A stretch of DNA of 64,000 nucleotides, taken from Mobula birostris. Taxonomy: Eukaryota. The stretch spans positions 3,316,175-3,380,174 of the forward strand of contig NC_092382.1 in the NCBI RefSeq assembly GCF_030028105.1. Reading direction: 5' to 3'. Under the pieces are notes generated by a model, which saw nothing but the letters and a program-made list of their open reading frames with translations, ran no database searches and had not been told where the DNA came from. Below are positions 1-64,000 of the stretch, piece after piece. The stretch's first letter is position 1. Every line of letters begins with the position of its first letter. The position numbers were made by a program, and so were the translations under genes.

Positions 1-157
1 GCTGCAGCTCCGCGGTAAACGGGATTGGTGAGTCTCTCATGTCAATATTAGAATCAGGTTCAATATCACCGGCATTCGTCATAAAAATGTGTTGTCTTTA
101 CGGCAGCAATACTAAGTAATACATAATAACAGAGAAAAACTGTGAACCACAATAAGG

Positions 158-160
<3 letters not shown>

Positions 161-202
<42 letters not shown>

Positions 203-207
203 TGTGT
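161..207. repeat. (TG)n microsatellite
   Basis: Direct reading; similar (TG)n tracts at 1764-1800 and 41180-41216. Confidence 0.95.
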
Positions 208-736
208 GGGAGTGTACAATTTTTTGAGCAGCACAGATGAATACAAGAGGTTCAAATCTCCCGTAAATAGGGTCATACATCGGGAAACAATGGCTGCACT
301 TCAGCAGGTCATAACTGTGAAATGGGCTGAAAAACAAATGCCCACCCACAGTGGGAGGAGGTGACTGATTTGCACGCCACCGCCTTGTCTGAACGGGCAA
401 AAAATGAAAGATGGGGATAGTTCCGGGATCACCGCCTCATTCCTCCCCCGCCCGTCAGAACTAGAACAACAGGGACTGAGCAGAGGCTCATTTCAGATGG
501 TTCGCTGTGAAGGTCCCACAACCCGGACCGACGCCGGCAGGTTCTGCTCCTGGAAGCGGGCAGAGGCCGCCAATTCGGAGAAGTTAACGGCACTGACTGC
601 CCAACATCAGGCCTCCCCGCTTGGGACCAGCCTCGATACGCACCGATGTGAACTTGATGTCTTCACCCCGCAGTCAGCGATCCCTCCCTCGGCTCAGTAA
701 AGCAGAGCGGAGGGCGGGACTTGGGAAACAAGCCCG

Positions 737-1592
737 TGTTACGAACCAGCAGCAATAGATTACAAATGGAGTCTGGTTTTGATGTTAAAACCACTATCTT
801 TATTAGTAACTACTTATAATATCTTAACTTAAGCAGGATAAACAAAAGTTAACAGTGTTACGTAGGCACATATGTGTGTGGCTTCCAAGGTAACAAACTT
901 GGAAACAAAGCTAGAGTCTTATGAGGGTGAAATATGCAAGTTCGGTTGTCCACGAAGTGAATAATGGGAGAGAGAGAGATATCTGTAATCCGAGGCAAAT
1001 GCAGAGAGTAGGCGATCACGTCGAATTTCACAGATAAACGGAAGAGCCGTCGTCGAAGATCTTATCCGTTGAATCGATCCAAAGTCCACTCAAATATCTC
1101 ACCAAAGTGACCTGTCACAGGAATGTCGTCTTCAAGTGGTGACCACATCATATACCCAGGCAAGGGTTAACTTCGAGTGGTCCCACAGGACATTCCTGAA
1201 CCCACTCCGATGGATTATACGAAGTTTCAGACACGCACTTCTGGAGTAATCCTGCCCCGGCAGTTCTTAGTTCCAGCACTTANNNNNNNNNNNNNNNNNN
1301 NNNNNNNNNNNNNNNNNNNNNNNNNNNNNNNNNNNNNNNNNNNNNNNNNNNNNNNNNNNNNNNNNNNNNNNNNNNNNNNNNNNNNNNNNNNNNNNNNNNN
1401 NNNNNNNNNNNNNNNNNNNNNNNNNNNNNNNNNNNNNNNNNNNNNNNNNNNNNNNNNNNNNNNNNNNNNNNNNNNNNNNNNNNNNNNNNNNNNNNNNNNN
1501 NNNNNNNAAACTTGTGACTGACGTCATAGTCCCGCCTCACTCAGGCGCTCTTAAAGTAACAGTCCACAGTGCGAACCCGCAGGCCCGTAACA
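737..1592 (-). mobile_element. Solo LTR (Gypsy-type) with 4-bp TSD; spans an assembly gap
   Basis: Termini TGTTACG...CGTAACA, flanked by CCCG at 733-736 and 1593-1596. The left end resembles the LTR end at 44762-44900 (gagtctggttttgat...tttattagtaactact), which sets the orientation. Confidence 0.8.
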
Positions 1593-1762
1593 CCCGCAAC
1601 TGCTGCACATCTGCGGTAATGTGTGATCACGTGACCGGTGGGAGGGTCTCCCCTGACAATTTCAGAATCTGGTTTAATATCACCGGCAATGTCCTGGAAC
1701 GTGTTATCTTTCCGGCAGCAGTATAATGTAATTCATCATAGCCGAAAAAAGTAAATTTATAG

Positions 1763-1802
<40 letters not shown>

Positions 1803-1989
1803 TAAATTAAATAAGAGTGCAAAATTTAAATTAAAGCGTAATTAACCGATTCTCCACTGTAGTTGTGTGGAAATATAAGACAGCCTGGATTGCTGATTTA
1901 GATCTTCCAGGGGGAGGTTTAATTGTACTGTACACATTTTTGAGAAGTGCAAATAAGTGGAAAAGTTGTTCAATCTCGGAAAGATGCCG

Positions 1990-2350
1990 TCATAGAATCA
2001 TAGAAAACATACAGCACAATACAGGCCCTTTGGCCCACAAAGCAGTGCTGAACATGTCCCTACATTCGAACTACCTGGGTTTTACACATAGCCCTCTATT
2101 TTTCTACTGCTGCATATAGTCATCCAGGAGACTATTCAAAGACCCTATCGTTCTGGCTCCACCACCACCGCCGGCAAACCATTCCACGCACTCACCACTC
2201 TCTGCGTAAAAGTCTTACCCCTGACATCTCCTCTGTACCTGCTTCCAAGCACCTTAAAACTGTGCTCTCTCGTGCTAGCCATTTCAGCCCTGGGGAAAAA
2301 GCCTCTGAATATCCACACAATCAATGCTTCTCATTATCTTGTACACCTCG
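1990..2350 (-). mobile_element. CR1 LINE 3' fragment
   Basis: Reverse strand encodes the 'QRVVSAWN' region of the CR1 ORF2 C-terminus and ends in the (ttctatg)-type tail. Confidence 0.8.
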
Positions 2351-2999
2351 AATAAAGATGATTGAGGTCGAATCGTTCGGATAGAGATGGTGCTCTGTAC
2401 TCGGTGTCGGAGGGCTGATCGGAGCTCAAAGTTTTCTGAAGACTCAGAGTTGACTGTGGTGGGGCATGGCAGGGAGAGTTTTTGTTCCTTCTCCCGTCTG
2501 CGTGAGATGTGGACTGTTCTTCATCAGGTTATGGTATTGTTGCACTGTTGTAACTATATGTTATAATTATGTGGTTTTGTTAGTTTTTTCAGTCTTGGTC
2601 TGCCCTGTGTTTTGTGATATCACACCGGAGGAAATACTGTATCATTTCTTAATGCATTCATTACTAAATGATAATAAAAGAGGACTGCTAGTCTTCATAA
2701 TCTAATTTTACAAATTATCCAGCTGCTGCTGGGTGATCAGATTAAATCGGTTATTCCCCTCAGCCCTATTTCTCGGAGCACCGTAACTGCAGATTTCAAG
2801 TATAATTGTAAAGTGTACCGAAATTTCGATCCTCCTTGTGGAACACGGCTGCCCGCTGCCTTCCGGTCAGAATTCACTCTAATCATCTGCCTTCTGTGAG
2901 TAACCCAATTGTGAACCAATCAGCCAGGTTTCCCTGTGTCCCATGCCTCCTGACTTTCTGAATGAGTCCACAATGGGGAACTGATCAAACGCCTGACCA

Positions 3000-4560
3000 A
3001 AATTAATGCACCCACATCGACAGTTCTGATTCTTCTGTTTGTTTTAATTTCACTTTTTCAAATAATTCTGTCTGGCTCAGAAAGCACAGCATGCCATGTT
3101 GTCTCTCCGTAGCCAGACTACGTTTCTCCAAATTCTCATCAATTTCCTCTTCAATAATCCTCTCCAGTAGTTTACCCACTACTGATGTAAGACTCCCTGG
3201 TCTATAATTTCAAGAAGTATAGCTGTTATCTTTCGTCAACAAATGAATAACTTTTTCCAACCTGAAATCGTCTAGTTTTACCTCTGTGGCCAGCGAAGAC
3301 ACAAATATCCTGTCCAAAAGCTCAGCAGTAACTTCGCTCGCCTTCCAAAATTGCCTGGACTATATCCTTTCCTATATCGGGGAAATTATCCATCATAATG
3401 TTTTCCAAGTTTCCAGCGCATCCTCTTTTTCAGCGTCGGCATGTTCGAGCATATCTGCTTTTTTTCGCTGTGTTCACATTCATCAATGTATTCGGTGTGG
3501 AGATTCACTGCCTCCTTGGACTCCAGACACAAGTTTTCCTCTGATCTGCCCCCACTCTCTCCAGTCTCCTCCTGCTCTTCACAGTGCAACTCGTCAAGGC
3601 CTTCTCAACCCCCCTTCTACCTCTTCTAAGTCCACTGTTAAATTCTTTCTTGTCTGCACTGTGACTCGCCATAGCCCTATGTGATCCTTTCTTCCTAAAT
3701 CTTAAGTATCTTTCTTTCTTCCTCTTGAATCGTTCCAATCTTCTTGTCTCCCAGGGTTACTTTACGCTATCATCCTTTCCCTGCCATAAAGAGACAAGCC
3801 TATACTGAACCTCATGTCATTGTTCCTTCAGCAATCACCACATATCTGTTGCGCATTTCCCGGAGTACACCATTTCCCAATTTACCTTCCCAAGTTCCTG
3901 TCAGGTAGCCCCATAATTCGCAGAGCCCCAATTAAATACATTCCATGCTCCTGGTCCTATCCCCGTGCAAGGTAAATGTCGGGGAGTTCTGCCCTATCGC
4001 TCTGAAATGCTGACCCGCGGAGAGATCTGTCACCTGATCCGTTTCCTTTTCTATTATTAGATCCGGTCTGGACTGTTCGCTAGTCCGAGTGTCTTCTTAT
4101 AGTGACGTGAATCCTTCCTGGACACAACTGAGAAATTCTGCCATACCGAAACCTTTTACCCTGGGGAGGTGCCAAAGAATATTGTGTAAGTTTCATTTAC
4201 CCGTGTCAATAGCATGACACGTGTCGAGTTCCCCTCCCAATCGGTTCCTCACTGTTCCCCTTGCAGTTCTTTTTGTTAATCTGGTGGGCGGCTGTAGAGA
4301 ATACTCCAAATGGGGAGATGGCGCCCTTCATGTTTCTGTGTTCGTCTCACAGTCTATTAACAAACGAACGCTGCACGTTGTCCTCCCTTTCTGCATCTGC
4401 CTTACTATCCCTGATCTGCCTTCGCACTCCGTTTACACTCTGTTACCCGACCCTGCCCATTTTTCAACATTCAAAACACGGAAATTTCTGCAGCCATCCC
4501 TGCCCTTGTGACAGTCGAGTGTCTGTGATAGTTTGCAACATACCTCAACCATTGTAACAA
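3000..4560 (-). mobile_element. Old degenerate CR1 ORF2 fragment (paralogous copy at ~30110-31670)
   Basis: Decayed CR1 motifs on the minus strand (e.g. 'ttatagaccagggagtcttacatcagtagtgggtaaac' = YRPxSLTSVVGK). Confidence 0.65.
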
Positions 4561-4752
4561 TCACGCCAGCAGCATTGAACGTTTGTATTGCTACCTACCT
4601 GAACTGTATGAAGTCAGCAATCTTCCGTCAATTCTACCATTTCAGGATGAGCAGGCGTATGATTAATTGAGTCTATGACATATTTGCCAACCCTGTTCAT
4701 TGGAAAACGGCTTTATTTGAAATCTCCGCTGAATTGCCATTGGAGGCGCGCG

Positions 4753-5651
4753 TTATCTACACAGATGGCCATTTAATGTAAACACATACTTCATTCCATT
4801 CCTCAGCTCTTCTCTGAATTTCCTCTGTGCCAGTGTATAGATACAAGTATTGGTGCACACGCTGAGAATTAACAACATTAACCCAAATTGCTGTAGGATG
4901 TATACCGGGGAACTCAAATATCTGTCCTGGTAAAAATAGTTTTGCAGTTGCCATTTCAGGGAATGGGCTACATAGGGCATCCAAAATAATATGAAATTAG
5001 CTGATACAGAAAACAGCGAAATCATCGACTTTCTGCGTTTTTCCACCTCGGCATCTTTCTGATTGTCGCTGCTGTGCCGAAGCCTTCTGCGGACTCTAAT
5101 TGCAGCAACGATATGTCTTACGGTTAACCCGTTAAACACCAGGATTAAGCCGATTGGTAGCAATGGTTTTAAAATACTGTCCAGTAATGCGTATCCTCTC
5201 CACACGGGTGAAGTGGCGTATTCATATGTGCCGGTGCACCGCCACGGCGTGTTGTCAATGATGACGTAAGGTTCAAGGGCAAAGTAAACCGGGGCACATC
5301 TCCCGCAGCTCACTATAACCACGGTCACGATAACCACCGTTGCTGTTCTCTCGGTGCAGTATCGCTCCCGCAGCTTTCGGCAACATATTGCGATGAAGCG
5401 ATCGAAGGTAAAACTGACCGTAAACCAAACAGAACAGTCCGTCATTATGACCCGAAATACAAGTGTCAGAGCGCATACAGGAGTGATGAGCAGGGATCTG
5501 GAATAAATGTAGATATTGTTGGTCTGTTCTACTAAAGCAACAACGATAACTACCATCAGATCCGCTGTTGCCATTCCAACCAGGTAACGGGTGATGCATT
5601 TGGAGAGTCCGCATTTTCCCCGAGAAAGGATCACAATCGCTGTTAAGTTAA
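4753..5651 (-). CDS. GPR139/GPR142-like class A GPCR, gene A, exon 2 (spliced protein 322 aa)
   Basis: Acceptor tttcttgcag|TT AAC. Motifs: TM2 MATADL, TM3 DCSVWFTVSFTFDRFIAIC, TM5 PLLP, TM6 FWMP, TM7 NTCIY, helix 8 KFREEL. Stop at 4753-4755. Confidence 0.93.
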
Positions 5652-6371
5652 CTGCAAGAAATTTGGAAACAAAATAGAAATATGGTCAGCTCCCTGAATG
5701 CCCCCATTCTACCGATGCGACGCAGGGTATGGTCTGTTTGGAAGTGAAAAGCGGGATTCCAGCGTGTGCGGTCTCCGTCGCTGCACTCCGGCTGGAGGAC
5801 AATGACGGATGTGAGTGTCGGTGGATTGGCGACCTTCCGACGGTTTAAAGCGAGGCATCCGAGTTCCACGACTCACGTACCGGTGAGCAGTCGATCGCTC
5901 CTGTAAACAACATCTTTTCCATTATTAGAGGTGAAATAGCTGAAGGAATTGTTTGTAGCGGTGACAAAGTGGAGTCAAGGAGATATGAAGAATGAGTTCT
6001 CATTTACTGACTTACAGAAGAACAGACCTGCATGTCGAAAATAGACTAGACAATCATTTATATAAGCTGCCATGTTGTTATAAGGTCGAAGTGTCTGCAC
6101 TGATAGAGACTCGGACCTAGAAAATCAGAGACCAGCATCACTTCAGAAGGCCTAGCGAGGTGAAATTATGAAACAGTGACAATATCGACACCAGCTTAAT
6201 TGACAAAGGAAGAAGGCATTGCGATCGAAGCATAGAAAATGAAAATAATACAATCAGATGCCCGAATCGTCCATTCCGGAAACACGTTTCAGCCGATGGT
6301 AGCATCTGTGCGGATACCGCAGCAAAGTAACGACGGCCCCATACATAAAATAACCAGCTCCAGCATCTTAC

Positions 6372-6441
6372 CGGGGACACCAACCGCTACAAGTGTGGGA
6401 TAGTAAATGGCCGCGATGTAGTAAATCGCCGGATATCCCAT
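6372..6441 (-). CDS. GPCR gene A exon 1 (MGYPAIYYIAAIYYPTLVAVGVP+G)
   Basis: ATG at 6441, 70 nt, donor G|GTAAG at 6371. Phase-1 join to exon 2 gives ...GVP-V-NLTAIVIL in frame. Confidence 0.9.
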
Positions 6442-6516
6442 ATTCCGTCAGGAGCAGCGTTCAGTTGTACGGAACGTTTCAGCTGCTCAGATAGACTGGG
6501 GATCGGATTAGCAGAC

Positions 6517-6570
6517 TTTTATTGAGTTGAGAGCAAGTCTACTGAGGCAATTAGCGTGGCTATCACGTCA
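6517..6570 (-). promoter_or_regulatory. Putative gene A core promoter: AATAAAA TATA-like box plus CRE-like TGACGTG
   Basis: AATAAAA at 6523-6517, ~76 bp upstream of the ATG; TGACGTG at 6570-6564. Both are retained in the paralog (33760-33766, 33807-33813). Confidence 0.45.
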
Positions 6571-7479
6571 GGGACATTAGTGACAACCAACTGCACAAAC
6601 ACTTACGTTAAGTTATTTTGACTCACTCTGTCCCCGTGTCATGAATTTGACTCCTCAAGGGATATTGCAATCTATTTACTTCAAAACAAAACATGATGTG
6701 CTTTTTTCCATGTTATTTTCCATGATACCTGGCTTCAGCTATTTTAATAGTATATATATATTTAATATCTGTGTTGCTTTTAAAGTAGGCATTCATCTTG
6801 AAGTGGATTTATTTTGTAACATTTGAAGGAACACATTCGCTTCTGAAATTGAGGGATGGAGTTTGTTCTGACAGGTGGAATGGAGAACACTTCTTTGTTA
6901 AAGGGGAACATTCGCTCATTCTTTTCTTTCGCTCGTTCCCGTCATTCCGGGCGGTTTGAGTGATGGAAACCACAGTGACAATTGACAAGTGTTACAATAA
7001 AATACACTGCACTTATATTCCTCAAAACACTTTAATGTATCCACAGCGATATTCCAGAGACCTGTGGTCAAAGAGGGCACGTATCTTCGGGAAATTAGTG
7101 AGGGCTGTGGGCAGTTTGAAGAACAATGTTTTCCAGCGCACGCATGGGCCGTTCGGCAGGAACCTGACCTCTGCCAGTGAATGACTTGACCACCCCATAC
7201 CCGTGACCTGCGATGCAGTCTAATTAACTTTAAAGATATTTCATTCAAACCTGCCTCAATTCCACCACTATGTCTCCATCCATTCTCTGAACAAATAGCA
7301 AATAAAATCTGTGAACTATCCGCAGCTGTTCTATTATTAGGCACGAAATTGTATTTTTTCTCTTCTGATTTACTGTCAGGTATATTGCCTTTCGAGCGTC
7401 ACTATAAGTATGTGCAGAACAGCGGATGGCTTCAAGCTCACCTGTCAATCACACGTCTTCCTGCTCTTGCAGTGCATCG

Positions 7480-8935
7480 CTCCGTGACTATTGTGGTCTC
7501 GTACCGATGAGCGCCCTCGCCTTATTGGAGAGAGTCTCATCACTCTGTTTCCATTGGGGAACTCGTACTTATGTGCGGCCCTCGGTTGACTCGAGAAAGT
7601 ATCACCTCTACCTTCAAATCCATCCTTCCAATGTGAATCACTTCGTACCGTTTCGGATTGAACTTCACCTGTAACTTCAGAGCGCTGCTCTGCGTCCTGT
7701 CACTGTCCTGTTGTAACCTTCTATACCATCCATAATTCCACCAACTTCCACATGATCGGAAACACAGTAACCAATCTTCCATTTCCTCAACCAAATCATT
7801 AATAAAACACAAAAATGCCAGGGGTCTCAGAACAGAACTCTGTAGGAGACCACTGGCTGCCGACACCCATGAAGAAAACGCCCCATAACCAACGGTGTAG
7901 TGCATTCTGTGGGCGTCGGTTCTGATCCACCAGCTAACTTCAAACTTTTTGAAAGGCCTACCAATTTTAACCGTATCAAATACCCTATTAAAATCCATTC
8001 ATACCAATACAAATTCTCTTCCTTTATGAACGCGCTTTGTCACAATCTCACAGAACTCAGCCAGGCTCCGGAGACGTGCCCTGCGCCTCACAAAGCCATG
8101 TCGACTCTCCCTAATCACGTTTCTGCAAATCCTGTTTCTAAGATTCTCCTCCAATAGTTTGCCCAGCACTGAAGTAGGACTCATTGGGTTATAATTCACA
8201 TGGTTATACCTACAGCCTTTCCTGAACAAGACAATAATATTTTCCACGCTCCAATCCGCTGACACTACATCTGTGGTTGGTGATAACGCAAAGCTCAGCA
8301 CCAGTGGAGCAGCAATCTCTTCCCCCGCTTCCCACAGTAACCTGGGGTTTCTCGCCACCACACCAAGAGGACTTACCAATCCTAATATTTTTCAAAGGTT
8401 TCTGCACATCCTCTTTTTTAACCGCGACATGTTGCCGCACATAAGCCCTTTTAACGCTTCCTCGCAAACGTCAGGATCTCTCACTGGTGAAAGTTGAAGT
8501 AAACTCCTCATTAAGGACCTGACCTGCCTCCACCAACTCCAGCCACAAGTTTCATCTCTATCCCTGACCGGTCCGACCCTCAATCTAGTCATCCCTTTCC
8601 TCACATACATCTAGGATATCGTGGGGTTTTCCTTAATCCTCATGGAGGCTTTCTGTAGAGGGATCTTGTTCTCCTAATTCCATTCTCCATTTCGTCCCTG
8701 GCTGCCGTGTCCGATCCTAGCTTTCTAAACCTGGTCAGCATCTTTCTTCCTCTTGACCAGTTGATCCACATCTCTCTCAAACATGGTTCCTTCACCTATC
8801 CAGAGCCCTATGCAGGTGTTGCGTAAAATACCTTCTCATTCGCGGTGTATATTTTCCAGAGCGCACAAGTTCCCTGATTGATCTCTGAGATTCCGGCAAA
8901 ATGGCATCATAATGCCATTTCGCCAATTAATTACT
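7480..8935 (-). mobile_element. Degenerate CR1 LINE RT region
   Basis: ORF-track fragments with 'LFRKG', 'PTSVLGKLLE', 'HGF', 'MDF', 'QSSVLRPL..FINDL'; multiple frameshifts. Confidence 0.85.
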
Positions 8936-10434
8936 TTTGGCCTGTGGGGAGAGAGCAGGAAAATGTGATTAGTTAGGGGACTGAGAAAGGTTCGAGGGGA
9001 GAGATCGCGGTAATGGGATTCGTTTGGAGACTGACACGGGGGTTTTGTGGAGATAGCGGGGCAGCTTGATTAATTTGGTGACTGATGCAGGGCTGTGGGA
9101 AGAAAGCGGCAGCGAGATTAGTTCAGGAACTGGTACAGGGATATGGGGAATAAACTGGGATTTAACGAGGCAGTGGAATTAATTTGGGGTGACATGAGGC
9201 TGTGGAGACATAACGAGTTTGTGGCATTATTTTCTGACTGGCACGGGTCTCTGGGATTACTGAAAGCCCCCGTTTACGAAATTTGGGTGCCAGTACAGAG
9301 TGAAGCACACAAAAATGTGAATTTTACTGTATTTTTCACAAGTCTTGTGTTTGTGCTGTTACATAAATAATTGAAATGACAAATGGAGCTCCCCCACCCC
9401 ATCCCTCCATCCAGTAGCTGCCCCTACCGGTCCAACCCCGCATTCCCATGCTCTCACTCCACCCTTCCTTTGCCCTCCAGACTACGGAATCCCCGAGCCC
9501 AGGAACACCGCCAAACCCACGAGTACCGGGACTTCTGATCACACACCTACCGGGCCGGCTCTCCCCCCATAGATCACGGAGGTGAGGTAAACTCTAACCT
9601 TCCCTCAGCTTCTCACAGCCTCTTCGGCCTCAGGACCTATCGACCCGAAACGACTCGCAAGCGAGGCCCATCTGTGCAGAGAGCCAGGGCGCTCCCGTGC
9701 CTTCAGCGCCCTTACCTCCTGGGACAGAGGCAGGAGGTCGGGGACGTTTTGTGTCCGGATGAGGGTCGGCACAGGCGAATCACCGTACTGAGTAGGAAGT
9801 AGAAGGGAGCGGGAGGGTAGAGGGGGTTCCCGGGTACTTGAAGGTACATGAAGGGCCAGAGTCTCTCTCAGGGAGGGGACGTTTCCTCTTGGACCCTACT
9901 CACCTCCAGTCCAGCCCGGCTCTAGGCTGCACTGAGCTCCGACTGCGACGCTAAATCCGACTGCAGACTGGAAAGAGGGCTGCCTGCATCCCGTCCGCGT
10001 CTTCCCCGGGACACTGCATCTCTCGCCGGCAGGCAGGCACCGTCCCGTTCGGGAAGGACAAGAGGCGTCACAGAGGGCAGGGAAGGCGATTTCTGCGGAG
10101 GATCGGACAGAAAGATAGAGTGAGGCTAGGTCGGAGGAGGGGATGAAGGTGGGGGTGTTCGGGAGAGGAAGGGAGGGTGGTCGCGAAAATGGGTTAGAGA
10201 TGGAGATCGCGAAAAGGGGTGGAGAGTGTGATCAATATGACAAGGAGGGAGGGGTCAGACCGAGACGGAAAAGGCTGGATGGATGTTTCAGAGGGATTTT
10301 ACAATGGAAGCTGTGCAATCCTAAAATGGCGAGCCGGTATGAAAGCCCTCTAACTACTCACGGTACATAAACGTTTTCTCTGATTCACAATGCCCCATCC
10401 TCCCTCATACCAGTCTGTCTCTCAGCCCCTAGTC

Positions 10435-11495
10435 TGTCATAATGGGGCGCTGGTAGCGGACCCAAATGCAAGACACAGACACTGAAGTATTTGGAACAGG
10501 ACCGGACAAAACTAAGGGACGGGACAGGTCACAGACTAGGACTAGAGTTAAGAAAGGAAGGGAAGTGGAAAAGAAAGGACGCTGGACATGACACAGGCCC
10601 GGGACAAGACAAGGATATAGGACCTGGCTAGGACTTGACTAGGAACAGGGAAACCGGACAAAGGACCATGAACTAGGATCCTGGGCTTGGACTCCGAGCC
10701 AGAGACTGGACACCGACCCGAAACCTGGGTCTTGACTCAGACTCGGACACCGAAACTAGACGAGACATGACGAGGCTTGGGTTCTTCGAGGTTAGGGTAC
10801 TACGAGGCTTGGGTATGGACTCCGAGCCAGAGGCTGGGTAAGGACCCTGAACATGGTAAGGACATGACATGGTCTTGGGAGAGCAGGAACATGGAAGGCA
10901 GAGCCTCGGTCTTGGGAGAGCGGGAACGTGGAACACAGAACCTTAGTCTTGGGAGAACAGGAACACGGATACATGGACTTGAGAGACAGGAATATGGAAC
11001 ACCGAGCCGGGACCCCTCCTTAGGAACAGGACGTAGAGCCCGGTCTCATACACAGAACACAGAGCCGGGATCCCTCCTTGGGTACAGGCCATTGGGCCGG
11101 GACTCACACACAGACCACAGAATATGACGAGACTGTCAATAACACAAGGTAGCGGCAGACGGCCGGACCTACCTAGCGAAGGCGTGGATAAAAAGCAGTA
11201 CAACACAACGATAGACGGTTCCTATCCTGCTCCGGCGATAGAACTATACAGTGGTGCAGACGAGACAAGGCTTCAGACGAGGAAACAGAAGTCAGGGGAA
11301 GGGAAAGGATACAGACAGGCCGTATGGACAGGAAAACCCAGCAGCCAGAGGCTGAATCCTGAAAGTATTTATGAAGCCAGCCCAAACGAGAATCAGCTAA
11401 CTTAACAGAAATTGGGGAAAACCGGAAAAACTGGAATAAGAAACATGGACCGGACCGTGAACCGGAATGCGAATTACACGGACCGGAGCATGACG
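10435..11495 (-). mobile_element. Solo LTR, Gypsy chromovirus/sushi-like family (same family as 37757-38947)
   Basis: Termini TGTCAT...ATGACG (CA mutated), imperfect 5-bp TSD tAGTC/cAGTC. Reverse complement matches the 38400-38930 segment, including 'catttgggtcc' near the 3' end. Confidence 0.75.
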
Positions 11496-11499
11496 CAGT

Positions 11500-11743
11500 C
11501 CCTCTATCACCTCCTGCAGTCTCTTGCTCTGCTGGCTTTCTCTAACACTTAGTCTTTCGCCTCTCCTCCACCAGGCTTTCTCCTAGTCTGTCTCACCTCA
11601 CAGTCACTCATCTGCGTCTCTCTCCAGACCTGAGGTCTCTCTACAACCGTCTCAGCAACCCCTATCAAATCAGCAAATCACTTCTCCTTCTCCTTTACTA
11701 CCGATATTCTCTCTCCCAGTCGCTTTCTCTTCTCTCTCTGTCT

Positions 11744-11802
<59 letters not shown>

Positions 11803-14140
11803 GCCTCTCTCTCTCTCTAGTACACCTTTCCCAGGCGTCTCTCTCCCTCTCTCTGCCTTTACCGTCCCAACATCCCAGTCATTCTGTTCACTTGATCTCT
11901 TTCCTTCCAGTACCTTTCCCACCCCAATTTCTTTCTACACTCCCATCTTTATTACCATCTGTCCCCCGTTCTGTCTCTTGAGCCCGATCTCTGTCCCCAT
12001 TCAAGTCCAACCCTCTCTCCCTCTGCTCTTTCTCTGAATCCTCAGTCTCTCTCCCCGTCTCATTCTCCCTCCCTACTTTCTCTCTCCTCAGCACTCCGGA
12101 CCCTCTGTTTCCCAGATTCTTTCCCTCTCCCAGTCTCTTCGCTCAGTCCCTACTTCTCTCTCTTTCTCACTGATCCCCCTAGGATCACACCCTCTCGTTT
12201 CTTCCTGCAGAGTCTCCCCGTGTCTTTCGTCTCCAATCCTTTCTTTCCACATTTTCTCTTCCCCGACCCTCGTTTTTCTCGGCCGCCTTCTCCCCTGTCT
12301 CTGTCGCTCCCGTGTCCTGCCCCCGACTCTCTCATTCCGCATTCTCTTTCACCAAGTTTCTTCCTCCCCAGTTTGTCTGAATCCACAGTAATTCCCTCTA
12401 CCCCTCAGTCTCTCTCTCTCACCCCAGGATCTCTGTGTCCCTCACTCCACTGCCACTCCTAAGTCGTCTTTCTCCTCCAATCTCTTTCTTCCCCAGTCTA
12501 TCTCTCCCCAAAATTGCTGTTTCCGCAGTTTATCGTCCCTCCCCCTTACCTTTTCTCCTAGTACTTCTCGTACCTCACTCGCTCTGCATTCTACCCCTCC
12601 TTGTCCTGTCTCTCTCTCTCTCTCTCTCGGAACACACAGTGTCTCTCACCCGACTCTCCCTATCCCCTCAGTCTCCCTCGCCTCGTCCCTCTCTACCCAC
12701 TGTCTCTATCCGGTCCTCCCTCTCCCCCAGTAACTCTATCCACCAGTCTCACCCTCTCTACGTCAGTCTCTCTTTACCCAGTCTTTCTCACATCTATCTC
12801 TCTGCCCAGTGTCTCTCTACCCAGTCTTTCTTACTTCCCACTATCTCTCTGCAACAATTTCGCTTTCATCACATTCTCCCTCTGCCGTGTCTCGACCATC
12901 TCTCTTCCTGATTCTCTCTACCCTGCTTTCTCTTCCAGTTTGGTCCCCTAATCTGAGGAAGGAGATTCTTGCCATATAGCGAGTACAAAGAAGGTTCACC
13001 AGACTGATTCCTGGGATGGCAGGACTTTCATATGATGAAAGACTAGATCGACTAGGCTTATACTCGCTGGAATTTAGAAGCTTGAGGGGGGATCTTATTG
13101 AAACGTATAAAATCCCATAGGAATTGGACAAGCTAGATGCAGGGAGATTGTTCCCGATGTTGGGGAAGTCCAGAACGAGGGGTCACAGTTTTTAGGACCG
13201 AGATTAGGGAAATCTTCTCCACACAGAGAGTGGTGAATCTGTGGAATTCTCTGCCACAGCAAACAGTTGAGGCCAGTTCATTGGCTATATTTAAGAGGGA
13301 GTTAGATTATGTCCCTTGTGGCTAAAGGGATCAGTGGGTATGGAGGGAACGCTGGTACAGGGTTCTGAGTTGGATGATCAGCCATGATCATACTAAATGG
13401 CGATGCAGGCTCGAAGGGACGAAGGGCCTACTCCTGCACCTATTTTCTATGTTTCTATGTTTCTATGTTTATCTCATCGTTCTTCTTTCCCCCAGACTAT
13501 AACCTCTAGTCTGTCTCTCTATCCATCTGTCTTTCTGTAACCCCCAGTTTCTTCGCCATCCCACCAGTCTCTTCGCAGAGACACTCTCTCCTTTGTCTGT
13601 CTTTCCAGCTCACTNNNNNNNNNNNNNNNNNNNNNNNNNNNNNNNNNNNNNNNNNNNNNNNNNNNNNNNNNNNNNNNNNNNNNNNNNNNNNNNNNNNNNN
13701 NNNNNNNNNNNNNNNNNNNNNNNNNNNNNNNNNNNNNNNNNNNNNNNNNNNNCTCTGTCCCCCAGCCTCCCTCCCTGACTACTCCTTCTTCCCACAATCT
13801 CTCTCTCCGTGACCTATCCTCCCCAGTCTCTCTCTCTCTCTCGCGGCCAACTCTCTCCTCGTCACTCTCCTTTCGGCTCACTCTCCCAGTCTCCTTTCGC
13901 ACGAGTATCTCCGCCCCCTTGTCTTACTCTTTCCAAAGTCTCTCTGTCACCCGTGTCTGTTCTTCTAGGCTTTCTCATATCCCCCACTATGTCAGCGTCA
14001 GTCTGTTTCTCACCGCAGGCTCCTTTTCGCCTCCGATTCTCTCCATTCCTCAGTTTCTCTCCTCAAAGCCCCAGTCTCTCGCTCCCTTGTCTCTCTGACA
14101 CTTCGGCCCCTCTCCCGGACTCTCTCGCTCTCTCCGCGCC
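11500..14140. repeat. Long CT-rich low-complexity region with (CT)n tracts; interrupted by a CR1 and an N gap
   Basis: Direct reading. Confidence 0.85.
12938..13470 (+). mobile_element. 5'-truncated CR1 LINE with (ATGTTTCT)n tail
   Basis: Encodes the 'WSPNLRK..', 'QRVVNLWNSLP' ORF2 C-terminus; tail at 13445-13470. Confidence 0.9.
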
Positions 14141-14309
14141 ATTGCTGCTCTGCTGACATCCCTGCCAGCAGCTCCTTCCGGTTTACTTTGGCCAACGCCT
14201 CTCGCATACCACTGTAATTTCCCTTTCTCCACTGAAATTCTGCTACATCAGACTTTACCTTCTCCCGATGAAATTTCAAGTTGAACTCAATCATATTGGG
14301 CCTGGAATA

Positions 14310-14990
14310 TATACACACATATTTGTCTCGTTGTGCTTTGTAAATGCGAGGACTGGGCCTCAGAGCCACGGATTCACCTGGTAGGAGTCGGTCGTCTAGC
14401 GGGCGTCGGGGGACAGTCTACATATGATATCGGTGGACTGGGGAGTCCAATGATAAACTCTATCTATCCTGCGTCGTTGTGTGTCTTACTGATATTCTAT
14501 ATGGGTTTGTTGACGTAAGCACGCAGACGCGGCGTCACGGGAGGTGGGGTGGTTGTGAAGTGGGAAGGTGGGCCTCGGGACTCCTATTACGTCATAATGA
14601 TCTGACGTGTGCTTACTGTGTGTGAGTGTTGGTAACGTGTGTGCGCACCTTGACCCCGTAGTAACGCTGTCTCGTTTGGCTAATCCATAAGAATTCATAG
14701 ATGGTTAAATGACGAGTGAACTTGAACTGAATTGAGGAGGGTTGTAGTCTGAAAGGGGGAAGAGAAGTGAGGTGAATGAAAGTGGGGGCGAAAAGTGAGA
14801 CAGGAGAAAGTAGGAGAGTAGAGAGAGGGGTTTTAGAGAGGATAGAGGAATGAGGCTGGGAGATAAGAGGTTATACTGAGTGGTTGGAGTGGGCTGAGAG
14901 GACGCTGACGGATAGGGAGGAAGGGAGAGACGAAGTAGTCGAGTGCACTGTGGAGAGGTGAAGGAGGAAGATGGCCAGGGAGTGGCACAC
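14310..14990 (-). mobile_element. Possible decayed L1/Tx1-type APE endonuclease fragment
   Basis: Minus-strand 'SDYNP' (GDFN-like) and 'SDHY' motifs in different frames; weak. Confidence 0.3.
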
Positions 14991-15059
14991 ATTCAGTCAG
15001 GGTGTTGTTGGAATTTCCATTCCCTCCGTGACAAGACGGGACCAGGCGGTTAACATTAA

Positions 15060-15630
15060 AATGTTAAAATGCATAATAAAAGACCAGCAAGAGGACAAAA
15101 GGAGAAAATGCCAAGATAGTCTGGAAACTACCCAACCCATGACAGGATCCTGCAACAGTTCAGTTAATTCTGATTACTTACACAGGCAGAACCAAGAGGC
15201 AAGCATCATTCACCAAAGTCTTGCTCTAAAATACAAAGTCATGAAGGATGCCATACTATAAATACAATCCTCAGTGTGAGAGCCCGAGTATACATTTATA
15301 TGATGATAGACCCATTATTACATATCCATAAAAACCGTCCCGATAGAATAATACAGGACAGTCAAGCAAGAAAACTTCCTTCATTGATCGATTCCAAACA
15401 TACACAACATTCTGTAATCCAGAAGTTTAAACAGCAGAAATATATCGACTTAAAGGAGAAAGTTGATAGACGATGGTACGAGCAATGTATATATTGTACC
15501 GACGGTAATATCTGCAACTTTTCCCACCTCAAAGTCATTACACAATAGCATTAAACAATTAGGCCGACACAATAATATTTATGTAACTGCCCAAAACGCC
15601 ACAATGCTAAACACCACTAGAATAGACGGA
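15060..15630 (+). mobile_element. R4/Dong-like non-LTR element fragment (CCHC plus restriction-like endonuclease)
   Basis: 'RKCQDSLET..TGSC..YLHRQNQ..IIHQSLALKY' followed by 'NRPDRIIQD...LID...KQQKYIDL'. Confidence 0.65.
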
Positions 15631-16383
15631 TTTTTTTTTTTTGGCAATAGAGAAGTCCTTAAAGGTTTTTGTTTCTATCCTCTCCCTGCCAGACACCCAG
15701 GGAAATGAGGAGGAAACGTGGTTTTCTCACAGAGTAACGCCAGTCACCTTTAGAAATAGACTTTCTGCACATCATAATTGGAAATTGTGTAGACATACCC
15801 TGTGCAGGTGAACACATCAGGAAATTGCTGCAAACTCACTGGATATAGGTAAACTCGACAGTTGAAGTTAGGATGTCTGTGCACGTGGACGTTGTCTGCT
15901 CAAAGCGTGCTGACTGACGTGCCGATCCGATGTTGGATGAAAACAGTTGAATCTCACTGCGGTGTTGTCCACTCACTGCGAGCATAGAGCAGTCCCGAGC
16001 TGATCTCCAGTGCGCTCAGTGTGAATTCCGCCCGTTCTCCTTGTCCCGGCAGCTCTCCTGCCCCTCTCCGTCAGCGAGAAGCTACGCATATGTCGATCAC
16101 TTGACCGGTAAGTCTTTACACTGGAGTGCGGCATTTATTATTGAAAGAGGTGTGGCGGTGACGACGGCGGGAATATAGTGAAAAACATACAAATTAAAGG
16201 AAGTTTGAGTTTAATAATTGGTAGCAGGTGGAAATCGCAGACTGCAGTTGCCGAAGAGTCTGTTCCGGAGCCGGGTCTCAACGACTCTCGCAACTGCCGC
16301 ATTCTCCGATGACCGTCAGTTCATCAGTGTCAAGGTGCGAAAAAATGCGACCGCCTCTGAAAAGAACCTGTATTGTGCTGTAT

Positions 16384-17020
16384 AGAAACATAGAAAATAG
16401 GTGCAGGAGTAGGCCATTCGGCCCTTCGAGCCTACACCACCATTTATTATGATCATGGCTGATCATCCAACTCAGAACCCTGTACCTGCCTTCCCTCCAT
16501 ATCCCCTGACCCCCGTAGCCACAAGGGCCATATCTAACTCCCTCTTAAATATAGCCAATGAACTGGCCTCAACTGTTTCCTGTGGCAGAGAATTCCACAG
16601 ATTCACCACTCTCTGTGTGAAGAAGTTTTTCCTCATCTCGGTCCTAAAAGGCTTCCCCTCTATCATCAAACTGTGGCCCCTCGTTCTGGACTTCCCCAAC
16701 ATCGGGAACAATCTTCCTGCATCTAGCCTGTCCAATCCCTTTAGGATTTTATAAGTTTCAATCAGATCCCCCCTCAATCTTCTAAATTCCAACGAGTACA
16801 AGCCCAGTTCATCCAGTCTTTCTTCATATGAAAGTCCTACCATCCCAGGAATCAATCTGGTGAACCTTCTTTGTACTCCCTCTATGGCAAGGATGTCTTT
16901 CCTCAGATTAGGGGACCAAAACTTCACGCAATACTCCAGGTGTGGTCTCACCAAGGCCTTGTACAACTGCAGTAGTACCTTCCTGCTCCTGTACTCGAAT
17001 CCTCTCGCTATAAATGCCAG
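16384..17020 (-). mobile_element. Young 5'-truncated CR1 LINE inserted at the 3' end of GPCR B, same orientation
   Basis: Uninterrupted ORF2 C-terminus 16472-16966 (YKALVRPHLEYC...QRVVNLWNSLP); (ATGTTTCT) tail at ~16384-16396. Confidence 0.93.
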
Positions 17021-17917
17021 TTAGTTTGTTAATAAGTTGAATAATTGACGAGAGCGGATATTTCGCTGCGCTGATGAACTGCTCTCGGAACTTGGACTGC
17101 GTCACCCCATAAATAAACCTGTTTGTGCAGCAACTTAATATCATCAGCATGTATCCGGTATGTTGAAACATATATTCCGAATCGTTGTAATACTTTGGGT
17201 CGAGCCCGGCAATGATGTCATAAAGAAATTCGGCAACACTCACCGACCACAGGATGATGAAGCTTCCGGAGATGGTGAGAAGTAAGATCACAGACCTCCT
17301 CCTGCTCTTCATCTCTGGGTCACTGCGGTTCTCCGCCTTGCTCTGACCCCTCAGCCCCTTACGGACGCGACTGGTCACTAAAATGTGCCTGACTGTCAGA
17401 GCGTTGAGCAGCAGTATTAACACGAACGGTAATAACGGCGCTAGAACGGTAGAAAGCCAGCTATATCTCACCCACCAAGGATCGGTAAAGTAGCTCGATT
17501 TACGAATGCAACGTATATTGTCAATCACTTTCACAGCTCGATACATAAAGAAGTAGGGCACATTTTTAAAACAGAGCAGAACGCCGGTTGTTGTCAGAAC
17601 TACAGCCTCAGTTTTCCCGGTGCAATACTTTGCCTTCAGCCTCTGGCAACAGATGGCGACAAACCGATCCAACGTAAAAGTGACAGTGAACCAGACAGAA
17701 CAGTCTGAGGCAGCCCTTGCCGGGACAGCAATCGAACTGCATACGGGGGTCATCTCCAGGAATGAACCGGGGAAGTAATAATAACTGACCCGCCACAATA
17801 TAACCTGAAAGATGATGGTTAGTAGATCCGCCGTTGCCATGGCCACCAGGTAGCGAGTGGTGCAGGTGGAGAGGCTGCACTTTCCCCGGGACAGGATCAC
17901 AATCGCTACTAAATTCA
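16908..17917 (-). CDS. GPR139/GPR142-like GPCR, gene B, exon 2 (spliced 358 aa; last 37 aa CR1-derived)
   Basis: Acceptor tttctgcag|TG AAT. Motifs: MATADL, DCSVWFTVTFTLDRFVAICC, PLLP, ILW, NRFIY, KFREQF. The reading frame continues into the CR1 to a stop at 16908-16910. Confidence 0.88.
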
Positions 17918-19280
17918 CTGCAGAAACAGCAGAAATAATGAGTGAATTGCTGTCACACCCCACCACGGATCTCAGCGCTGAGAAGTGCATAAAAATTGAG
18001 AACAATCAAAGTTTGCAGACAACGCATTTCTGGAGTTCAACAGGTGTAAAGTGGGACTTGCAGATGTCTCGTACAATTACAGCCTGGGTAAATAGTAACA
18101 GTACGCTGTCCTGGAAGAGGAGCAGGGTTTGGGAAGGCGGTATTTTCAACGAATCGCCGAATGTGCTTTGGATTGGAGAAACCAATAGAAATCTCCAATC
18201 ATCAGTTTTTTGACATATACAAAGCTCGGATGCCTCGGCGATTTCTCAGCGACGATGTTAGCTACGTTTCTGTTACATGCGTTCCAGAATCGCCCCATGG
18301 AGCGGAGCCCCGCCCCCTTCACTTCTGTCTCCCATTCACATGTCTTCGCCTCCTCCTGAACTCCCATTTGCCATCCGCGAACAGGGAGCTCTCTTGGTTC
18401 GCTTCTTTAAATTCTGGATCTACGCTTGACCGTGGTCGAATGCAATCAGGAAGTTCTATTTTCCAGTTCTAAAGATTTTGCATGTATTTTGAACGCTAGT
18501 GCTTAAACCATCCAATTTCCAAAGGAAAGCCAATGTATGTTTTTCAAAATATATTTCTCTTTAAGGGGTTGCTCCAAAATTACTGCAGCATTATTCTAAA
18601 TGCTGCGAGGCTTATTGTTCCAGATCGGTGTATCGCATGTTCCTTACCCCGTCCGACCTCCAACAGACACTGCTGGATTAGCTCTTAACTCCCTCTTCAC
18701 TACACGTATCGTGGGACATGGAAACAAACCCTGGTGCACTAAAACGCACACAGACCCTTGTTTGAATTTCGGAATCTTACGGTGGTTCTGAGTCTAACTC
18801 ACAAGTGATATCAACTGTTCTCCCCTGGATCTCATCGGCGACCCGCTTCCCGCGTTCCCTTCAGACTTGAAGCAAGTTCTTAAAAAAAAACAGCGCAATA
18901 CGATAATTCTGAATGTAAAGCATGTTACGCTGTTGATACGGAATAACACCAAGTAGCCCGTAAAGGTGCCCAGCGTAGTGGATTATCAGAGTTTTTTTTT
19001 GACAGCATCTTTGCATTGATACATCAAAATTGCCTGCTCTGAATCCACAAAATGAATCTATCTATTCGATCTTCCTCTCTACATCTGTTTCAACTGCCGC
19101 TTTACATTCCGCCGAGGCCACGGATTAAACTGCGATGGATCTTCTGAAGGAACACAGAGATTTGTCACAATGTCTGCACCGCACTCACTGATACACCGGC
19201 AGCACGACGCTGTCGGTAACTGAACGAGTCCAAAGGCCGCGCACACAGAACAGAAAAGCTTACTCCGCCTCTGTTCTTAC

Positions 19281-19347
19281 CAGGAACACCAATAACGGCA
19301 ATAATCAAGTAATATATCGTTCTCACACGGTAAAATGTTTCAAGCAT
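19281..19347 (-). CDS. GPCR gene B exon 1 (MLETFYRVRTIYYLIIAVIGVP+G)
   Basis: 67 nt, donor G|GTAAG at 19280, phase-1 join in frame. Confidence 0.88.
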
Positions 19348-19430
19348 GCTGTATGAGTTTCAGCCTGTCTTCCAGCTGCCCGGGATCTCGCTGAAGAAAC
19401 TCTGAGCTGATGAATCTCCACGCTCATTCA

Positions 19431-19519
19431 TTTATACTCGCACCAGCACACTGAATATTCAACACTACACAAGGCTGACGTGTCTTTCGGCAGCTGGGGC
19501 ACAAACTAACATGACGTCA
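19431..19519 (-). promoter_or_regulatory. Putative gene B promoter: TATAAA box plus CRE sites
   Basis: TATAAA (minus) at 19436-19431; TGACGTG at 19476-19482; palindromic TGACGTCA at 19512-19519. Confidence 0.55.
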
Positions 19520-19874
19520 TTCAATTAAAATCCCAACTGTGATGATGTACGGACAGCTTGACACGAAATTGCAAAATCTCAAAATTTAGGAAATGACGAT
19601 TCGGGAAGTTAGTGAATGTTGTTGTGAAACTCTCAGGCTCACCTCTTGGTTTCATGACTGTTATTGTTGATCATGTCCATTCGTTGGCTCCATGGACTTT
19701 GACATCAATGCTGTATTGTCATTGGCTAATCTGTTTCACTCTGAGAATTCTTCCGGTGATAGATCTTACAATATAATTATATAAAACAGAGTAACATTGT
19801 GACGGGCCTTAAACTAATATCGCATCCAGGCTTACGAAGATAGTTAACGCACCAAACCGTTCATCAGATGAATT

Positions 19875-20562
19875 GCAACACACACAAAATGCTGGCGGAA
19901 CTCAACAGGTCAGAGAGCATCAGTGTAAATATATGAACAGTCGCCGCTCTGGCCGAGACTCTTCTTCTAATTCATGAACGCGTCGTCGATCACCTCAGCT
20001 GCATCGACATTTTTTTCCAGTAGCGAACCGTTTGCACTTCTATTCCCATTCCCGGTCCGACATATCCCTGGCCTGCTCTTCTGCCACGATTGACCACTCT
20101 TAGTTTAGAGGGGTAACACCTTTTTTCCCGTCAAAGTAACCTCAAATCTTATGGCATGGACATAGATGTCTGTATCTTCCGGTATTTCCGTCTCTCCCTT
20201 TCCTCTTCTTCACTTCTCCACTCTGGGCCCTTACTCGTCTTCTAATCTGTGTTTTCCCTCACCCTGATTCCCCTTCTCCTTCCCTTTCTCCCATGATCCA
20301 CACCCCTCTCCTATCAGATTCTTTCTTTTCCAGCGCTTTGCCTTTTCCGCTAATCACCTCCCAGTCTCTTATTTGGTCAACCTACCCCAACCACCTAGCT
20401 TCATCTATCACCTTCCAGCTTGTCCTCATCCCCATCCCCTAAACCTTCTTATTCTGGTATCTTCACTTTTTGTCCAGCCCTGTTGACAGGTCGGGCCCGA
20501 ACTCTCAACGGCGTGTTCATTTCCATAGTTGCTGCCGGACTGGCTGAGTTGCTCCAGCATTC
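19875..20562 (+). mobile_element. Penelope-like element remnant with inverted terminal segments
   Basis: The 'aatgctggcggaactca' left end is mirrored by 'tgagttgctccagcatt' at the right end. Internal decayed GIY-YIG C-terminus (HF.SHSRSDI...LE..HLF...GM). Related hairpin fragments at 51888-52020, 53000-53260 and 57490-57660. Confidence 0.6.
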
Positions 20563-21501
20563 GTGAGGCCCCTCACGTGGTAAACCAGCTCCCGTTAAGG
20601 TTCGCACCGGTATGAGGGAAAGTATTTCAATCACCGTACGTACAACCCTCGGACTGGTGCAAATGATGAAACCGCTAGAGAATCTGCATTCATTATATGC
20701 GGACCAACAACGACAATGGTTTTGCAGTTGCGCTAAATTGGTAGCGTTGTTGACAGTGAGGTATTTAGTCGGATTTACATATTTGACGAACTGACCTGAA
20801 ATTTAATTGGAAATATAACATATTATTCAACTAGATGCTCGTTACGGTAACATTTCAATGGGTCATAGATTATGGGATTAAATTCATCAGATGGCCAGTG
20901 AAAGGCAGGTAGGGGTCAATATTGAGGTCCGTGATAATGGCCTTCCATGGGTGAGTAGGGCTGGGATATTCACAAAGAGTGACGGGTTCTTGGGAGTGCT
21001 GATGTAAAGACGGACAAGGAAATGGAAGTTAAAACATCAATGAAGGACTGGAGCACGGATGGATAATGTTGTGCTCAATACGTTCCGAATACCAACCTTC
21101 ACTGACGGTAAGACATTCTGCACTGACACCTAATCTTGCTCTGACAGGAAAATCTGTAAGTTTCTGCTCCCGATTAGAGAAGGATGTGATTACAGCGCAG
21201 CCGAGGCCGAGGGGTTCCGCCTGGAATTTGCCGTACGCGCAACATTTCAGATACCAGCGAAGATTCTGTCATTCTGTCCTAGAAACATGCCGCCTGGTGA
21301 GGGATAGATGAACACACGACAACAATATTTAAGAGTGTACTTGGTAGGCATACGACCCGGAATGGCGTAGAATGTAATGGGAATTGTCCAGGCATATAGG
21401 GTTCGTCAGACGGACATTAAACATCCCGCACATGCCAAATGAGAGGTTTCACAATACAGCTCACCCATCAGCTCTCCCGAGCTCCTGTCAAATACTCTAT
21501 T

Positions 21502-23745
21502 GTTACTCTGCCTGTCAGGCCTCTTGCCTCTGACCTCTCACAGTTTGTACATGTGGGCTCCTCCCAGTCTCCATCCAGGTAATAGGATTCTCCCGGTGTC
21601 TATTTAACCCTGAACTCTCACAGCCTGTACATGTGGGCTCCTCCTAGCCTCCATTCAGGTAACAAGATTCGCCCGGAGTCAATTTAATGCCAAGTCTCAT
21701 CCATGGTCTCTGTTCACTCATCGGACTAGCCGGCCTGAACTATTTGCTCCCAGCTTTCACTCTCCCTGCCTAAAGGTCACCCTGTTGCGTGTTGTGTTAA
21801 GCTCTCTTATTTCTGGCCCTTCGTGACTTGTTATTTGCCGGATTCTGATTAATCTTACCGTTCACCGCTGAATCATCTCCGCTGTTCTGCTTCAGCGTCA
21901 AGGCTCCTCTACATTTCCGGACAGAATGAGTGAAACTTCGATTGAAACTGTATGCTTGCAGGAAGGAAATCGTCCGCCGACACGAGCACACGATCCAGAA
22001 GCAGCAAGAAGCAAGAAGCAAGAATCAACAAACTCATTCGTAAGGCCAGTGATGTTGTGGGGATGGAACTGGGCTCTCTGACGGTGATGTCTGAAAAGAG
22101 GATGCTGTCCAAGTTGCATGCCATCTTGGACAATGTCTCCCATCCACTACATAATGTACTGGGTGGGCACAGGAGTACATTCAGCCAGAGACTCATTCCA
22201 CCGAGATGCAGCACAGAGCGTCATAGGAAGTCATTCCCGCCTGTGGCCATCAAACTTTACAACTCCTCCCTTGGAGGGTCAGACACCCTGTGCCGATAGG
22301 CTGGTCCTGAACTTATTTCATAATTTACTGGCATAATCTACATATCACTATTTAACTATTTATAGTTTTATTACTATTAATTATTTATGGTGCAACAGTA
22401 ACGAAAACCAATTTCCCCCGGGGTCAATAAAGTATGACTATGACTATGACAAACTACGGTCAGCCACTCTTCATGAACTCTGTGCCTGAGTGTAGCAACT
22501 CTGCTTCATCAGCGTCCTCCCTGTGAACCGCGGACTCTGGTGCCCGAAGGCTTCGACTGTTCTCTAACCCGATGCTACAACTTTCTGCCCCAGAACGTCT
22601 TGCATTTCCTGCTCCAGCTGCTCTGTATTCTACACACTGGCCAATAACGTCCTCCTCGTCCATGTTTTAACTGGACGAGCTCTGCCCTGGGCCACCGCTA
22701 ATAAAGCCAGCATTTGCAATAAATATGAGGATTTCACCGCTGACAGACGACCATCCGGAATGTGCAGAGGATCCAGCGGATTTGATAATTCACCCCCGAC
22801 AAGCACTACGCCGTGTAATGCAGGACCCTCGCCCCGGCTACAGCTAGATTGAGGAAGAACCGATTGCCCATTTCCTTCACGGCCTGTCGGAGCAATTGAA
22901 AGATGGGCTGTTACCTGGGAGTTGCCCACCGACGTCAGAAACCCCGTCAGTCTCATCAGTATTGACAACGATCTTGTGGAACGAGCCTCATCACCAATGT
23001 CTCCAGAACCCACGCTTACAGGGAGAGATTCTTTAACAGCCCCATGAGTCCGAGCGCCGGTGGGGGGGGGGGGGAAATAAAAACCTGCGTAGCCAATACG
23101 GCGGAGCCGAACACCAACACATCAAATATCATCTGAGTCGGATCTCCCCAGCCCCTTGTTCCATTACGACAGCCCGTCTCACTCCCCCAGTCCTTCTCCA
23201 CAATCCGTCGGCTCTGCAGGCGAAGGAGTCTCTGCTGGATTCCGGCGCAGCAGATTACTTTTTGGATGGGACTGTGTGTGTGCAGCTGGGACGCCCAACC
23301 GAATCTTTCTCTCACGCCATCGACATCGCGGCCATTGACGAACCAGCCTTGGGATCTGTGACAGCCAGGTGCCCACGTGGCTTGTTCACCACGAGTCCAT
23401 TCAGTTCCTCAGCCAACACACCTGTCACCTTGGGTTACTCGTGTCTCCCCACTCAAGACCCTCACTTCGGCTGGTCCTCCGATGGACTGAGGAGTTAGAG
23501 ACCCACCTGCCGGATTATCGGCCTGCAAACTCAGCTGACGTCACCCCATATCACCGTGGAAACGGAGGGGACTCTGTCCCTCACCAAACCTGCACGGGAC
23601 CATCCCAACTCAGTCATCGCCTTCAGTAATCCCGAAGCGAACAACCCGCATCTCACTGACACGACTGCGCAATCGAACTCCTTCGGAACACCTCCCCATC
23701 CCATGGCACTCTGTTCTCCTTCGGTCTTTCGGCAAAACGTGGAGG
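21502..23745 (+). mobile_element. Degenerate Gypsy (sushi/chromovirus-like) LTR retrotransposon: LTR, gag and protease remnant
   Basis: Aspartic protease motif LLDSGAADYFLD at ~23232, then 'IAAID..LG', 'PVTLG...DPHFGW' and 'DCAIELL'. LTR boundaries are approximate. Confidence 0.65.
22015..22450 (+). mobile_element. Rex1/Babar non-LTR 3' fragment nested in the Gypsy LTR
   Basis: 'RINKLIRKAS...ILDNVSHPLH...TERHRKSF.PVAIKLYN', then AATAAA and a (TATGAC)n tail. Confidence 0.85.
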
Positions 23746-23779
23746 TCTGTCTTTCAGGATAAACTATTTGAGTTGCTAG

Positions 23780-25870
23780 GACACAACTCTCTTGTCGCAC
23801 TCTGGTTCACCCAATCTGAAAGACCGAATGACTAAATACCAGAGAGTTCAGTTCCTCGTGATCCTGACCTGTGTTTGCATGCCGCGAAATGCCGACGTGA
23901 AGCAGGCACTGGAGAGGGTGAATGATGTCAGCAGCAAACAAGAACCGTTCCAGCCCGACTTCCTTCAAATGTTGGTAACTTCAATCAGTCTTTAACATCA
24001 TTCACGCAGGCTTCAATCAGCCTTTTTTGAAGAAATCTCTACCCAATTATATTCAAGATATAACCTGCAGCTCCGAGTGGCACAAAGCAGTCGGCCATTA
24101 CTAGACCACGATCAGGGATGCCGACTTATCCTGGACCACATTTCGGGAAATCTGATCACTTGGCTGTACATCTCCTCCCTGTGCTCAGGAAGAATCTAAA
24201 CGGCAGGGGTCGAGAGATTAGACAACAAAAAAAGGTGGTCGCGGGGGGTAGGGTGCGACTACAGGATTGCTTCGAGTTGGTGAGCTTGGCCGTGCTTAAG
24301 GACTCATCAGAGGATCTGAATGAGCATCACCATGATTGACACGGACTTTATAAAAAAGAGTCGTAGACAAGCGTGACCCCAGCACGTCATTCGGAGCCTT
24401 CCCCAGTCAGAGACCCTGGCTGAACCGTACGATCCGCAATCTGCTGAGGACCGAACCTGAATCACTGGCAAATGCTCGACAGCTGTGTCAGGACCTGAAT
24501 GCCATCACTTTTTACAGGGTGAATCCAGATGATCCCAATGTCCTCTGTGCTCGCTTTGACCGTCAAGACAAGGAGAAACCTTCAAGAACTCGAAAAGCCC
24601 CCGATGTTGGTATGATTTGTGTCTCATGGCCGACACGACAGCGTCTTTCGGGAGGGTGAACGACGGCAAGCATCCGGCCCAGACTGAGTACCTGGCCGAG
24701 TACTAATGACCCGTGTAAATCAACTGTCTCCAGTTTTCATCGATATGTTTATTGCATAGACAGTCTGAGGCAACTATCTGGCTCAAGCAGACTTCGATTA
24801 TACCGGTGCCTGAGAAGGACTAACCACTATGATGAAACGCTTTGACAGCTTGATGATGAAGCACATCAAGCGTACAAGATGATGAGAGGCATTGATCGTG
24901 TGGATAGTCAGAAGCTTTATCGCAGGGCTTAGATGGCTAGCATGAAAGGGCACAATTTTAAGGTGCTTGGAAGGAGGTACAGAGGAGATGTCAGGGGGGA
25001 TTTTTTTTCCGCAGAGAGTGGTGAGTGCGTGGAGTGGGCTGCCGGAGACGGTGGTGGAGGCGGATACGATAGGGTATTTTAAGAGACTCCTGGATAGTTA
25101 CATGCAGCTATGGGTAAGGCTAGGTAATTTCTTTGTAAGGACATGTTCGGCACAGCTTTGTGGGCCGAAGGGCCTGTATTGCGCTTTAGTTTTTCTATGT
25201 TTCTATGTTTCTAATTCCGGCCTGAGAAGCGACTTATATCCGCTCAATTTACCTACGGCCACAACAGGTCCACAGCAGAGGCAATTTCATTGGCTCTTCA
25301 CTCAACCCTGGGACATCTGGACAGCGAAGACGCATACATCAGGACGCTTTTCATCGACTACAGTTCGGCATCCGATACTGTCGTCCCACAGATCTAGTTA
25401 ATAAGCTTCAGGACATTGGCGTTAATGTCTCCTTAATGCAGTTGGATCTTCGAGTTCCTCAACCGCATTGCCCAGGCAGTTCAGATTAATAAATAAAAAC
25501 TCCTCCAGTATCTCCATTAGCACATGTACACCGTCGTGTTGAGAGCTTATCCCCTGCTGTACTCGCTTTGTGTTTTTGACTGAGGCTAAGTACAGCTCCA
25601 ATGATATATGTAATTCTACTGAATAGATAACTGACATTGAACAAATCATAGGCTTGTCAAATCAGCATATAGGAGAAAGATTGAAAATCTGTCGGAGAAG
25701 TGCCACAACAGCAACTTCTCACTCAATGTCAGCAGGAAGATGGATCTGATTAGGGACTTCAGGAAGGGGAAAGCGGAGATCCCTGAGGCCGTCCTCATCC
25801 GAGGATCAGAGGTGGAGAGCGTCATCAGATTTAATGTCCTATTACTATTTAGGAGAATCTCCCCTGGCAC
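23780..25870 (+). mobile_element. Degenerate Rex1/Babar-type LINE with a nested CR1 3' fragment (~24870-25212)
   Basis: 'PHFGKSDH', 'LQDCFE', 'IDYSSA', 'LSLNVS...DFRK' motifs in shifting frames; CR1 tail at 25195-25212. Confidence 0.65.
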
Positions 25871-27392
25871 CAGATTAAATAATTCCTCGCGGGTCTGACA
25901 GCATGCAGACCCTGTTTCTGTGCAGTGGTTCCCTATGACTGCCTGACTATATGTCTGTATATCTGGATAAATACTGGGATAGGGATGGCCACAGTCCGGG
26001 TGCGGGTCGATGGGAGTACACAGATTAAATAATTCCTCACGGGTCTGACGAGCTGGAGACCCTGTTTCTGTGCAGTGGTTCCCTCTGGCTGTTTTACTGT
26101 ATGTCTGGGTTAGAACTTTATTGTCTCACAGCACCGACCAATCTAGCGAGTCGTTGATACTGTTCAATCCCTCTGTCCATGCACACACTGAATCTTGAAG
26201 ACTGAGTAAAATGGATGCTTATAGCATGAGAAGATGGAAGCGAAGGTGTGAGATGAGAAGGGGAGTATCACACTTCAGGAATAAACCTTCAGTCCTTCAT
26301 TAAGGCGGTAAAGGCAGTAGTTCCGGGCTGGAGGTGGATGGGACAGTGGTCCCAGTACAGGGAACAAATCTGTTGCTTCCGCGGTGGTAATGGGGATCAT
26401 TGGCCCCGATACTATACAACAAAGTGTTCATTTCATCCGAATCCTATCCTTGGTTAGAAATTGCAGGTGAGAAATCCTGGCAGTCGTTGGAGGCTTGGAA
26501 TTGTGGAGACGTCATATTTTAATTGTGTTGAATATTAACTCGTGGACGATACATTACTTTCTGCATCTCTTTGTCTTGGAGTCGAAAGGTTTTATTTTAT
26601 GTTGTATAATTGCAATTTCAACTTGTTAACGGTTGAACAAATAAGAGCATGTCATTTTCTGCGATATTTTTTAAGATATGAATGCACTGCGGATTTAAAA
26701 TACTGCACAAAGTGTGGACATAAGTGAGTTCAATTGAAAGAGAAAGAGAAAGTTAACGACCATGAATGGCTGTATGGGAGTCGTGTGTTTCTAGTTTGTG
26801 TTGGGTGGATGATTAAATTCATTTCTTTTTCACCATACGTGAGACAGAAAATTTGCCTCTCCTTACAAGAAATAATTTCCGGGAACTGGTGCAAAATTCG
26901 GAGGATACGTTTCTTTCCGAAATTCTATGAAGAGTTAATGTATGTGAGCCGGATCTCCCCACATCTTACTCTCTTCAGTTCTTCAGAATACGTGCTGCGG
27001 ACTTCTGCTCAGGGAGTTGTTTATTCTGTAGCGATGGCTTTGAAGTAAGACAAGTGTAGCCACGTATGTTTGCTTTGCTTTCACTGCGTTTTTAGTTTGT
27101 GTAGTTTTGTGTGTTTCATTTATTATTGATTTCAGAGGGAGACACGGATTCCACACTGGCCATGTGGATTCAGGGTTAAATAGATCGAAACATGAGCGTA
27201 TCTACACCCGATACGACAAAACCATGATTCAGAGGTAAATTGGCATTCGGATTAATTGCTGTGTACTTGATTTGGGAATTTAGAATTGGTACTTTGGAAG
27301 TCTGCTTATTTTAATGAGCGATTTGCTGAGCTATTGTCTATTGGCTTCGTTTAATCCGAATCCTATCCTTGATTAGAAATTGGAGGTGAGAA

Positions 27393-28558
27393 ACATAGAA
27401 ACATAGAAACACAGAAAACCTCCAGCACAATACAGGCCCTTCGGCCCACAGGTTTTTTTCCGAACATGTCCCTACTTTAAAAATTACTAGCTTACCTATG
27501 GCCCTCTATTTTACTGAGCACCATGTATCTATCTAAAAGTCTCTCAAAAGACCCTATCATATTCGTCTCCACCACCGTTGCCGGAAGTTCATTCCACGCA
27601 CTCACCACTCTCTGGGTAAAAAACTTACCCCTGACATCTCCTCTGTACCTGCTCCCCAGCACCTTAATCCTGTGTGTTCTTGTGGCAACCATTTTAGCCC
27701 TGGGAAAAAGCCTCTGACTATCCACACGATCAGTGCCTCTCATCATCTTATACACCTCTATCAGGTCACATCTTATCCTCCATTGCTCAAAGGAGAAATT
27801 CTCATAAGGCATGCTCCCCAATCCAGCAACATCCTAATAAATCTCCTCTGCATCCCTTCTCTGGCTTCTACATCCTTCCTCTAGTGAGGCGACCAGAACT
27901 GAGACAGTACTCCAAGTGGGGTCTGACCAGGGTCCTATATAGCTGCAACATTACCTCTAGGCTCCTAAATTCATTTCCACGATTGATGAAAGCCAATATA
28001 CCACAGAGTCAACCTGCGCAGCTGCTTTGGACTCAAACTGCAAAATCCCTCTGATCCTCCACACTGCCAAGAGTCTCACCACTATAATATATTCTGCCAT
28101 CATATTTGACCTACCAAAATGAACCACTTCACACTCCATCTGCCACTTCTCAGCCCAGTTTTGCATCCTATCAATGTCCCGCTGTAAATTCTGATAGCCT
28201 TCCACACTATCCACATCACCTCCAACCTTTGTGTCATCAGCAAACTTACTAACCCATCCCTCCACTTCCTCATCCGGGTCATTTATAAAAATCACGAAGA
28301 GTAGGGGTCCCAGAACAGATCCCTGAGGCACTCCACTGGTGACCGACCTCCATGCGGAATATGACCTGTCTACAACCACTCTTTGCCTTCTGTGGACAGG
28401 CCAGTGTGGATCCACAAAACAATGTCTCCTTGGATCCCATGCCTCCTTACTTTCTCAATAAGACTTGTATGGGTGACCTGATCAAATGCCTTGCTGAAAT
28501 CCATATATACTACATCCGCTGCTATTCCTTCATCAATGTGTTTAGTCCAATCGTGAAC
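27393..28558 (-). mobile_element. 5'-truncated CR1 LINE
   Basis: 'GVPQGSVLGPLLFVIFIND...FADDTK' RT motifs; (catagaaa)n tail at 27393-27415. Confidence 0.92.
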
Positions 28559-28905
28559 AAAATCTTGGCAGTCGTTGGGGTATTGGGGACGTCATATTTT
28601 AATTGTTTTGAATATTAACTCGTGGGCTATACATTACTTTCTGCATCTTTTTTTCTTGGAGTCGAAAGGCTTCATTAAATGTTGTATAATAGCAATTGCA
28701 GATGTTTGTGACCTATTGAACAAATAAGAGCGTGTCATTTTCTGCGATACTTTGAAAATATGAATGTATTGCGGATTTAAAATTAGTACGATGTTTGGAC
28801 ATAAGTGAGTTCAATTGAAAGAGAAAGAGAAAGATTACGGCCATGAATGACTTTAGTGTGCTTCTTTAGTTTGTATTGGCCGGGGGGGAGGGGGGATTGA
28901 ATTAA

Positions 28906-29175
28906 CCTTTACATACTATTCGGGTCAAATTTGACCCGTTTTGAATTTTGACAGCAGTAAAAACACCCGAAATGCCATTTTTTAGCCGAAATTTGATGAC
29001 TTTTCCTAAAGTGACTCAAAATGCGCAAAAATGAAAATATTTAAAAAAATATATACTTTTGTCCATGTGCTATAAATTTTTGTATATTGAGGCTGTAATG
29101 AGGGGTTTCTTGGGCCCGGTCAAAACTGACCCGGACCATAGTGTGAAGGTATAGAATATGAACAGGTTGCCTGAG
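28906..29175. mobile_element. piggyBac-type MITE (~270 bp) with TTAA target duplication
   Basis: TTAA at 28902-28905 and 29176-29179. Subterminal palindromes cgggtcaaatttgacccg (28921) and cggtcaaaactgacccg (29117). Absent from the paralogous unit at ~26815. Confidence 0.75.
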
Positions 29176-31864
29176 TTAATCTTTTTCACCATACACGTGA
29201 CCAAAAGAATTGTGTCACCTTGCAAGAAGTGATTTCCAGGAATTAATGCAAAATTCTGAGGCTGCATATCTTTCCCAAGTTCTATAAAGTGTTAGTGTAT
29301 GTGAGCCTCATCTCTCCACATCTTAATCTCCTAATTCTTTAGAATACGTGCTCAGGCCTTTTGCTTGGAAGTTGTTTATTCTGTACTCTACAACTGCCTG
29401 CGATGGTTTTGAAGGAAGAAAAGTGTGAGCAGGGATGCTTGCTTTGCTGTCGCTGCGTTTTTAGTTTGTTTAGTTGTGTATGTTTCATTTATTATTGATT
29501 CCAGAGGGAGACACGGATTCCACACCAGCCATGTGGATTCAGGGTTAAATAGATCGAAATCTGAACGCATCGACACCCGACACGGTAAAACTACGATTCA
29601 GAGGTAAATGGGCATTAGGATAAATTGGTGTGTAGTTGAATTGGGAATTTGTAATTGGCATTTTGGACGGCTGGTTCGTTTAATGAGCACCAATAGCTGC
29701 TGGTCAACACTTTAACATGTTGATTTTAAGTTGCAGGACTCCGTTGGAAAAGATTGTTTCGAAGTCATTTGCAATCAGTAGTTCAGCGAATTGCTTATAT
29801 CGTCAGCACTAATTCTATAAATTATCCAGCCGCTGCTGGGTGGTCAGATTAAATCAGTTATTTCCCTCAGTCCTATTTCTCGGAGCACTGTAACTGCAGA
29901 TGCCAAATATAGTTGTAAATTGTACCGAAATTTCGATCCTCCTTGTGGAACACGGCTGCCCGCTGCCTTCCGGCCAGAATTCACTCTAATCATCTGCCTT
30001 CTGTGAGTAACCCAATTGTGAACCAACCAGCCAGGTTTCCCTGTGTCCCATGCCTCCTGACTTTCTGAATGAGTCCACAATGGGGAACTGATCAAACGCC
30101 TGACCAAAATTAATGCACCCAGATCGACAGTTCTGATTCTTCTGTTTGTTTTAATTTCACTTTTTCAAATAATTCTGTCTGGCTCAGAAAGGACAACATG
30201 CCATGTTGTCTCTCCGTAGCCAGACTACGTTTCTCCAAATTCTCATTAATTTCCTCTTCAATAATCCTCTCCAGTAGTTTACCCACTACTGATGTAAGAC
30301 TCCCTGGTCTATAATTTCAAGAAGTGTAGCTGTTATCTTTCGTCAACAAATGAATAACTTTTTCCAACCTCCAATCATCTAGGTTTACCTCTGTGGCCAG
30401 CGAAGACACAAATATCCTGTCCAAATCTCAGCAGTAACTTCGCTCGCCTTCCAAAATTACCTTAACTATATCCCTTCCTATATCGGGGAAATCATCCATC
30501 ATAATGTTTTCCAAGTTTCCAGCGCATCCTCTTTCTCAGCGTCGGCATGATCTGGCGTATCTGCCTTTTTACGATGTGTTCACATTCATCAATGTGTTCA
30601 GTGAGGAGCTTCACTTTCTCCTTGGACTCCAGACACGAGTTTTCCTCTGATCTGCCCACACTCTCTCCAGTCTCCTCCTGCTCTTCACAGAGCAACTCCT
30701 CCAAGGACTTCTCAACCCCGCTTCTAAGGCTGCAAAGTCCATTGTTAAATTCTTTCACGTCCGCATTGTGACTCGTCATAACCCTATCTGATTCTCTTTT
30801 CCTAATTCTTAAGTATCTTTCTTTCTTCCTCTTGAATCGTTCTAATCTTCTTGTCTCCCAGGGTAACTTTACGCTATCATCCTTTCCCTTCCTCAAAGAG
30901 ACAAGCCTATACTGAACTCCATGTCATTGTTCCTTCAAAAATCTCCACATATCTGTTGCGCGTTTCCCTGAGTACACCATTTCCCAATTTACCTTCCCAA
31001 GTTCCTGTCAGGTAGCCCCATAATTCGCAGAGGCCCAATTAAATACATTCCATGCTCCCTGGTCCTATCTCCGTGCAAGGTAAATGTCGGCGAGTTCGGC
31101 CCTATCGTCCTGAAATGCTGACCCGCGGAGAGATCTGTCACCTGATCCGTTTCCTTTTCTAATATTAGATCCAGTCTGGACTGTTCGCTATCCGCCTGTC
31201 TTCTTATAGTGACATGAATCCTTCCTGGACACAACTGAGAAATTATGCCATAGCTAAACCTTTTACCCTGGGGAGGTGCCAAAGAATATTGTGGAAGTTT
31301 CATTTACCCGTGCCAATAGCATGACACGTGTCGATGTTCCCCTCCCAATCGGTTCCTCGCTGTTCCCTTTGCGTTTTTTTTTTGTTAATCTGGTGGGGGG
31401 AGTGCTGTATAGAATTCTCCAAATGGGGTGATCGCGCCCTTCAAATTTCTGTGTTCGTCTCACAGTCTATTAACAAACGAACGCTCCACGTTGTCCTCTC
31501 TTTCTGCATCTGCGATACCATCCCTGATCTGCCATCGCACTCCCTTTGCACTCTGTTACCCGACCCTCTCCATCTTTCAACTTCAAAAACACGGAAAGAC
31601 CTGCAGCCATTCCTGCCGTGTGATAGTTGAGTGTCTGTGATAGTTTGTAACATACCTCAACCATTGTAACAAACACGGCAGCAGCATTGAACGTTTGTAT
31701 TGCTACCGACCTATTCTGTATGAGGTCAGCAATCTTCCGCCAATTCTACAATTTCAGGATAAGCAGGCATATGACTGTTTGGGTTTATGACATATTTGCC
31801 AACCCTGTTCATTGGAAAACGGCTTTATTTGAAAACTCCGCTGAATTGCCATTGGAGGCGCGCG

Positions 31865-32763
31865 TTATCTACACAGATGGCCATTTAATGTAAACACATA
31901 CTTCATTCCATTCCTCAGCTCTTCTCTGAATTTCCTCTGTGTCAGTGTATAGATACAAGTATTGGTGCACACGCTGAGCAATAGCAACATTAACCCAAAT
32001 TGTTGTAGGATGTATACCGGGGAACTCAAATATCTGTCCTCGTAAAAATAGTTTTGCTGTTGCCATTTCAGGGAATGGGCTACATAGGGCATCGACAATA
32101 ATATGAAATTAGCTGAAATAGAAAACAGCAAAATAATCGATTTTCTGCGTTTTTCCACCTCGGCATCTTTCTGATTGTCACTGCTGTGTCGAAGCCTTCT
32201 GCGGACTCGAATTGCCACAACGATATGTCTTACGGTTAACCCGTTAAACACCAGGATTAAGCCGATTGGTAGCAATGGTGTTAAAATACTCCCCAGTAAT
32301 TGGTATGCTCTCCACACGGGTGAAGTGGCGTATTCATATGTGCCGGTGCACCGCCACGGCGTGTTGTCAATGATGACGTAAGGTTCAATGACAAAGTAAG
32401 CCGGGACACATCTCCCGCAGCTCACTATAACCACGGTCACGATAACCACCGTTGCTGTTCTCTCGGTGCAGTATCGCTCCCGCAGCTTTCGGCAACATAT
32501 TGCGATGAAGCGATCGAAGGTAAAACTGACCGTGAACCAAACAGAACAGTCCGTCATTATGACCCGAAATATAACTGTCAGAGCGCATACAGGAGTGATG
32601 AGCAGGGATCTGGAATAAATGTAGATATTGTTGGTCTGTTCTACTAAAGCAACAACGATAACTACCATCAGATCCGCTGTTGCCATTCCAACCAGGTAAC
32701 GGGTGATGCATTTGGAGAGCCCGCATTTTCCCCGAGATAGGATCACAATGGCCGTTAAATTAA
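31865..32763 (-). CDS. GPR139/GPR142-like GPCR, gene C, exon 2 (spliced 322 aa; close paralog of A)
   Basis: Acceptor tttcttgcag|TT AAT; same 899-nt length as A exon 2; FDRF and NTCIY motifs. Confidence 0.93.
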
Positions 32764-33614
32764 CTGCAAGAAAATGGAACAAAAAAGAAATACCTTCAGT
32801 GGCAACTCTCTGAATGCCTATTCTAAAGATGCTGTGCAGGGTATGGTCTGTTTGGAAGTGGAAAGCTGATATCTAATCGCAGGTAAATTAACCTCGAGAA
32901 ACTGGAAAGCAAAAGAGAAGAATGGTCAACAGCAACTCTCTGAATGCCCCTAGGTCTGGTCTGTTTGGAAGTGGAAAGCGGGAGTCCAGTGTGTGCGGTC
33001 TCGGTCGTTGCACTCCGGCTGGAGGACAATGACGGATGTGAGTGTCAGCGGATTGGCGACCTTCCCACAGTTTAGAGCGAGGCATCAGAGTTTCACGACT
33101 CACGTACCGGTGAACGGACGATCATCCCAGTAAACAAGACAATTTCTATTATTAGAGGTGAAGGAGTTGAAGGGATTGTTTGCAGCGGTGACAAAATAGA
33201 ATCAAAACATACAAAGCACAATTTATCATTTATTGACTTATATAAGAGCAGCCCTACGTGTCGAAAATGGACTGGACAGTCATTTATATCAGCTGCCACG
33301 TTGTTATAAGGACGAAGTGTCTGCACTGATAGAGACTCGGGCCTAGAAAAGCAGAGACCAGCATCACTTCAGAAAGCCTAGCGAGGTGAGATTGTGAAAC
33401 AGTGACAATATCGGCACCAACGTAACTGACAAAAAAAATCACATCGATTAAAGTCCGAAAATGAAAATAAAACAATCAGATGCCTGAACCCTCCATTCTG
33501 GAAACACGTTTCAGCCGACGGTCGCATCTGTGCTCAGTAAGAGTGCGGATCCCGCAGCAGAGTAACAGCAAGACGACGGCACCGTACATAAAGTAACCAT
33601 CTCCGGCATCTTAC

Positions 33615-33684
33615 CGGGGACACCAACCGCTACAAGTGTGGGAAAGTAAATGGCCGCGATGTAGTAAATCGCCTGATATCCCAT
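33615..33684 (-). CDS. GPCR gene C exon 1 (MGYQAIYYIAAIYFPTLVAVGVP+G)
   Basis: 70 nt, ATG at 33684, donor GTAAG at 33614. Confidence 0.9.
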
Positions 33685-35439
33685 ATTCCGTCAAAAGCAG
33701 CGTTCAGTTGTACGGAACGTTTCAGCTGCTCAGATGGACTGGGCATCGGTTTAGCAGACTTTTATTGAGGTGAGAGCAATTCCACTGAGGCAATCAGCGT
33801 GGCTATCACGTCAGGGACATTAGTGACGACCAACTGCATAAACACTTATGCAAAACTATTTTTACCCACTGTCCCCGTGTCATGAATTTGACTCCTGAAT
33901 GGATATTGCAACAATGTACTTTAAAACAAAATATGATGTGAGATTCCCATGTTATTTTCCATGATACCTGGCTTCAGCTATTTAAATAGGATATATTTAT
34001 ACGTGTGCTGCTTTTAAAGTAGACATTCTTCTTGAAGCCGACTTCTTTTGTAATATTTGACCGTGCACATTCGCTTCTGAAATTGAGAGAAGGAGTTTGT
34101 TCCGTCGGGGGAATGGAGCAAACTTCTTTATTACAGGAGAACATTCTTTCATTCTTTTCTTTCGTTCGTTCCCGTCATTCCGGGCGCTTTGAGAGTTGGA
34201 AATGAGAGTGACAGCTGACATGTGTTACAATCAAATACACTGCACATATTTCTCCAAACAGTTTAAAAGATCCACAGCGATATTCCAGAGACCTGTGATC
34301 AAAAAGGGAACGTGCCCTCAGGAGATTCGCGAGAACTGTGGGCAGTTTGAAGAACAATGTTTTCCAGTGCACATGGGCTGTCTGGCAGGAACCTGACCTC
34401 TACCGGTGAATGACCTGACCACCTCATACCCGTGACCTGCGATGCAGTCTATTTAACTTTAAACATATTCTCAAACCTGCCACAATTCTACCACTATTTC
34501 TCCACCCATTCGCTCTTTGAATAAAAGTAGCAAGTGAAATCTGTGAAATATCCACAGGTTCCCAGGCTGTCTTATTACTTGCCGTTAAGTTGTTTTTTCT
34601 CCTGATTTACTGTCAGGTATATTGCCTTTCGAGCGTCACTATAAGAATGTGCAGAACAGCGGATGGGTTCAAGCTCACGTGTCAATCACACTTCTTCCTG
34701 CTCTTGCAGTGCACCGCTCCGTGCCTATTGGGATATTCGTAGCGATGAGCGGCCCTCGCCTTATTGGAGGGAGTCTCATCACTCAGTTTCCCTTCTGCAA
34801 CTCGTATTGTTGTGTGGCTCTCGGTTGACTCGAGAAAGTATCACCTCTGCCTTCAGATTCATCCGTCCCAAATGAATCATTTCGTACCTTTCCGTGTTGA
34901 ACTCCATCTGTAACTTCTCAGCGCTGCCCTGCGTCCTGTCACTGTCCTGTTGTCATCTGTGACAAACTTTTGTACTCTCCATAATTCCACCAACCTCCAC
35001 ATCATTGCAAATACAATAAACCACCCTTCCACCTCCTCATCCAAATCATTCATAAAAACTCAAAAAGCCGGGGGTTTCAGAACAGATCTCTGCAGGACTC
35101 CACTGGTCGCCGACATCCAGAGAGAAAACGCTCCATCCACAACTATCCTCTGCCTTCTGTGAGCGTCAGTTCTGAATCCATCAGCCAACTTTCTCTGGAT
35201 ACCAAACCTTCTGACGTTATAATTGGTCCTACCATGGATATGTTTAACGCCTTGTTAAAATCCATTCATGTCAGATCAATTATCGCCCACTTTATTTCCA
35301 GAAGACCACCAAATAAACACGTTCTCCCATCTGTTTCTCTCTTCCATTGTCTCCGCTTTGGCTCGGGCGAGAGCAAAGATGTGAACTGTCCTTATCCTCT
35401 GTGAAAAAACTGGAAGTGGTTGTTCAACTCACTGTGAGG

Positions 35440-36880
35440 ACAACTACTCCTTCAGCCCCATCACGGTCGATTGCCTGAAACATAAATCTAAGAGGATCAT
35501 CTCATCTCGGACCAGAACATCCCATTGACAACATGTTTTCTGGATCTTAGCTACTGGGGGATATTGACTATCTCCAAGAGGTTTGAGTTGTTTAATAAGA
35601 TACCAACCCAACTTATATGGAGAAGTCTGGATTCGATATACTGATGGACTGGCTCGGTCCTGACAAATCGCGAAGGTGTAAAGGGGCTCGGCTGATGTAG
35701 TAACATCACAACCTTCTGTCCTATTTCCAACACCCGCGGTTTTGCTCGCACCTGGAAACAAGCTTCGCTCTGCTGTTTCTTCCGTCACGTATTATGGGCG
35801 GCATCATAATGGGCTTCCTTAATACAGTCAATTAATTGCTGCTTGCATTTGTCCTTTCCAATGCTATCATACTCGGTCTGTGATAAAATCTAGCCAAGCA
35901 GGAACACTAACCCTTTTATTTTTTTTCTCCCGATCGTCAACTTAAAACGTGTAAATGCAGGAGAGGATGCTTCTGTGCTGAGGACTATCATAAGAACAGA
36001 GGGTAAGACAGTGACCCATGAGCCGTTTAGTCATTATTGACAACATTGTCTTTAAAGGCCAGTTCATCAGTTCAACAATCGCACTGTATTGTGGTCGATA
36101 GGGGATATTGAACCTCTGTTTTATCTCAAACAGTTTCACTAGATTTTGTGACATTATCTATCCAATTGGTGAACGCATCCACTATGCCGAGGACATAGTT
36201 CAGCGCTTCAGGGGATGGAGGTGAAGATCTAGCAAAATAAACCTGCAAGTTAACACATGGTCCTTCTACGGTCCGTGTCCTAACACTGCTTCTCCAGCCA
36301 ATTTAACTGGTTATTACTGGGCACAAATCAAACAATTCTTACAATAATGTGGTACATCTCCTCGCAATTTCGACCACCAACACTGATTCTTCAGCTGTTC
36401 CATAGTTCTGTCTGATCCTTGATGCTCACAAATGTCATGGTGGCAATACATCACCTGGTTTATTTCACATTCTGGCACAAAAAAAAATACCATTATTAAT
36501 TATAATCCGATTCCGTTCCTGTTTCCCTCGATATTTCCCAAACTCTTCAGATTCCTCTCCACTTTGTACCTTTGCCAACTCCTGATCCTGTTGCTGTGTC
36601 ATGACTAAGTCTATAGGTATACAGTTTGCTTGTTTCTCTGTTCCCTACCTCTACTCCTGGATTCCTTTTCACCACCCAGCTTGATTCTACTTTGGCTCAC
36701 TCACCAGCATTCGTGCTCCCTTCCGGGAGAATCTGTAACTGATCCTTCACCTTTTTGTTTAATCCATAAGTGTTTTCACTTCCCTACTCAAATATTTACT
36801 TCAACATGGGAGCTGATGGTACTGGTTTCCAATCTTTTGAGATATAACCTCTAGCTTTCCATAACGGTAAATATTCAATC
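35440..36880 (-). mobile_element. Decayed retroviral/Gypsy-type pol fragment (integrase, possibly RNase H upstream)
   Basis: Minus strand: HHCC zinc domain 'HQGSDRTMEQLKNQCWWSKLRGDVPHYCKNCLICAQ' (~36320-36425) and core 'FNIPYRPQYSAIVELMNWPLK' (~36050-36115). Confidence 0.7.
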
Positions 36881-37756
36881 AAAGCACACGCGTATGCAGT
36901 GAATGAAGGGAGATGGGTCATGTACAGTCATCAGAATTTAATCTTATTCGGTATCTGTTCAGCACAGAAGTAGTGAGCCAAAGGGCTTGTTCCTGTACTC
37001 TACTGTTCCCAGGATCTCAACATCTCCAGCTGATGTCTTCACATTGTAATATCAATCTATCAATCATCAACTGCCCATTCTCCTCCATTCATCTCGTTCT
37101 TCAGCACTGACGAATGTAATAGAGGACAGGGTGTCTTGCCACACAGGAGCAAACTCTTTCGCCCACCATGTCCCTGACGAGCGGAGCATTCCCGACTGAG
37201 CTGTGACGTAACCAGTGACGCCAATTTCTCAGGACGTCATCAATCAACCAGATGCTGCAATGTGGAAATTTGGATTATTCCAAATGTGAAACATGACCTT
37301 CCCTCGCATTCCTATTCACAAACTAGTTCAGCGCTGCACAGAACAACATAGACATAATTTTATCAATGGAAAATGCATGGCATATTGCAGGCAAGTCTGA
37401 AGCTATCATAGGGAACTCGAAATGAATATGAAACTATGAGCGGGACATAACTCGATTCATGGTGCAGTGCACATTGAGAAATATGTAACAGAATTGGCAA
37501 ACATAAGAGAGAAGATACACGGTGAAAGTTGCAATTTAGAATTGCTGAGTGGAAATGTATTCATATAAATGATGCTGGAACATGAAACGCTCTTCCTCGG
37601 TTGGTCTTATTTCGATCAAATTATTAATCTAATTACTAACTTATTGATATAAATTATTGATTTTATTTAATTTGATTATTTTCATTCAACATTTCAAAGG
37701 TGATTTTGCCAAACCACAGAAAGTTACAGACCACGTGCTGCTCAACTGGCTCTATG

Positions 37757-38947
37757 TGTCATGGTCCGGATCGGGGTCCCTTTAAATTTACCTTGTTTAT
37801 GTTACGATCCGGACCGTTGATTCCCTGTTTTCCAGTGTCCCTCGACTTTGGTGATTAGAGGCAATTAACGCTCGGCTGAACCGGTAGTTTATAGTCTCCG
37901 GCTTTCAGCCGTTCGGCGAGGGAGCGTCTGCAAAGTCATCTATGGTACGGTGTGCCGATGTCATCTGGCCAGAGCAAGCCTAGTCTCTGCCGAAGCAGTG
38001 CCGTAATTCGCCTTTTCCTCACCGGAGCATACCTGCCCAGTTACCTCGCCAAAGCGAGCCCGCAAAGTTTCCTCACCGAGGTGGGTCCGTCAGTTAACCC
38101 GCTGGAGGGAATCAGGAACCGCTGTCTACTGTTCCCGGGCCGAGTCGAGAGCTCCCTGCTATCCGGAGGTTCCAAGTCAAGTCCTGGCTCTGGCGGCGTT
38201 CAAGCACCAAGTCAAGTCCTTTTCCTGGCTGCATTCAAGCACCAAGACAAGTCCTGGCCCTGGCGGCTTCCCAGTTCTGAGTCAAGTCCTAGCCCTGGCG
38301 GTCTGTGATTCCTGTCCTACCCCCTTGTCTGAATCCCTTCTCTGCCCCTCTCGCCTCTCACCCTCGTCTGCAGCCCCCGCCTGTACTTCGGTCTAGTTCT
38401 ATTGTCGGAGCTAGATAGATACTGTCTGGTATTCATTCGTGTTGGTCTTGTCTTGTCTTGTTCTCGCCTCCGTGGGGTAAGTCAGGCCGTCTTGCCGTTG
38501 CCCCGCGGAGGGTCATGAGTCCCGGCCCTATGTCCTGTACCCAAGGAGGGGTCCGGACTTTGTGTTCTGTGTATGTGTCCATGGTTCCATGTACCTGCTC
38601 TCCCGAGACCGAGGCTCTGTTTTCCTTGTCCCTCCTCTCCCTAGCCCATGTCATGTTCATGCCTGGTTCTGGGGTCCGAGCCCGAGACAAGATCCAGGTA
38701 CTGGGTCCTTGCCCAGTATGGGGCTCGGCGTCCATACCCTAACCTCTTCATGTCTCCTCTAGTTCTGGGAGACGATTCTGAGTCCAAGCCCAGACCCTTG
38801 GTCCCAGCCTAGTAGTAGTCCTGGGTCTTTCTCCTGCTCCTGCCTAGTTCTCCTGGTATCGAGCAATGAACTAAATCTAAATAACCTCACAAGATGTGTT
38901 TTTCATTTGGGTCCACCCTTGCTCCCTATGCCCCCGCCATTGTGACA
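37757..38947 (+). mobile_element. Solo LTR (Gypsy chromovirus/sushi-like) with perfect 5-bp TSD
   Basis: Termini TGTCA...TGACA, with CTATG at 37752-37756 and 38948-38952. Confidence 0.88.
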
Positions 38948-39254
38948 CTATGCGGTTGACTAACAATTAGCGTGGAAAATGATTCCGGGCCGAATGGTCT
39001 GTTTGCCAAATGACTCTACGACGCTGAATGTCCAGCTCAATACAACCGTCTTCATTCATATCACAATTATAACATAAACCGACTGCAGGAGACGCTTGTT
39101 CTAACAATAGCTCAGGGAATACTGAATCTATATTAAGATTATTTACTAGGTTTCAGGAACAGCGGGAAAGAAGGAGAAAAAATACTCTCGCTCACAGTGA
39201 ATCAGGTCTCACAGGCACAGGACAGGGGCGACACACGTAACGGTGGAGCCAAAG

Positions 39255-40590
39255 CAGACAAATACAAAAGGAAACCCACACCCCCACAATGTAAGAGAGA
39301 CTGACAGATACAGAATGAAACCCACACTCTCACACTGTAACAGAGACTGACGGATACAGAATGAAACCCACACCCCCACAATGTAACAGAGACTGACAGA
39401 TACGGAATGAAACCCACACTCTCACACTGTAACAGAGACTGACAGATACAGAATGAAACCCACACTCTCACACTGTAACAGAGACTGACAGATACAGAAT
39501 GAAACCCACACTCTCACACTGTAACAGAGACTGACAGATACGGAATGAAACCCACACTCTCACACTGTAACAGAGACTGACAGATACAGAATGAAACCCA
39601 CACTCTCACACTGTAGCAGAGACTGATAGATACAGAATCAAACCCACACTCTCACACTGTAGCACAGACTGACAGATACAGAATGAAACCCACACTCTCA
39701 CACTGTAGCAGAGACTGACAGATACAGAATGAAACCCACACTCTCACACTGTAACAGAGACTGACAGATACAGAATGAACCCCACACTCTCACACTGTAA
39801 CAGAGACTGACAGATACAGAATGAAACCCACACTCTCACTCTGTAGCAGAGACTGACAGATACAGAATGAACCCCACACTCTCACACTGTAACAGAGACT
39901 GACAGATACGGAATGAAACCCGCACTCTCACACTGTAACAGAGACTGACAGATACGGAATGAAACCCACACTCTCACACTGTAACAGAGACTGACAGATA
40001 CAGAATGAAACCCACACTCTCACTCTGTAGCAGAGACTGACAGATACAGAATGAAACCCACACTCTCACACTGTAACAGAGACTGACAGATACAGAATGA
40101 AACCCACACTTTCACACTGTAGCAGAGACTGACAGATACAGAATCAAACCCACACTCTCACACTGTAACAGAGACTGACGGATACAGAATTAAACCCACA
40201 CTCTCACACTGTAGCAGAGACTGACAGATACAGAATGAAACCCACACTCTCACACTGTAACAGAGACTGACAGATACAGAATGAAACCCACACTCTCACA
40301 CTGTAACAGAGACTGACGGATACAGAATGAAACACACACTCTCACACTGTAGCAGAGACTGACAGATACAGAATCAAACCCACACTCTCACACTGTAACA
40401 GAGACTGACGGATACAGAATTAAACCCACACTCTCACACTGTAGCAGAGACTGACAGATACAGAATGAAACCCACACTCTCACACTGTAACAGAGACTGA
40501 CAGATACAGAATGAAACCCACACTCTCACACTGTAGCACAGACTGACAGATACGGAATGAAACACACACACTCACACTGTAACAGAGACT
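39255..40590. repeat. 46-bp minisatellite, ~29 copies (GACTGACAGATACAGAATGAAACCCACACTCTCACACTGTAACAGA)
   Basis: Period read directly (39301 to 39347); degenerate copies continue to ~40780. Confidence 0.95.
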
Positions 40591-41179
40591 GGTGTGTATG
40601 TACAATATGAAATGCACACTCTCACAATGAACCAGGGAGTAAGATTTAAAGAACCCCACACTCTCATTCTGCACCAGGGACTGATATCTATAAAATGATC
40701 CCCACACTGTCACATTGCACCGGGGACTATTCCTCTACACTCTACCGGCGACAGGCAGGTGGAGAATGAAACCCACACTCTTATATTATCCGACTGAATG
40801 TCTCCCGTTTGTCGACTGTCTCTACATTGCTGTCGTTCTCTCTCACTAATTCCGCATTTTATGTCAACTGCATATTAACCCTCTCTTCATTTTCACCTTG
40901 AAACCGACTGCAGGCTCAGTCCTTTCCTCTCCCTGGCAGACTGGCCGATTACTCTGTTCTCCCAATTTACTGTTCTTATTTCATTCTGCTGTGAATAATT
41001 CTTGTTTCTACAACATGGCCTTGCAGCTATTTCAATGTCGCTTCTGTTTCCTCAATCCCTTCATCGATATGCCGACCCCACCGTGAAACATCGTGTTCAA
41101 CACGTTCGGACTGGGAAGAGAAAGGCATCAACTGGGAGATCGACAAAGAATCTAATACATGTATCGACGTTCATTTGCC

Positions 41180-41212
<33 letters not shown>

Positions 41213-42215
41213 GTGTACTAATAATGGTTTTAATATGGTTTTATGTGATGTTGTGGCCCTATTTGTCGGTCCTGCATTTATATCTGCCGGGCACTGCGAA
41301 GGGAATGCCAAGGACACGGGCATTTTTATGTCAAACCATGAGAAGAATCGGAATGGAATCTACAGATGGCAGAAAGTATTTTGTTAAATTATGCCGGTAT
41401 TCACACCAGGGAGAAACGTGTTGATGGTTGTGCTCTTGACCCACAGGACAGTGAATAGTAGCCTTATCAGCCTATTGTATTCCTACAGCTAATTGAACAA
41501 AACAGTGTTTCAGTATCTAAATGTCCCTCAGGTGGATTCAACATCGGCTTTGTCCGTCAGTTTACCGTTTCAAAATCCACACCACGAGTAGTAAATTTTA
41601 TACATATTCGTTCTAAGATGTATATGAGGTACACACTTACACACTTAACATTAACATCTTAATACACATTTTTCCCTGAATCAATTTCTTTCTGAATTCT
41701 AACTTCGAAAGTAACCTGGTGACTCTGTAATATCGTTACTGGTACTTATTTGCATTAAAATTGGTGTTGATACAATGCTTTCTATTTTTTCTCTGTCTCT
41801 GGTACAGCAGCCGATAACGTCTGTAATGCTGGGGTCATTGGTTTGCATTTCGCGCTGCATACCTGCCAACATCTGTGTTTGCTACTGACTCGGTAACAGT
41901 GCAAACAGTGACGGTTTGCGCCAGAAAAAAAAACATAAATGTAATGTTTCCTATCCAGAAAAAATAATCACCGGAGCAACGTAAGTGAATCATATTAAAG
42001 GTGCGTCATCACAGAGAAATAACAAGGGAGAGACTTCATGTTGGAGTGGAATCAGCGCTGATGAGGTGGACTCGACTGGTGTTGCGTCCAGTTCAATGAA
42101 ATAAGGCGTGTTATTTCCCCATTGGCGTTACGGTTCGCTAAAGTAGAGAAATAACTGCTAATTACAAGCACCAGTCACTGTACAAATTGTTATCATTATT
42201 GGTACCCGATTGTTC

Positions 42216-42230
42216 TATAAAAGTACGTCA
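42216..42230 (+). promoter_or_regulatory. Putative gene D TATA box with adjacent CRE half-site
   Basis: TATAAAA at 42216-42222 and ACGTCA at 42225-42230. Confidence 0.45.
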
Positions 42231-42453
42231 TTTTGTGCTTCAGCTACATTTCGGACGGAAGCATTCAGACGCGGTGGACTCTCAACAACGTGTGATCGGT
42301 GAAGCGTTTTACCCAGTAGGCGCACAGAAATTTGCTACCGGGGCTTTGTTATAACTGTTTGAGTTTAATTACTGGCTATTTACAACTTTTATGACATTTA
42401 GAAATTGGGAACATTCGGAACAGAACTGTAAATACTAACAGTCTGGATTAACA

Positions 42454-42508
42454 ATGCTTGATGAGAGGACTATTTGTTACACAGTGATTATAATCGTCGG
42501 TATCCCGG
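42454..42508 (+). CDS. GPCR gene D exon 1 (MLDERTICYTVIIIVGIP+G)
   Basis: 55 nt, donor G|GTAAGT at 42509, phase 1. Confidence 0.82.
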
Positions 42509-43017
42509 GTAAGTACCTTTCTGTTACTTATGCAGAAGCAGAGACCTCACGCTGTTCTCAGCTGCTGCTGATGTGATTTTAATCGATGTTTACAGAGTCA
42601 TTAATAATATTTAAAATACTCCTGGACGGTCTGACAAATGTGAAAGCCTTAGAGATGTGATCCAAACGCGAACAAACGAGACCGGCTCAGATGGCCATGT
42701 CGGTCAGCATGGAGATATTGGACCGATGGGCGCGTTTCTGTGCTCTATCATTCCTGGACTCTGCTCATCGCTGCTGCATCCGTGATCGTGAGGAGATAAT
42801 GTGAGCATGTGCTACTTACTGTAAAGCGCTTTATGCTGCGGTCAGGTTTTCAAACAAGCCGCATAAACACAGGTGTTCTTTACTTCCACTGATAATGTCC
42901 AGCAGAGATGAACGATGGATTTTATTTCAAGCGAACAAATCATGGCTGTATTTCTACGCAAAATTCGTTTGATTTTCCTTATTCTTATTTTTGGTCTTTT
43001 TTTCTGTTTCACTGTAG

Positions 43018-43943
43018 TTAACCTTGTGGCAATCATCATTCTCTGCCGAGGAAAATGCGGTCTCTCCAAATGTATCACGCACTACCTGGTGGCGATGGCC
43101 GCGGCGGATCTAATGGTGGTGATGATCGAAGTCCTGTTCTACCGGATGGGTGAAGCGTACAGACTTTACCGAGTCCTGGACAACGCTCCGTTCTGCCTTG
43201 TCCACTACGTCATGTGTCACGTGGCCGTTGATTGCTCCGTCTGGTTCACTGTCGCCTTCACTTTCGATCGCTTTGTGGCCATTTGCTCGGCTAAACTTAA
43301 AACAAAATACTGCACCCCCAAAATCGCGGGTTTGGTGATTGGCGCTGTATTTGTCGGTCTTTGTTTAAAAAACATCCCATTTTACTTCCTGTATATGGAA
43401 ACGACAGGTTTTTTGAAGGGTAACTGGGTCTGTTTCGGTAGACCCGCACTTGCTTTCTCGGGATCGTTTGAGGGGTTTTATTGGGTGGACCGTCTGTTGA
43501 ATCCGCTACTTCCCTTCTTCCTCATTTTGACCCTCAATGCTCTGACCGTCAGACAGATACTGGCGGCGAGCAGAGTCCGCAGGGGACTCAAGGGACGGGG
43601 AAATTGCGGGAAACAGCGAGATCCGGAGATGGAGAGTCGGAGACAATCCATCATTCTGCTCTTCAGCCTGTCGGCGAGTTTCCTTCTCTGTTGGGCGACA
43701 AGCACTCTGGTCTTCATTCTCATGCGATGCCTCTACACAGACCTGGAAATGTCTATTCGGCTTTTTCAGGCACAGTTTTGGGGTTCTGTGATTCAGAATT
43801 TCAGCAGTTGCACGAATACCTTTATTTACGGAGTGACCCAGACAAAATTCAGAGAACAGTTGAAAGTTGTTCTATTCTACCCCGCTATTTTAGTTTGGAA
43901 ACATTTTAGAAGTCTGTACCGCTCAGTTGAAAGGGTGAAATAA
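43018..43943 (+). CDS. GPR139/GPR142-like GPCR, gene D, exon 2 (spliced 326 aa)
   Basis: Polypyrimidine tract and tag|TT AAC acceptor. Motifs: MAAADL, DCSVWFTVAFTFDRFVAIC, NPLLP, LCW, NTFIY, KFREQL. TAA at 43941-43943. Confidence 0.92.
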
Positions 43944-43989
43944 TTTTCCCATTTCAACAAATATAAATTGAGCTTCATGAAAACGTTGC

Positions 43990-45807
43990 TATTCTGCAGA
44001 ACCAACTCATAAGGCTTGAGCACAGCCTCTTTCACTGAGTCATAATCAGCTGCCTCTTCAAGTGTTAGGGCAGACTACCCTTGCTGGGCTTTCTGCTGAA
44101 TTACACTTTGTAACACAACAGCCCAGCTGTCTTTTGGCCACCTTCGATTCTGAGCCACTTTTTCAAACTGCAAGAAGGACTCATCAACTTCTGCTTCATC
44201 AAATGGAGGTACCAACTTAACTTCTCAACTGGCACTAAACTTGTCACCAAGGTCTGGCACTGAACCTCCTTGTGGCCATCCCTCCACCTCGAACCACCTC
44301 TGTCTTTCTGCCTCTTCCCTTTGTTTGTCCGCTTCCTCAGCCTCGGACTGTTTCAGTCGTAACTCATGCTGTCTTTGCTTATCCTCAGCCTCCCTTTTTA
44401 ATTTTTCTAACGGGAGCTGCAGCTCAGCCACAGTAGGTTTACTTTCAGCAATCATTTCCAACACATCTCCGTCAAACACTTCCTTAGATACATAACACTC
44501 CACTATTAATGTCAGTACCTGAGCCTTCCTCATTTTAGTGCTCACCTGAAGTTTTAACTTGTGAGCAATTTCCAACAGCACAACTCTCTTTGCGCCATCC
44601 AATGCTTCAGGGGTTGGCTTTGTCAGAAACCCATCAACCTCCATTGCTGCTGATCTTCCACTCAAACAAATCAAAGGAGATTTCCCCAATCAGATCGATC
44701 ATTAATCAATCAATTCAGCCCCCAACCAATTTCTTCATATCCCGGACGCAGGCCCCAATTATGTTACATAAAAGCAACAGTTTAAATGAACCAGCTGCAA
44801 TAGAGCACACCTTGAGTCTGGTTTTGATATTATAAACCACTGTTTATTAGTAACTACTTCATATAGTAATTTAAACCAGGTAAATCAAAAGTCAGCAGTG
44901 TTACACATATATATGTGTGTAAATACAATTCCCAAACTCGTTAAAGCTTGGGTGGCAAGAGTTAAAGTCTTACGATGGAAATGTAAGGAAGTTCAGTTCA
45001 ATCCACGGAAGAATGTGTGTGTGAGGAAGGTATTTGTAATCCAAGGTGAAAACCACACTTGGAGAAGAACGAGTGAACAGGTACCGTTGATCTTCCGTCC
45101 TCAGGCTCCGAATCCACTCTCGAGTTAGCCAGATGCAGCTTATCACTAAGGGGACCGTCTTCGAGGGTGAGCTACCACCCAGGCAAGGGTAGACACACCG
45201 GTAGCCTCCACAGGGTCAGCCCTGACACACACCGTGATAGCCACTGATCAATTACCCTGATCGATCCTCAACCCATGCTTGTGGGCACTCGAAAGTTCCA
45301 CCCAGTGACTCCTCTGTCACTGGCCTCCTTTCACTGACCGGTCGCCGTAACCAGTGTCCCACTGTGTGTCTCTGGGAGAGTCATCTGACCTTGCTTAAAT
45401 AAACACGCTACAAAGCAACTGTGAACATCGAACTGTCCATCACATAACTCCGCCTCTCTCTCACCATGGCAACCAAGAAGCAACTGTGAACATCGAACTG
45501 TCCATCACATAACTCCGCCTCTCTCTCACCATGGCAACCAAGAAGCAACTGTGAACATTGAACTGTCCATCACATAACTCCGCCTCTCTCTCACCATGGC
45601 AACCAAGAAGCAACTGTGAACATCGAACTGTCCATCACATAACTCCGCCTCTCTCTCACCATGGTAACCAAGAAGCAACTGTGAACATCGAACTGTCCAT
45701 CACATAACTCCGCCTCTCTCTCACCATGGCAACCAAGAAGCAGGCAGCAGTACTGTAGACAGTTTTTCTCTCTCTCTCATTTAAAGGCACAGTCCATGTC
45801 CACCACA
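43990..45807 (-). mobile_element. Truncated Gypsy (Gmr1-like) LTR retrotransposon: 5' LTR 45807-44762, tRNA-Pro-like PBS, gag fragment
   Basis: LTR termini TGTGG...GTAACA. PBS TGGGGCCTGCGTCCGGGAT (~44757-44739). Gag 'MEVDGFLTKP...' then 'LVPPFDEAEVDESFLQFEKVA...WPKDSWAVVLQSV' with stops. Confidence 0.85.
45413..45742. repeat. 65-bp tandem repeat x5 inside the LTR
   Basis: 'gcaactgtgaacat' recurs at 45415, 45480, 45545, 45610 and 45675. Confidence 0.95.
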
Positions 45808-45860
45808 AATCCTTCACCACATTCACAGTAGGTGAACGGCCTCTCCCCGGTGTGAACTCA

Positions 45861-45968
<108 letters not shown>

Positions 45969-46628
45969 CTAAGTGAATCCCTTCCCACAGTCTGTGCAGG
46001 TGAACGGCCTCTCCCCAGTGTGAACTCGCTGATGTACCTTCAGTTGAGACGACTCCGTGAATCCCGTCCCACACACTGAGCAGGTGAATGGCCTCTCCCC
46101 AGTGTGAACTCGCTGATGTACCTTCAGTTGATATGACTGAGTGAATCCCTTCCCACACACTGAGCAGGTGAACGGCCTCTCCCCAGTGTGAACTCGCTGA
46201 TGTACCTTCAGTTGAGACGACTCCGTGAATCCCGTCCCACACACTGAGCAGGTGAACGGCCTCTCCCCAGTGTGAACTCGCTGATGTACCTTCAGTTGAT
46301 ATGACTGAGTGAATCCCTTCCCACACACTGAGCAGGTGAATGGCCTCTCCCCAGTGTGAACTCGCTGATGTACCTTCAGTTGATATGACTGAGTGAATCC
46401 CTTCCCACACACTGAGCAGGTGAACGGTCTCTCCCCTGTATGAACTCGCTGATGTACCTTCAGTTTAAATGAGCAAGTGAATCCCTTCCCACAGTCTGAG
46501 CAGGTGAATGGCCTCTCCCTGGTGTGAACTGACTGGTGTCTCAGTAACTGAGATGACACAGTGAATCCCTTCCCACAGTCTGAGCAGGTGAACGGCCGCT
46601 CCCTGGTGTGAACTTGCTGGTGAGCCAT
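45969..46628 (-). CDS. C2H2 zinc-finger gene ZF1: 7 intact fingers, then a premature TAG; possibly a pseudogene
   Basis: CxxC...HxxxH with TGERPF linkers. TAG at 45969-45971 falls inside finger 8. Further broken fingers run to 45808, where the LTR starts. Degenerate fingers upstream at 46630-46860. Confidence 0.75.
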
Positions 46629-47029
46629 TAGGTCAGATAATCAAGTGAAACCTTCCCCACAAATTCAGCAGATGACCAGCCTCTGCTCAATGTGAACTGA
46701 CTGGTGTGTCCACAGGTGGGAAGACCGACTGAATCCCTTCTCACACACAGAACAGGTGAATGGCCTTGTCCCAGTGTGAACTTGCTGATGTACCTTCAGT
46801 TGAGATGACCGACTGAATCCATTCCCACTGTCTGAGCAGATGAATGGGTTCTCCCCTTTGTTGACGTACAGCTGGGATTTTCTTTTATCTACTGTCAGTT
46901 TAAAGTGCCACAGTCTTAAAGCCATGAAAACATCTTCTGCCCAGATGAATGGTTGGTCCGCACAGCTGTTAAAATGAATTAGATGAAGATTAGTATTATT
47001 TCATGTCCTTATCACACAGTCATAGAAAA

Positions 47030-50000
47030 GTACAACACAGAAACAGGCTCTTTGGCCCATCTAGTTTGTGTTGAACTATGTAAACTGTCTACCCCTGTAC
47101 CTCTACCATCCAGGTACCTATACAAACCTCTTCAATGTTGAAATTGAGCTCGCACGCACCAGTTGGACCCTCTGCTCATTCCACACCCGGATGACTGTCT
47201 GTGTGAAAAACTTTCCCCTCATGTTCCCCTTCATGTTTCACTGTTCACCCTTAACCCATGGCCTCTGATTGTAGTCCCACCCCATCTCAGTGGAAAAAGC
47301 CAGCTTGCATTTACCCCATCTATAACCCTCATAATTTTGGCACACCTCCATCAAATCTCCCCTTGAGCTTCTACATTCCAAGGAATAAAGTCCTGTCCTG
47401 TTCAAACTTTCCCTATAACCCAAGTCCTCCAGACCTGGCAACATCCTTGTGAATTTTCTCTGAACTCTTTCAACCTCTTTTACATCCTTCCTGTAGGTAG
47501 GTGATAAAACTGCACACAATACTCCAAATTAGGCCTCACCAATATCTTGTACAATGTCAACAAAGTCATCTCCTGTACTCAGTACTTTGGTTCATCAAGA
47601 TTTTTGTGCCAAAATCTTGCTTTCCGTCCCTATTTAACTGTGACACCACTTTCAGTGAATTATGGACATGTATTCCCAGATCCCTTTCTTCTACAGCAAT
47701 CCTCAGTGCCCGACCATTCACTGTGTAAGACCCAGGTCCTATCAAAATGCAACACCTCGCACTTGTCTCCATTAAATTCCATTTTACATTTCTCCAGCTG
47801 GTCCAGATCAGACTGCAAGCCATTATACCCTTCCTCACTGTCCACTACACCCCCAATCTTAGTGTCATCCAGAAATCTGCTGATCCAGTTAACCACACTA
47901 TCATCCAGATTACTGATCTAGATGACAAACAACAACAGATCCAGCACCGATCCCTGTGGCAAACCACTAGTCACAGGCCTCCAGTCAGAGAGGCAACCAT
48001 CTGCTACCACACTCTAGCTTCTCCCAAATACAGTGTCTCATCCAATTTACTATCTCATCTTGAATGCTGAGTGACTGAACCTTCTTGACCAACCTCCCAT
48101 ATGAGACTTTGTCAAGTGCCTTGCTAAAGTCCATGTAGACAACACCCACTGCCTTGCCTTCATCCACTTTCCTGATAACTTCCTCGAAAGACTCATTAAG
48201 ATTGGTTAGACATGACCTAGCATGCACGAAGCCATGCTGTCTATCCTTAATCAGTCCACATCTATCCAAATACTTACATATCTGGTTCCTGCACATACGT
48301 TCCAATGACTTTCCCACTACTGATGTCAACCTCACTGACGTATAATTTCCTACTTTATTTTTAGAGCCTTTCTTGAACAGTGGAACAACATTGGCTGTCC
48401 TCCAATCCTCCAGTACCTCACCAGTCACTAAGGATTATTTAAATATCTGTGCTTGGGTCCTGACAATTTCTGCACTTGTTTTCCGCAGAGTCCCATGGAA
48501 CAACTTGTCAGGCCCTGGGGATTTATCCACGCTAATTTGCCTTAAGACAGCAAGCACCTCCACCTCTGTAATCTGTACAGGGTCCATGAAGCTGATGCCA
48601 TTTTGCCTCACTTCTATCGACTCTGTGTCCATCTCCTGAGTAAATGTGGATGCAAAAAATAATATTTAAAATCTCCCCCATATATTTTGTCTCCTCATAC
48701 AGATTACCATTCTGATCGTCCAGAGTGGGCATGTTTCTGTACTGAACTGGCCAAACGTGATTGGGAGGGGAAGCTGGTAGGATTGATGATGGAGCAGCAA
48801 TGGCTGGAGTTTCTGGGAGCAATTCGGGAGCTGAGTGATCGATACATCCCAAAGAAGTGGAAGCATTAGAAAGGCAGGAGGACACAACTGTGGATGAAAT
48901 GAGAAGCCAAAGCCAACATAAAAAGCAAAGAGAGGGCAAACAAAAGAGCAAAATCTATTGGGAAGCTTTTAGAAAACTACAGAAGATGACTAAAAAAGAT
49001 GTCAGATGAGTTCAGGGTGTGGAATTATGATATTGTAGTCACTAATAAGTCTTTGTAGCACCCAACAGTCTGAGGCATTTGGAGGAACAAAATATCCAGG
49101 GCCTCAATATCTCTTGAAAACCAAGGTTCCCTGCACCAGTTACCTTTCAACTTTTATTTTGACAGGCACATACAAACTCTACACCCTCAAAACTTCACTT
49201 CTGAAGAACTCCCACTTACCAAGTACTCCTTTGCCAGAAAACAGCCTGTCCCAAGCCACACTTGTCAGATCCATTCTGATACCATCAGAATTGACCTTTC
49301 TCCAATTTAGAATCTCGACTCATGGTTCAGTCCTTTCTTTTTCCATGTTAACTTGGAATCTCATGGCAATATGATCACTAGATGCAAAGTGTTCCCATAC
49401 ACTAATATTCTGTCACTAGCCCTGGAATATTTTCTAATAGCTTATTGCACATTTCTATGCTGGGAATTCTATGTGCTGATTAATGGCACATCTGACAAAC
49501 TCTACCCCATCTAGTCCTTTTACATCTGGGAGTCACGTCAATCTATGGAAATTTAAAATCATTTAGTATATCAAGCATTGGCATAGTCTGCGATCTCTCT
49601 TGCTAATTTGTTCCTCCAAATTCCTCAGATTGTTGGGTGCAAACAAGTCCCAGTCATGTCAACAAGATCACAATTCCCTGCCCTGAGGTCTGAACAGCAT
49701 TTGCCTGGTGTCAAGAAAACAACCTCTCCCTCACTGCCACAAAAACAAAGGAGCTGATTGTGGATGACAGAAGGAATGGAGACAGGCTAACCCCTATTTA
49801 CACCAATGGATCTGGGGTTGAGAGGGTGAACAGCTTTAAGCTCCTCGACATACACATCACCGAGGATCTCATGTGGTCTGTACATACCAGCTGTGTGGTG
49901 AAAAAGGCACAGCAGTGCCTCCCTCACGTCAGACGGTTGAAGAAGTCTGAAATGGGGCCCCAAATCCTAAGAACTTTCTGCAGGGTCACAATTGAAAGCA

Positions 50001-51330
50001 TCCTGACTGGCTGCATCACTGCCTGGTCTGGGAACTGTACTTCCCTTAATTGCAGACTTTGCAGAGTGGTGCGGACAGTCCAGCACATCTGTAGTTGTGA
50101 ACTGCCCATGATTCAGGACATTTACAGGGACAGGTGTGTAAAAGGGGCCCGGAGGATCATTGGGGACCCTACTCAACCGAACCACAAACTGCTCCAAGCT
50201 GCTACCATCCGGGAAACAGTACTGCAGCATAAAAGCCAGAACCAACAGGATTCTTCTATCAGGCCATCACACTGCTTAATTCATGCTGATACAACTGTAT
50301 TTCTATGTTATATTGACTGTCCTGTTCTATTATAAATTACCATAAATTGCACATTGCACATTTAGACGGAGATGCAACACAGATTTTTACTCCTCATGCA
50401 TGTGAAGGATGTAAGTAAGAAAGTCAATTCAATTCACCCTCTCTATTACCTGGCATTCTGGCTCCCATCCCCTCTACAACTTTAGTTTAACACCCCACCC
50501 CCACCCACCACACTAGCACAAGCAAGCCTTAACACTAGGATATCAGTCCCCTTCTAGTTCTGTTGCCGTAACTAGCAAATCCCCTATCACCCCTTTGACT
50601 TTCCTCTGCCATGTAATCCCGCCCCCAACAGTTTCTAAAGTGGTAGAATACATAGAACATAAAAAAACATAGAAAACCTACAGCACAAAACAGGCTCTTC
50701 GGCCCACAAAGCTGTGCCAAACATGTCCCTACCTTAGAGCTACCGAGGCTTACCCAGAGCCCTTTACTTTTCTAAGCTCCATGTACCCATCCAGGAGTCT
50801 CTTAAAATACGTTATTGTTTCTGCCTCCACCACTGCCGCCGGCAGCCCATTCCACGCACTCACCACTCTCTGCATGAATAACTTATCCCCGACATCTCCT
50901 CTATTTACTTCCAAGCACCTTAAACCTATGCCCTCTCGTGCTAGCCATTTCAGCCCTGGGAAAAAGCCTCAGACTATCCACACAATCAATGCCTCTCATT
51001 ATCTCATACACCTCTATCAGGTCACCTCTCATCCTCCGTCACTACAAGGAAAAATGGCCAAGTTCACTCAACATATTCTCATAAGGCATGCTCCCCTGTC
51101 GAGGCAAAGTCCTTATAAATCTCCTCTGCACCCTATCTATGGCCTACCTGTTGTTGTGTGGGATGGACACAAGAGTACTCTGCGATGGCTATTTAACCTC
51201 ATTCCCCTTCTCACCCAGTTTCCTGTGTCCTGCACCTTGGGTGTAACTCACCTCTCTTTATCTCACCCCCTCCGACTCCCGGATGATACGGAATTCATCC
51301 ATTTCCAGCCCCAACTCCTTAAAGTGGCGA
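47030..51330 (-). mobile_element. Long degenerate CR1 LINE with an inverted CR1 segment (~48745-49050), nested Rex1 and nested younger CR1 (50645-51140)
   Basis: RT motifs in ORFs 47985-48428, 47660-47896 and 47238-47519; 5' parts continue at 49050-49630, 50440-50640 and 51145-51330. Confidence 0.75.
49690..50435 (+). mobile_element. Rex1/Babar 3' fragment
   Basis: 'VERVNSFKLLDIHITEDL.WS.HT...KKAQQ...IESILTGCITAW.GN'; (AATTC)n tail. Confidence 0.85.
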
Positions 51331-52239
51331 TACAACATGTGCACACTGAATTTTATATATAGAGGTATTCATTTTAACAGCTATCAAATCACTGTCAATA
51401 AGAACTTTGATCTCTTCTGGGTTTGATTAAGTTCATCTGTACTCTCACACAACCTATGTTGCAGGCCTGTAACAGGTAATGAAGGATTTTCTCACCAGAG
51501 CTTTTGCACCCGGTCCATATGTGGTTTGCTTGCTAAATGACACTTAAAATGTCAGATTTCTAAATAACACTCCTTCCCACTTGCAAATTCTCCAGCAACT
51601 TTTGCATCACCACAATACACACAGGTAACACCAGTTTCTGTATTGTACATAAATATTTCCCCTGAACCCTCCCCCAGGTGACTGACGGTGGTGAACTCAG
51701 TGATGGCAATGCCAATGAATATGAAGGGAAGGGCAGTAGTCTGTCTCATTGGAGTCTGGCACATTTGTGATGTGAAAGCTACTTGTTGCCCAGGACAAGG
51801 TGTTTGATATCATTATGTACCCAGAGAGAGTGGGACAAAACATGTTCTCACGGGTAGAAAAGTCCAGAACAAGAGGGGGTGGAACAAGCAACAGACACAA
51901 AATGCTGGGGGAACTCAGCAGGCCAGGCAGCATCTATGGAAAAGAGTACTAATGCTGAGTTCCTCCAGCAATTTGTGTGTGTTGCTCGGATTTCCAGCAT
52001 CTGCAGATTTTCTCTTGTTTGTGACTGGAGGCAGAACAAAGGTGATTTTCACAACAGCTGATGTAAAAGATTTTGTTCCCTTTCTCCGAGTTCCCGATCC
52101 TTGCATTTAGACAGCTATAGCTCAGCTCTGTCTGAGAGACCCATCGGTTCCCATTCCCTCATCAGCCGGAAGCTCCCCGGGGCCCGTGTACGGATGGTGG
52201 GGCTGAGAGAGAGGGAAGAGAGCAGGACTGTCCCGGGAT

Positions 52240-52720
52240 TGCGGGTCACGGAGTCCGGAGTCACAGCAACTACCCGAAGTCGGTGTTGAAAACGCCGCCC
52301 GGTGAGACCCCCAACCCGGAGACCCCTTCTCACCTCAACCGATCATCCGGGGCCTTTTGTGCCCCGCGCGCTGGTGAGCTCGAGCTTGGTCGGTTTAACG
52401 GCTGGGCTACGAATCACGTGACCAGCTCCCCCCACCGCGGTCAACAGAGGAGTCAGGCGCTGCGCTATTCCCATTGGTGCGAAGCGATGTCAATCACTGC
52501 TTCCAACCAATAGCGGAGGCGGAACAGCCGAGAGGGCGTTACCCCCGCTGACTCCGTCTCCCGAACTTTCCGTCACGGCGGGACAACCGTCAAAGTAAAT
52601 GTCCGCTTTCTGATTTATTTCCATTTCCCTCCGAGGGAAGTTGGGGCGTTTGTGAAGCGTCTCCTGCGGCCGGAGTCTGATGTGTCGCTGAGAGGTAGGA
52701 GGAGACCGCTCGGCCCGTCG
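52240..52720. promoter_or_regulatory. CpG-rich, probably bidirectional promoter (ZF1 5' end on the minus strand)
   Basis: High CpG density; TCACGTGA at ~52414; opposed CCAAT boxes (attgg ~52473, ccaat ~52507). Minus-strand donor AG|GTGAG at 52333 and plus-strand donor AG|GTAGG at ~52695. Confidence 0.6.
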
Positions 52721-53789
52721 GTTTGATGCCGGTTCCCCGGGGAGGGAGAGGATGAAGACGGGGAGAGAGGGGGCGGACAGGATGTTTGTCCCGGTGGGGA
52801 CAGGAGGGGCTCATCTGTGGAAATGTCTGAGCCCACGGTGGTGGCGATTCACCACATTGGGGGGCAAACACCGGCAGACTGTTGCCCTGCAAGCGGGGCC
52901 AATGGTCCGGGCAAAGTGACAATTATTTGTGTTTTGTTGAGACTGTACCGGGAATATGGTGTAAAATCCCGCTCCCCACACTAACACGGGTCACACAGAC
53001 CAAAGAACAAACTGCCGGAGGAACTCAGTGGGTCGGGCAGCATCTGTGGAGGGAAATGGACCGTCAACATTTCGGGCCGAGACCCTCCCTCTGGACTGAG
53101 AGTGGACGGGAAATAGTCCGAGAAAAGAGGTGAGGGGTGGGGATGGGGCAAGAGCTGGGGAGTGAGAGGTGGATCCAGGTGACGGGGAGGTGGGAAGGTG
53201 GAAATAGTGACGGGGGTGGGAGGTGAGTGGTTGGGGCAACACGGGGCTGCAGAAGATGGAAATTAATTCCATAGAGGATTAACAAAGAGGTTGGAGAGTA
53301 TTTGTTATAGAGAGTGCAATGAAGATTCACCAGACTGATCCCTGGAGTGGTGGGGTCATCATATGAAGAAAGATCAAATGCAATAACCCTTTCATTTGGA
53401 GAATTGAGGACTGAGAGGTGAACACATTGAAATGCACAACATCATTACCAGTTGAACCAGGGATCCCAGTCTCTGAAAAAGGGGGTGGACTGTCCGGGAC
53501 TGAGATGAGGGGAAATGTCTCAACTCCAAGGGGGGTGAAAGTCTGTAAATCCCCATCACAGAGGCCGGTGAAGACTCAGTGATCATCCTCACATAAAACA
53601 GAGACCAGCAGATGTGTGGAGACCGAAGGGATCGAGGAAATGAGGATCGGACAGAAACATGTGGCTGAGATGGGAGAGCAGCCGTCATCTTGTTGATGGT
53701 TAGAGGGGCTGAATGGCGACCTCCTGCTGTTTCTCACTTGATGTTTCAGTGGTCCTGTCCAGTGAGGCCAGAGGAATGTGAATAGAAAT

Positions 53790-54945
53790 TAGAAACATAG
53801 AAAAACTACAGCAGAACATAGGCCCTTCAGCCACAAAGCTGTGCCGAATATATCCTTACCTCAGAAATTACCTAGGGTTACCCATAGCCCTCTATTTTTC
53901 TAACCTCGCTGTATCTATCCAGGAGTCTCTTAAAAGACCCTATCATATCCGCCTCCACTACCGTCGCCGGCAGCCCATTCCACGCACTCACCACTCTGTG
54001 CAAAAAAAGAACTTACCCCTGACATCTCCTCTGCACCTACTCCCCAGCACCTTAAACCTGTATCCTCTTGTGGCAACCATTTCAGCCCTGGGAAAAAGCC
54101 TCTGACTATCCACAAGATCAATGCCTCTCATCGTCTTATACACCTCTATCAGGTCACCACTCATCCTCCATCGCCCCAAGGAGAAAAGGCCATGTTCACT
54201 CAACCTATTCTCATAAGGCATGCTCCCCAATCCAGGCAACATCCTTGTAAATCTCTTCTGCACTCTTTCTATGGTTTCCACGTCCTTCCTGTAGTGATGC
54301 AAACAGAACTGAGCACAGTACTCCAAGTGGGGTTGACCAGGGTCCTATTTAGCTGTAACACTACCTCTTGGCTCCTAAACTCAATCCCAGGGTTGATTTA
54401 GGCCAATGCACCGTACCACCTTCTTAACCACAGAGTCAACCTTCGTAGCAGCTTTGACTGACTTATGGACTCTGACCACAAGATGCCTCTGATCCTCCAC
54501 ACTGCCAAGAGTCTTACCATTAATACTATATTCTGCCATCATATTTGACCTACCAAAGTGAGCCACCTCACACTGATCTGGGTTGAATTCCATCTTCTAC
54601 TTCTCAGCCCTGTTTTGCATCCTATCAATGTCCGCTGTAACCTCTGACAGCCCTCCACACTATCTGCAACACCTCAAACCTTTGTGTCATCAACAAATTT
54701 ACTAACCCATCTGTCCACTTCCTCATCCAGGTCATTTATAAAAATCACAAAGAGTAGGGGTCCCAGAACAGATCCCTGAGGCACACAACTGGTCACCGAC
54801 CTCCATGCAGAATATGACCTGTCTACAACCACTCTTTGCCTTCTGTGGGCAAGCCAGCTCTTGATCCACAAAGCAATCTCCCCTTGGATCCCAGGCCTCC
54901 TTACTTTCTCAATAAGCCTTGCATGGTGTACCTTATCAACGTTCT
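53790..54945 (-). mobile_element. 5'-truncated CR1 LINE
   Basis: 'VPQGSVLGPLLFVIFINDLD..FVDDTK', 'LEYC..' motifs; same subfamily as 27393-28558. Confidence 0.9.
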
Positions 54946-55364
54946 TCTGATGTTAGCCTTAAACTAGACTGGTGTTTAATATTGTGGATCTGTAAAAGAT
55001 AAATCAGTTCTGTTTCAAATCTCATGTCACAGATACTTACTGTCTCTGCCACACTCACTCTGTACACTAGAGAGGCCACTCAGTCCGTCTGCTCCCTGCC
55101 CATGTTTCTGTTCCATATCAGTATTTTACAGTCTAGCCCTGTTGTTCACTTCACCTCTCACTCTCCCCATGATGACAGGTTGCAACTCGTCACTACTCCA
55201 CAGGAGAAGAGATTTCCCTTGAATTTCATAGAATCAGAAATCTAGAGCAGATTACAGGCCCCTCAGCTCACAATGTTGTGCCAATCATGTAACCTGCTCC
55301 AGAAACTGCCTGGAATTTCCCGACCGCATTGCCCTCTATTTTCCTAAGCTCCATATACCTGTCT

Positions 55365-56862
55365 ATTGGTAATCATTTTCCAATGTTCTATAGATTCAGG
55401 ATCAGTTCCTGTGGATTGGAGGGTAGCTAATGTTATCCCACTTTTGAAGAAAGGAGGGAGAGAGAAAACAGGCAATTTTTGACCAGTTGGTCTGACATCA
55501 GTGGTGGGGAAGATGCTGGAATCAATTGTAAAAGATGTAATAGCAGCACATTTGGATAGCAGCGGCAGGATAGGTCCCAGTCAGCATGGATTTACGATGG
55601 GGAAATCATGCTTGACTAATCTTCTGGAATTTTTTGAGAACATAACTATGAAAATGGACATGGGAAAGCCAGTGGATGTAGTGTACCTGGACTTTCAGAA
55701 AGCCTTTGATAAAGTCCCACATAGGAGGTTAGTGTGCAAAATTAGAGCAAATGGTATTGGGGGTAGGGTACTGACATGGATAGAAAATTGTTTGGTAGAC
55801 AAGAAACAAACAGTAGGGATTAATGGCAGAATGGCAGGCGATGACCAGTGGGGTACCGCAGGGTTCAGTGCTGGGACCACAGCTGTTTACAATATATATT
55901 AATGATTTGGATGAAGGGATTAAAAGTAACATCACCAAGTTTTCTGATGACACAAAGCTGGGTGGCAGTCTGAAATGTGAGCAGGACGTTATGAGAATGC
56001 AGGGTGACTTGGACAGGCTGGGTGAGTGGGCGGATGCATGGCGGGTGCAGTTTAATGTGAATAAATGTGAGGTTATCCACTTTGGTGGAAAGAACAGGAA
56101 GGCAGATTACTATCTAAATGGCGTCAAGTTAGGAAAAGGGGAAGTACAAGATCTAGGTGTTCTTGTACATCAGTCACTGAAAGCAAGCATGCAGGTACAG
56201 CAGGCAGTGAAGCAAGCTAATGGCATGCTGGCCTTCATAACAAGAGGAATTGAGTATAAGAGCAAAGAGGTCCTTCTGCAGTTGTACAGGGCCCTGGTGA
56301 GACCACACCTGGAGTACTGTGTGCAATTTTGGTCTCCAAATTTGAGGAAGGACATTCATGCTATTGAGGGAGTGCAGCGTAGGTTCACAAGATTAATTCC
56401 CGGGATGGCAGGACTGTCATATGTTGAAAGATTGGAGCGATTGGGCTTGTATACTCTGGAATTTAAAGGGATGAGAGGGGATCTTATTGAAACATAAGAT
56501 TATTAAGGGATTGGACACGCTGGAGGCAGGAAGCATGTTCCCGCTGATGGGTGAGTCCAGAACCAGAGGCCACAGTTTAAGAATAAGGGGTAGGCCATTT
56601 AGAACGGAGTTGAGGAAAAACATTTTTACCCAGAGAGTGGTGGATATATGGAATGCTCTGCCCCAGAAGGCTGTGGAGGCCAAGTCTCTGGATGCTCTCA
56701 AGAAAGAGATGGATAGAGTTCTTAAAGATAGTGGAATCAAAGGTTATGGTGAGAAGGCAGGAACTGGATACTGATTGTGGATGATCAGCCATGATCACAG
56801 TGAATGGTGGCTCTGACTCTAAGGGCCGAATGGCCTACTCCTGCACCTATTGTCGATTGTCT
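55365..56862 (+). mobile_element. CR1 LINE RT region to 3' end, frameshifted
   Basis: Three overlapping ORFs (55501-55902, 55823-56497, 56487-56774) with QHGF, LDFQKAFDKV, GVPQGSVLGP, FSDDTK and LEYC; (ATTGTCT) tail. Confidence 0.93.
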
Positions 56863-57869
56863 AAGAGTGTCTTAAAAGACCCTATTGTATCCACGTCTAC
56901 CAATGTCTCTGGCTGTGCATTCCACACACCCACCACTCTTTGACATCTCCTGTGCGCCTGCTTCCAAGCACCTTAAAACTATGCCCCTCGTGTTAGGCAT
57001 TTCAGCCCTGGGAAAAATCCTCTGGCTATTCACACGACCAATATCTCTCATCATCTTATACACCTTCATGAATTTCCTGCATGATTCTCTCCAGGCTGAA
57101 TAAGACGATGAGCTCCCTGTGTATTTGAAGTTCTTCAGTGCTGTGAAATAATTTAGCTAAACTCCGTCTTCGCTGCTCTTTTCAAAGTTTTCGGTCATTT
57201 TCACTAATTTCAAAGGACTGTGCCTCAGACAGCTGGGTTGTTGCAATGCGCCTCCGAAGTCTGACAGCAGACTAGCAAATGAATCTTCAATGGAGCAGAT
57301 TCAGAAACCAATGAGATGCCGGCCTGAGTCAGGGCTTTGAGGCTCCAGAGAGAGGTGGGGTCTAGAGTTTATGGGGAGGAGGAGGAATCTGACCAGCAGG
57401 ATGTGCCTACAAATGAAAGATCAGAAATATTTGGAAACTTATTGATTGAAAAAAAAAGCTGGTTAATTTCTGCAAAATACTGGAATAAATCAGTAGATCA
57501 GGCAACGAATGTGGAGAGGAATAAATAGACAACGTTTCTGCCGAGCCCCTTCAGCATGCCGACGCTGTGTACTCCTCTGCTTAGTTGCTGCCTGAACTGC
57601 AAAGTTCCTCCAGCATCTTGGGTGTGAGTGCGGCTCTGTATTTCCAGTAACTGCAGAATCTCTTGTATTTTATATCTATATTGTAAGAGGGTTGTACTTT
57701 GGCATTAATTACACGTTGATATTGAGTATATTGTTTATGGGAGCCGCTTTCTGCGTTAGAACAGTTGCTGACTTTTCCATACACACAAAAGAAAATTAGG
57801 TATGGACATGGAACCTGTGCTTGCAGGAACTTTAATGGCGCCGGGATTACCCATAAATCCCTGCGTTAA

Positions 57870-58100
57870 TCATTTCGCCTTCGCCGTCGCCGAAGCACCG
57901 ATCGAATGCGCAGGCGTGAGGGTGCTGACGTTGCCGAATATCACGCATGCGCACAGTACACGGTGGGCCTGAGAAGACCTGTAGCAGGTAGGAGCGAGTC
58001 TCCGGGTGTCAGGGAGATTGTTGGGGAGGGGATTCAACACCGACTGAGGGATAATTGTTGTGACTTCCGGGACAGTCCTGCTCTCTTCCCTCTCTCTCAG
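57870..58100 (+). promoter_or_regulatory. CpG-rich promoter, non-coding exon 1 and first intron of ZF2
   Basis: NRF1-like TGCGCAGGCG (~57907) and GCATGCGCA (~57946); donor AG|GTAGG at 57988; acceptor ctctctcag at 58100. Confidence 0.55.
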
Positions 58101-58299
58101 CCCCACCATCCGTACACGGGCCCCGGGGAGCTTCCGGCTGATGAGGGAATGGGAACCGATGGGTCTCTCAGACAGAGCTGAGCTCCAGCTGTCTAAATGC
58201 AAGGATCGGGAACTCGGAGAAAGGGAACAAAATCTTTTACATCAGCTGTTGTGAAAATCATCTTTGTTCTGCCTCCAATCACTAAAAAGAGAAAATCTG

Positions 58300-61200
58300 C
58301 AGAGAGGACACAGTTTTAAGGTGCTTGGAAGCAGGTACGAAGGAGATGTCAGGGGTGTTGTGTTCTTTATACGTACCGTGGGTTACTGATAACAAACCAT
58401 ATTCTGCAGAATTGAACTTGTATTTAACAGCAGCAAAACCATGTTTTACACTGTCATGCTTCTCGATCATTCTTCATTTCTGCGCATGCTGGGAACTCTG
58501 TCCAGTCACGTCCTGACACGTGATATCACCACAAGGGGTAAGTTTTTTACACAGAGTGGTGAGTGCGTGGAATGGGCTGCCGGCGACTGTGATGAAGCCG
58601 GATACATTATGGTCTTTTAAGAAGCTCCTAGAAAAATACAGGGCTATGGGGAACTCTAGGGAATTTCTAAAGTAAGTAATGTTCAGCACAGCATTGTGGG
58701 CCGAAGGGCCTGTATTGTGCTGTATAAATGGGGAAGTCACTTACCCATGACCTCTGGTTGTCGTCCCACTCAACATCAGTGGAAAAAGCTGCTTGCATTT
58801 ACCCTATCTATACCCTCATATGTTTGCTTACTTCCAACAAAGCCTTTTTTAGCTGGATAAGATGATGAGGGGCATTGATCGTGTGGATAGCCAGAGGCTT
58901 TTCCCAGGGCTGAAATGGCTAACGTGAGAGATGTAGTTTTAAGCCGCTTGGAAATAGGTACCAAGGGGATGTCAGGGGTAAGTTTTTTTACACAGAGAGT
59001 GGTGGGTGTGTGGAATGCACTGCCAGCACTGGTGGTCGAGGCAGATACAATAGGGTCTTTTAACAGCCTCTTAGATAGGTACATGGAGCTTAGAAACATA
59101 GAGGTCCATGTGCTAGGGAAATTCTAGGCAGTTTCTAGAGTAAATTTCATGGTTGGCACAACATTGTGGGCTGAATGGCCTGGAATATGCTGTAGATTTC
59201 CATGTTCTATGTTGAACAGCGAAATAACTTTGGCTATCCTACAATCCTCTGATAACTCTCCCTTCACTAAGGATGAATTAATTATCTCTGCTGGGGCCCG
59301 ACGATTTCTGCACTTGCCTCCCATGGGGACCGAGGGAGCACCTTGTCATGCCCCGGAGATTTATCCACCCTCTTCTTTAATCTGTGCGGGTCCATGATTT
59401 TAATGCCGCTTTTCCACACTCTCATTGACACTGTGTCCATCTGAGTAAATAGGGATGAAAAGAATATTTAAGATCTCCCCCATTTGCTTTGGTTCCACAC
59501 ATGGATTGCCATTCCGGTCTTCCAGAGGACCAACTTTGTGCCTTGCAATCCTTTTGCTTTTAATCTATCTCCAGAATCCCTGAGGATTATCCTTCATCTT
59601 TTCTGTGAGGGCAATCTCATGCCTTCATTTAGCCGTCCTGATTTATTTCTTATGTGTTCTCTTGCATTTCTTCTAATCCACAAGAACCTACCTGCCCATC
59701 CCTGTTCTGCAACTCCATTTTGTGCTTCACCAGGGTCTCGATATCTCTTGAAAACCAAGGTTCCATACAGTTTCTATCCTCACCTTTTATTCTGAGAAGC
59801 ACATACCCGCTTTGTACTTTCAAAATTTCGCTTTGAAGGCCTCAATTTACCAAGCACACCTTTGCCATAAAGCAGCCTGTCCCAGGCCACAGTTGCCAGA
59901 CCCTAGTGTCATAATTCCGGGGGTTGATCCATGTCCTGAACACATCCGCCTTTCCTACGCTGCTCCTTGTATTGAAATATACAGGGCTCAGCATATTCAC
60001 TGCACCATGCTCAACTTTTTCATTCCTGACTTTGTCTGAGGACTGAACAACAACTGTCTCCGCAAACCCTGCACTATCTGTTCTGTTATTCAGGCTCCCA
60101 TTCCCCCTGCAACTTTAGTTTAACCCCCCTTACCCCCACCTCACACCATGCAGCTCTATCAGCCCTTTGGCTTTCATCTCCCAGATCAATAAAAAGGAGG
60201 TGCATACCAGGTACAGGCAGATCGGAACAAATGGGTAATTATGAAATACAGGGAATTCAAGTGAACACTTATGAAAGACAAAGAAGGCATGAGGTTGCCC
60301 CAGCAGACAAGGTCAAGGAGAATCCTCATGGATTCTGCAGATATGTTGAGTGTGAAAAGATTGCAAGGGAAAAAATTAATCCTCTGCAAGATCAGAATGG
60401 TAATCCATATGAGGAGACAAAATAGATGTGGGAGATATTTTTTGCTCAGGAGATGAACGCAGAGTCTATAGAAGAGAGGCAAAGCAGCATTAAATTCCTC
60501 GACCCTGTACAGATTACAGAGGTGGAATATGAGAGGTGGATCAAGAAGGTTCAGTCACTCAGCATTCCAGATGAGATAGTAAATTGGATGAGACACTGTC
60601 TTTGGGAGAAGCCGCTGTGTGGTAGCAGATGGTTGCCTCTCTGACTGGAGGCCTGTGACTAGTGGTGTGCCACAGGGATCAGTGCTGGATCTGTTGTTGT
60701 TTGTCATCTATATCAGTAATTTGGATGATAGTGTGGTTAACTGGATCAGCAAATTTGTAGCTGACAGCAAGATTGGTGGTGTAGTGAACAATGAGGAAGA
60801 CTATCATGGCTGCTGTGCGATCTGGACCAACTGGGAAAATGGTTTGAGAAATGGAAAATGGAATTTAATGCAGACAAGTGTGAGGTGTTGCACTTTGGTA
60901 TGACCTACCAAGGGAGTTCTTTCACCGTGACTGGTAGAGCACTGAGGAGTGTTGTAGAAGAAAGGGATGTGGGAATACAAGTCCTCAATTCACTGATGTT
61001 GGGGGAGTCCAGAACCAGAGGCCACAATTTGAGAATAAGGGGTAGGTCATTTCGAATGGAGTTGAGGGAAAACTTTTTCACCCAGAGAGTTGTGAATCTG
61101 TGGAATGCTCTGCCTCAGAAGGCAGTGGAGGAAAATTCTCTGAATGCTTTTAAGAAGGAGTTGGAGAGATCTCTTAATGATAGCAGAGTCAAGGGATATG

Positions 61201-61935
61201 GGGAGAAGGCAGGAACCGGGTACTGATTGTGGATGAACAGCCATGATCACAGTAAATGGCAGTACCAGCTCGAAGGGCCAAATGGCCTACTCCTGCACCT
61301 ATTGTCTATTGAAAATGGTGTCATAGATGTGATGGAAAGAAGGATTTTGGCCCATTGGCCTTCATGAACCAAAGTACTGACAACAATAGATAGACATTAT
61401 ATTGACTTGTGGAAGACATTGGTGAGGTCTAATTTGGAGTATTGTGTGCAGTTTTGGTCACCTACCTACATGAAGGTTGTAAAAGAGGTTGAAAGAGTTC
61501 AGAGAAAATTCACAAGGATGTTGCCAGGTCTGGAGGACTTCGGTTATTAGGAAAGATTGAACAAGTCCGGACTTTATTCCTTGGAACATAAAAGATTGAG
61601 GGGAGATTTGATGGAGGTATACCACTATTATGAGGGGTATAGATAGGGTAAATGCAAGCTGGCTTTTACCACTGAGATGGGGTGGGACGACAATCAGAGG
61701 CCATGGGTTAAGGGTAGAAGGTGAAACGTTAAGGGGAACATGAGGGGAAACTTCTTCACACAGATGGTCATCCGGGTGTGGAATGAGCAGCCAGCACAAG
61801 TGGTGCATGCGAGCTCAATTTCAACATTTAAGAGGTTTGTATAGGTACCTGGATGGTAGGGGTATGGGAGTGGGCAGATTAAATAGTTCAGCACAAACCA
61901 GATGGTCCAAAGGGCCTGTTTCTGTATTGTAATTT
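58300..61935. mobile_element. Cluster of nested CR1 fragments in both orientations (ZF2 intron)
   Basis: Plus-strand 3' ends at ~58310-58725, 58860-59210 and 60190-61935 (nested copy ~60993-61310); minus-strand piece ~59210-60180. Confidence 0.75.
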
Positions 61936-62840
61936 TCGATGACTGTGACAAGAACCTGAAATAATACAAAAATTCCCTGTAAGTTCTTTTAACAGCTGTG
62001 CAGACCAACCATTCATCTCAGCAGGAATTTTGTATATGGTGTTAAATCTGTGGCACTTTAAAGTTAATAATGCATAAAAGAAAATCCCAGATGCATGACA
62101 AGAAAGACAATTTGCCTGATACTGTTTCAGTGACTGTGGGCCCAGGCACCCATGCTGCTCAGCAGGAACAGGGAATAATACAAATGGAGAGAGGCAAACT
62201 GAGCCAGGTCACAGATTGGAGATGGCAGAAATGCCCCATTCTTATAGAGACAGGAAGAGCATCAAGGAATTGATGGCCATTCCAGATACCAGCACTGTGC
62301 CCAGTCAGAAGATGATTTCTCTCTCCAACTTGGGTTGAACCTCATTGCAACCAGATCAAACCTTGAGAACTCAAGTAATCTCATCTGAAATTTGGTCCTA
62401 ACCCAATGATGGATTTTGTAAATCTTTTTACAGGTTAAAAACGAGATGGAATTTAGCTCCTAGGATCTCAAACCCGGTACGCCAGTTTTGCTGTCTCTGA
62501 CCAGATGTTTGAGAAGTGGAGCAAGGATTTCAATCAACCATCCTTCCAGCTCAGACTGTGGGGAGGGATTCACTTGGTCATCTGACTGACTAGCATGCCC
62601 GTCATTTTGCACAGGGGAAAGGCCGTTCACCTGCTCAGACAGTGGGAGTGGATTCACTCGGTTATCTCAATTGAAGGTACATCAGCAAGTTCACACTGGA
62701 CAAGGCCATTCATCTGATCTGTGTGTGAGAAGGGATTCAGTCGGTCATCCCACCTGTGGACACACCAGGCAATTCACACTGGGCAGAGGCTGGTCATCTG
62801 CTGAACTTGTGGGGAAGGATTCACTCGGTCATCTGACCTA

Positions 62841-64000
62841 ATGGCTCACCAGCGAGTTCACACCGGGGAGAAGCCATTCACCTGCTCAGTCTGTGGGAAG
62901 AGATTCACTCAGTCATCCAACCTACTGGCACATCAGCGAGTTCACACTGGGGAGAAGCCGTTCGCCTGCTCAGTCTGTGGGAAGAGATTCACTAATTCAT
63001 CCACCCTACAGAGACATCAGCGAGTTCACACTGGCGAGAAGCCAATGACCTGCTCAGTCTGTGGGAAGAGATTCGCTGATCAATCCACCCTACAGAAACA
63101 TCAGCGAGTTCACACTGGGGAGAAGCCGTTCACCTGCTCAGAATGTGGGAAGAGATTCACTGAGTCATCCAGCGTACAGAGACATCAGCGAGTCCACACT
63201 GGGGAGAAGCCATTCACCTGCTCAGTCTGTGGGAAGAGATTCACTGAGTCATCCAACCTACAGAGTCATCAGTGGGTTCACACTGGGGAGAAGCCGTTCA
63301 CCTGCTCAGTCTGTGGGAAGAGATTCACTAATTCATCCACCCTACAGAGTCATCAGCGAGTTCACACTGGCGAGAAGCCATTCACCTGCTCAGTCTGTGG
63401 GAAGAGATTCACTGATAAATCCACCCTACAGAAACATCAGCGAGTTCACACTGGGGAGAAGCCGTTCACATGCTCAGAATGTGGGAAGAGATTCACTGAG
63501 TCATCCAGCCTACAGAGACATCAGCGAGTCCACACTGGGGAGAAGCCGTTCACCTGCTCAGTCTGTGGGAAGAGATTCACTAATTCATCCAGCCTACAGA
63601 ATCATCAGCGAATTCACACTGGGGAGAAGCCGTTCACCTGCTCAGAATGTGGGAAGGGATTCACTCAGTCATCCAACCTGCAGAGTCATCAGCGAGTTCA
63701 CACTGGGGAGAAGCCGTTCACCTGCTCAGTCTGTAGGAAGGGATTCACTAATTCATCCAGCCTACAGATTCATCAGCGAGTTCACACTGGGGAGAAGCCA
63801 TTCACCTGCTCAGAATGTGGGAAGAGATTCACTCAGTCATCCAGCCTACAGAGTCATCAGCGAGTTCACACTGGGGAGAAGCCGTTCACCTGCTTAGAAT
63901 GTGGGAAAGGGTTCAGTCAGTCATCCAAACTGCTGGCACACCAGTCAGTTCACAGTGGGGAGTGGCCGTTCACCTGCTCAGACTGTGGGAAGGGATTCAC
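62841..64000 (+). CDS. C2H2 zinc-finger protein ZF2 (13 complete fingers plus 1 partial; runs off the window end; no KRAB seen)
   Basis: Manual translation [31 protein letters not shown]... with 84-nt periodicity and no stop to 64000 (absent from the ORF track because it has no stop). Candidate acceptor ttttacag at ~62433. Confidence 0.88.

What the first reader, a model, noticed from the sequence alone, without database searches (positions are those of the whole stretch)
4753..33684. Paralogs A and C differ mainly around the predicted ligand pocket, including loss of the TM6 Trp
Seen (manual alignment): 22 aa differences in 322. Clusters: TM3 (LV>VI); TM4 outer end (APVYFAL>VPAYFVI); TM5 top (GYALLDSILK>AYQLLGSILT, removing two charges); TM6 (MISLFSV..FW>IILLFSI..LS); ECL3 (L>Q, Q>E). 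ICL1, TM2, the DRF region, ICL2, ECL2 and helix 8 are identical. Known: the TM6 W of the CWxP motif (6.48) is a class A activation micro-switch, and C has Ser there. Inference: ligand-specificity divergence under positive selection after duplication.
Basis: partly seen in the sequence, partly recalled or inferred. Interest (0 to 1): 0.7.

Follow-up and report, generated by a model that had tools for sequence, protein, structure and literature searches.

The report
Ray receptors reshuffle their binding pockets
Two neighbouring ray receptor genes differ mostly at their predicted binding pocket because they are patchworks of segments shared with dozens of sister copies, likely swapped by gene conversion and likely favoured by selection, and one lacks a usual activation-switch tryptophan, a change that arose several times in this family and whose effect is untested.

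Summary
Confirmed: A and C are intact 322-aa GPR139-like class A GPCRs with 22 differences, including W6.48S. Eight fall in 30 cavity positions (list recalled; 2 expected, p=0.0003). The story 'divergence after A/C duplication' fails. A and C are not sisters; they belong to a 36-gene clade of a far larger family. No difference is private to C; 20 of 22 have both states in other paralogs. Gene conversion is strongly indicated (PHI p=1e-4; A/C intron 14.5% versus silent sites 4.1%; near-identical sisters differ by swapped TM5 tracts). Positive selection in this clade survives controls (M8a/M8 2dL 98.7; neutral-mosaic null max 63 of 85; 16-47 with block trees), but an older group is equivocal. 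W6.48 is not a selected site. Ser6.48 occurs in 12 of 36 genes and arose at least three times in the family. A Ser pair elsewhere shows purifying selection (dN/dS 0.34), whereas C's group looks neutral (12 N:3 S). Expression and ligands are unknown. The scan noted this family before on other DNA; the shuffling and Ser6.48 recurrence were not in the notes returned.

The parts
6372..6441 (-). Gene A exon 1 (ATG, N-terminus and outer TM1)
   Evidence: GT donor follows
5652..6371 (-). Gene A intron, 720 nt
   Evidence: 103 of 711 sites differ from C's intron
4753..5651 (-). Gene A exon 2 (TM1 to helix 8), 7tm_1 class A GPCR, Trp at 6.48
5275..5295 (-). A: TM4 end / ECL2 start segment, codons 143-149 (states A,V,A,L)
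   Evidence: 14 state combinations in 35 paralogs
5167..5196 (-). A: TM5 outer segment, codons 176-185 (5.37-5.46; states G,A,D,K)
   Evidence: same states in L002, L004, L020
4981..4983 (-). A: W247 (6.48), TGG
   Evidence: aligns to GPR139 W241
33615..33684 (-). Gene C exon 1
32764..33614 (-). Gene C intron, 851 nt
31865..32763 (-). Gene C exon 2, 7tm_1 class A GPCR, Ser at 6.48; spliced protein identical to P0001
32576..32719 (-). C: codons 39-86, identical to A in DNA; likely conversion tract from an A-type gene
   Evidence: silent marker at codon 64 is found only in A, L002 and C; C's recent duplicates L012/L018 differ here
32387..32407 (-). C: TM4 end / ECL2 start segment, codons 143-149 (V,A,V,I)
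   Evidence: same states in L027, L034, L035
32279..32308 (-). C: TM5 outer segment, codons 176-185 (A,Q,G,T)
   Evidence: same states in L029, L031; Q-G-T also in L012, L018, L026
32093..32095 (-). C: S247 (6.48), TCG, preceded by L246 TTG
   Evidence: Ser in 12 of 36 clade members
2702..7940 (.). Duplicated unit holding A (matches 29809-35191)
29809..35191 (.). Duplicated unit holding C
16908..17990 (-). Distant paralog B (44% identical to A)
42915..43943 (+). Distant paralog D (45% identical to A)

Best explanation
A and C are two intact members of a recently multiplied clade of ray GPR139-like orphan receptors, and their differences are shared sequence segments, likely moved between copies by gene conversion and likely kept by diversifying selection on the predicted ligand pocket, which would give the animal many receptors of differing specificity. 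Shown: both genes are patchworks of states found in other paralogs; differences concentrate at TM3, the TM4/ECL2 edge, outer TM5, ECL3 and TM7; the inner face is under purifying selection. Inferred: conversion recombines pocket segments into new combinations (22 combinations of five segments in 35 genes); selection favours some of them. Ser6.48 is one more movable variant, likely tolerated rather than selected. It is predicted to change the pocket floor and activation threshold; a hydrogen bond to Ser7.45, as in MrgD, is possible because all 89 genes examined have Ser7.45.
For: Family: 141 of 141 scored matches at 80% identity or more, 134 on one contig, from 4729 first-look candidates. Not sisters. 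20 of 22 differences have both states in other clade members, none private to C. PHI p=1e-4, silent sites only p=0.009. A/C four-fold sites 5 of 122 against intron 103 of 711 (p=0.0007); C/L012 exon 27 of 899 against 3' flank 9 of 1400 (p=2e-5). L017/L028 differ at 1 of 853 intron and 1 of 1400 flank sites but at 12 exon sites, all in codons 163-196, silent markers included; similar TM5 tracts in L014/L029, L004 and L024. M8a v M8 2dL 98.7 on 28 sequences, above all 85 neutral-mosaic simulations (max 63); 41, 47 and 16 with 4, 6 and 10 block trees; 73, 24 and 15 without 8 multi-nucleotide columns. Counting each variant once, cavity sites have N/S 1.54 (p=0.04) and GPR139 contacts 1.76 (p=0.02) against 0.35 for the inner half. 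10 of 15 candidate selected sites are A/C differences; 13 of 15 are extracellular. Ser6.48 pair L166/L167 has dN/dS 0.34 (p=2e-5).
Against: Mosaicism alone inflates the test: the neutral null averages 2dL 26. In the older group (47 sequences) 2dL 18.5 exceeds 32 of 32 nulls but falls to 1.9 with block trees, and its variant-count ratio at cavity sites is 0.71 (counts saturate there). For the A/C pair alone pocket dN/dS 2.8 is not significant (p=0.5). 311 (helix 8 end) and 206 (inner TM5) also score as selected. Variants confined to the 10 intact Ser carriers are 12 N:3 S, as neutral change would give, and include D3.49N in L045; Trp carriers have 17:14 (difference p=0.12). 4 of 36 clade genes have stops and 4 more lack the ATG. 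Pocket positions come from generic numbering and a 22%-identical template, not from coordinates. Site models are my own code (M0 checked against IQ-TREE, -3415.1 v -3416.9), with fixed topology and empirical-Bayes posteriors.
Confidence: 0.62

Rival explanations
1. Relaxed constraint plus conversion: pocket residues are simply free to vary in redundant copies, conversion shuffles them neutrally, and the Ser6.48 genes of this clade are weakened or decaying copies.
For: Neutral mosaics give large false signals; the older group's signal vanishes with block trees; Ser carriers' private variants look neutral; W241H at 6.48 almost abolishes GPR139 responses to Trp and Phe (PMC5430874, passages); stops in 9 of 89 genes.
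Against: The real statistic exceeds all 85 nulls; single-count N/S above 1 at cavity sites; stops are no commoner in Ser carriers (2 of 12) than Trp carriers (2 of 24); the separate Ser pair is under purifying selection.
Confidence: 0.27
2. One reading: A and C arose by one duplication and then diverged by new substitutions under positive selection, with C losing the toggle Trp as an adaptive step.
For: The pocket bias is real and the two genes sit 27 kb apart in one duplicated unit.
Against: Not sisters; no state private to C; intron three times more diverged than silent coding sites; position 247 not selected.
Confidence: 0.05
3. Assembly artefact: near-identical copies and mosaic tracts come from false duplication or chimeric consensus in a repeat-rich chromosome.
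For: Several loci are identical in exon 2 (L006/7/8, L022/23, L029/30, L046/47), some on small separate contigs; the reads behind this assembly were not examined.
Against: Tracts are 15-100 nt, carry consistent silent markers and recur on several backgrounds; Ser6.48 sits in 12 loci with different flanks and in a separate 66-71% identical group on C34; hundreds to thousands of contigs from four other runs lay on C's exon 2 at 88% or more.
Confidence: 0.06

Closest known systems
Vertebrate GPR139 (PDB 7vug, 9m42) and GPR142
   Same: Best sequence match among solved structures (E 1.6e-7); same 7TM layout; Trp6.48 in A; databases auto-name the family 'probable GPR139'.
   Different: About 22% identity. 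Of the residues reported to matter for GPR139 agonists (F3x33, H5x43, W6x48, N7x38, R6x51; PMC5430874, PMC8807744) A keeps only Trp and C none. Has a TM3-ECL2 Cys pair and a predicted ECL2 hairpin. Hundreds of copies instead of one.
MrgD / MRGPR family (natural Ser or other small residue at 6.48)
   Same: MrgD has Ser6.48 hydrogen-bonded to Ser7.45, a shallow pocket and high basal activity (PMC9287403, passages). C has Ser6.48 and Ser7.45. MRGPRs are also a lineage-expanded sensory family (recalled).
   Different: No kinship was tested or suggested; C has Thr, not Tyr, at 3.36 and keeps D2.50, S3.39 and DRF. Here Trp and Ser forms coexist in genes 93% identical.
Birth-and-death receptor repertoires with gene conversion (olfactory receptors, TAARs, MHC class I/II; recalled)
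   Same: Tandem and dispersed duplication, pseudogenes, conversion tracts, diversifying selection on the binding site.
   Different: Not one of the described chemoreceptor families by any search here; tissue and ligands unknown.

Membership tests
Class A (rhodopsin-like) GPCR | 7tm_1 domain above the curated cut-off | tested here: met
   78 and 73 bits against cut-off 30.5
Class A (rhodopsin-like) GPCR | Seven helices plus helix 8, fold of solved class A receptors | tested here: met
   AlphaFold2 model of C, pLDDT 84; Foldseek TM 0.7-0.8 to NTSR1, CCK1R, GPR139
Class A (rhodopsin-like) GPCR | Micro-switch motifs N1.50, D2.50, D/ERY, P5.50, CWxP, NPxxY (motif names recalled) | tested here: inconclusive
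   N25, D54, DRF 107-109, P189, F243, P249, N291, Y295 are present in both; no C6.47 or P7.50 in either; W6.48 only in A
GPR139 orthologue | Agonist-binding residues F3x33, H5x43, W6x48, R6x51, N7x38 | tested here: not met
   A: V91, D181, W247, Y250, L281; C: V91, G181, S247, Y250, L281 (list from PMC8807744, PMC5430874)
GPR139 orthologue | Single, highly conserved gene | tested here: not met
   At least 141 copies at 80% or more to A; 22% identity to human GPR139
GPR139 orthologue | Phylogenetic placement with GPR139/GPR142 against outgroups | not tested
   No GPR139 sequence was held as a stored protein; only search ranks
GPR139 orthologue | Activation by L-Trp or L-Phe | not testable with these tools
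   needs a cell assay
MrgD-like toggle-free receptor | Ser6.48 with Ser7.45 | tested here: met
   C S247 and S287
MrgD-like toggle-free receptor | Tyr3.36 packing, shallow pocket, basal activity | tested here: not met
   3.36 is Thr94; pocket depth and basal activity could not be tested
Chemosensory receptor repertoire | Many copies, pseudogenes, diversifying selection on the pocket | tested here: met
   for the 36-gene clade; equivocal in the older group
Chemosensory receptor repertoire | Expression in sensory cells | not testable with these tools
   no run with tissue on record was available

The most novel reading that the evidence does not exclude
Rays build a combinatorial receptor repertoire from an undescribed GPCR family: short conversion tracts swap pocket cassettes (above all outer TM5) between copies and selection keeps the swaps, while a recurrent Trp-to-Ser change at the 6.48 switch flips receptors between a deep-pocket, ligand-gated mode and an MrgD-like shallow or constitutively active mode on otherwise identical scaffolds.
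Probability: 0.2. Interest if true: 0.8.

Novelty: new variant of a known kind. Interest (0 to 1): 0.5.

Why it matters
Cartilaginous fishes are thought to have few classical odorant receptors (recalled), yet this family has hundreds to thousands of copies and no paper on it turned up. The A/C clade shows how its diversity is likely made: by recombining pocket segments. It also supplies natural near-isogenic receptor pairs with Trp or Ser at 6.48 (L003 and L027; L013 and L025) and with swapped TM5 segments (L017 and L028; L014 and L029), which make the role of the toggle switch and of pocket cassettes directly testable.

Tried and rejected
Pairwise dN/dS of A and C as a test of selection: 0.57-0.60 overall, pocket 2.8 but p=0.5; uninformative. 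Chi-square p-values of single-tree site models: rejected as inflated, because neutral mosaics average 2dL 26. W>S as a sequencing error: rejected, 12 loci on C17 and 3 on C34 carry it. The C34 Ser genes as donors of C's Ser: not supported, they are 63-71% identical and sister to a Trp-bearing protein. Expression: no RNA holder listed; one run guessed to be RNA had 9 short contigs on the TM6 stretch, no tissue given; nothing concluded. Ser6.48 in other organisms' runs: X1, X8 and X17 showed only the Trp letter at 32094 and X5 left about 1.5% of depth unexplained; contigs show presence, not absence, so nothing concluded. Lipid-facing versus pocket-facing from coordinates: the model gives no coordinates, so generic numbering was used. 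The 30-position cavity list could not be read in print; PMC11910321 only cites it. Excess of conversion tracts over outer TM5: about 5 of 13-15 tracts counted by eye against 11-17% expected (p 0.03-0.06); post hoc, a hint only. No complex prediction was sent: no partner is claimed.

Full report
Observation. Genes A and C are two-exon genes on the minus strand, each 322 aa, differing at 22 residues and 39 nucleotides; NG86 dN 0.035, dS 0.061. Both score as 7tm_1. C's spliced protein is identical to record P0001, which its source names probable GPR139 of Mobula birostris. An AlphaFold2 model of C (91-sequence alignment, pLDDT 84) places TM1-7, an ECL2 hairpin at 149-164 and helix 8 and matches peptide receptors and GPR139 about equally. 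With generic numbering the differences include 1.39, 3.29, 4.60, 5.39, 5.42, 5.46, 6.48 and 7.43: 8 of 22 in a 30-position cavity list (recalled; expected 2.05, p=0.0003), 4 of 17 GPR139 contacts taken from PMC8807744 (p=0.02), 17 of 22 in the extracellular half (p=0.006). Five lie on the inner side (206, 233, 235, 239, 298).

Family context. A search of the own genome gave 4729 first-look candidates; all 141 that were scored are at least 80% identical to A and 134 lie on contig C17. B and D each bring further sets, also on C24. The protein database gave 2134 hits; the named ones among the best 120 are from sharks and rays. I fetched 90 of the 141 loci. One with a 3-nt deletion was dropped, then 9 with stops and 5 identical repeats, leaving 75 sequences: 28 of a 36-gene inner clade that holds A and C, and 47 older ones.

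A and C are patchworks, not a diverged pair. A's sister is L002; C groups with L012, L018, L026, L017, L028, L045. Both states of 20 of the 22 differences occur in other clade members; only S235 (A and L002) and A298 (A) are private, none to C. PHI detects recombination (p=1e-4; silent sites p=0.009). A and C differ at 103 of 711 intron sites but 5 of 122 four-fold sites, and C differs from L012 at 9 of 1400 flank sites but 27 of 899 exon sites. Sisters with near-identical non-coding DNA differ by short tracts with silent markers: L017/L028 (codons 163-196), L014/L029 (166-186), L004 (176-180), L024 (143-196), L025/L032 (140-143). The 'identical' TM2 region is partly a tract: the silent marker at codon 64 is found only in A, L002 and C. 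Five pocket segments occur in 22 combinations in 35 genes.

Selection. My GY94 site-model code reproduces IQ-TREE's M0 likelihood. Inner clade: M8a v M8 2dL 98.7, 6.6% of sites at omega about 5.8. Neutral data simulated on ten block trees and analysed on one tree give mean 26, maximum 63 of 85 runs (simulations used nucleotide branch lengths, so the match to the real pipeline is approximate). With block trees the real value is 41, 47 and 16, and 73, 24 and 15 without multi-nucleotide columns. Candidate sites (posterior above 0.9): 91, 143, 145, 148, 149, 165, 166, 176, 178, 181, 206, 259, 284, 285, 311; 10 of these 15 are A/C differences and 13 are extracellular. Counting every variant once, which recombination cannot inflate, cavity sites give N/S 1.54 (p=0.04) and the inner half 0.35. 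Against: in the older group 2dL 18.5 beats 32 of 32 nulls but drops to 1.9 with block trees, and its single-count ratio is 0.71.

The 6.48 change. Trp is kept in 116 of 120 homologs and 53 of 54 older paralogs (one stop). Ser occurs in 12 of 36 inner genes, in two separate clades that share only TTG-TCG or TCG between differing markers at codons 241 and 254. L027 (Ser) and L003 (Trp) differ at only 9 of 748 intron sites, so conversion likely toggles the state. A tight pattern search found 14 matches: 9 of these genes, 3 genes on C34 and 2 stretches without such a gene. The C34 trio and the unnamed pair P0017/P0026 each form their own clade beside Trp-bearing proteins, so Ser arose at least three times; P0099 has Cys. 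L166/L167 show dN/dS 0.34 (p=2e-5), L168 is broken. Site 247 itself is not selected (posterior 0.13 or lower), and variants confined to intact Ser carriers are 12 N:3 S, as expected without selection, against 17:14 in Trp carriers (p=0.12). In GPR139, W241H removes responses to Trp and Phe (PMC5430874). In MrgD a natural Ser6.48 bonds to Ser7.45 and supports basal activity (PMC9287403); Ser7.45 is present in 89 of 89 genes here, Tyr3.36 is not. So Ser6.48 can be compatible with function in this family, but whether C itself is retuned or weakened is open.

Mechanism. Shown: multiplication, patchwork structure, pocket-side bias, constraint on the inner face. Inferred: conversion recombines pocket segments, and selection favours new pockets (0.62). 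Rival: neutral shuffling under relaxed constraint (0.27). Untested: tissue, ligands, signalling.

Known and new. It works like birth-and-death receptor repertoires with conversion; it is not a GPR139 orthologue by the residue and copy-number tests. Searches for a description of this expansion returned none (open-access library only, supplements not read, and the supplements of the batoid genome preprint may list it). Papers seen: PMC8807744, first third of the text; passages only of PMC5430874, PMC9287403, PMC6504862, PMC11910321, PMC10620051 and bioRxiv 10.1101/2025.06.08.657570 (the passages name SUCNR1, V2R and other tandem clusters, not this family); the rest as search listings. Earlier scan notes describe the same family on other DNA of this genome; look-ups for the toggle change with conversion and for this place returned nothing. 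Verdict: observation confirmed, interpretation partly supported, interest 0.5.

Noticed in passing
window 16908-17990 (-): Paralog B lacks P6.50 (FIILWSV) and its reading frame runs on into a LINE-like repeat (16390-17020, similar to 12939-13458 and 56228-56857), which supplies its last 35 or so residues; its 99% copy L096 has a TAA stop in TM7.
   Followed up: partly
window 4753-43943 and G000:C17 30.33-30.38 Mb: The order A-B-C-D recurs 27 Mb away with uneven protein identity (99, 99, 96, 93%), so the block duplicate is itself a mosaic.
   Followed up: partly
window 42915-43943 (+): Paralog D has its own recent clade of about 33 near-full copies at 89% or more, plus many 5'-truncated copies with stops.
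   Followed up: no
L020-L023 exon 1: Four clade members lack the ATG (Leu codon instead) yet keep an open exon 2.
   Followed up: no
L083, codon 247; L045, codon 107: One older paralog has a stop at 6.48; one Ser6.48 carrier has Asn for the DRF Asp.
   Followed up: no
residue 311 (end of helix 8) across the inner clade: K/V/T variation by multi-nucleotide changes scores as strongly selected although intracellular.
   Followed up: partly
window 45808-46865 and 62546-64000: Two arrays of C2H2 zinc-finger repeats in opposite orientation sit beside the receptor cluster.
   Followed up: no
window 39257-40729 and 45413-45742: Tandem repeats with units of about 46/92 nt and 65 nt.
   Followed up: no
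window 52000-52236 and 58067-58303: A 237-nt inverted repeat pair, 97% identical, 6 kb apart; may be the ends of a DNA transposon.
   Followed up: no
L166-L168 (G000:C34 22.83-22.86 Mb): Three tandem family members with an independent Ser6.48; two intact, one broken.
   Followed up: yes

What the first reader, a model, noticed from the sequence alone, without database searches (positions are those of the whole stretch)
4753..43943. Cluster of four intact GPR139/GPR142-like receptors organised like a chemosensory repertoire
Seen: four 322-358 aa class A GPCRs in 39 kb. All share one gene structure (55-70 nt coding exon 1, phase-1 GT-AG intron after TM1 G[VI]P) and the signature xRGKCxLSxCxTxYLVxMAxADL / DCSVWFTVxFTxDRFxAIC / Nx[CF]IY in place of NPxxY. 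N-termini are very short with no N-glycosylation sequon. The ECL2 to ECL3 regions are strongly divergent between A/C, B and D, while the cytoplasmic faces are conserved. Known: mammalian GPR139 and GPR142 are single-copy receptors activated by aromatic amino acids (L-Trp/L-Phe). Inference: a lineage-specific birth-and-death expansion into a multigene sensing repertoire (amino acid, peptide or other external cues), architecturally like OR/V1R/TAAR clusters but from a different GPCR branch. This is the best candidate for an undescribed system here.
Basis: partly seen in the sequence, partly recalled or inferred. Interest (0 to 1): 0.85.

Follow-up and report, generated by a model that had tools for sequence, protein, structure and literature searches.

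The report
Manta ray orphan receptor gene cluster
Four working receptor genes in manta ray DNA belong to a very large, unstudied receptor family of sharks and rays that varies mostly on its ligand-facing side, as smell and taste receptors do, but where the genes are used is still unknown.

Summary
Four intact two-exon class A GPCR genes lie at 4753-43943: A 322 aa, B 358 aa, C 322 aa, D 326 aa. All have a 55-70 nt coding exon 1 and a phase-1 GT-AG intron after G[VI]P. The N gap (13615-13752) is intergenic.

The window is Mobula birostris; gene C equals the protein annotated 'probable GPR139'.

- **Family size:** two searches gave 1479 and 2236 relatives (E<=1e-5). Every named one among the 240 listed rows is a shark or ray.
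- **Not GPR139/GPR142 orthologues:** identity to human GPR139 is about 22%, and its ligand-contact residues are not kept. They do share clan traits with it: no P7.50, G-x-P-x-N in TM1, two exons.
- **Tree:** the family is one clade (99/98). Its sister is a salamander gene (100/99). It is separate from a conserved gnathostome paralogue that sharks also have.
- **Old lineages:** A/C, B and D belong to three separate lineages.
- **Variation:** the extracellular side is 25% identical, the cytoplasmic side 65%. The young pair A/C has 17.5 nonsynonymous to 2.5 synonymous changes outside, against 5 to 12 inside.
- **Expression:** not shown; the read tools were inconclusive.
- **Literature:** no paper found describes the family.

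The scan noted this family before on other DNA of this genome (28 notes). A sensory role stays an inference.

The parts
4753..5651 (-). Gene A, exon 2 (TM1 end to stop); with exon 1 gives 322 aa
   Evidence: ORF; acceptor AG 5653-5652 read; Pfam 7tm_1 E 7.9e-24; frame and length
6372..6441 (-). Gene A, coding exon 1 (70 nt, 23 codons + 1 base), donor GT at 6371-6370
   Evidence: tblastn of P0001 residues 1-35
16908..17917 (-). Gene B, exon 2; with exon 1 gives 358 aa
   Evidence: ORF; acceptor read; Pfam E 4.7e-20
16908..17020 (-). Repeat-derived last ~37 codons and stop codon of gene B
   Evidence: self-blastn: 16383-17020 matches 56863-56228 (78%), and 16382-16920 matches 12939-13458 (88%). 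Family proteins end about 3 aa after B exon-2 residue 297
19281..19347 (-). Gene B, coding exon 1 (67 nt), donor G|GTAAGA
   Evidence: same length and pattern as N-termini of P0223 and P0190
31865..32763 (-). Gene C, exon 2; with exon 1 gives 322 aa, identical to P0001
   Evidence: Pfam E 6.3e-23
33615..33684 (-). Gene C, coding exon 1 (70 nt); intron 33614..32764 (851 nt)
42454..42508 (+). Gene D, coding exon 1 (55 nt), donor G|GTAAGT
   Evidence: same length and pattern as N-termini of P0121 and P0122
43018..43943 (+). Gene D, exon 2; with exon 1 gives 326 aa
   Evidence: Pfam E 7.3e-20
2702..7940 (.). Copy 1 of the segmental duplication that carries gene A
   Evidence: self-blastn: 2702-5752 vs 29809-32866 is 93% identical; 5726-7940 vs 32953-35191 is 84%
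29809..35191 (.). Copy 2 of the segmental duplication that carries gene C
13615..13752 (.). Assembly gap (N), intergenic between A and B; cuts no gene model
31824..31829 (-). AATAAA 36 nt after the stop of gene C (same spacing after gene A, 4712-4717)
   Evidence: a motif match only

Best explanation
Shown: these are four intact genes of a very large class A GPCR family confined, as far as the searches show, to sharks and rays. The family belongs to the GPR139 clan but is not orthologous to GPR139 or GPR142. It descends from an old jawed-vertebrate paralogue that otherwise turned up only in salamanders. The window holds members of three old subfamilies (A/C, B, D) plus one young duplication (A/C).

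Inferred mechanism: each protein is a seven-helix receptor with almost no extracellular N-terminus. A small ligand would bind in the pocket formed by the outer halves of TM2-TM7 and the ECL2 hairpin, which is the part that differs between paralogues. The signal would pass through conserved switches (D2.50, S3.39, DRF, W6.48, N7.49, Y7.53, helix 8 F-R) to a common cytoplasmic face, which includes a nearly invariant ICL1 motif R-G-K-C-G-L-S-K-C, and so to a shared G protein or partner.

Inferred role: gene number, clustering, turnover and pocket diversification make a repertoire for many different external or foreign chemical cues (a chemosensory-type family) the most likely role. The tissue and the ligands are not shown.
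For: Intact models with consensus splice sites.

Family size and range:
- 1479 proteins at E<=1e-5 of 3230 candidates and 2236 of 3892.
- 227 of the 234 different proteins listed carry a name, and all 227 are elasmobranch.
- 110 clusters at 50% identity reach E<=1e-30.
- 14 further representatives that fall in this family were named, all elasmobranch.

Tree of 58 rows: family 99/98; family plus salamander gene 100/99; conserved paralogue clade with its own three shark orthologues 100/99; A/C, B and D in separate clades, each 100/99 or 100/100.

Conserved switches: 17 invariant and 59 nearly invariant columns in 130 sequences.

Variability:
- Entropy is 1.88 bits on the extracellular side and 0.94 on the cytoplasmic side (Mann-Whitney p 4e-17); ICL1 is 0.26 bits.
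- Within the window the two sides are 25% and 65% identical.

A versus C: dN/dS is 0.47 overall, 2.1 on the extracellular side (17.5 nonsynonymous, 2.5 synonymous) and 0.13 on the cytoplasmic side (5 and 12). Fisher p is about 0.0009 on rounded counts.

Structure: the AlphaFold model has pLDDT 86.2 and pTM 0.83, with seven helices, an ECL2 hairpin and helix 8.

Long-term constraint: D keeps 74 of 74 conserved columns and is about 70% identical to skate and cow-shark proteins.

Background from papers (passages read): cartilaginous fishes are reported to have few GPCRs and few olfactory receptors (PMC8455134).
Against: - No expression evidence. No listed sequencing run is on record as RNA.
- The contigs laid on gene C show no spliced junction, and one 383-nt contig runs unspliced from the intron into exon 1.
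- A variable outer half with a conserved inner half is common to many GPCR families, so it is not specific to chemoreceptors.
- The A/C counts are small (37 differences in 894 nt).
- B is an outlier (7 of 74 conserved columns changed, tail from a repeat). C lacks W6.48 and A has lost an invariant Leu. Some copies may be drifting.
- No shared upstream motif of 8 bases or more was found among the three subfamilies.
- The catshark sensory-organ paper found no GPCR among the 50 most specific 'brain and olfactory epithelium' genes (PMC11979771, passage read). Single receptors of a large repertoire would not be expected there anyway.
- True GPR139 and GPR142 could not be put in the tree.
Confidence: 0.55

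Rival explanations
1. An immune or barrier-tissue sensing repertoire. The receptors would sit on leukocytes or epithelia and detect microbial or host-damage molecules, as formyl-peptide, chemokine-like or MRGPR expansions do in mammals.
For: The birth-and-death pattern and the fast-changing outer face fit immune receptors as well. After GPR139, the family profile's next solved hits are chemokine receptors: CCR5 at E 1.1e-15, then CCR2 and CCR1. Earlier scan notes place other clusters of the family next to NLR and MHC-like genes (leads, not tested here). C2H2 zinc-finger arrays, typical of fast-evolving regions, flank this cluster.
Against: No expression data either way. No immune gene lies in this window. 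Chemokine and formyl-peptide receptors have longer N-termini that take part in ligand binding; these proteins have almost none. The CCR5 score is below that of GPR139.
Confidence: 0.25
2. Receptors for internal signals, like GPR139 and GPR142 themselves: amino-acid, nutrient or neuropeptide receptors in brain, gut or pancreas that multiplied in elasmobranchs.
For: Clan kinship with GPR139: best solved relative by profile at E 3.5e-18, shared lack of P7.50 and shared G-x-P-x-N in TM1, and a two-exon gene (PMC7318219, passage read). GPR139 and GPR142 are reported to respond to L-Trp and L-Phe (same paper).
Against: The three polar JNJ-63533054 contacts of GPR139, E108(3x32), R244(6x51) and N271(7x38) (PMC12775434), align to a variable column, to Tyr and to a variable column. 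Hundreds of divergent pockets are not expected for a few internal ligands. GPR139 orthologues are 70% identical from human to zebrafish, whereas paralogues 10 kb apart here are 45% identical.
Confidence: 0.1
3. Mostly idle copies. The family spreads by segmental duplication in repeat-rich DNA, and many copies are intact only because they are young.
For: A and C lie on a young 5.3-kb duplication, and each has lost one highly conserved residue. B has a repeat-derived tail and the most departures from the consensus. In the protein collection only C has a near-identical Mobula birostris entry. The best matches to the D query and the best other matches to the C query were 71% and 86%.
Against: The cytoplasmic side of A/C has dN/dS 0.13. 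D keeps 74 of 74 conserved columns and has about 70% identical relatives in skates and in a cow shark. No frame-shifted or truncated copy was found in this window.
Confidence: 0.1

Closest known systems
GPR139 and GPR142 (mammalian orphan class A receptors for aromatic amino acids)
   Same: GPR139 is the best solved relative of the family profile (E 3.5e-18, 68.8 bits). TM7 reads N-x-x-x-Y without the proline, TM1 has G-x-P-x-N, and there is a D-R-Y/F motif. Both have a two-exon gene (PMC7318219).
   Different: About 22% identity. A single family sequence scores PAF receptor and 5-HT2B as well as GPR139. The GPR139 contact residues are not kept. N1.50 is residue 20-25 here, against residue 44 in GPR139 as worked out from the alignment, so about 20 N-terminal residues are missing. 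There are hundreds of copies instead of one. The ICL1 C-x-L-S-K motif is absent from GPR139.
Conserved non-mammalian 'GPR139-like' gene (coelacanth P0343 group; possibly the GPR210A/B of PMC6504862, link not verified)
   Same: About 30% identity, E 2.6e-29. It shares the ICL1 C-x-L-S-K motif, lacks P7.50 and has G-I-P-x-N. A phase-1 intron at the same TM1 position is inferred: unspliced database ORFs depart from the spliced models exactly there and read Ala, as a final intron G would give.
   Different: It forms a separate clade (100/99) that roughly follows the species tree and has its own shark orthologues. The listing suggests roughly one copy per species; this was not counted. It has E-R-F instead of D-R-F and carries N-x-S/T sites in ECL2.
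Salamander gene (P0334 Pleurodeles, P0382 Ambystoma, P0385 Lissotriton)
   Same: It is the sister of the elasmobranch family in the tree (100/99) and the best non-elasmobranch hit of gene C (31% identity, E 4.2e-34).
   Different: It sits on a long branch (1.34). One 90% cluster holds proteins of three salamander species. It has Ser in place of N1.50 and D-R-Y.
Vertebrate class A chemoreceptor repertoires (OR, TAAR, V1R/ORA, T2R)
   Same: Tandem clusters of compact genes, lineage-specific clades, a variable pocket side and family-specific conserved cytoplasmic motifs.
   Different: There is no specific sequence kinship. Only the general 7tm_1 model, one family just above its cut-off (nematode Srx, proteins A and C only) and one below its cut-off (DUF7534) match, and TAAR13c is a low hit at E 2.4e-9. 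There are two coding exons instead of one. The N-terminus is nearly absent and has no glycosylation site. Expression in sensory cells is not shown.

Membership tests
Class A (rhodopsin-like) GPCR | Match to Pfam 7tm_1 above the curated cut-off | tested here: met
   72-85 bits against a cut-off of 30.5 for all four proteins
Class A (rhodopsin-like) GPCR | Seven transmembrane helices plus helix 8 | tested here: met
   AlphaFold model of gene C, pLDDT 86.2: seven long helices, ECL2 hairpin, helix 8; at least 500 Foldseek hits to GPCR structures
Class A (rhodopsin-like) GPCR | Conserved switches: N1.50, D2.50, C3.25-ECL2 disulfide, D/E-R-Y-type motif, W6.48, N7.49, Y7.53 | tested here: met
   Invariant or at least 90% conserved in 130 family members and present in the four genes, except W6.48 in C
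Class A (rhodopsin-like) GPCR | Proline 7.50 of NPxxY | tested here: not met
   Thr (Arg in B) at that position. The same lack is seen in human GPR139 and all clan relatives examined
GPR139/GPR142 (orthologues) | High identity to GPR139 (human-zebrafish orthologues are 70% identical, PMC7318219) | tested here: not met
   22% identity to 7vug_R; 29.5 bits for one sequence; 68.8 bits for the profile
GPR139/GPR142 (orthologues) | GPR139 is clearly the closest solved relative | tested here: inconclusive
   First by profile, but only 8 bits above CCR5. By single sequence the PAF receptor ranks first. By fold it ranks 30th. The bony-vertebrate kin hit GPR139 first by a wider margin
GPR139/GPR142 (orthologues) | Ligand-contact residues E3x32, R6x51, N7x38 (PMC12775434) | tested here: not met
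   They align to R90 (a variable column), Y250 and L281 (a variable column) of gene C. The mapping was done by hand from the printed alignment
GPR139/GPR142 (orthologues) | Two-exon gene with the intron at the same place | not testable with these tools
   The window genes have two coding exons. The paper says GPR139 has two exons but not where the intron lies. No GPR139 locus could be fetched
GPR139/GPR142 (orthologues) | Activation by L-Trp and L-Phe | not testable with these tools
   Needs a cell assay
GPR139/GPR142 (orthologues) | Placement with GPR139 and GPR142 in a tree | not testable with these tools
   No tool returned a true GPR139 or GPR142 sequence that could be passed on
Conserved non-mammalian GPR139-like gene (P0343 group) | Falls inside that clade | tested here: not met
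   Separate clades, 100/99 and 99/98; sharks have both
Conserved non-mammalian GPR139-like gene (P0343 group) | Shared ICL1 C-x-L-S-K motif and TM1 intron position and phase | tested here: met
   Motif. Intron: inferred from unspliced ORFs against spliced models, not read from a locus
Vertebrate chemosensory receptor repertoire (functional class) | Many clustered, lineage-specific copies with a diversified pocket | tested here: met
Vertebrate chemosensory receptor repertoire (functional class) | Expression in sensory cells, sparse and mutually exclusive | tested here: inconclusive
   No run on record as RNA; only short contigs, none spliced
Vertebrate chemosensory receptor repertoire (functional class) | Sequence membership in OR, TAAR, V1R or T2R | tested here: not met
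   No such Pfam family among the hits; TAAR13c is only a low hit, E 2.4e-9

The most novel reading that the evidence does not exclude
This family is a main, so far unrecognised chemoreceptor family of sharks and rays. It would be an independent class A odorant or tastant repertoire that grew from a GPR139-clan gene kept elsewhere only in salamanders, and it would fill the gap left by the very small OR, TAAR and V1R sets of cartilaginous fishes.
Probability: 0.3. Interest if true: 0.9.

Novelty: new variant of a known kind. Interest (0 to 1): 0.6.

Why it matters
Cartilaginous fishes are described as poor in GPCRs and in olfactory receptors (PMC8455134, passage read). How they detect the range of chemical cues they respond to is therefore open.

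A class A family with thousands of database proteins in about twenty elasmobranch species, hidden under the automatic label 'probable GPR139', would change that picture. It also gives a concrete gene set to test by RNA-seq, in situ hybridisation and ligand screens.

The tree adds an evolutionary point. The family is not a shark invention. It is the expansion of an old jawed-vertebrate paralogue that, among the bony vertebrates sampled here, turned up only in salamanders.

If the family turns out to be immune or internal, it is still one of the largest lineage-specific GPCR expansions in vertebrates without a described function.

Tried and rejected
Expression.
- The look-up of sequencing runs on gene C listed 23 runs. 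None is on record as RNA, and the best share of words was 0.28.
- Read laying of X1, X11, X2 and X4 on 31500-34000 gave only short Logan contigs.
- In X2 and X4 coverage is almost confined to the exon 2 coding sequence and stops at the stop codon. One X4 contig carries adapter letters there.
- I read this as matches from paralogues or related species, not as transcripts of gene C.
- No contig shows the 33614/32764 junction. One X2 contig skips 32774-32989 with AT..AG ends and 26 letters on its shorter side; I give it no weight.

Logan and ENA proteins as possible transcripts. Their N-termini read through the acceptor or start inside exon 2, so they are unspliced ORFs and say nothing about expression.

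Shared promoter motif. No k-mer of 8 bases or more is shared upstream of A/C, B and D. TATA-like and AATAAA matches are motif matches only.

Fold search. It gave a generic class A result and does not discriminate within the class.

Protein atlas. The nearest clusters are 'probable GPR139', then invertebrate FMRFamide-like and GHSR-like receptors. It is a lead only.

Literature. Eight searches found no paper describing the expansion (and the in-paper look-ups). The library lacks most subscription journals. The supplementary expression tables of PMC11979771 (its datasets S7 and S8) could bear on expression and were closed.

Rejected readings.
- A cluster of GPR139 orthologues (identity and pocket residues).
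- Derivation from the conserved paralogue within sharks (tree).
- A fifth copy or pseudogene in the window.

Full report
What is in the sequence.

Between 4753 and 43943 there are four long ORFs. All match the rhodopsin-family Pfam model at E 7.9e-24 to 7.3e-20. Each ORF lacks a proper start, because a short coding exon lies upstream. A pattern scan found one candidate exon 1 per gene, and I read the junctions in the DNA.

- Gene A: exon 1 6441..6372, exon 2 5651..4753, minus strand.
- Gene B: exon 1 19347..19281, exon 2 17917..16908, minus strand.
- Gene C: exon 1 33684..33615, exon 2 32763..31865, minus strand.
- Gene D: exon 1 42454..42508, exon 2 43018..43943, plus strand.

All four donors read G|GTAAG. 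All acceptors follow a pyrimidine tract. All introns are phase 1, right after the G-[VI]-P of TM1.

The models give 322, 358, 322 and 326 aa with one terminal stop each, and C is identical to the database protein P0001. That check joined the exons inside a script. The exon-1 peptides of B and D have the same lengths (22 and 18 aa) and pattern as the N-termini of annotated proteins of their clades.

The N gap at 13615-13752 lies in CT-rich intergenic DNA between A and B and touches no model. Its true length, and therefore the A-B spacing, are unknown.

tblastn with 120 family proteins found only these four loci at E<1e-3.

The three motifs are present in all four genes. No N-x-S/T lies in the N-termini. 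N1.50 is residue 20 to 25, so almost nothing precedes TM1. In human GPR139 the same Asn is residue 44, as worked out from the alignment.

Among A/C, B and D the extracellular side (outer helix halves plus loops) is 107/420 = 25% identical and the cytoplasmic side 261/402 = 65%. The divergence covers the whole outer half.

Nuances:
- The last ~37 codons and the stop of B lie in a repeated element. I did not verify the CR1 label given there.
- Of 74 columns at least 90% conserved in 129 other members, A departs at 2 (including an otherwise invariant Leu235), C at 2 (including W6.48 to Ser), D at 0, and B at 7. Seven is the family maximum; the median is 2.

Where the window comes from and how big the family is.

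Gene C is 100% identical over the 298 residues of exon 2 to a Mobula birostris protein named 'probable G-protein coupled receptor 139'. The whole spliced model equals that protein.

- The exon 2 ORF of C found 1479 proteins at E<=1e-5 among 3230 candidates.
- Exon 2 of D found 2236 among 3892.
- Of the 234 different proteins listed, 227 carry a name, and all 227 are sharks or rays of 18 species. The remaining 7 have no name.
- A full scan of 1.84 billion cluster representatives gave 939 hits at E<=0.001, 173 at 1e-10 and 110 at 1e-30.
- Fourteen further representatives that fall in this family were named, and all are elasmobranch.
- No chimaera protein appeared among the named ones. That is not proof of absence.
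- The automatic names vary (GPR139, GPR142, GPR15-like, capa receptor-like, vasopressin V2-like), which shows that the label is a best guess.
- Only C has a near-identical Mobula birostris entry. The D query found nothing above 71%, the C query nothing else above 86%, and B was not searched in the large collection. Annotation probably undercounts the family.
- The scan's own notes mention the family 28 times in this genome. I use those notes as leads only.

Relation to GPR139.

- A single sequence does not single out GPR139: PAF receptor 1.5e-06, GPR139 4.3e-06, 5-HT2B 6.1e-06.
- A profile of 130 members puts GPR139 first (3.5e-18, 68.8 bits) ahead of CCR5 (1.1e-15, 60.6 bits).
- Foldseek ranks neurotensin, TRH and cholecystokinin receptors first and GPR139 30th, at 22% identity.
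- GPR139 orthologues are 70% identical from human to zebrafish, and the gene has two exons (PMC7318219, passages read). So these are not GPR139 orthologues.
- The printed alignment shows that GPR139 also lacks the NPxxY proline and has G-L-P-A-N in TM1. All other clan relatives I aligned lack that proline too.
- The three polar contacts of GPR139 with the reference agonist JNJ-63533054, E108(3x32), R244(6x51) and N271(7x38) (PMC12775434, passages read), align to a variable column, to Tyr and to a variable column. I made this mapping by hand.

Closer relatives.

The best non-elasmobranch hits of gene C are a salamander protein (31%, 4.2e-34), a coelacanth protein (30%, 2.6e-29) and teleost proteins (28% and 26%). 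These hit GPR139 first in the PDB by a clear margin but far below orthologue level (1.8e-18, 3.7e-15, 2.6e-13).

The coelacanth protein belongs to a gene conserved at 46-66% identity in catshark, zebra shark, sawshark, sturgeon, teleosts, amphibians, turtles, lizards and snakes. One paper names coelacanth and fish GPR139/142-related orphans GPR210A/B (PMC6504862, passage read). I could not link its identifiers to this gene, and that study holds no cartilaginous fish.

A careful IQ-TREE of 58 rows gives these supports, ultrafast bootstrap / SH-aLRT. Of the rows, 40 belong to the family. They were sampled as every ninth leaf of a 212-row FastTree, plus chosen members. The tree is rooted on amphioxus.

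| Group | Support |
|---|---|
| Elasmobranch family | 99/98 |
| Family plus salamander gene | 100/99 |
| Conserved gene clade with its three shark orthologues | 100/99 |
| All three together | 97/90 |

A quick tree of 77 rows that also held two long invertebrate branches gave the same picture with lower support, 89 for each of the first two. True GPR139 and GPR142 are not in these trees, because no tool returned them in a usable form.

Two shared characters back the kinship with the conserved gene. The first is the ICL1 motif C-x-L-S-K. The second is the intron: unspliced database ORFs of that gene depart from the spliced models exactly before the residue that precedes N1.50, and they read Ala there, as a final intron G in phase 1 would give. 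That is an inference.

History of the cluster.

- A/C, B and D are about 45% identical to one another and fall in three clades, each 100/99 or 100/100.
- The D clade has a cow shark at its base and batoids inside. D is 70-71% identical to skate and cow-shark proteins.
- In this sample B is the only batoid in a shark-rich clade.
- A/C sit in a batoid-only clade.
- In the 212-row FastTree the shark and batoid labels need only 9 and 12 changes. This fits large lineage-specific bursts, but the rows were chosen by similarity to C and D.
- A and C lie on a direct 5.3-kb duplication, 2702-7940 and 29809-35191. It is 93% identical over the 3' flank and exon 2 and 84% over the intron, exon 1 and 5' flank.
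- Exon 2 differs at 37 of 894 bases and exon 1 at 2 of 70.

Selection.

Across 130 members, entropy is 1.88 bits on the extracellular side and 0.94 on the cytoplasmic side (p 4e-17). For the helix halves alone it is 1.76 against 0.89 (p 4e-12). ICL1 is the most conserved part, at 0.26 bits.

Between A and C, dN/dS is 0.47 overall. It is 2.1 on the extracellular side (17.5 nonsynonymous, 2.5 synonymous) and 0.13 on the cytoplasmic side (5 and 12). Fisher p is about 0.0009 on rounded counts. The counts are small. A variable outer half is common in GPCR families, so this supports ligand diversification but does not prove a sensory role.

Expression.

Not shown. No listed run is on record as RNA. 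The contigs laid on gene C are short. None shows the splice, and one runs unspliced from the intron into exon 1. Coverage confined to the coding sequence in two runs most likely reflects paralogues or related species.

An AATAAA lies 36 nt after the stops of A and C, and TATA-like matches lie 77-89 nt before all four starts, with a second one at -25 in D. These are motif matches only. No upstream k-mer of 8 bases or more is shared by the three subfamilies.

Literature.

Searches for GPR139 with shark, cartilaginous fish, elasmobranch, gene duplication, 'GPR139-like' and GPR210 found no description of the expansion. A broader search on olfaction in the catshark found none either.

The catshark sensory-organ paper (passages read) and the whale shark genome paper (passage read) do not mention the family. 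The whale shark paper stresses the paucity of GPCRs in cartilaginous fishes. Supplementary tables were closed and could hold expression values for these genes.

Verdict.

This is a real, large, clustered, diversifying receptor family from a branch other than the known chemoreceptors, and the literature searched does not describe it. It is a GPR139-clan family rather than 'GPR139/142-like' in the narrow sense. The cluster mixes three old lineages with one young duplicate. The sensory role remains an inference.

My ranking is:
- a chemosensory-type repertoire for external cues, 0.55;
- an immune or barrier sensing repertoire, 0.25;
- GPR139-like internal signalling, 0.1;
- mostly idle copies, 0.1.

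Noticed in passing
window 45830-46856 (-) and 62610-64000 (+): Two C2H2 zinc-finger arrays (84-bp repeat units) flank the receptor cluster on its right side. The ORF 45969-46628 matches zf-C2H2 at E 5.3e-47. The second array runs off the window end.
   Followed up: partly
window 39257-40591: Satellite of 29 copies of a 46-bp unit (94% matches) in the C-D intergenic region. A 65-bp repeat of 5 copies lies at 45413-45742.
   Followed up: no
window 27957-28415 (-), 55823-56497 (+), 16472-16966 (-): Retrotransposon fragments. Two ORFs match reverse transcriptase RVT_1 (E 2.5e-09 and 2.6e-11). Related copies are scattered over the window, and one of them supplies the tail of gene B.
   Followed up: partly
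window 32024-32026 (gene C, codon 247) and 5013-5015 (gene A, codon 235): Each of the two young duplicates has lost one highly conserved residue. C has Ser for W6.48 (Trp in 99% of 129 members). A has Ser for an otherwise invariant Leu in TM6.
   Followed up: partly
proteins P0334, P0382, P0385 (salamanders): A salamander gene is the sister of the whole elasmobranch family (100/99). It looks like the only bony-vertebrate remnant of that lineage seen in these searches.
   Followed up: partly
proteins P0343, P0393-P0510: A conserved 'probable GPR139' gene of sharks, ray-finned fishes, coelacanth, amphibians and reptiles is neither GPR139 nor GPR142. No mammal or bird appeared among the 120 rows listed. 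Two models are fused to TMEM183A, which hints that the two genes are neighbours.
   Followed up: partly
window 31864-32760, runs X2 and X4: Small public runs from several coded organisms hold short contigs at high word depth over the exon 2 coding sequence only. The kind of library is unknown (capture, RAD or RNA).
   Followed up: no
window 49760-50335 (+): An ORF with a match to ALKBH8_N (E 4.9e-08) lies among repeat fragments; its meaning is unclear.
   Followed up: no
family alignment A1, residue 95 of gene C: An Asp in mid TM3 (the D of D-C-S-V-W) is at least 90% conserved in the elasmobranch family. It is Asn in the conserved paralogue, Tyr in the salamander gene and His in GPR139. It could be a family-specific pocket or structural residue.
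   Followed up: no
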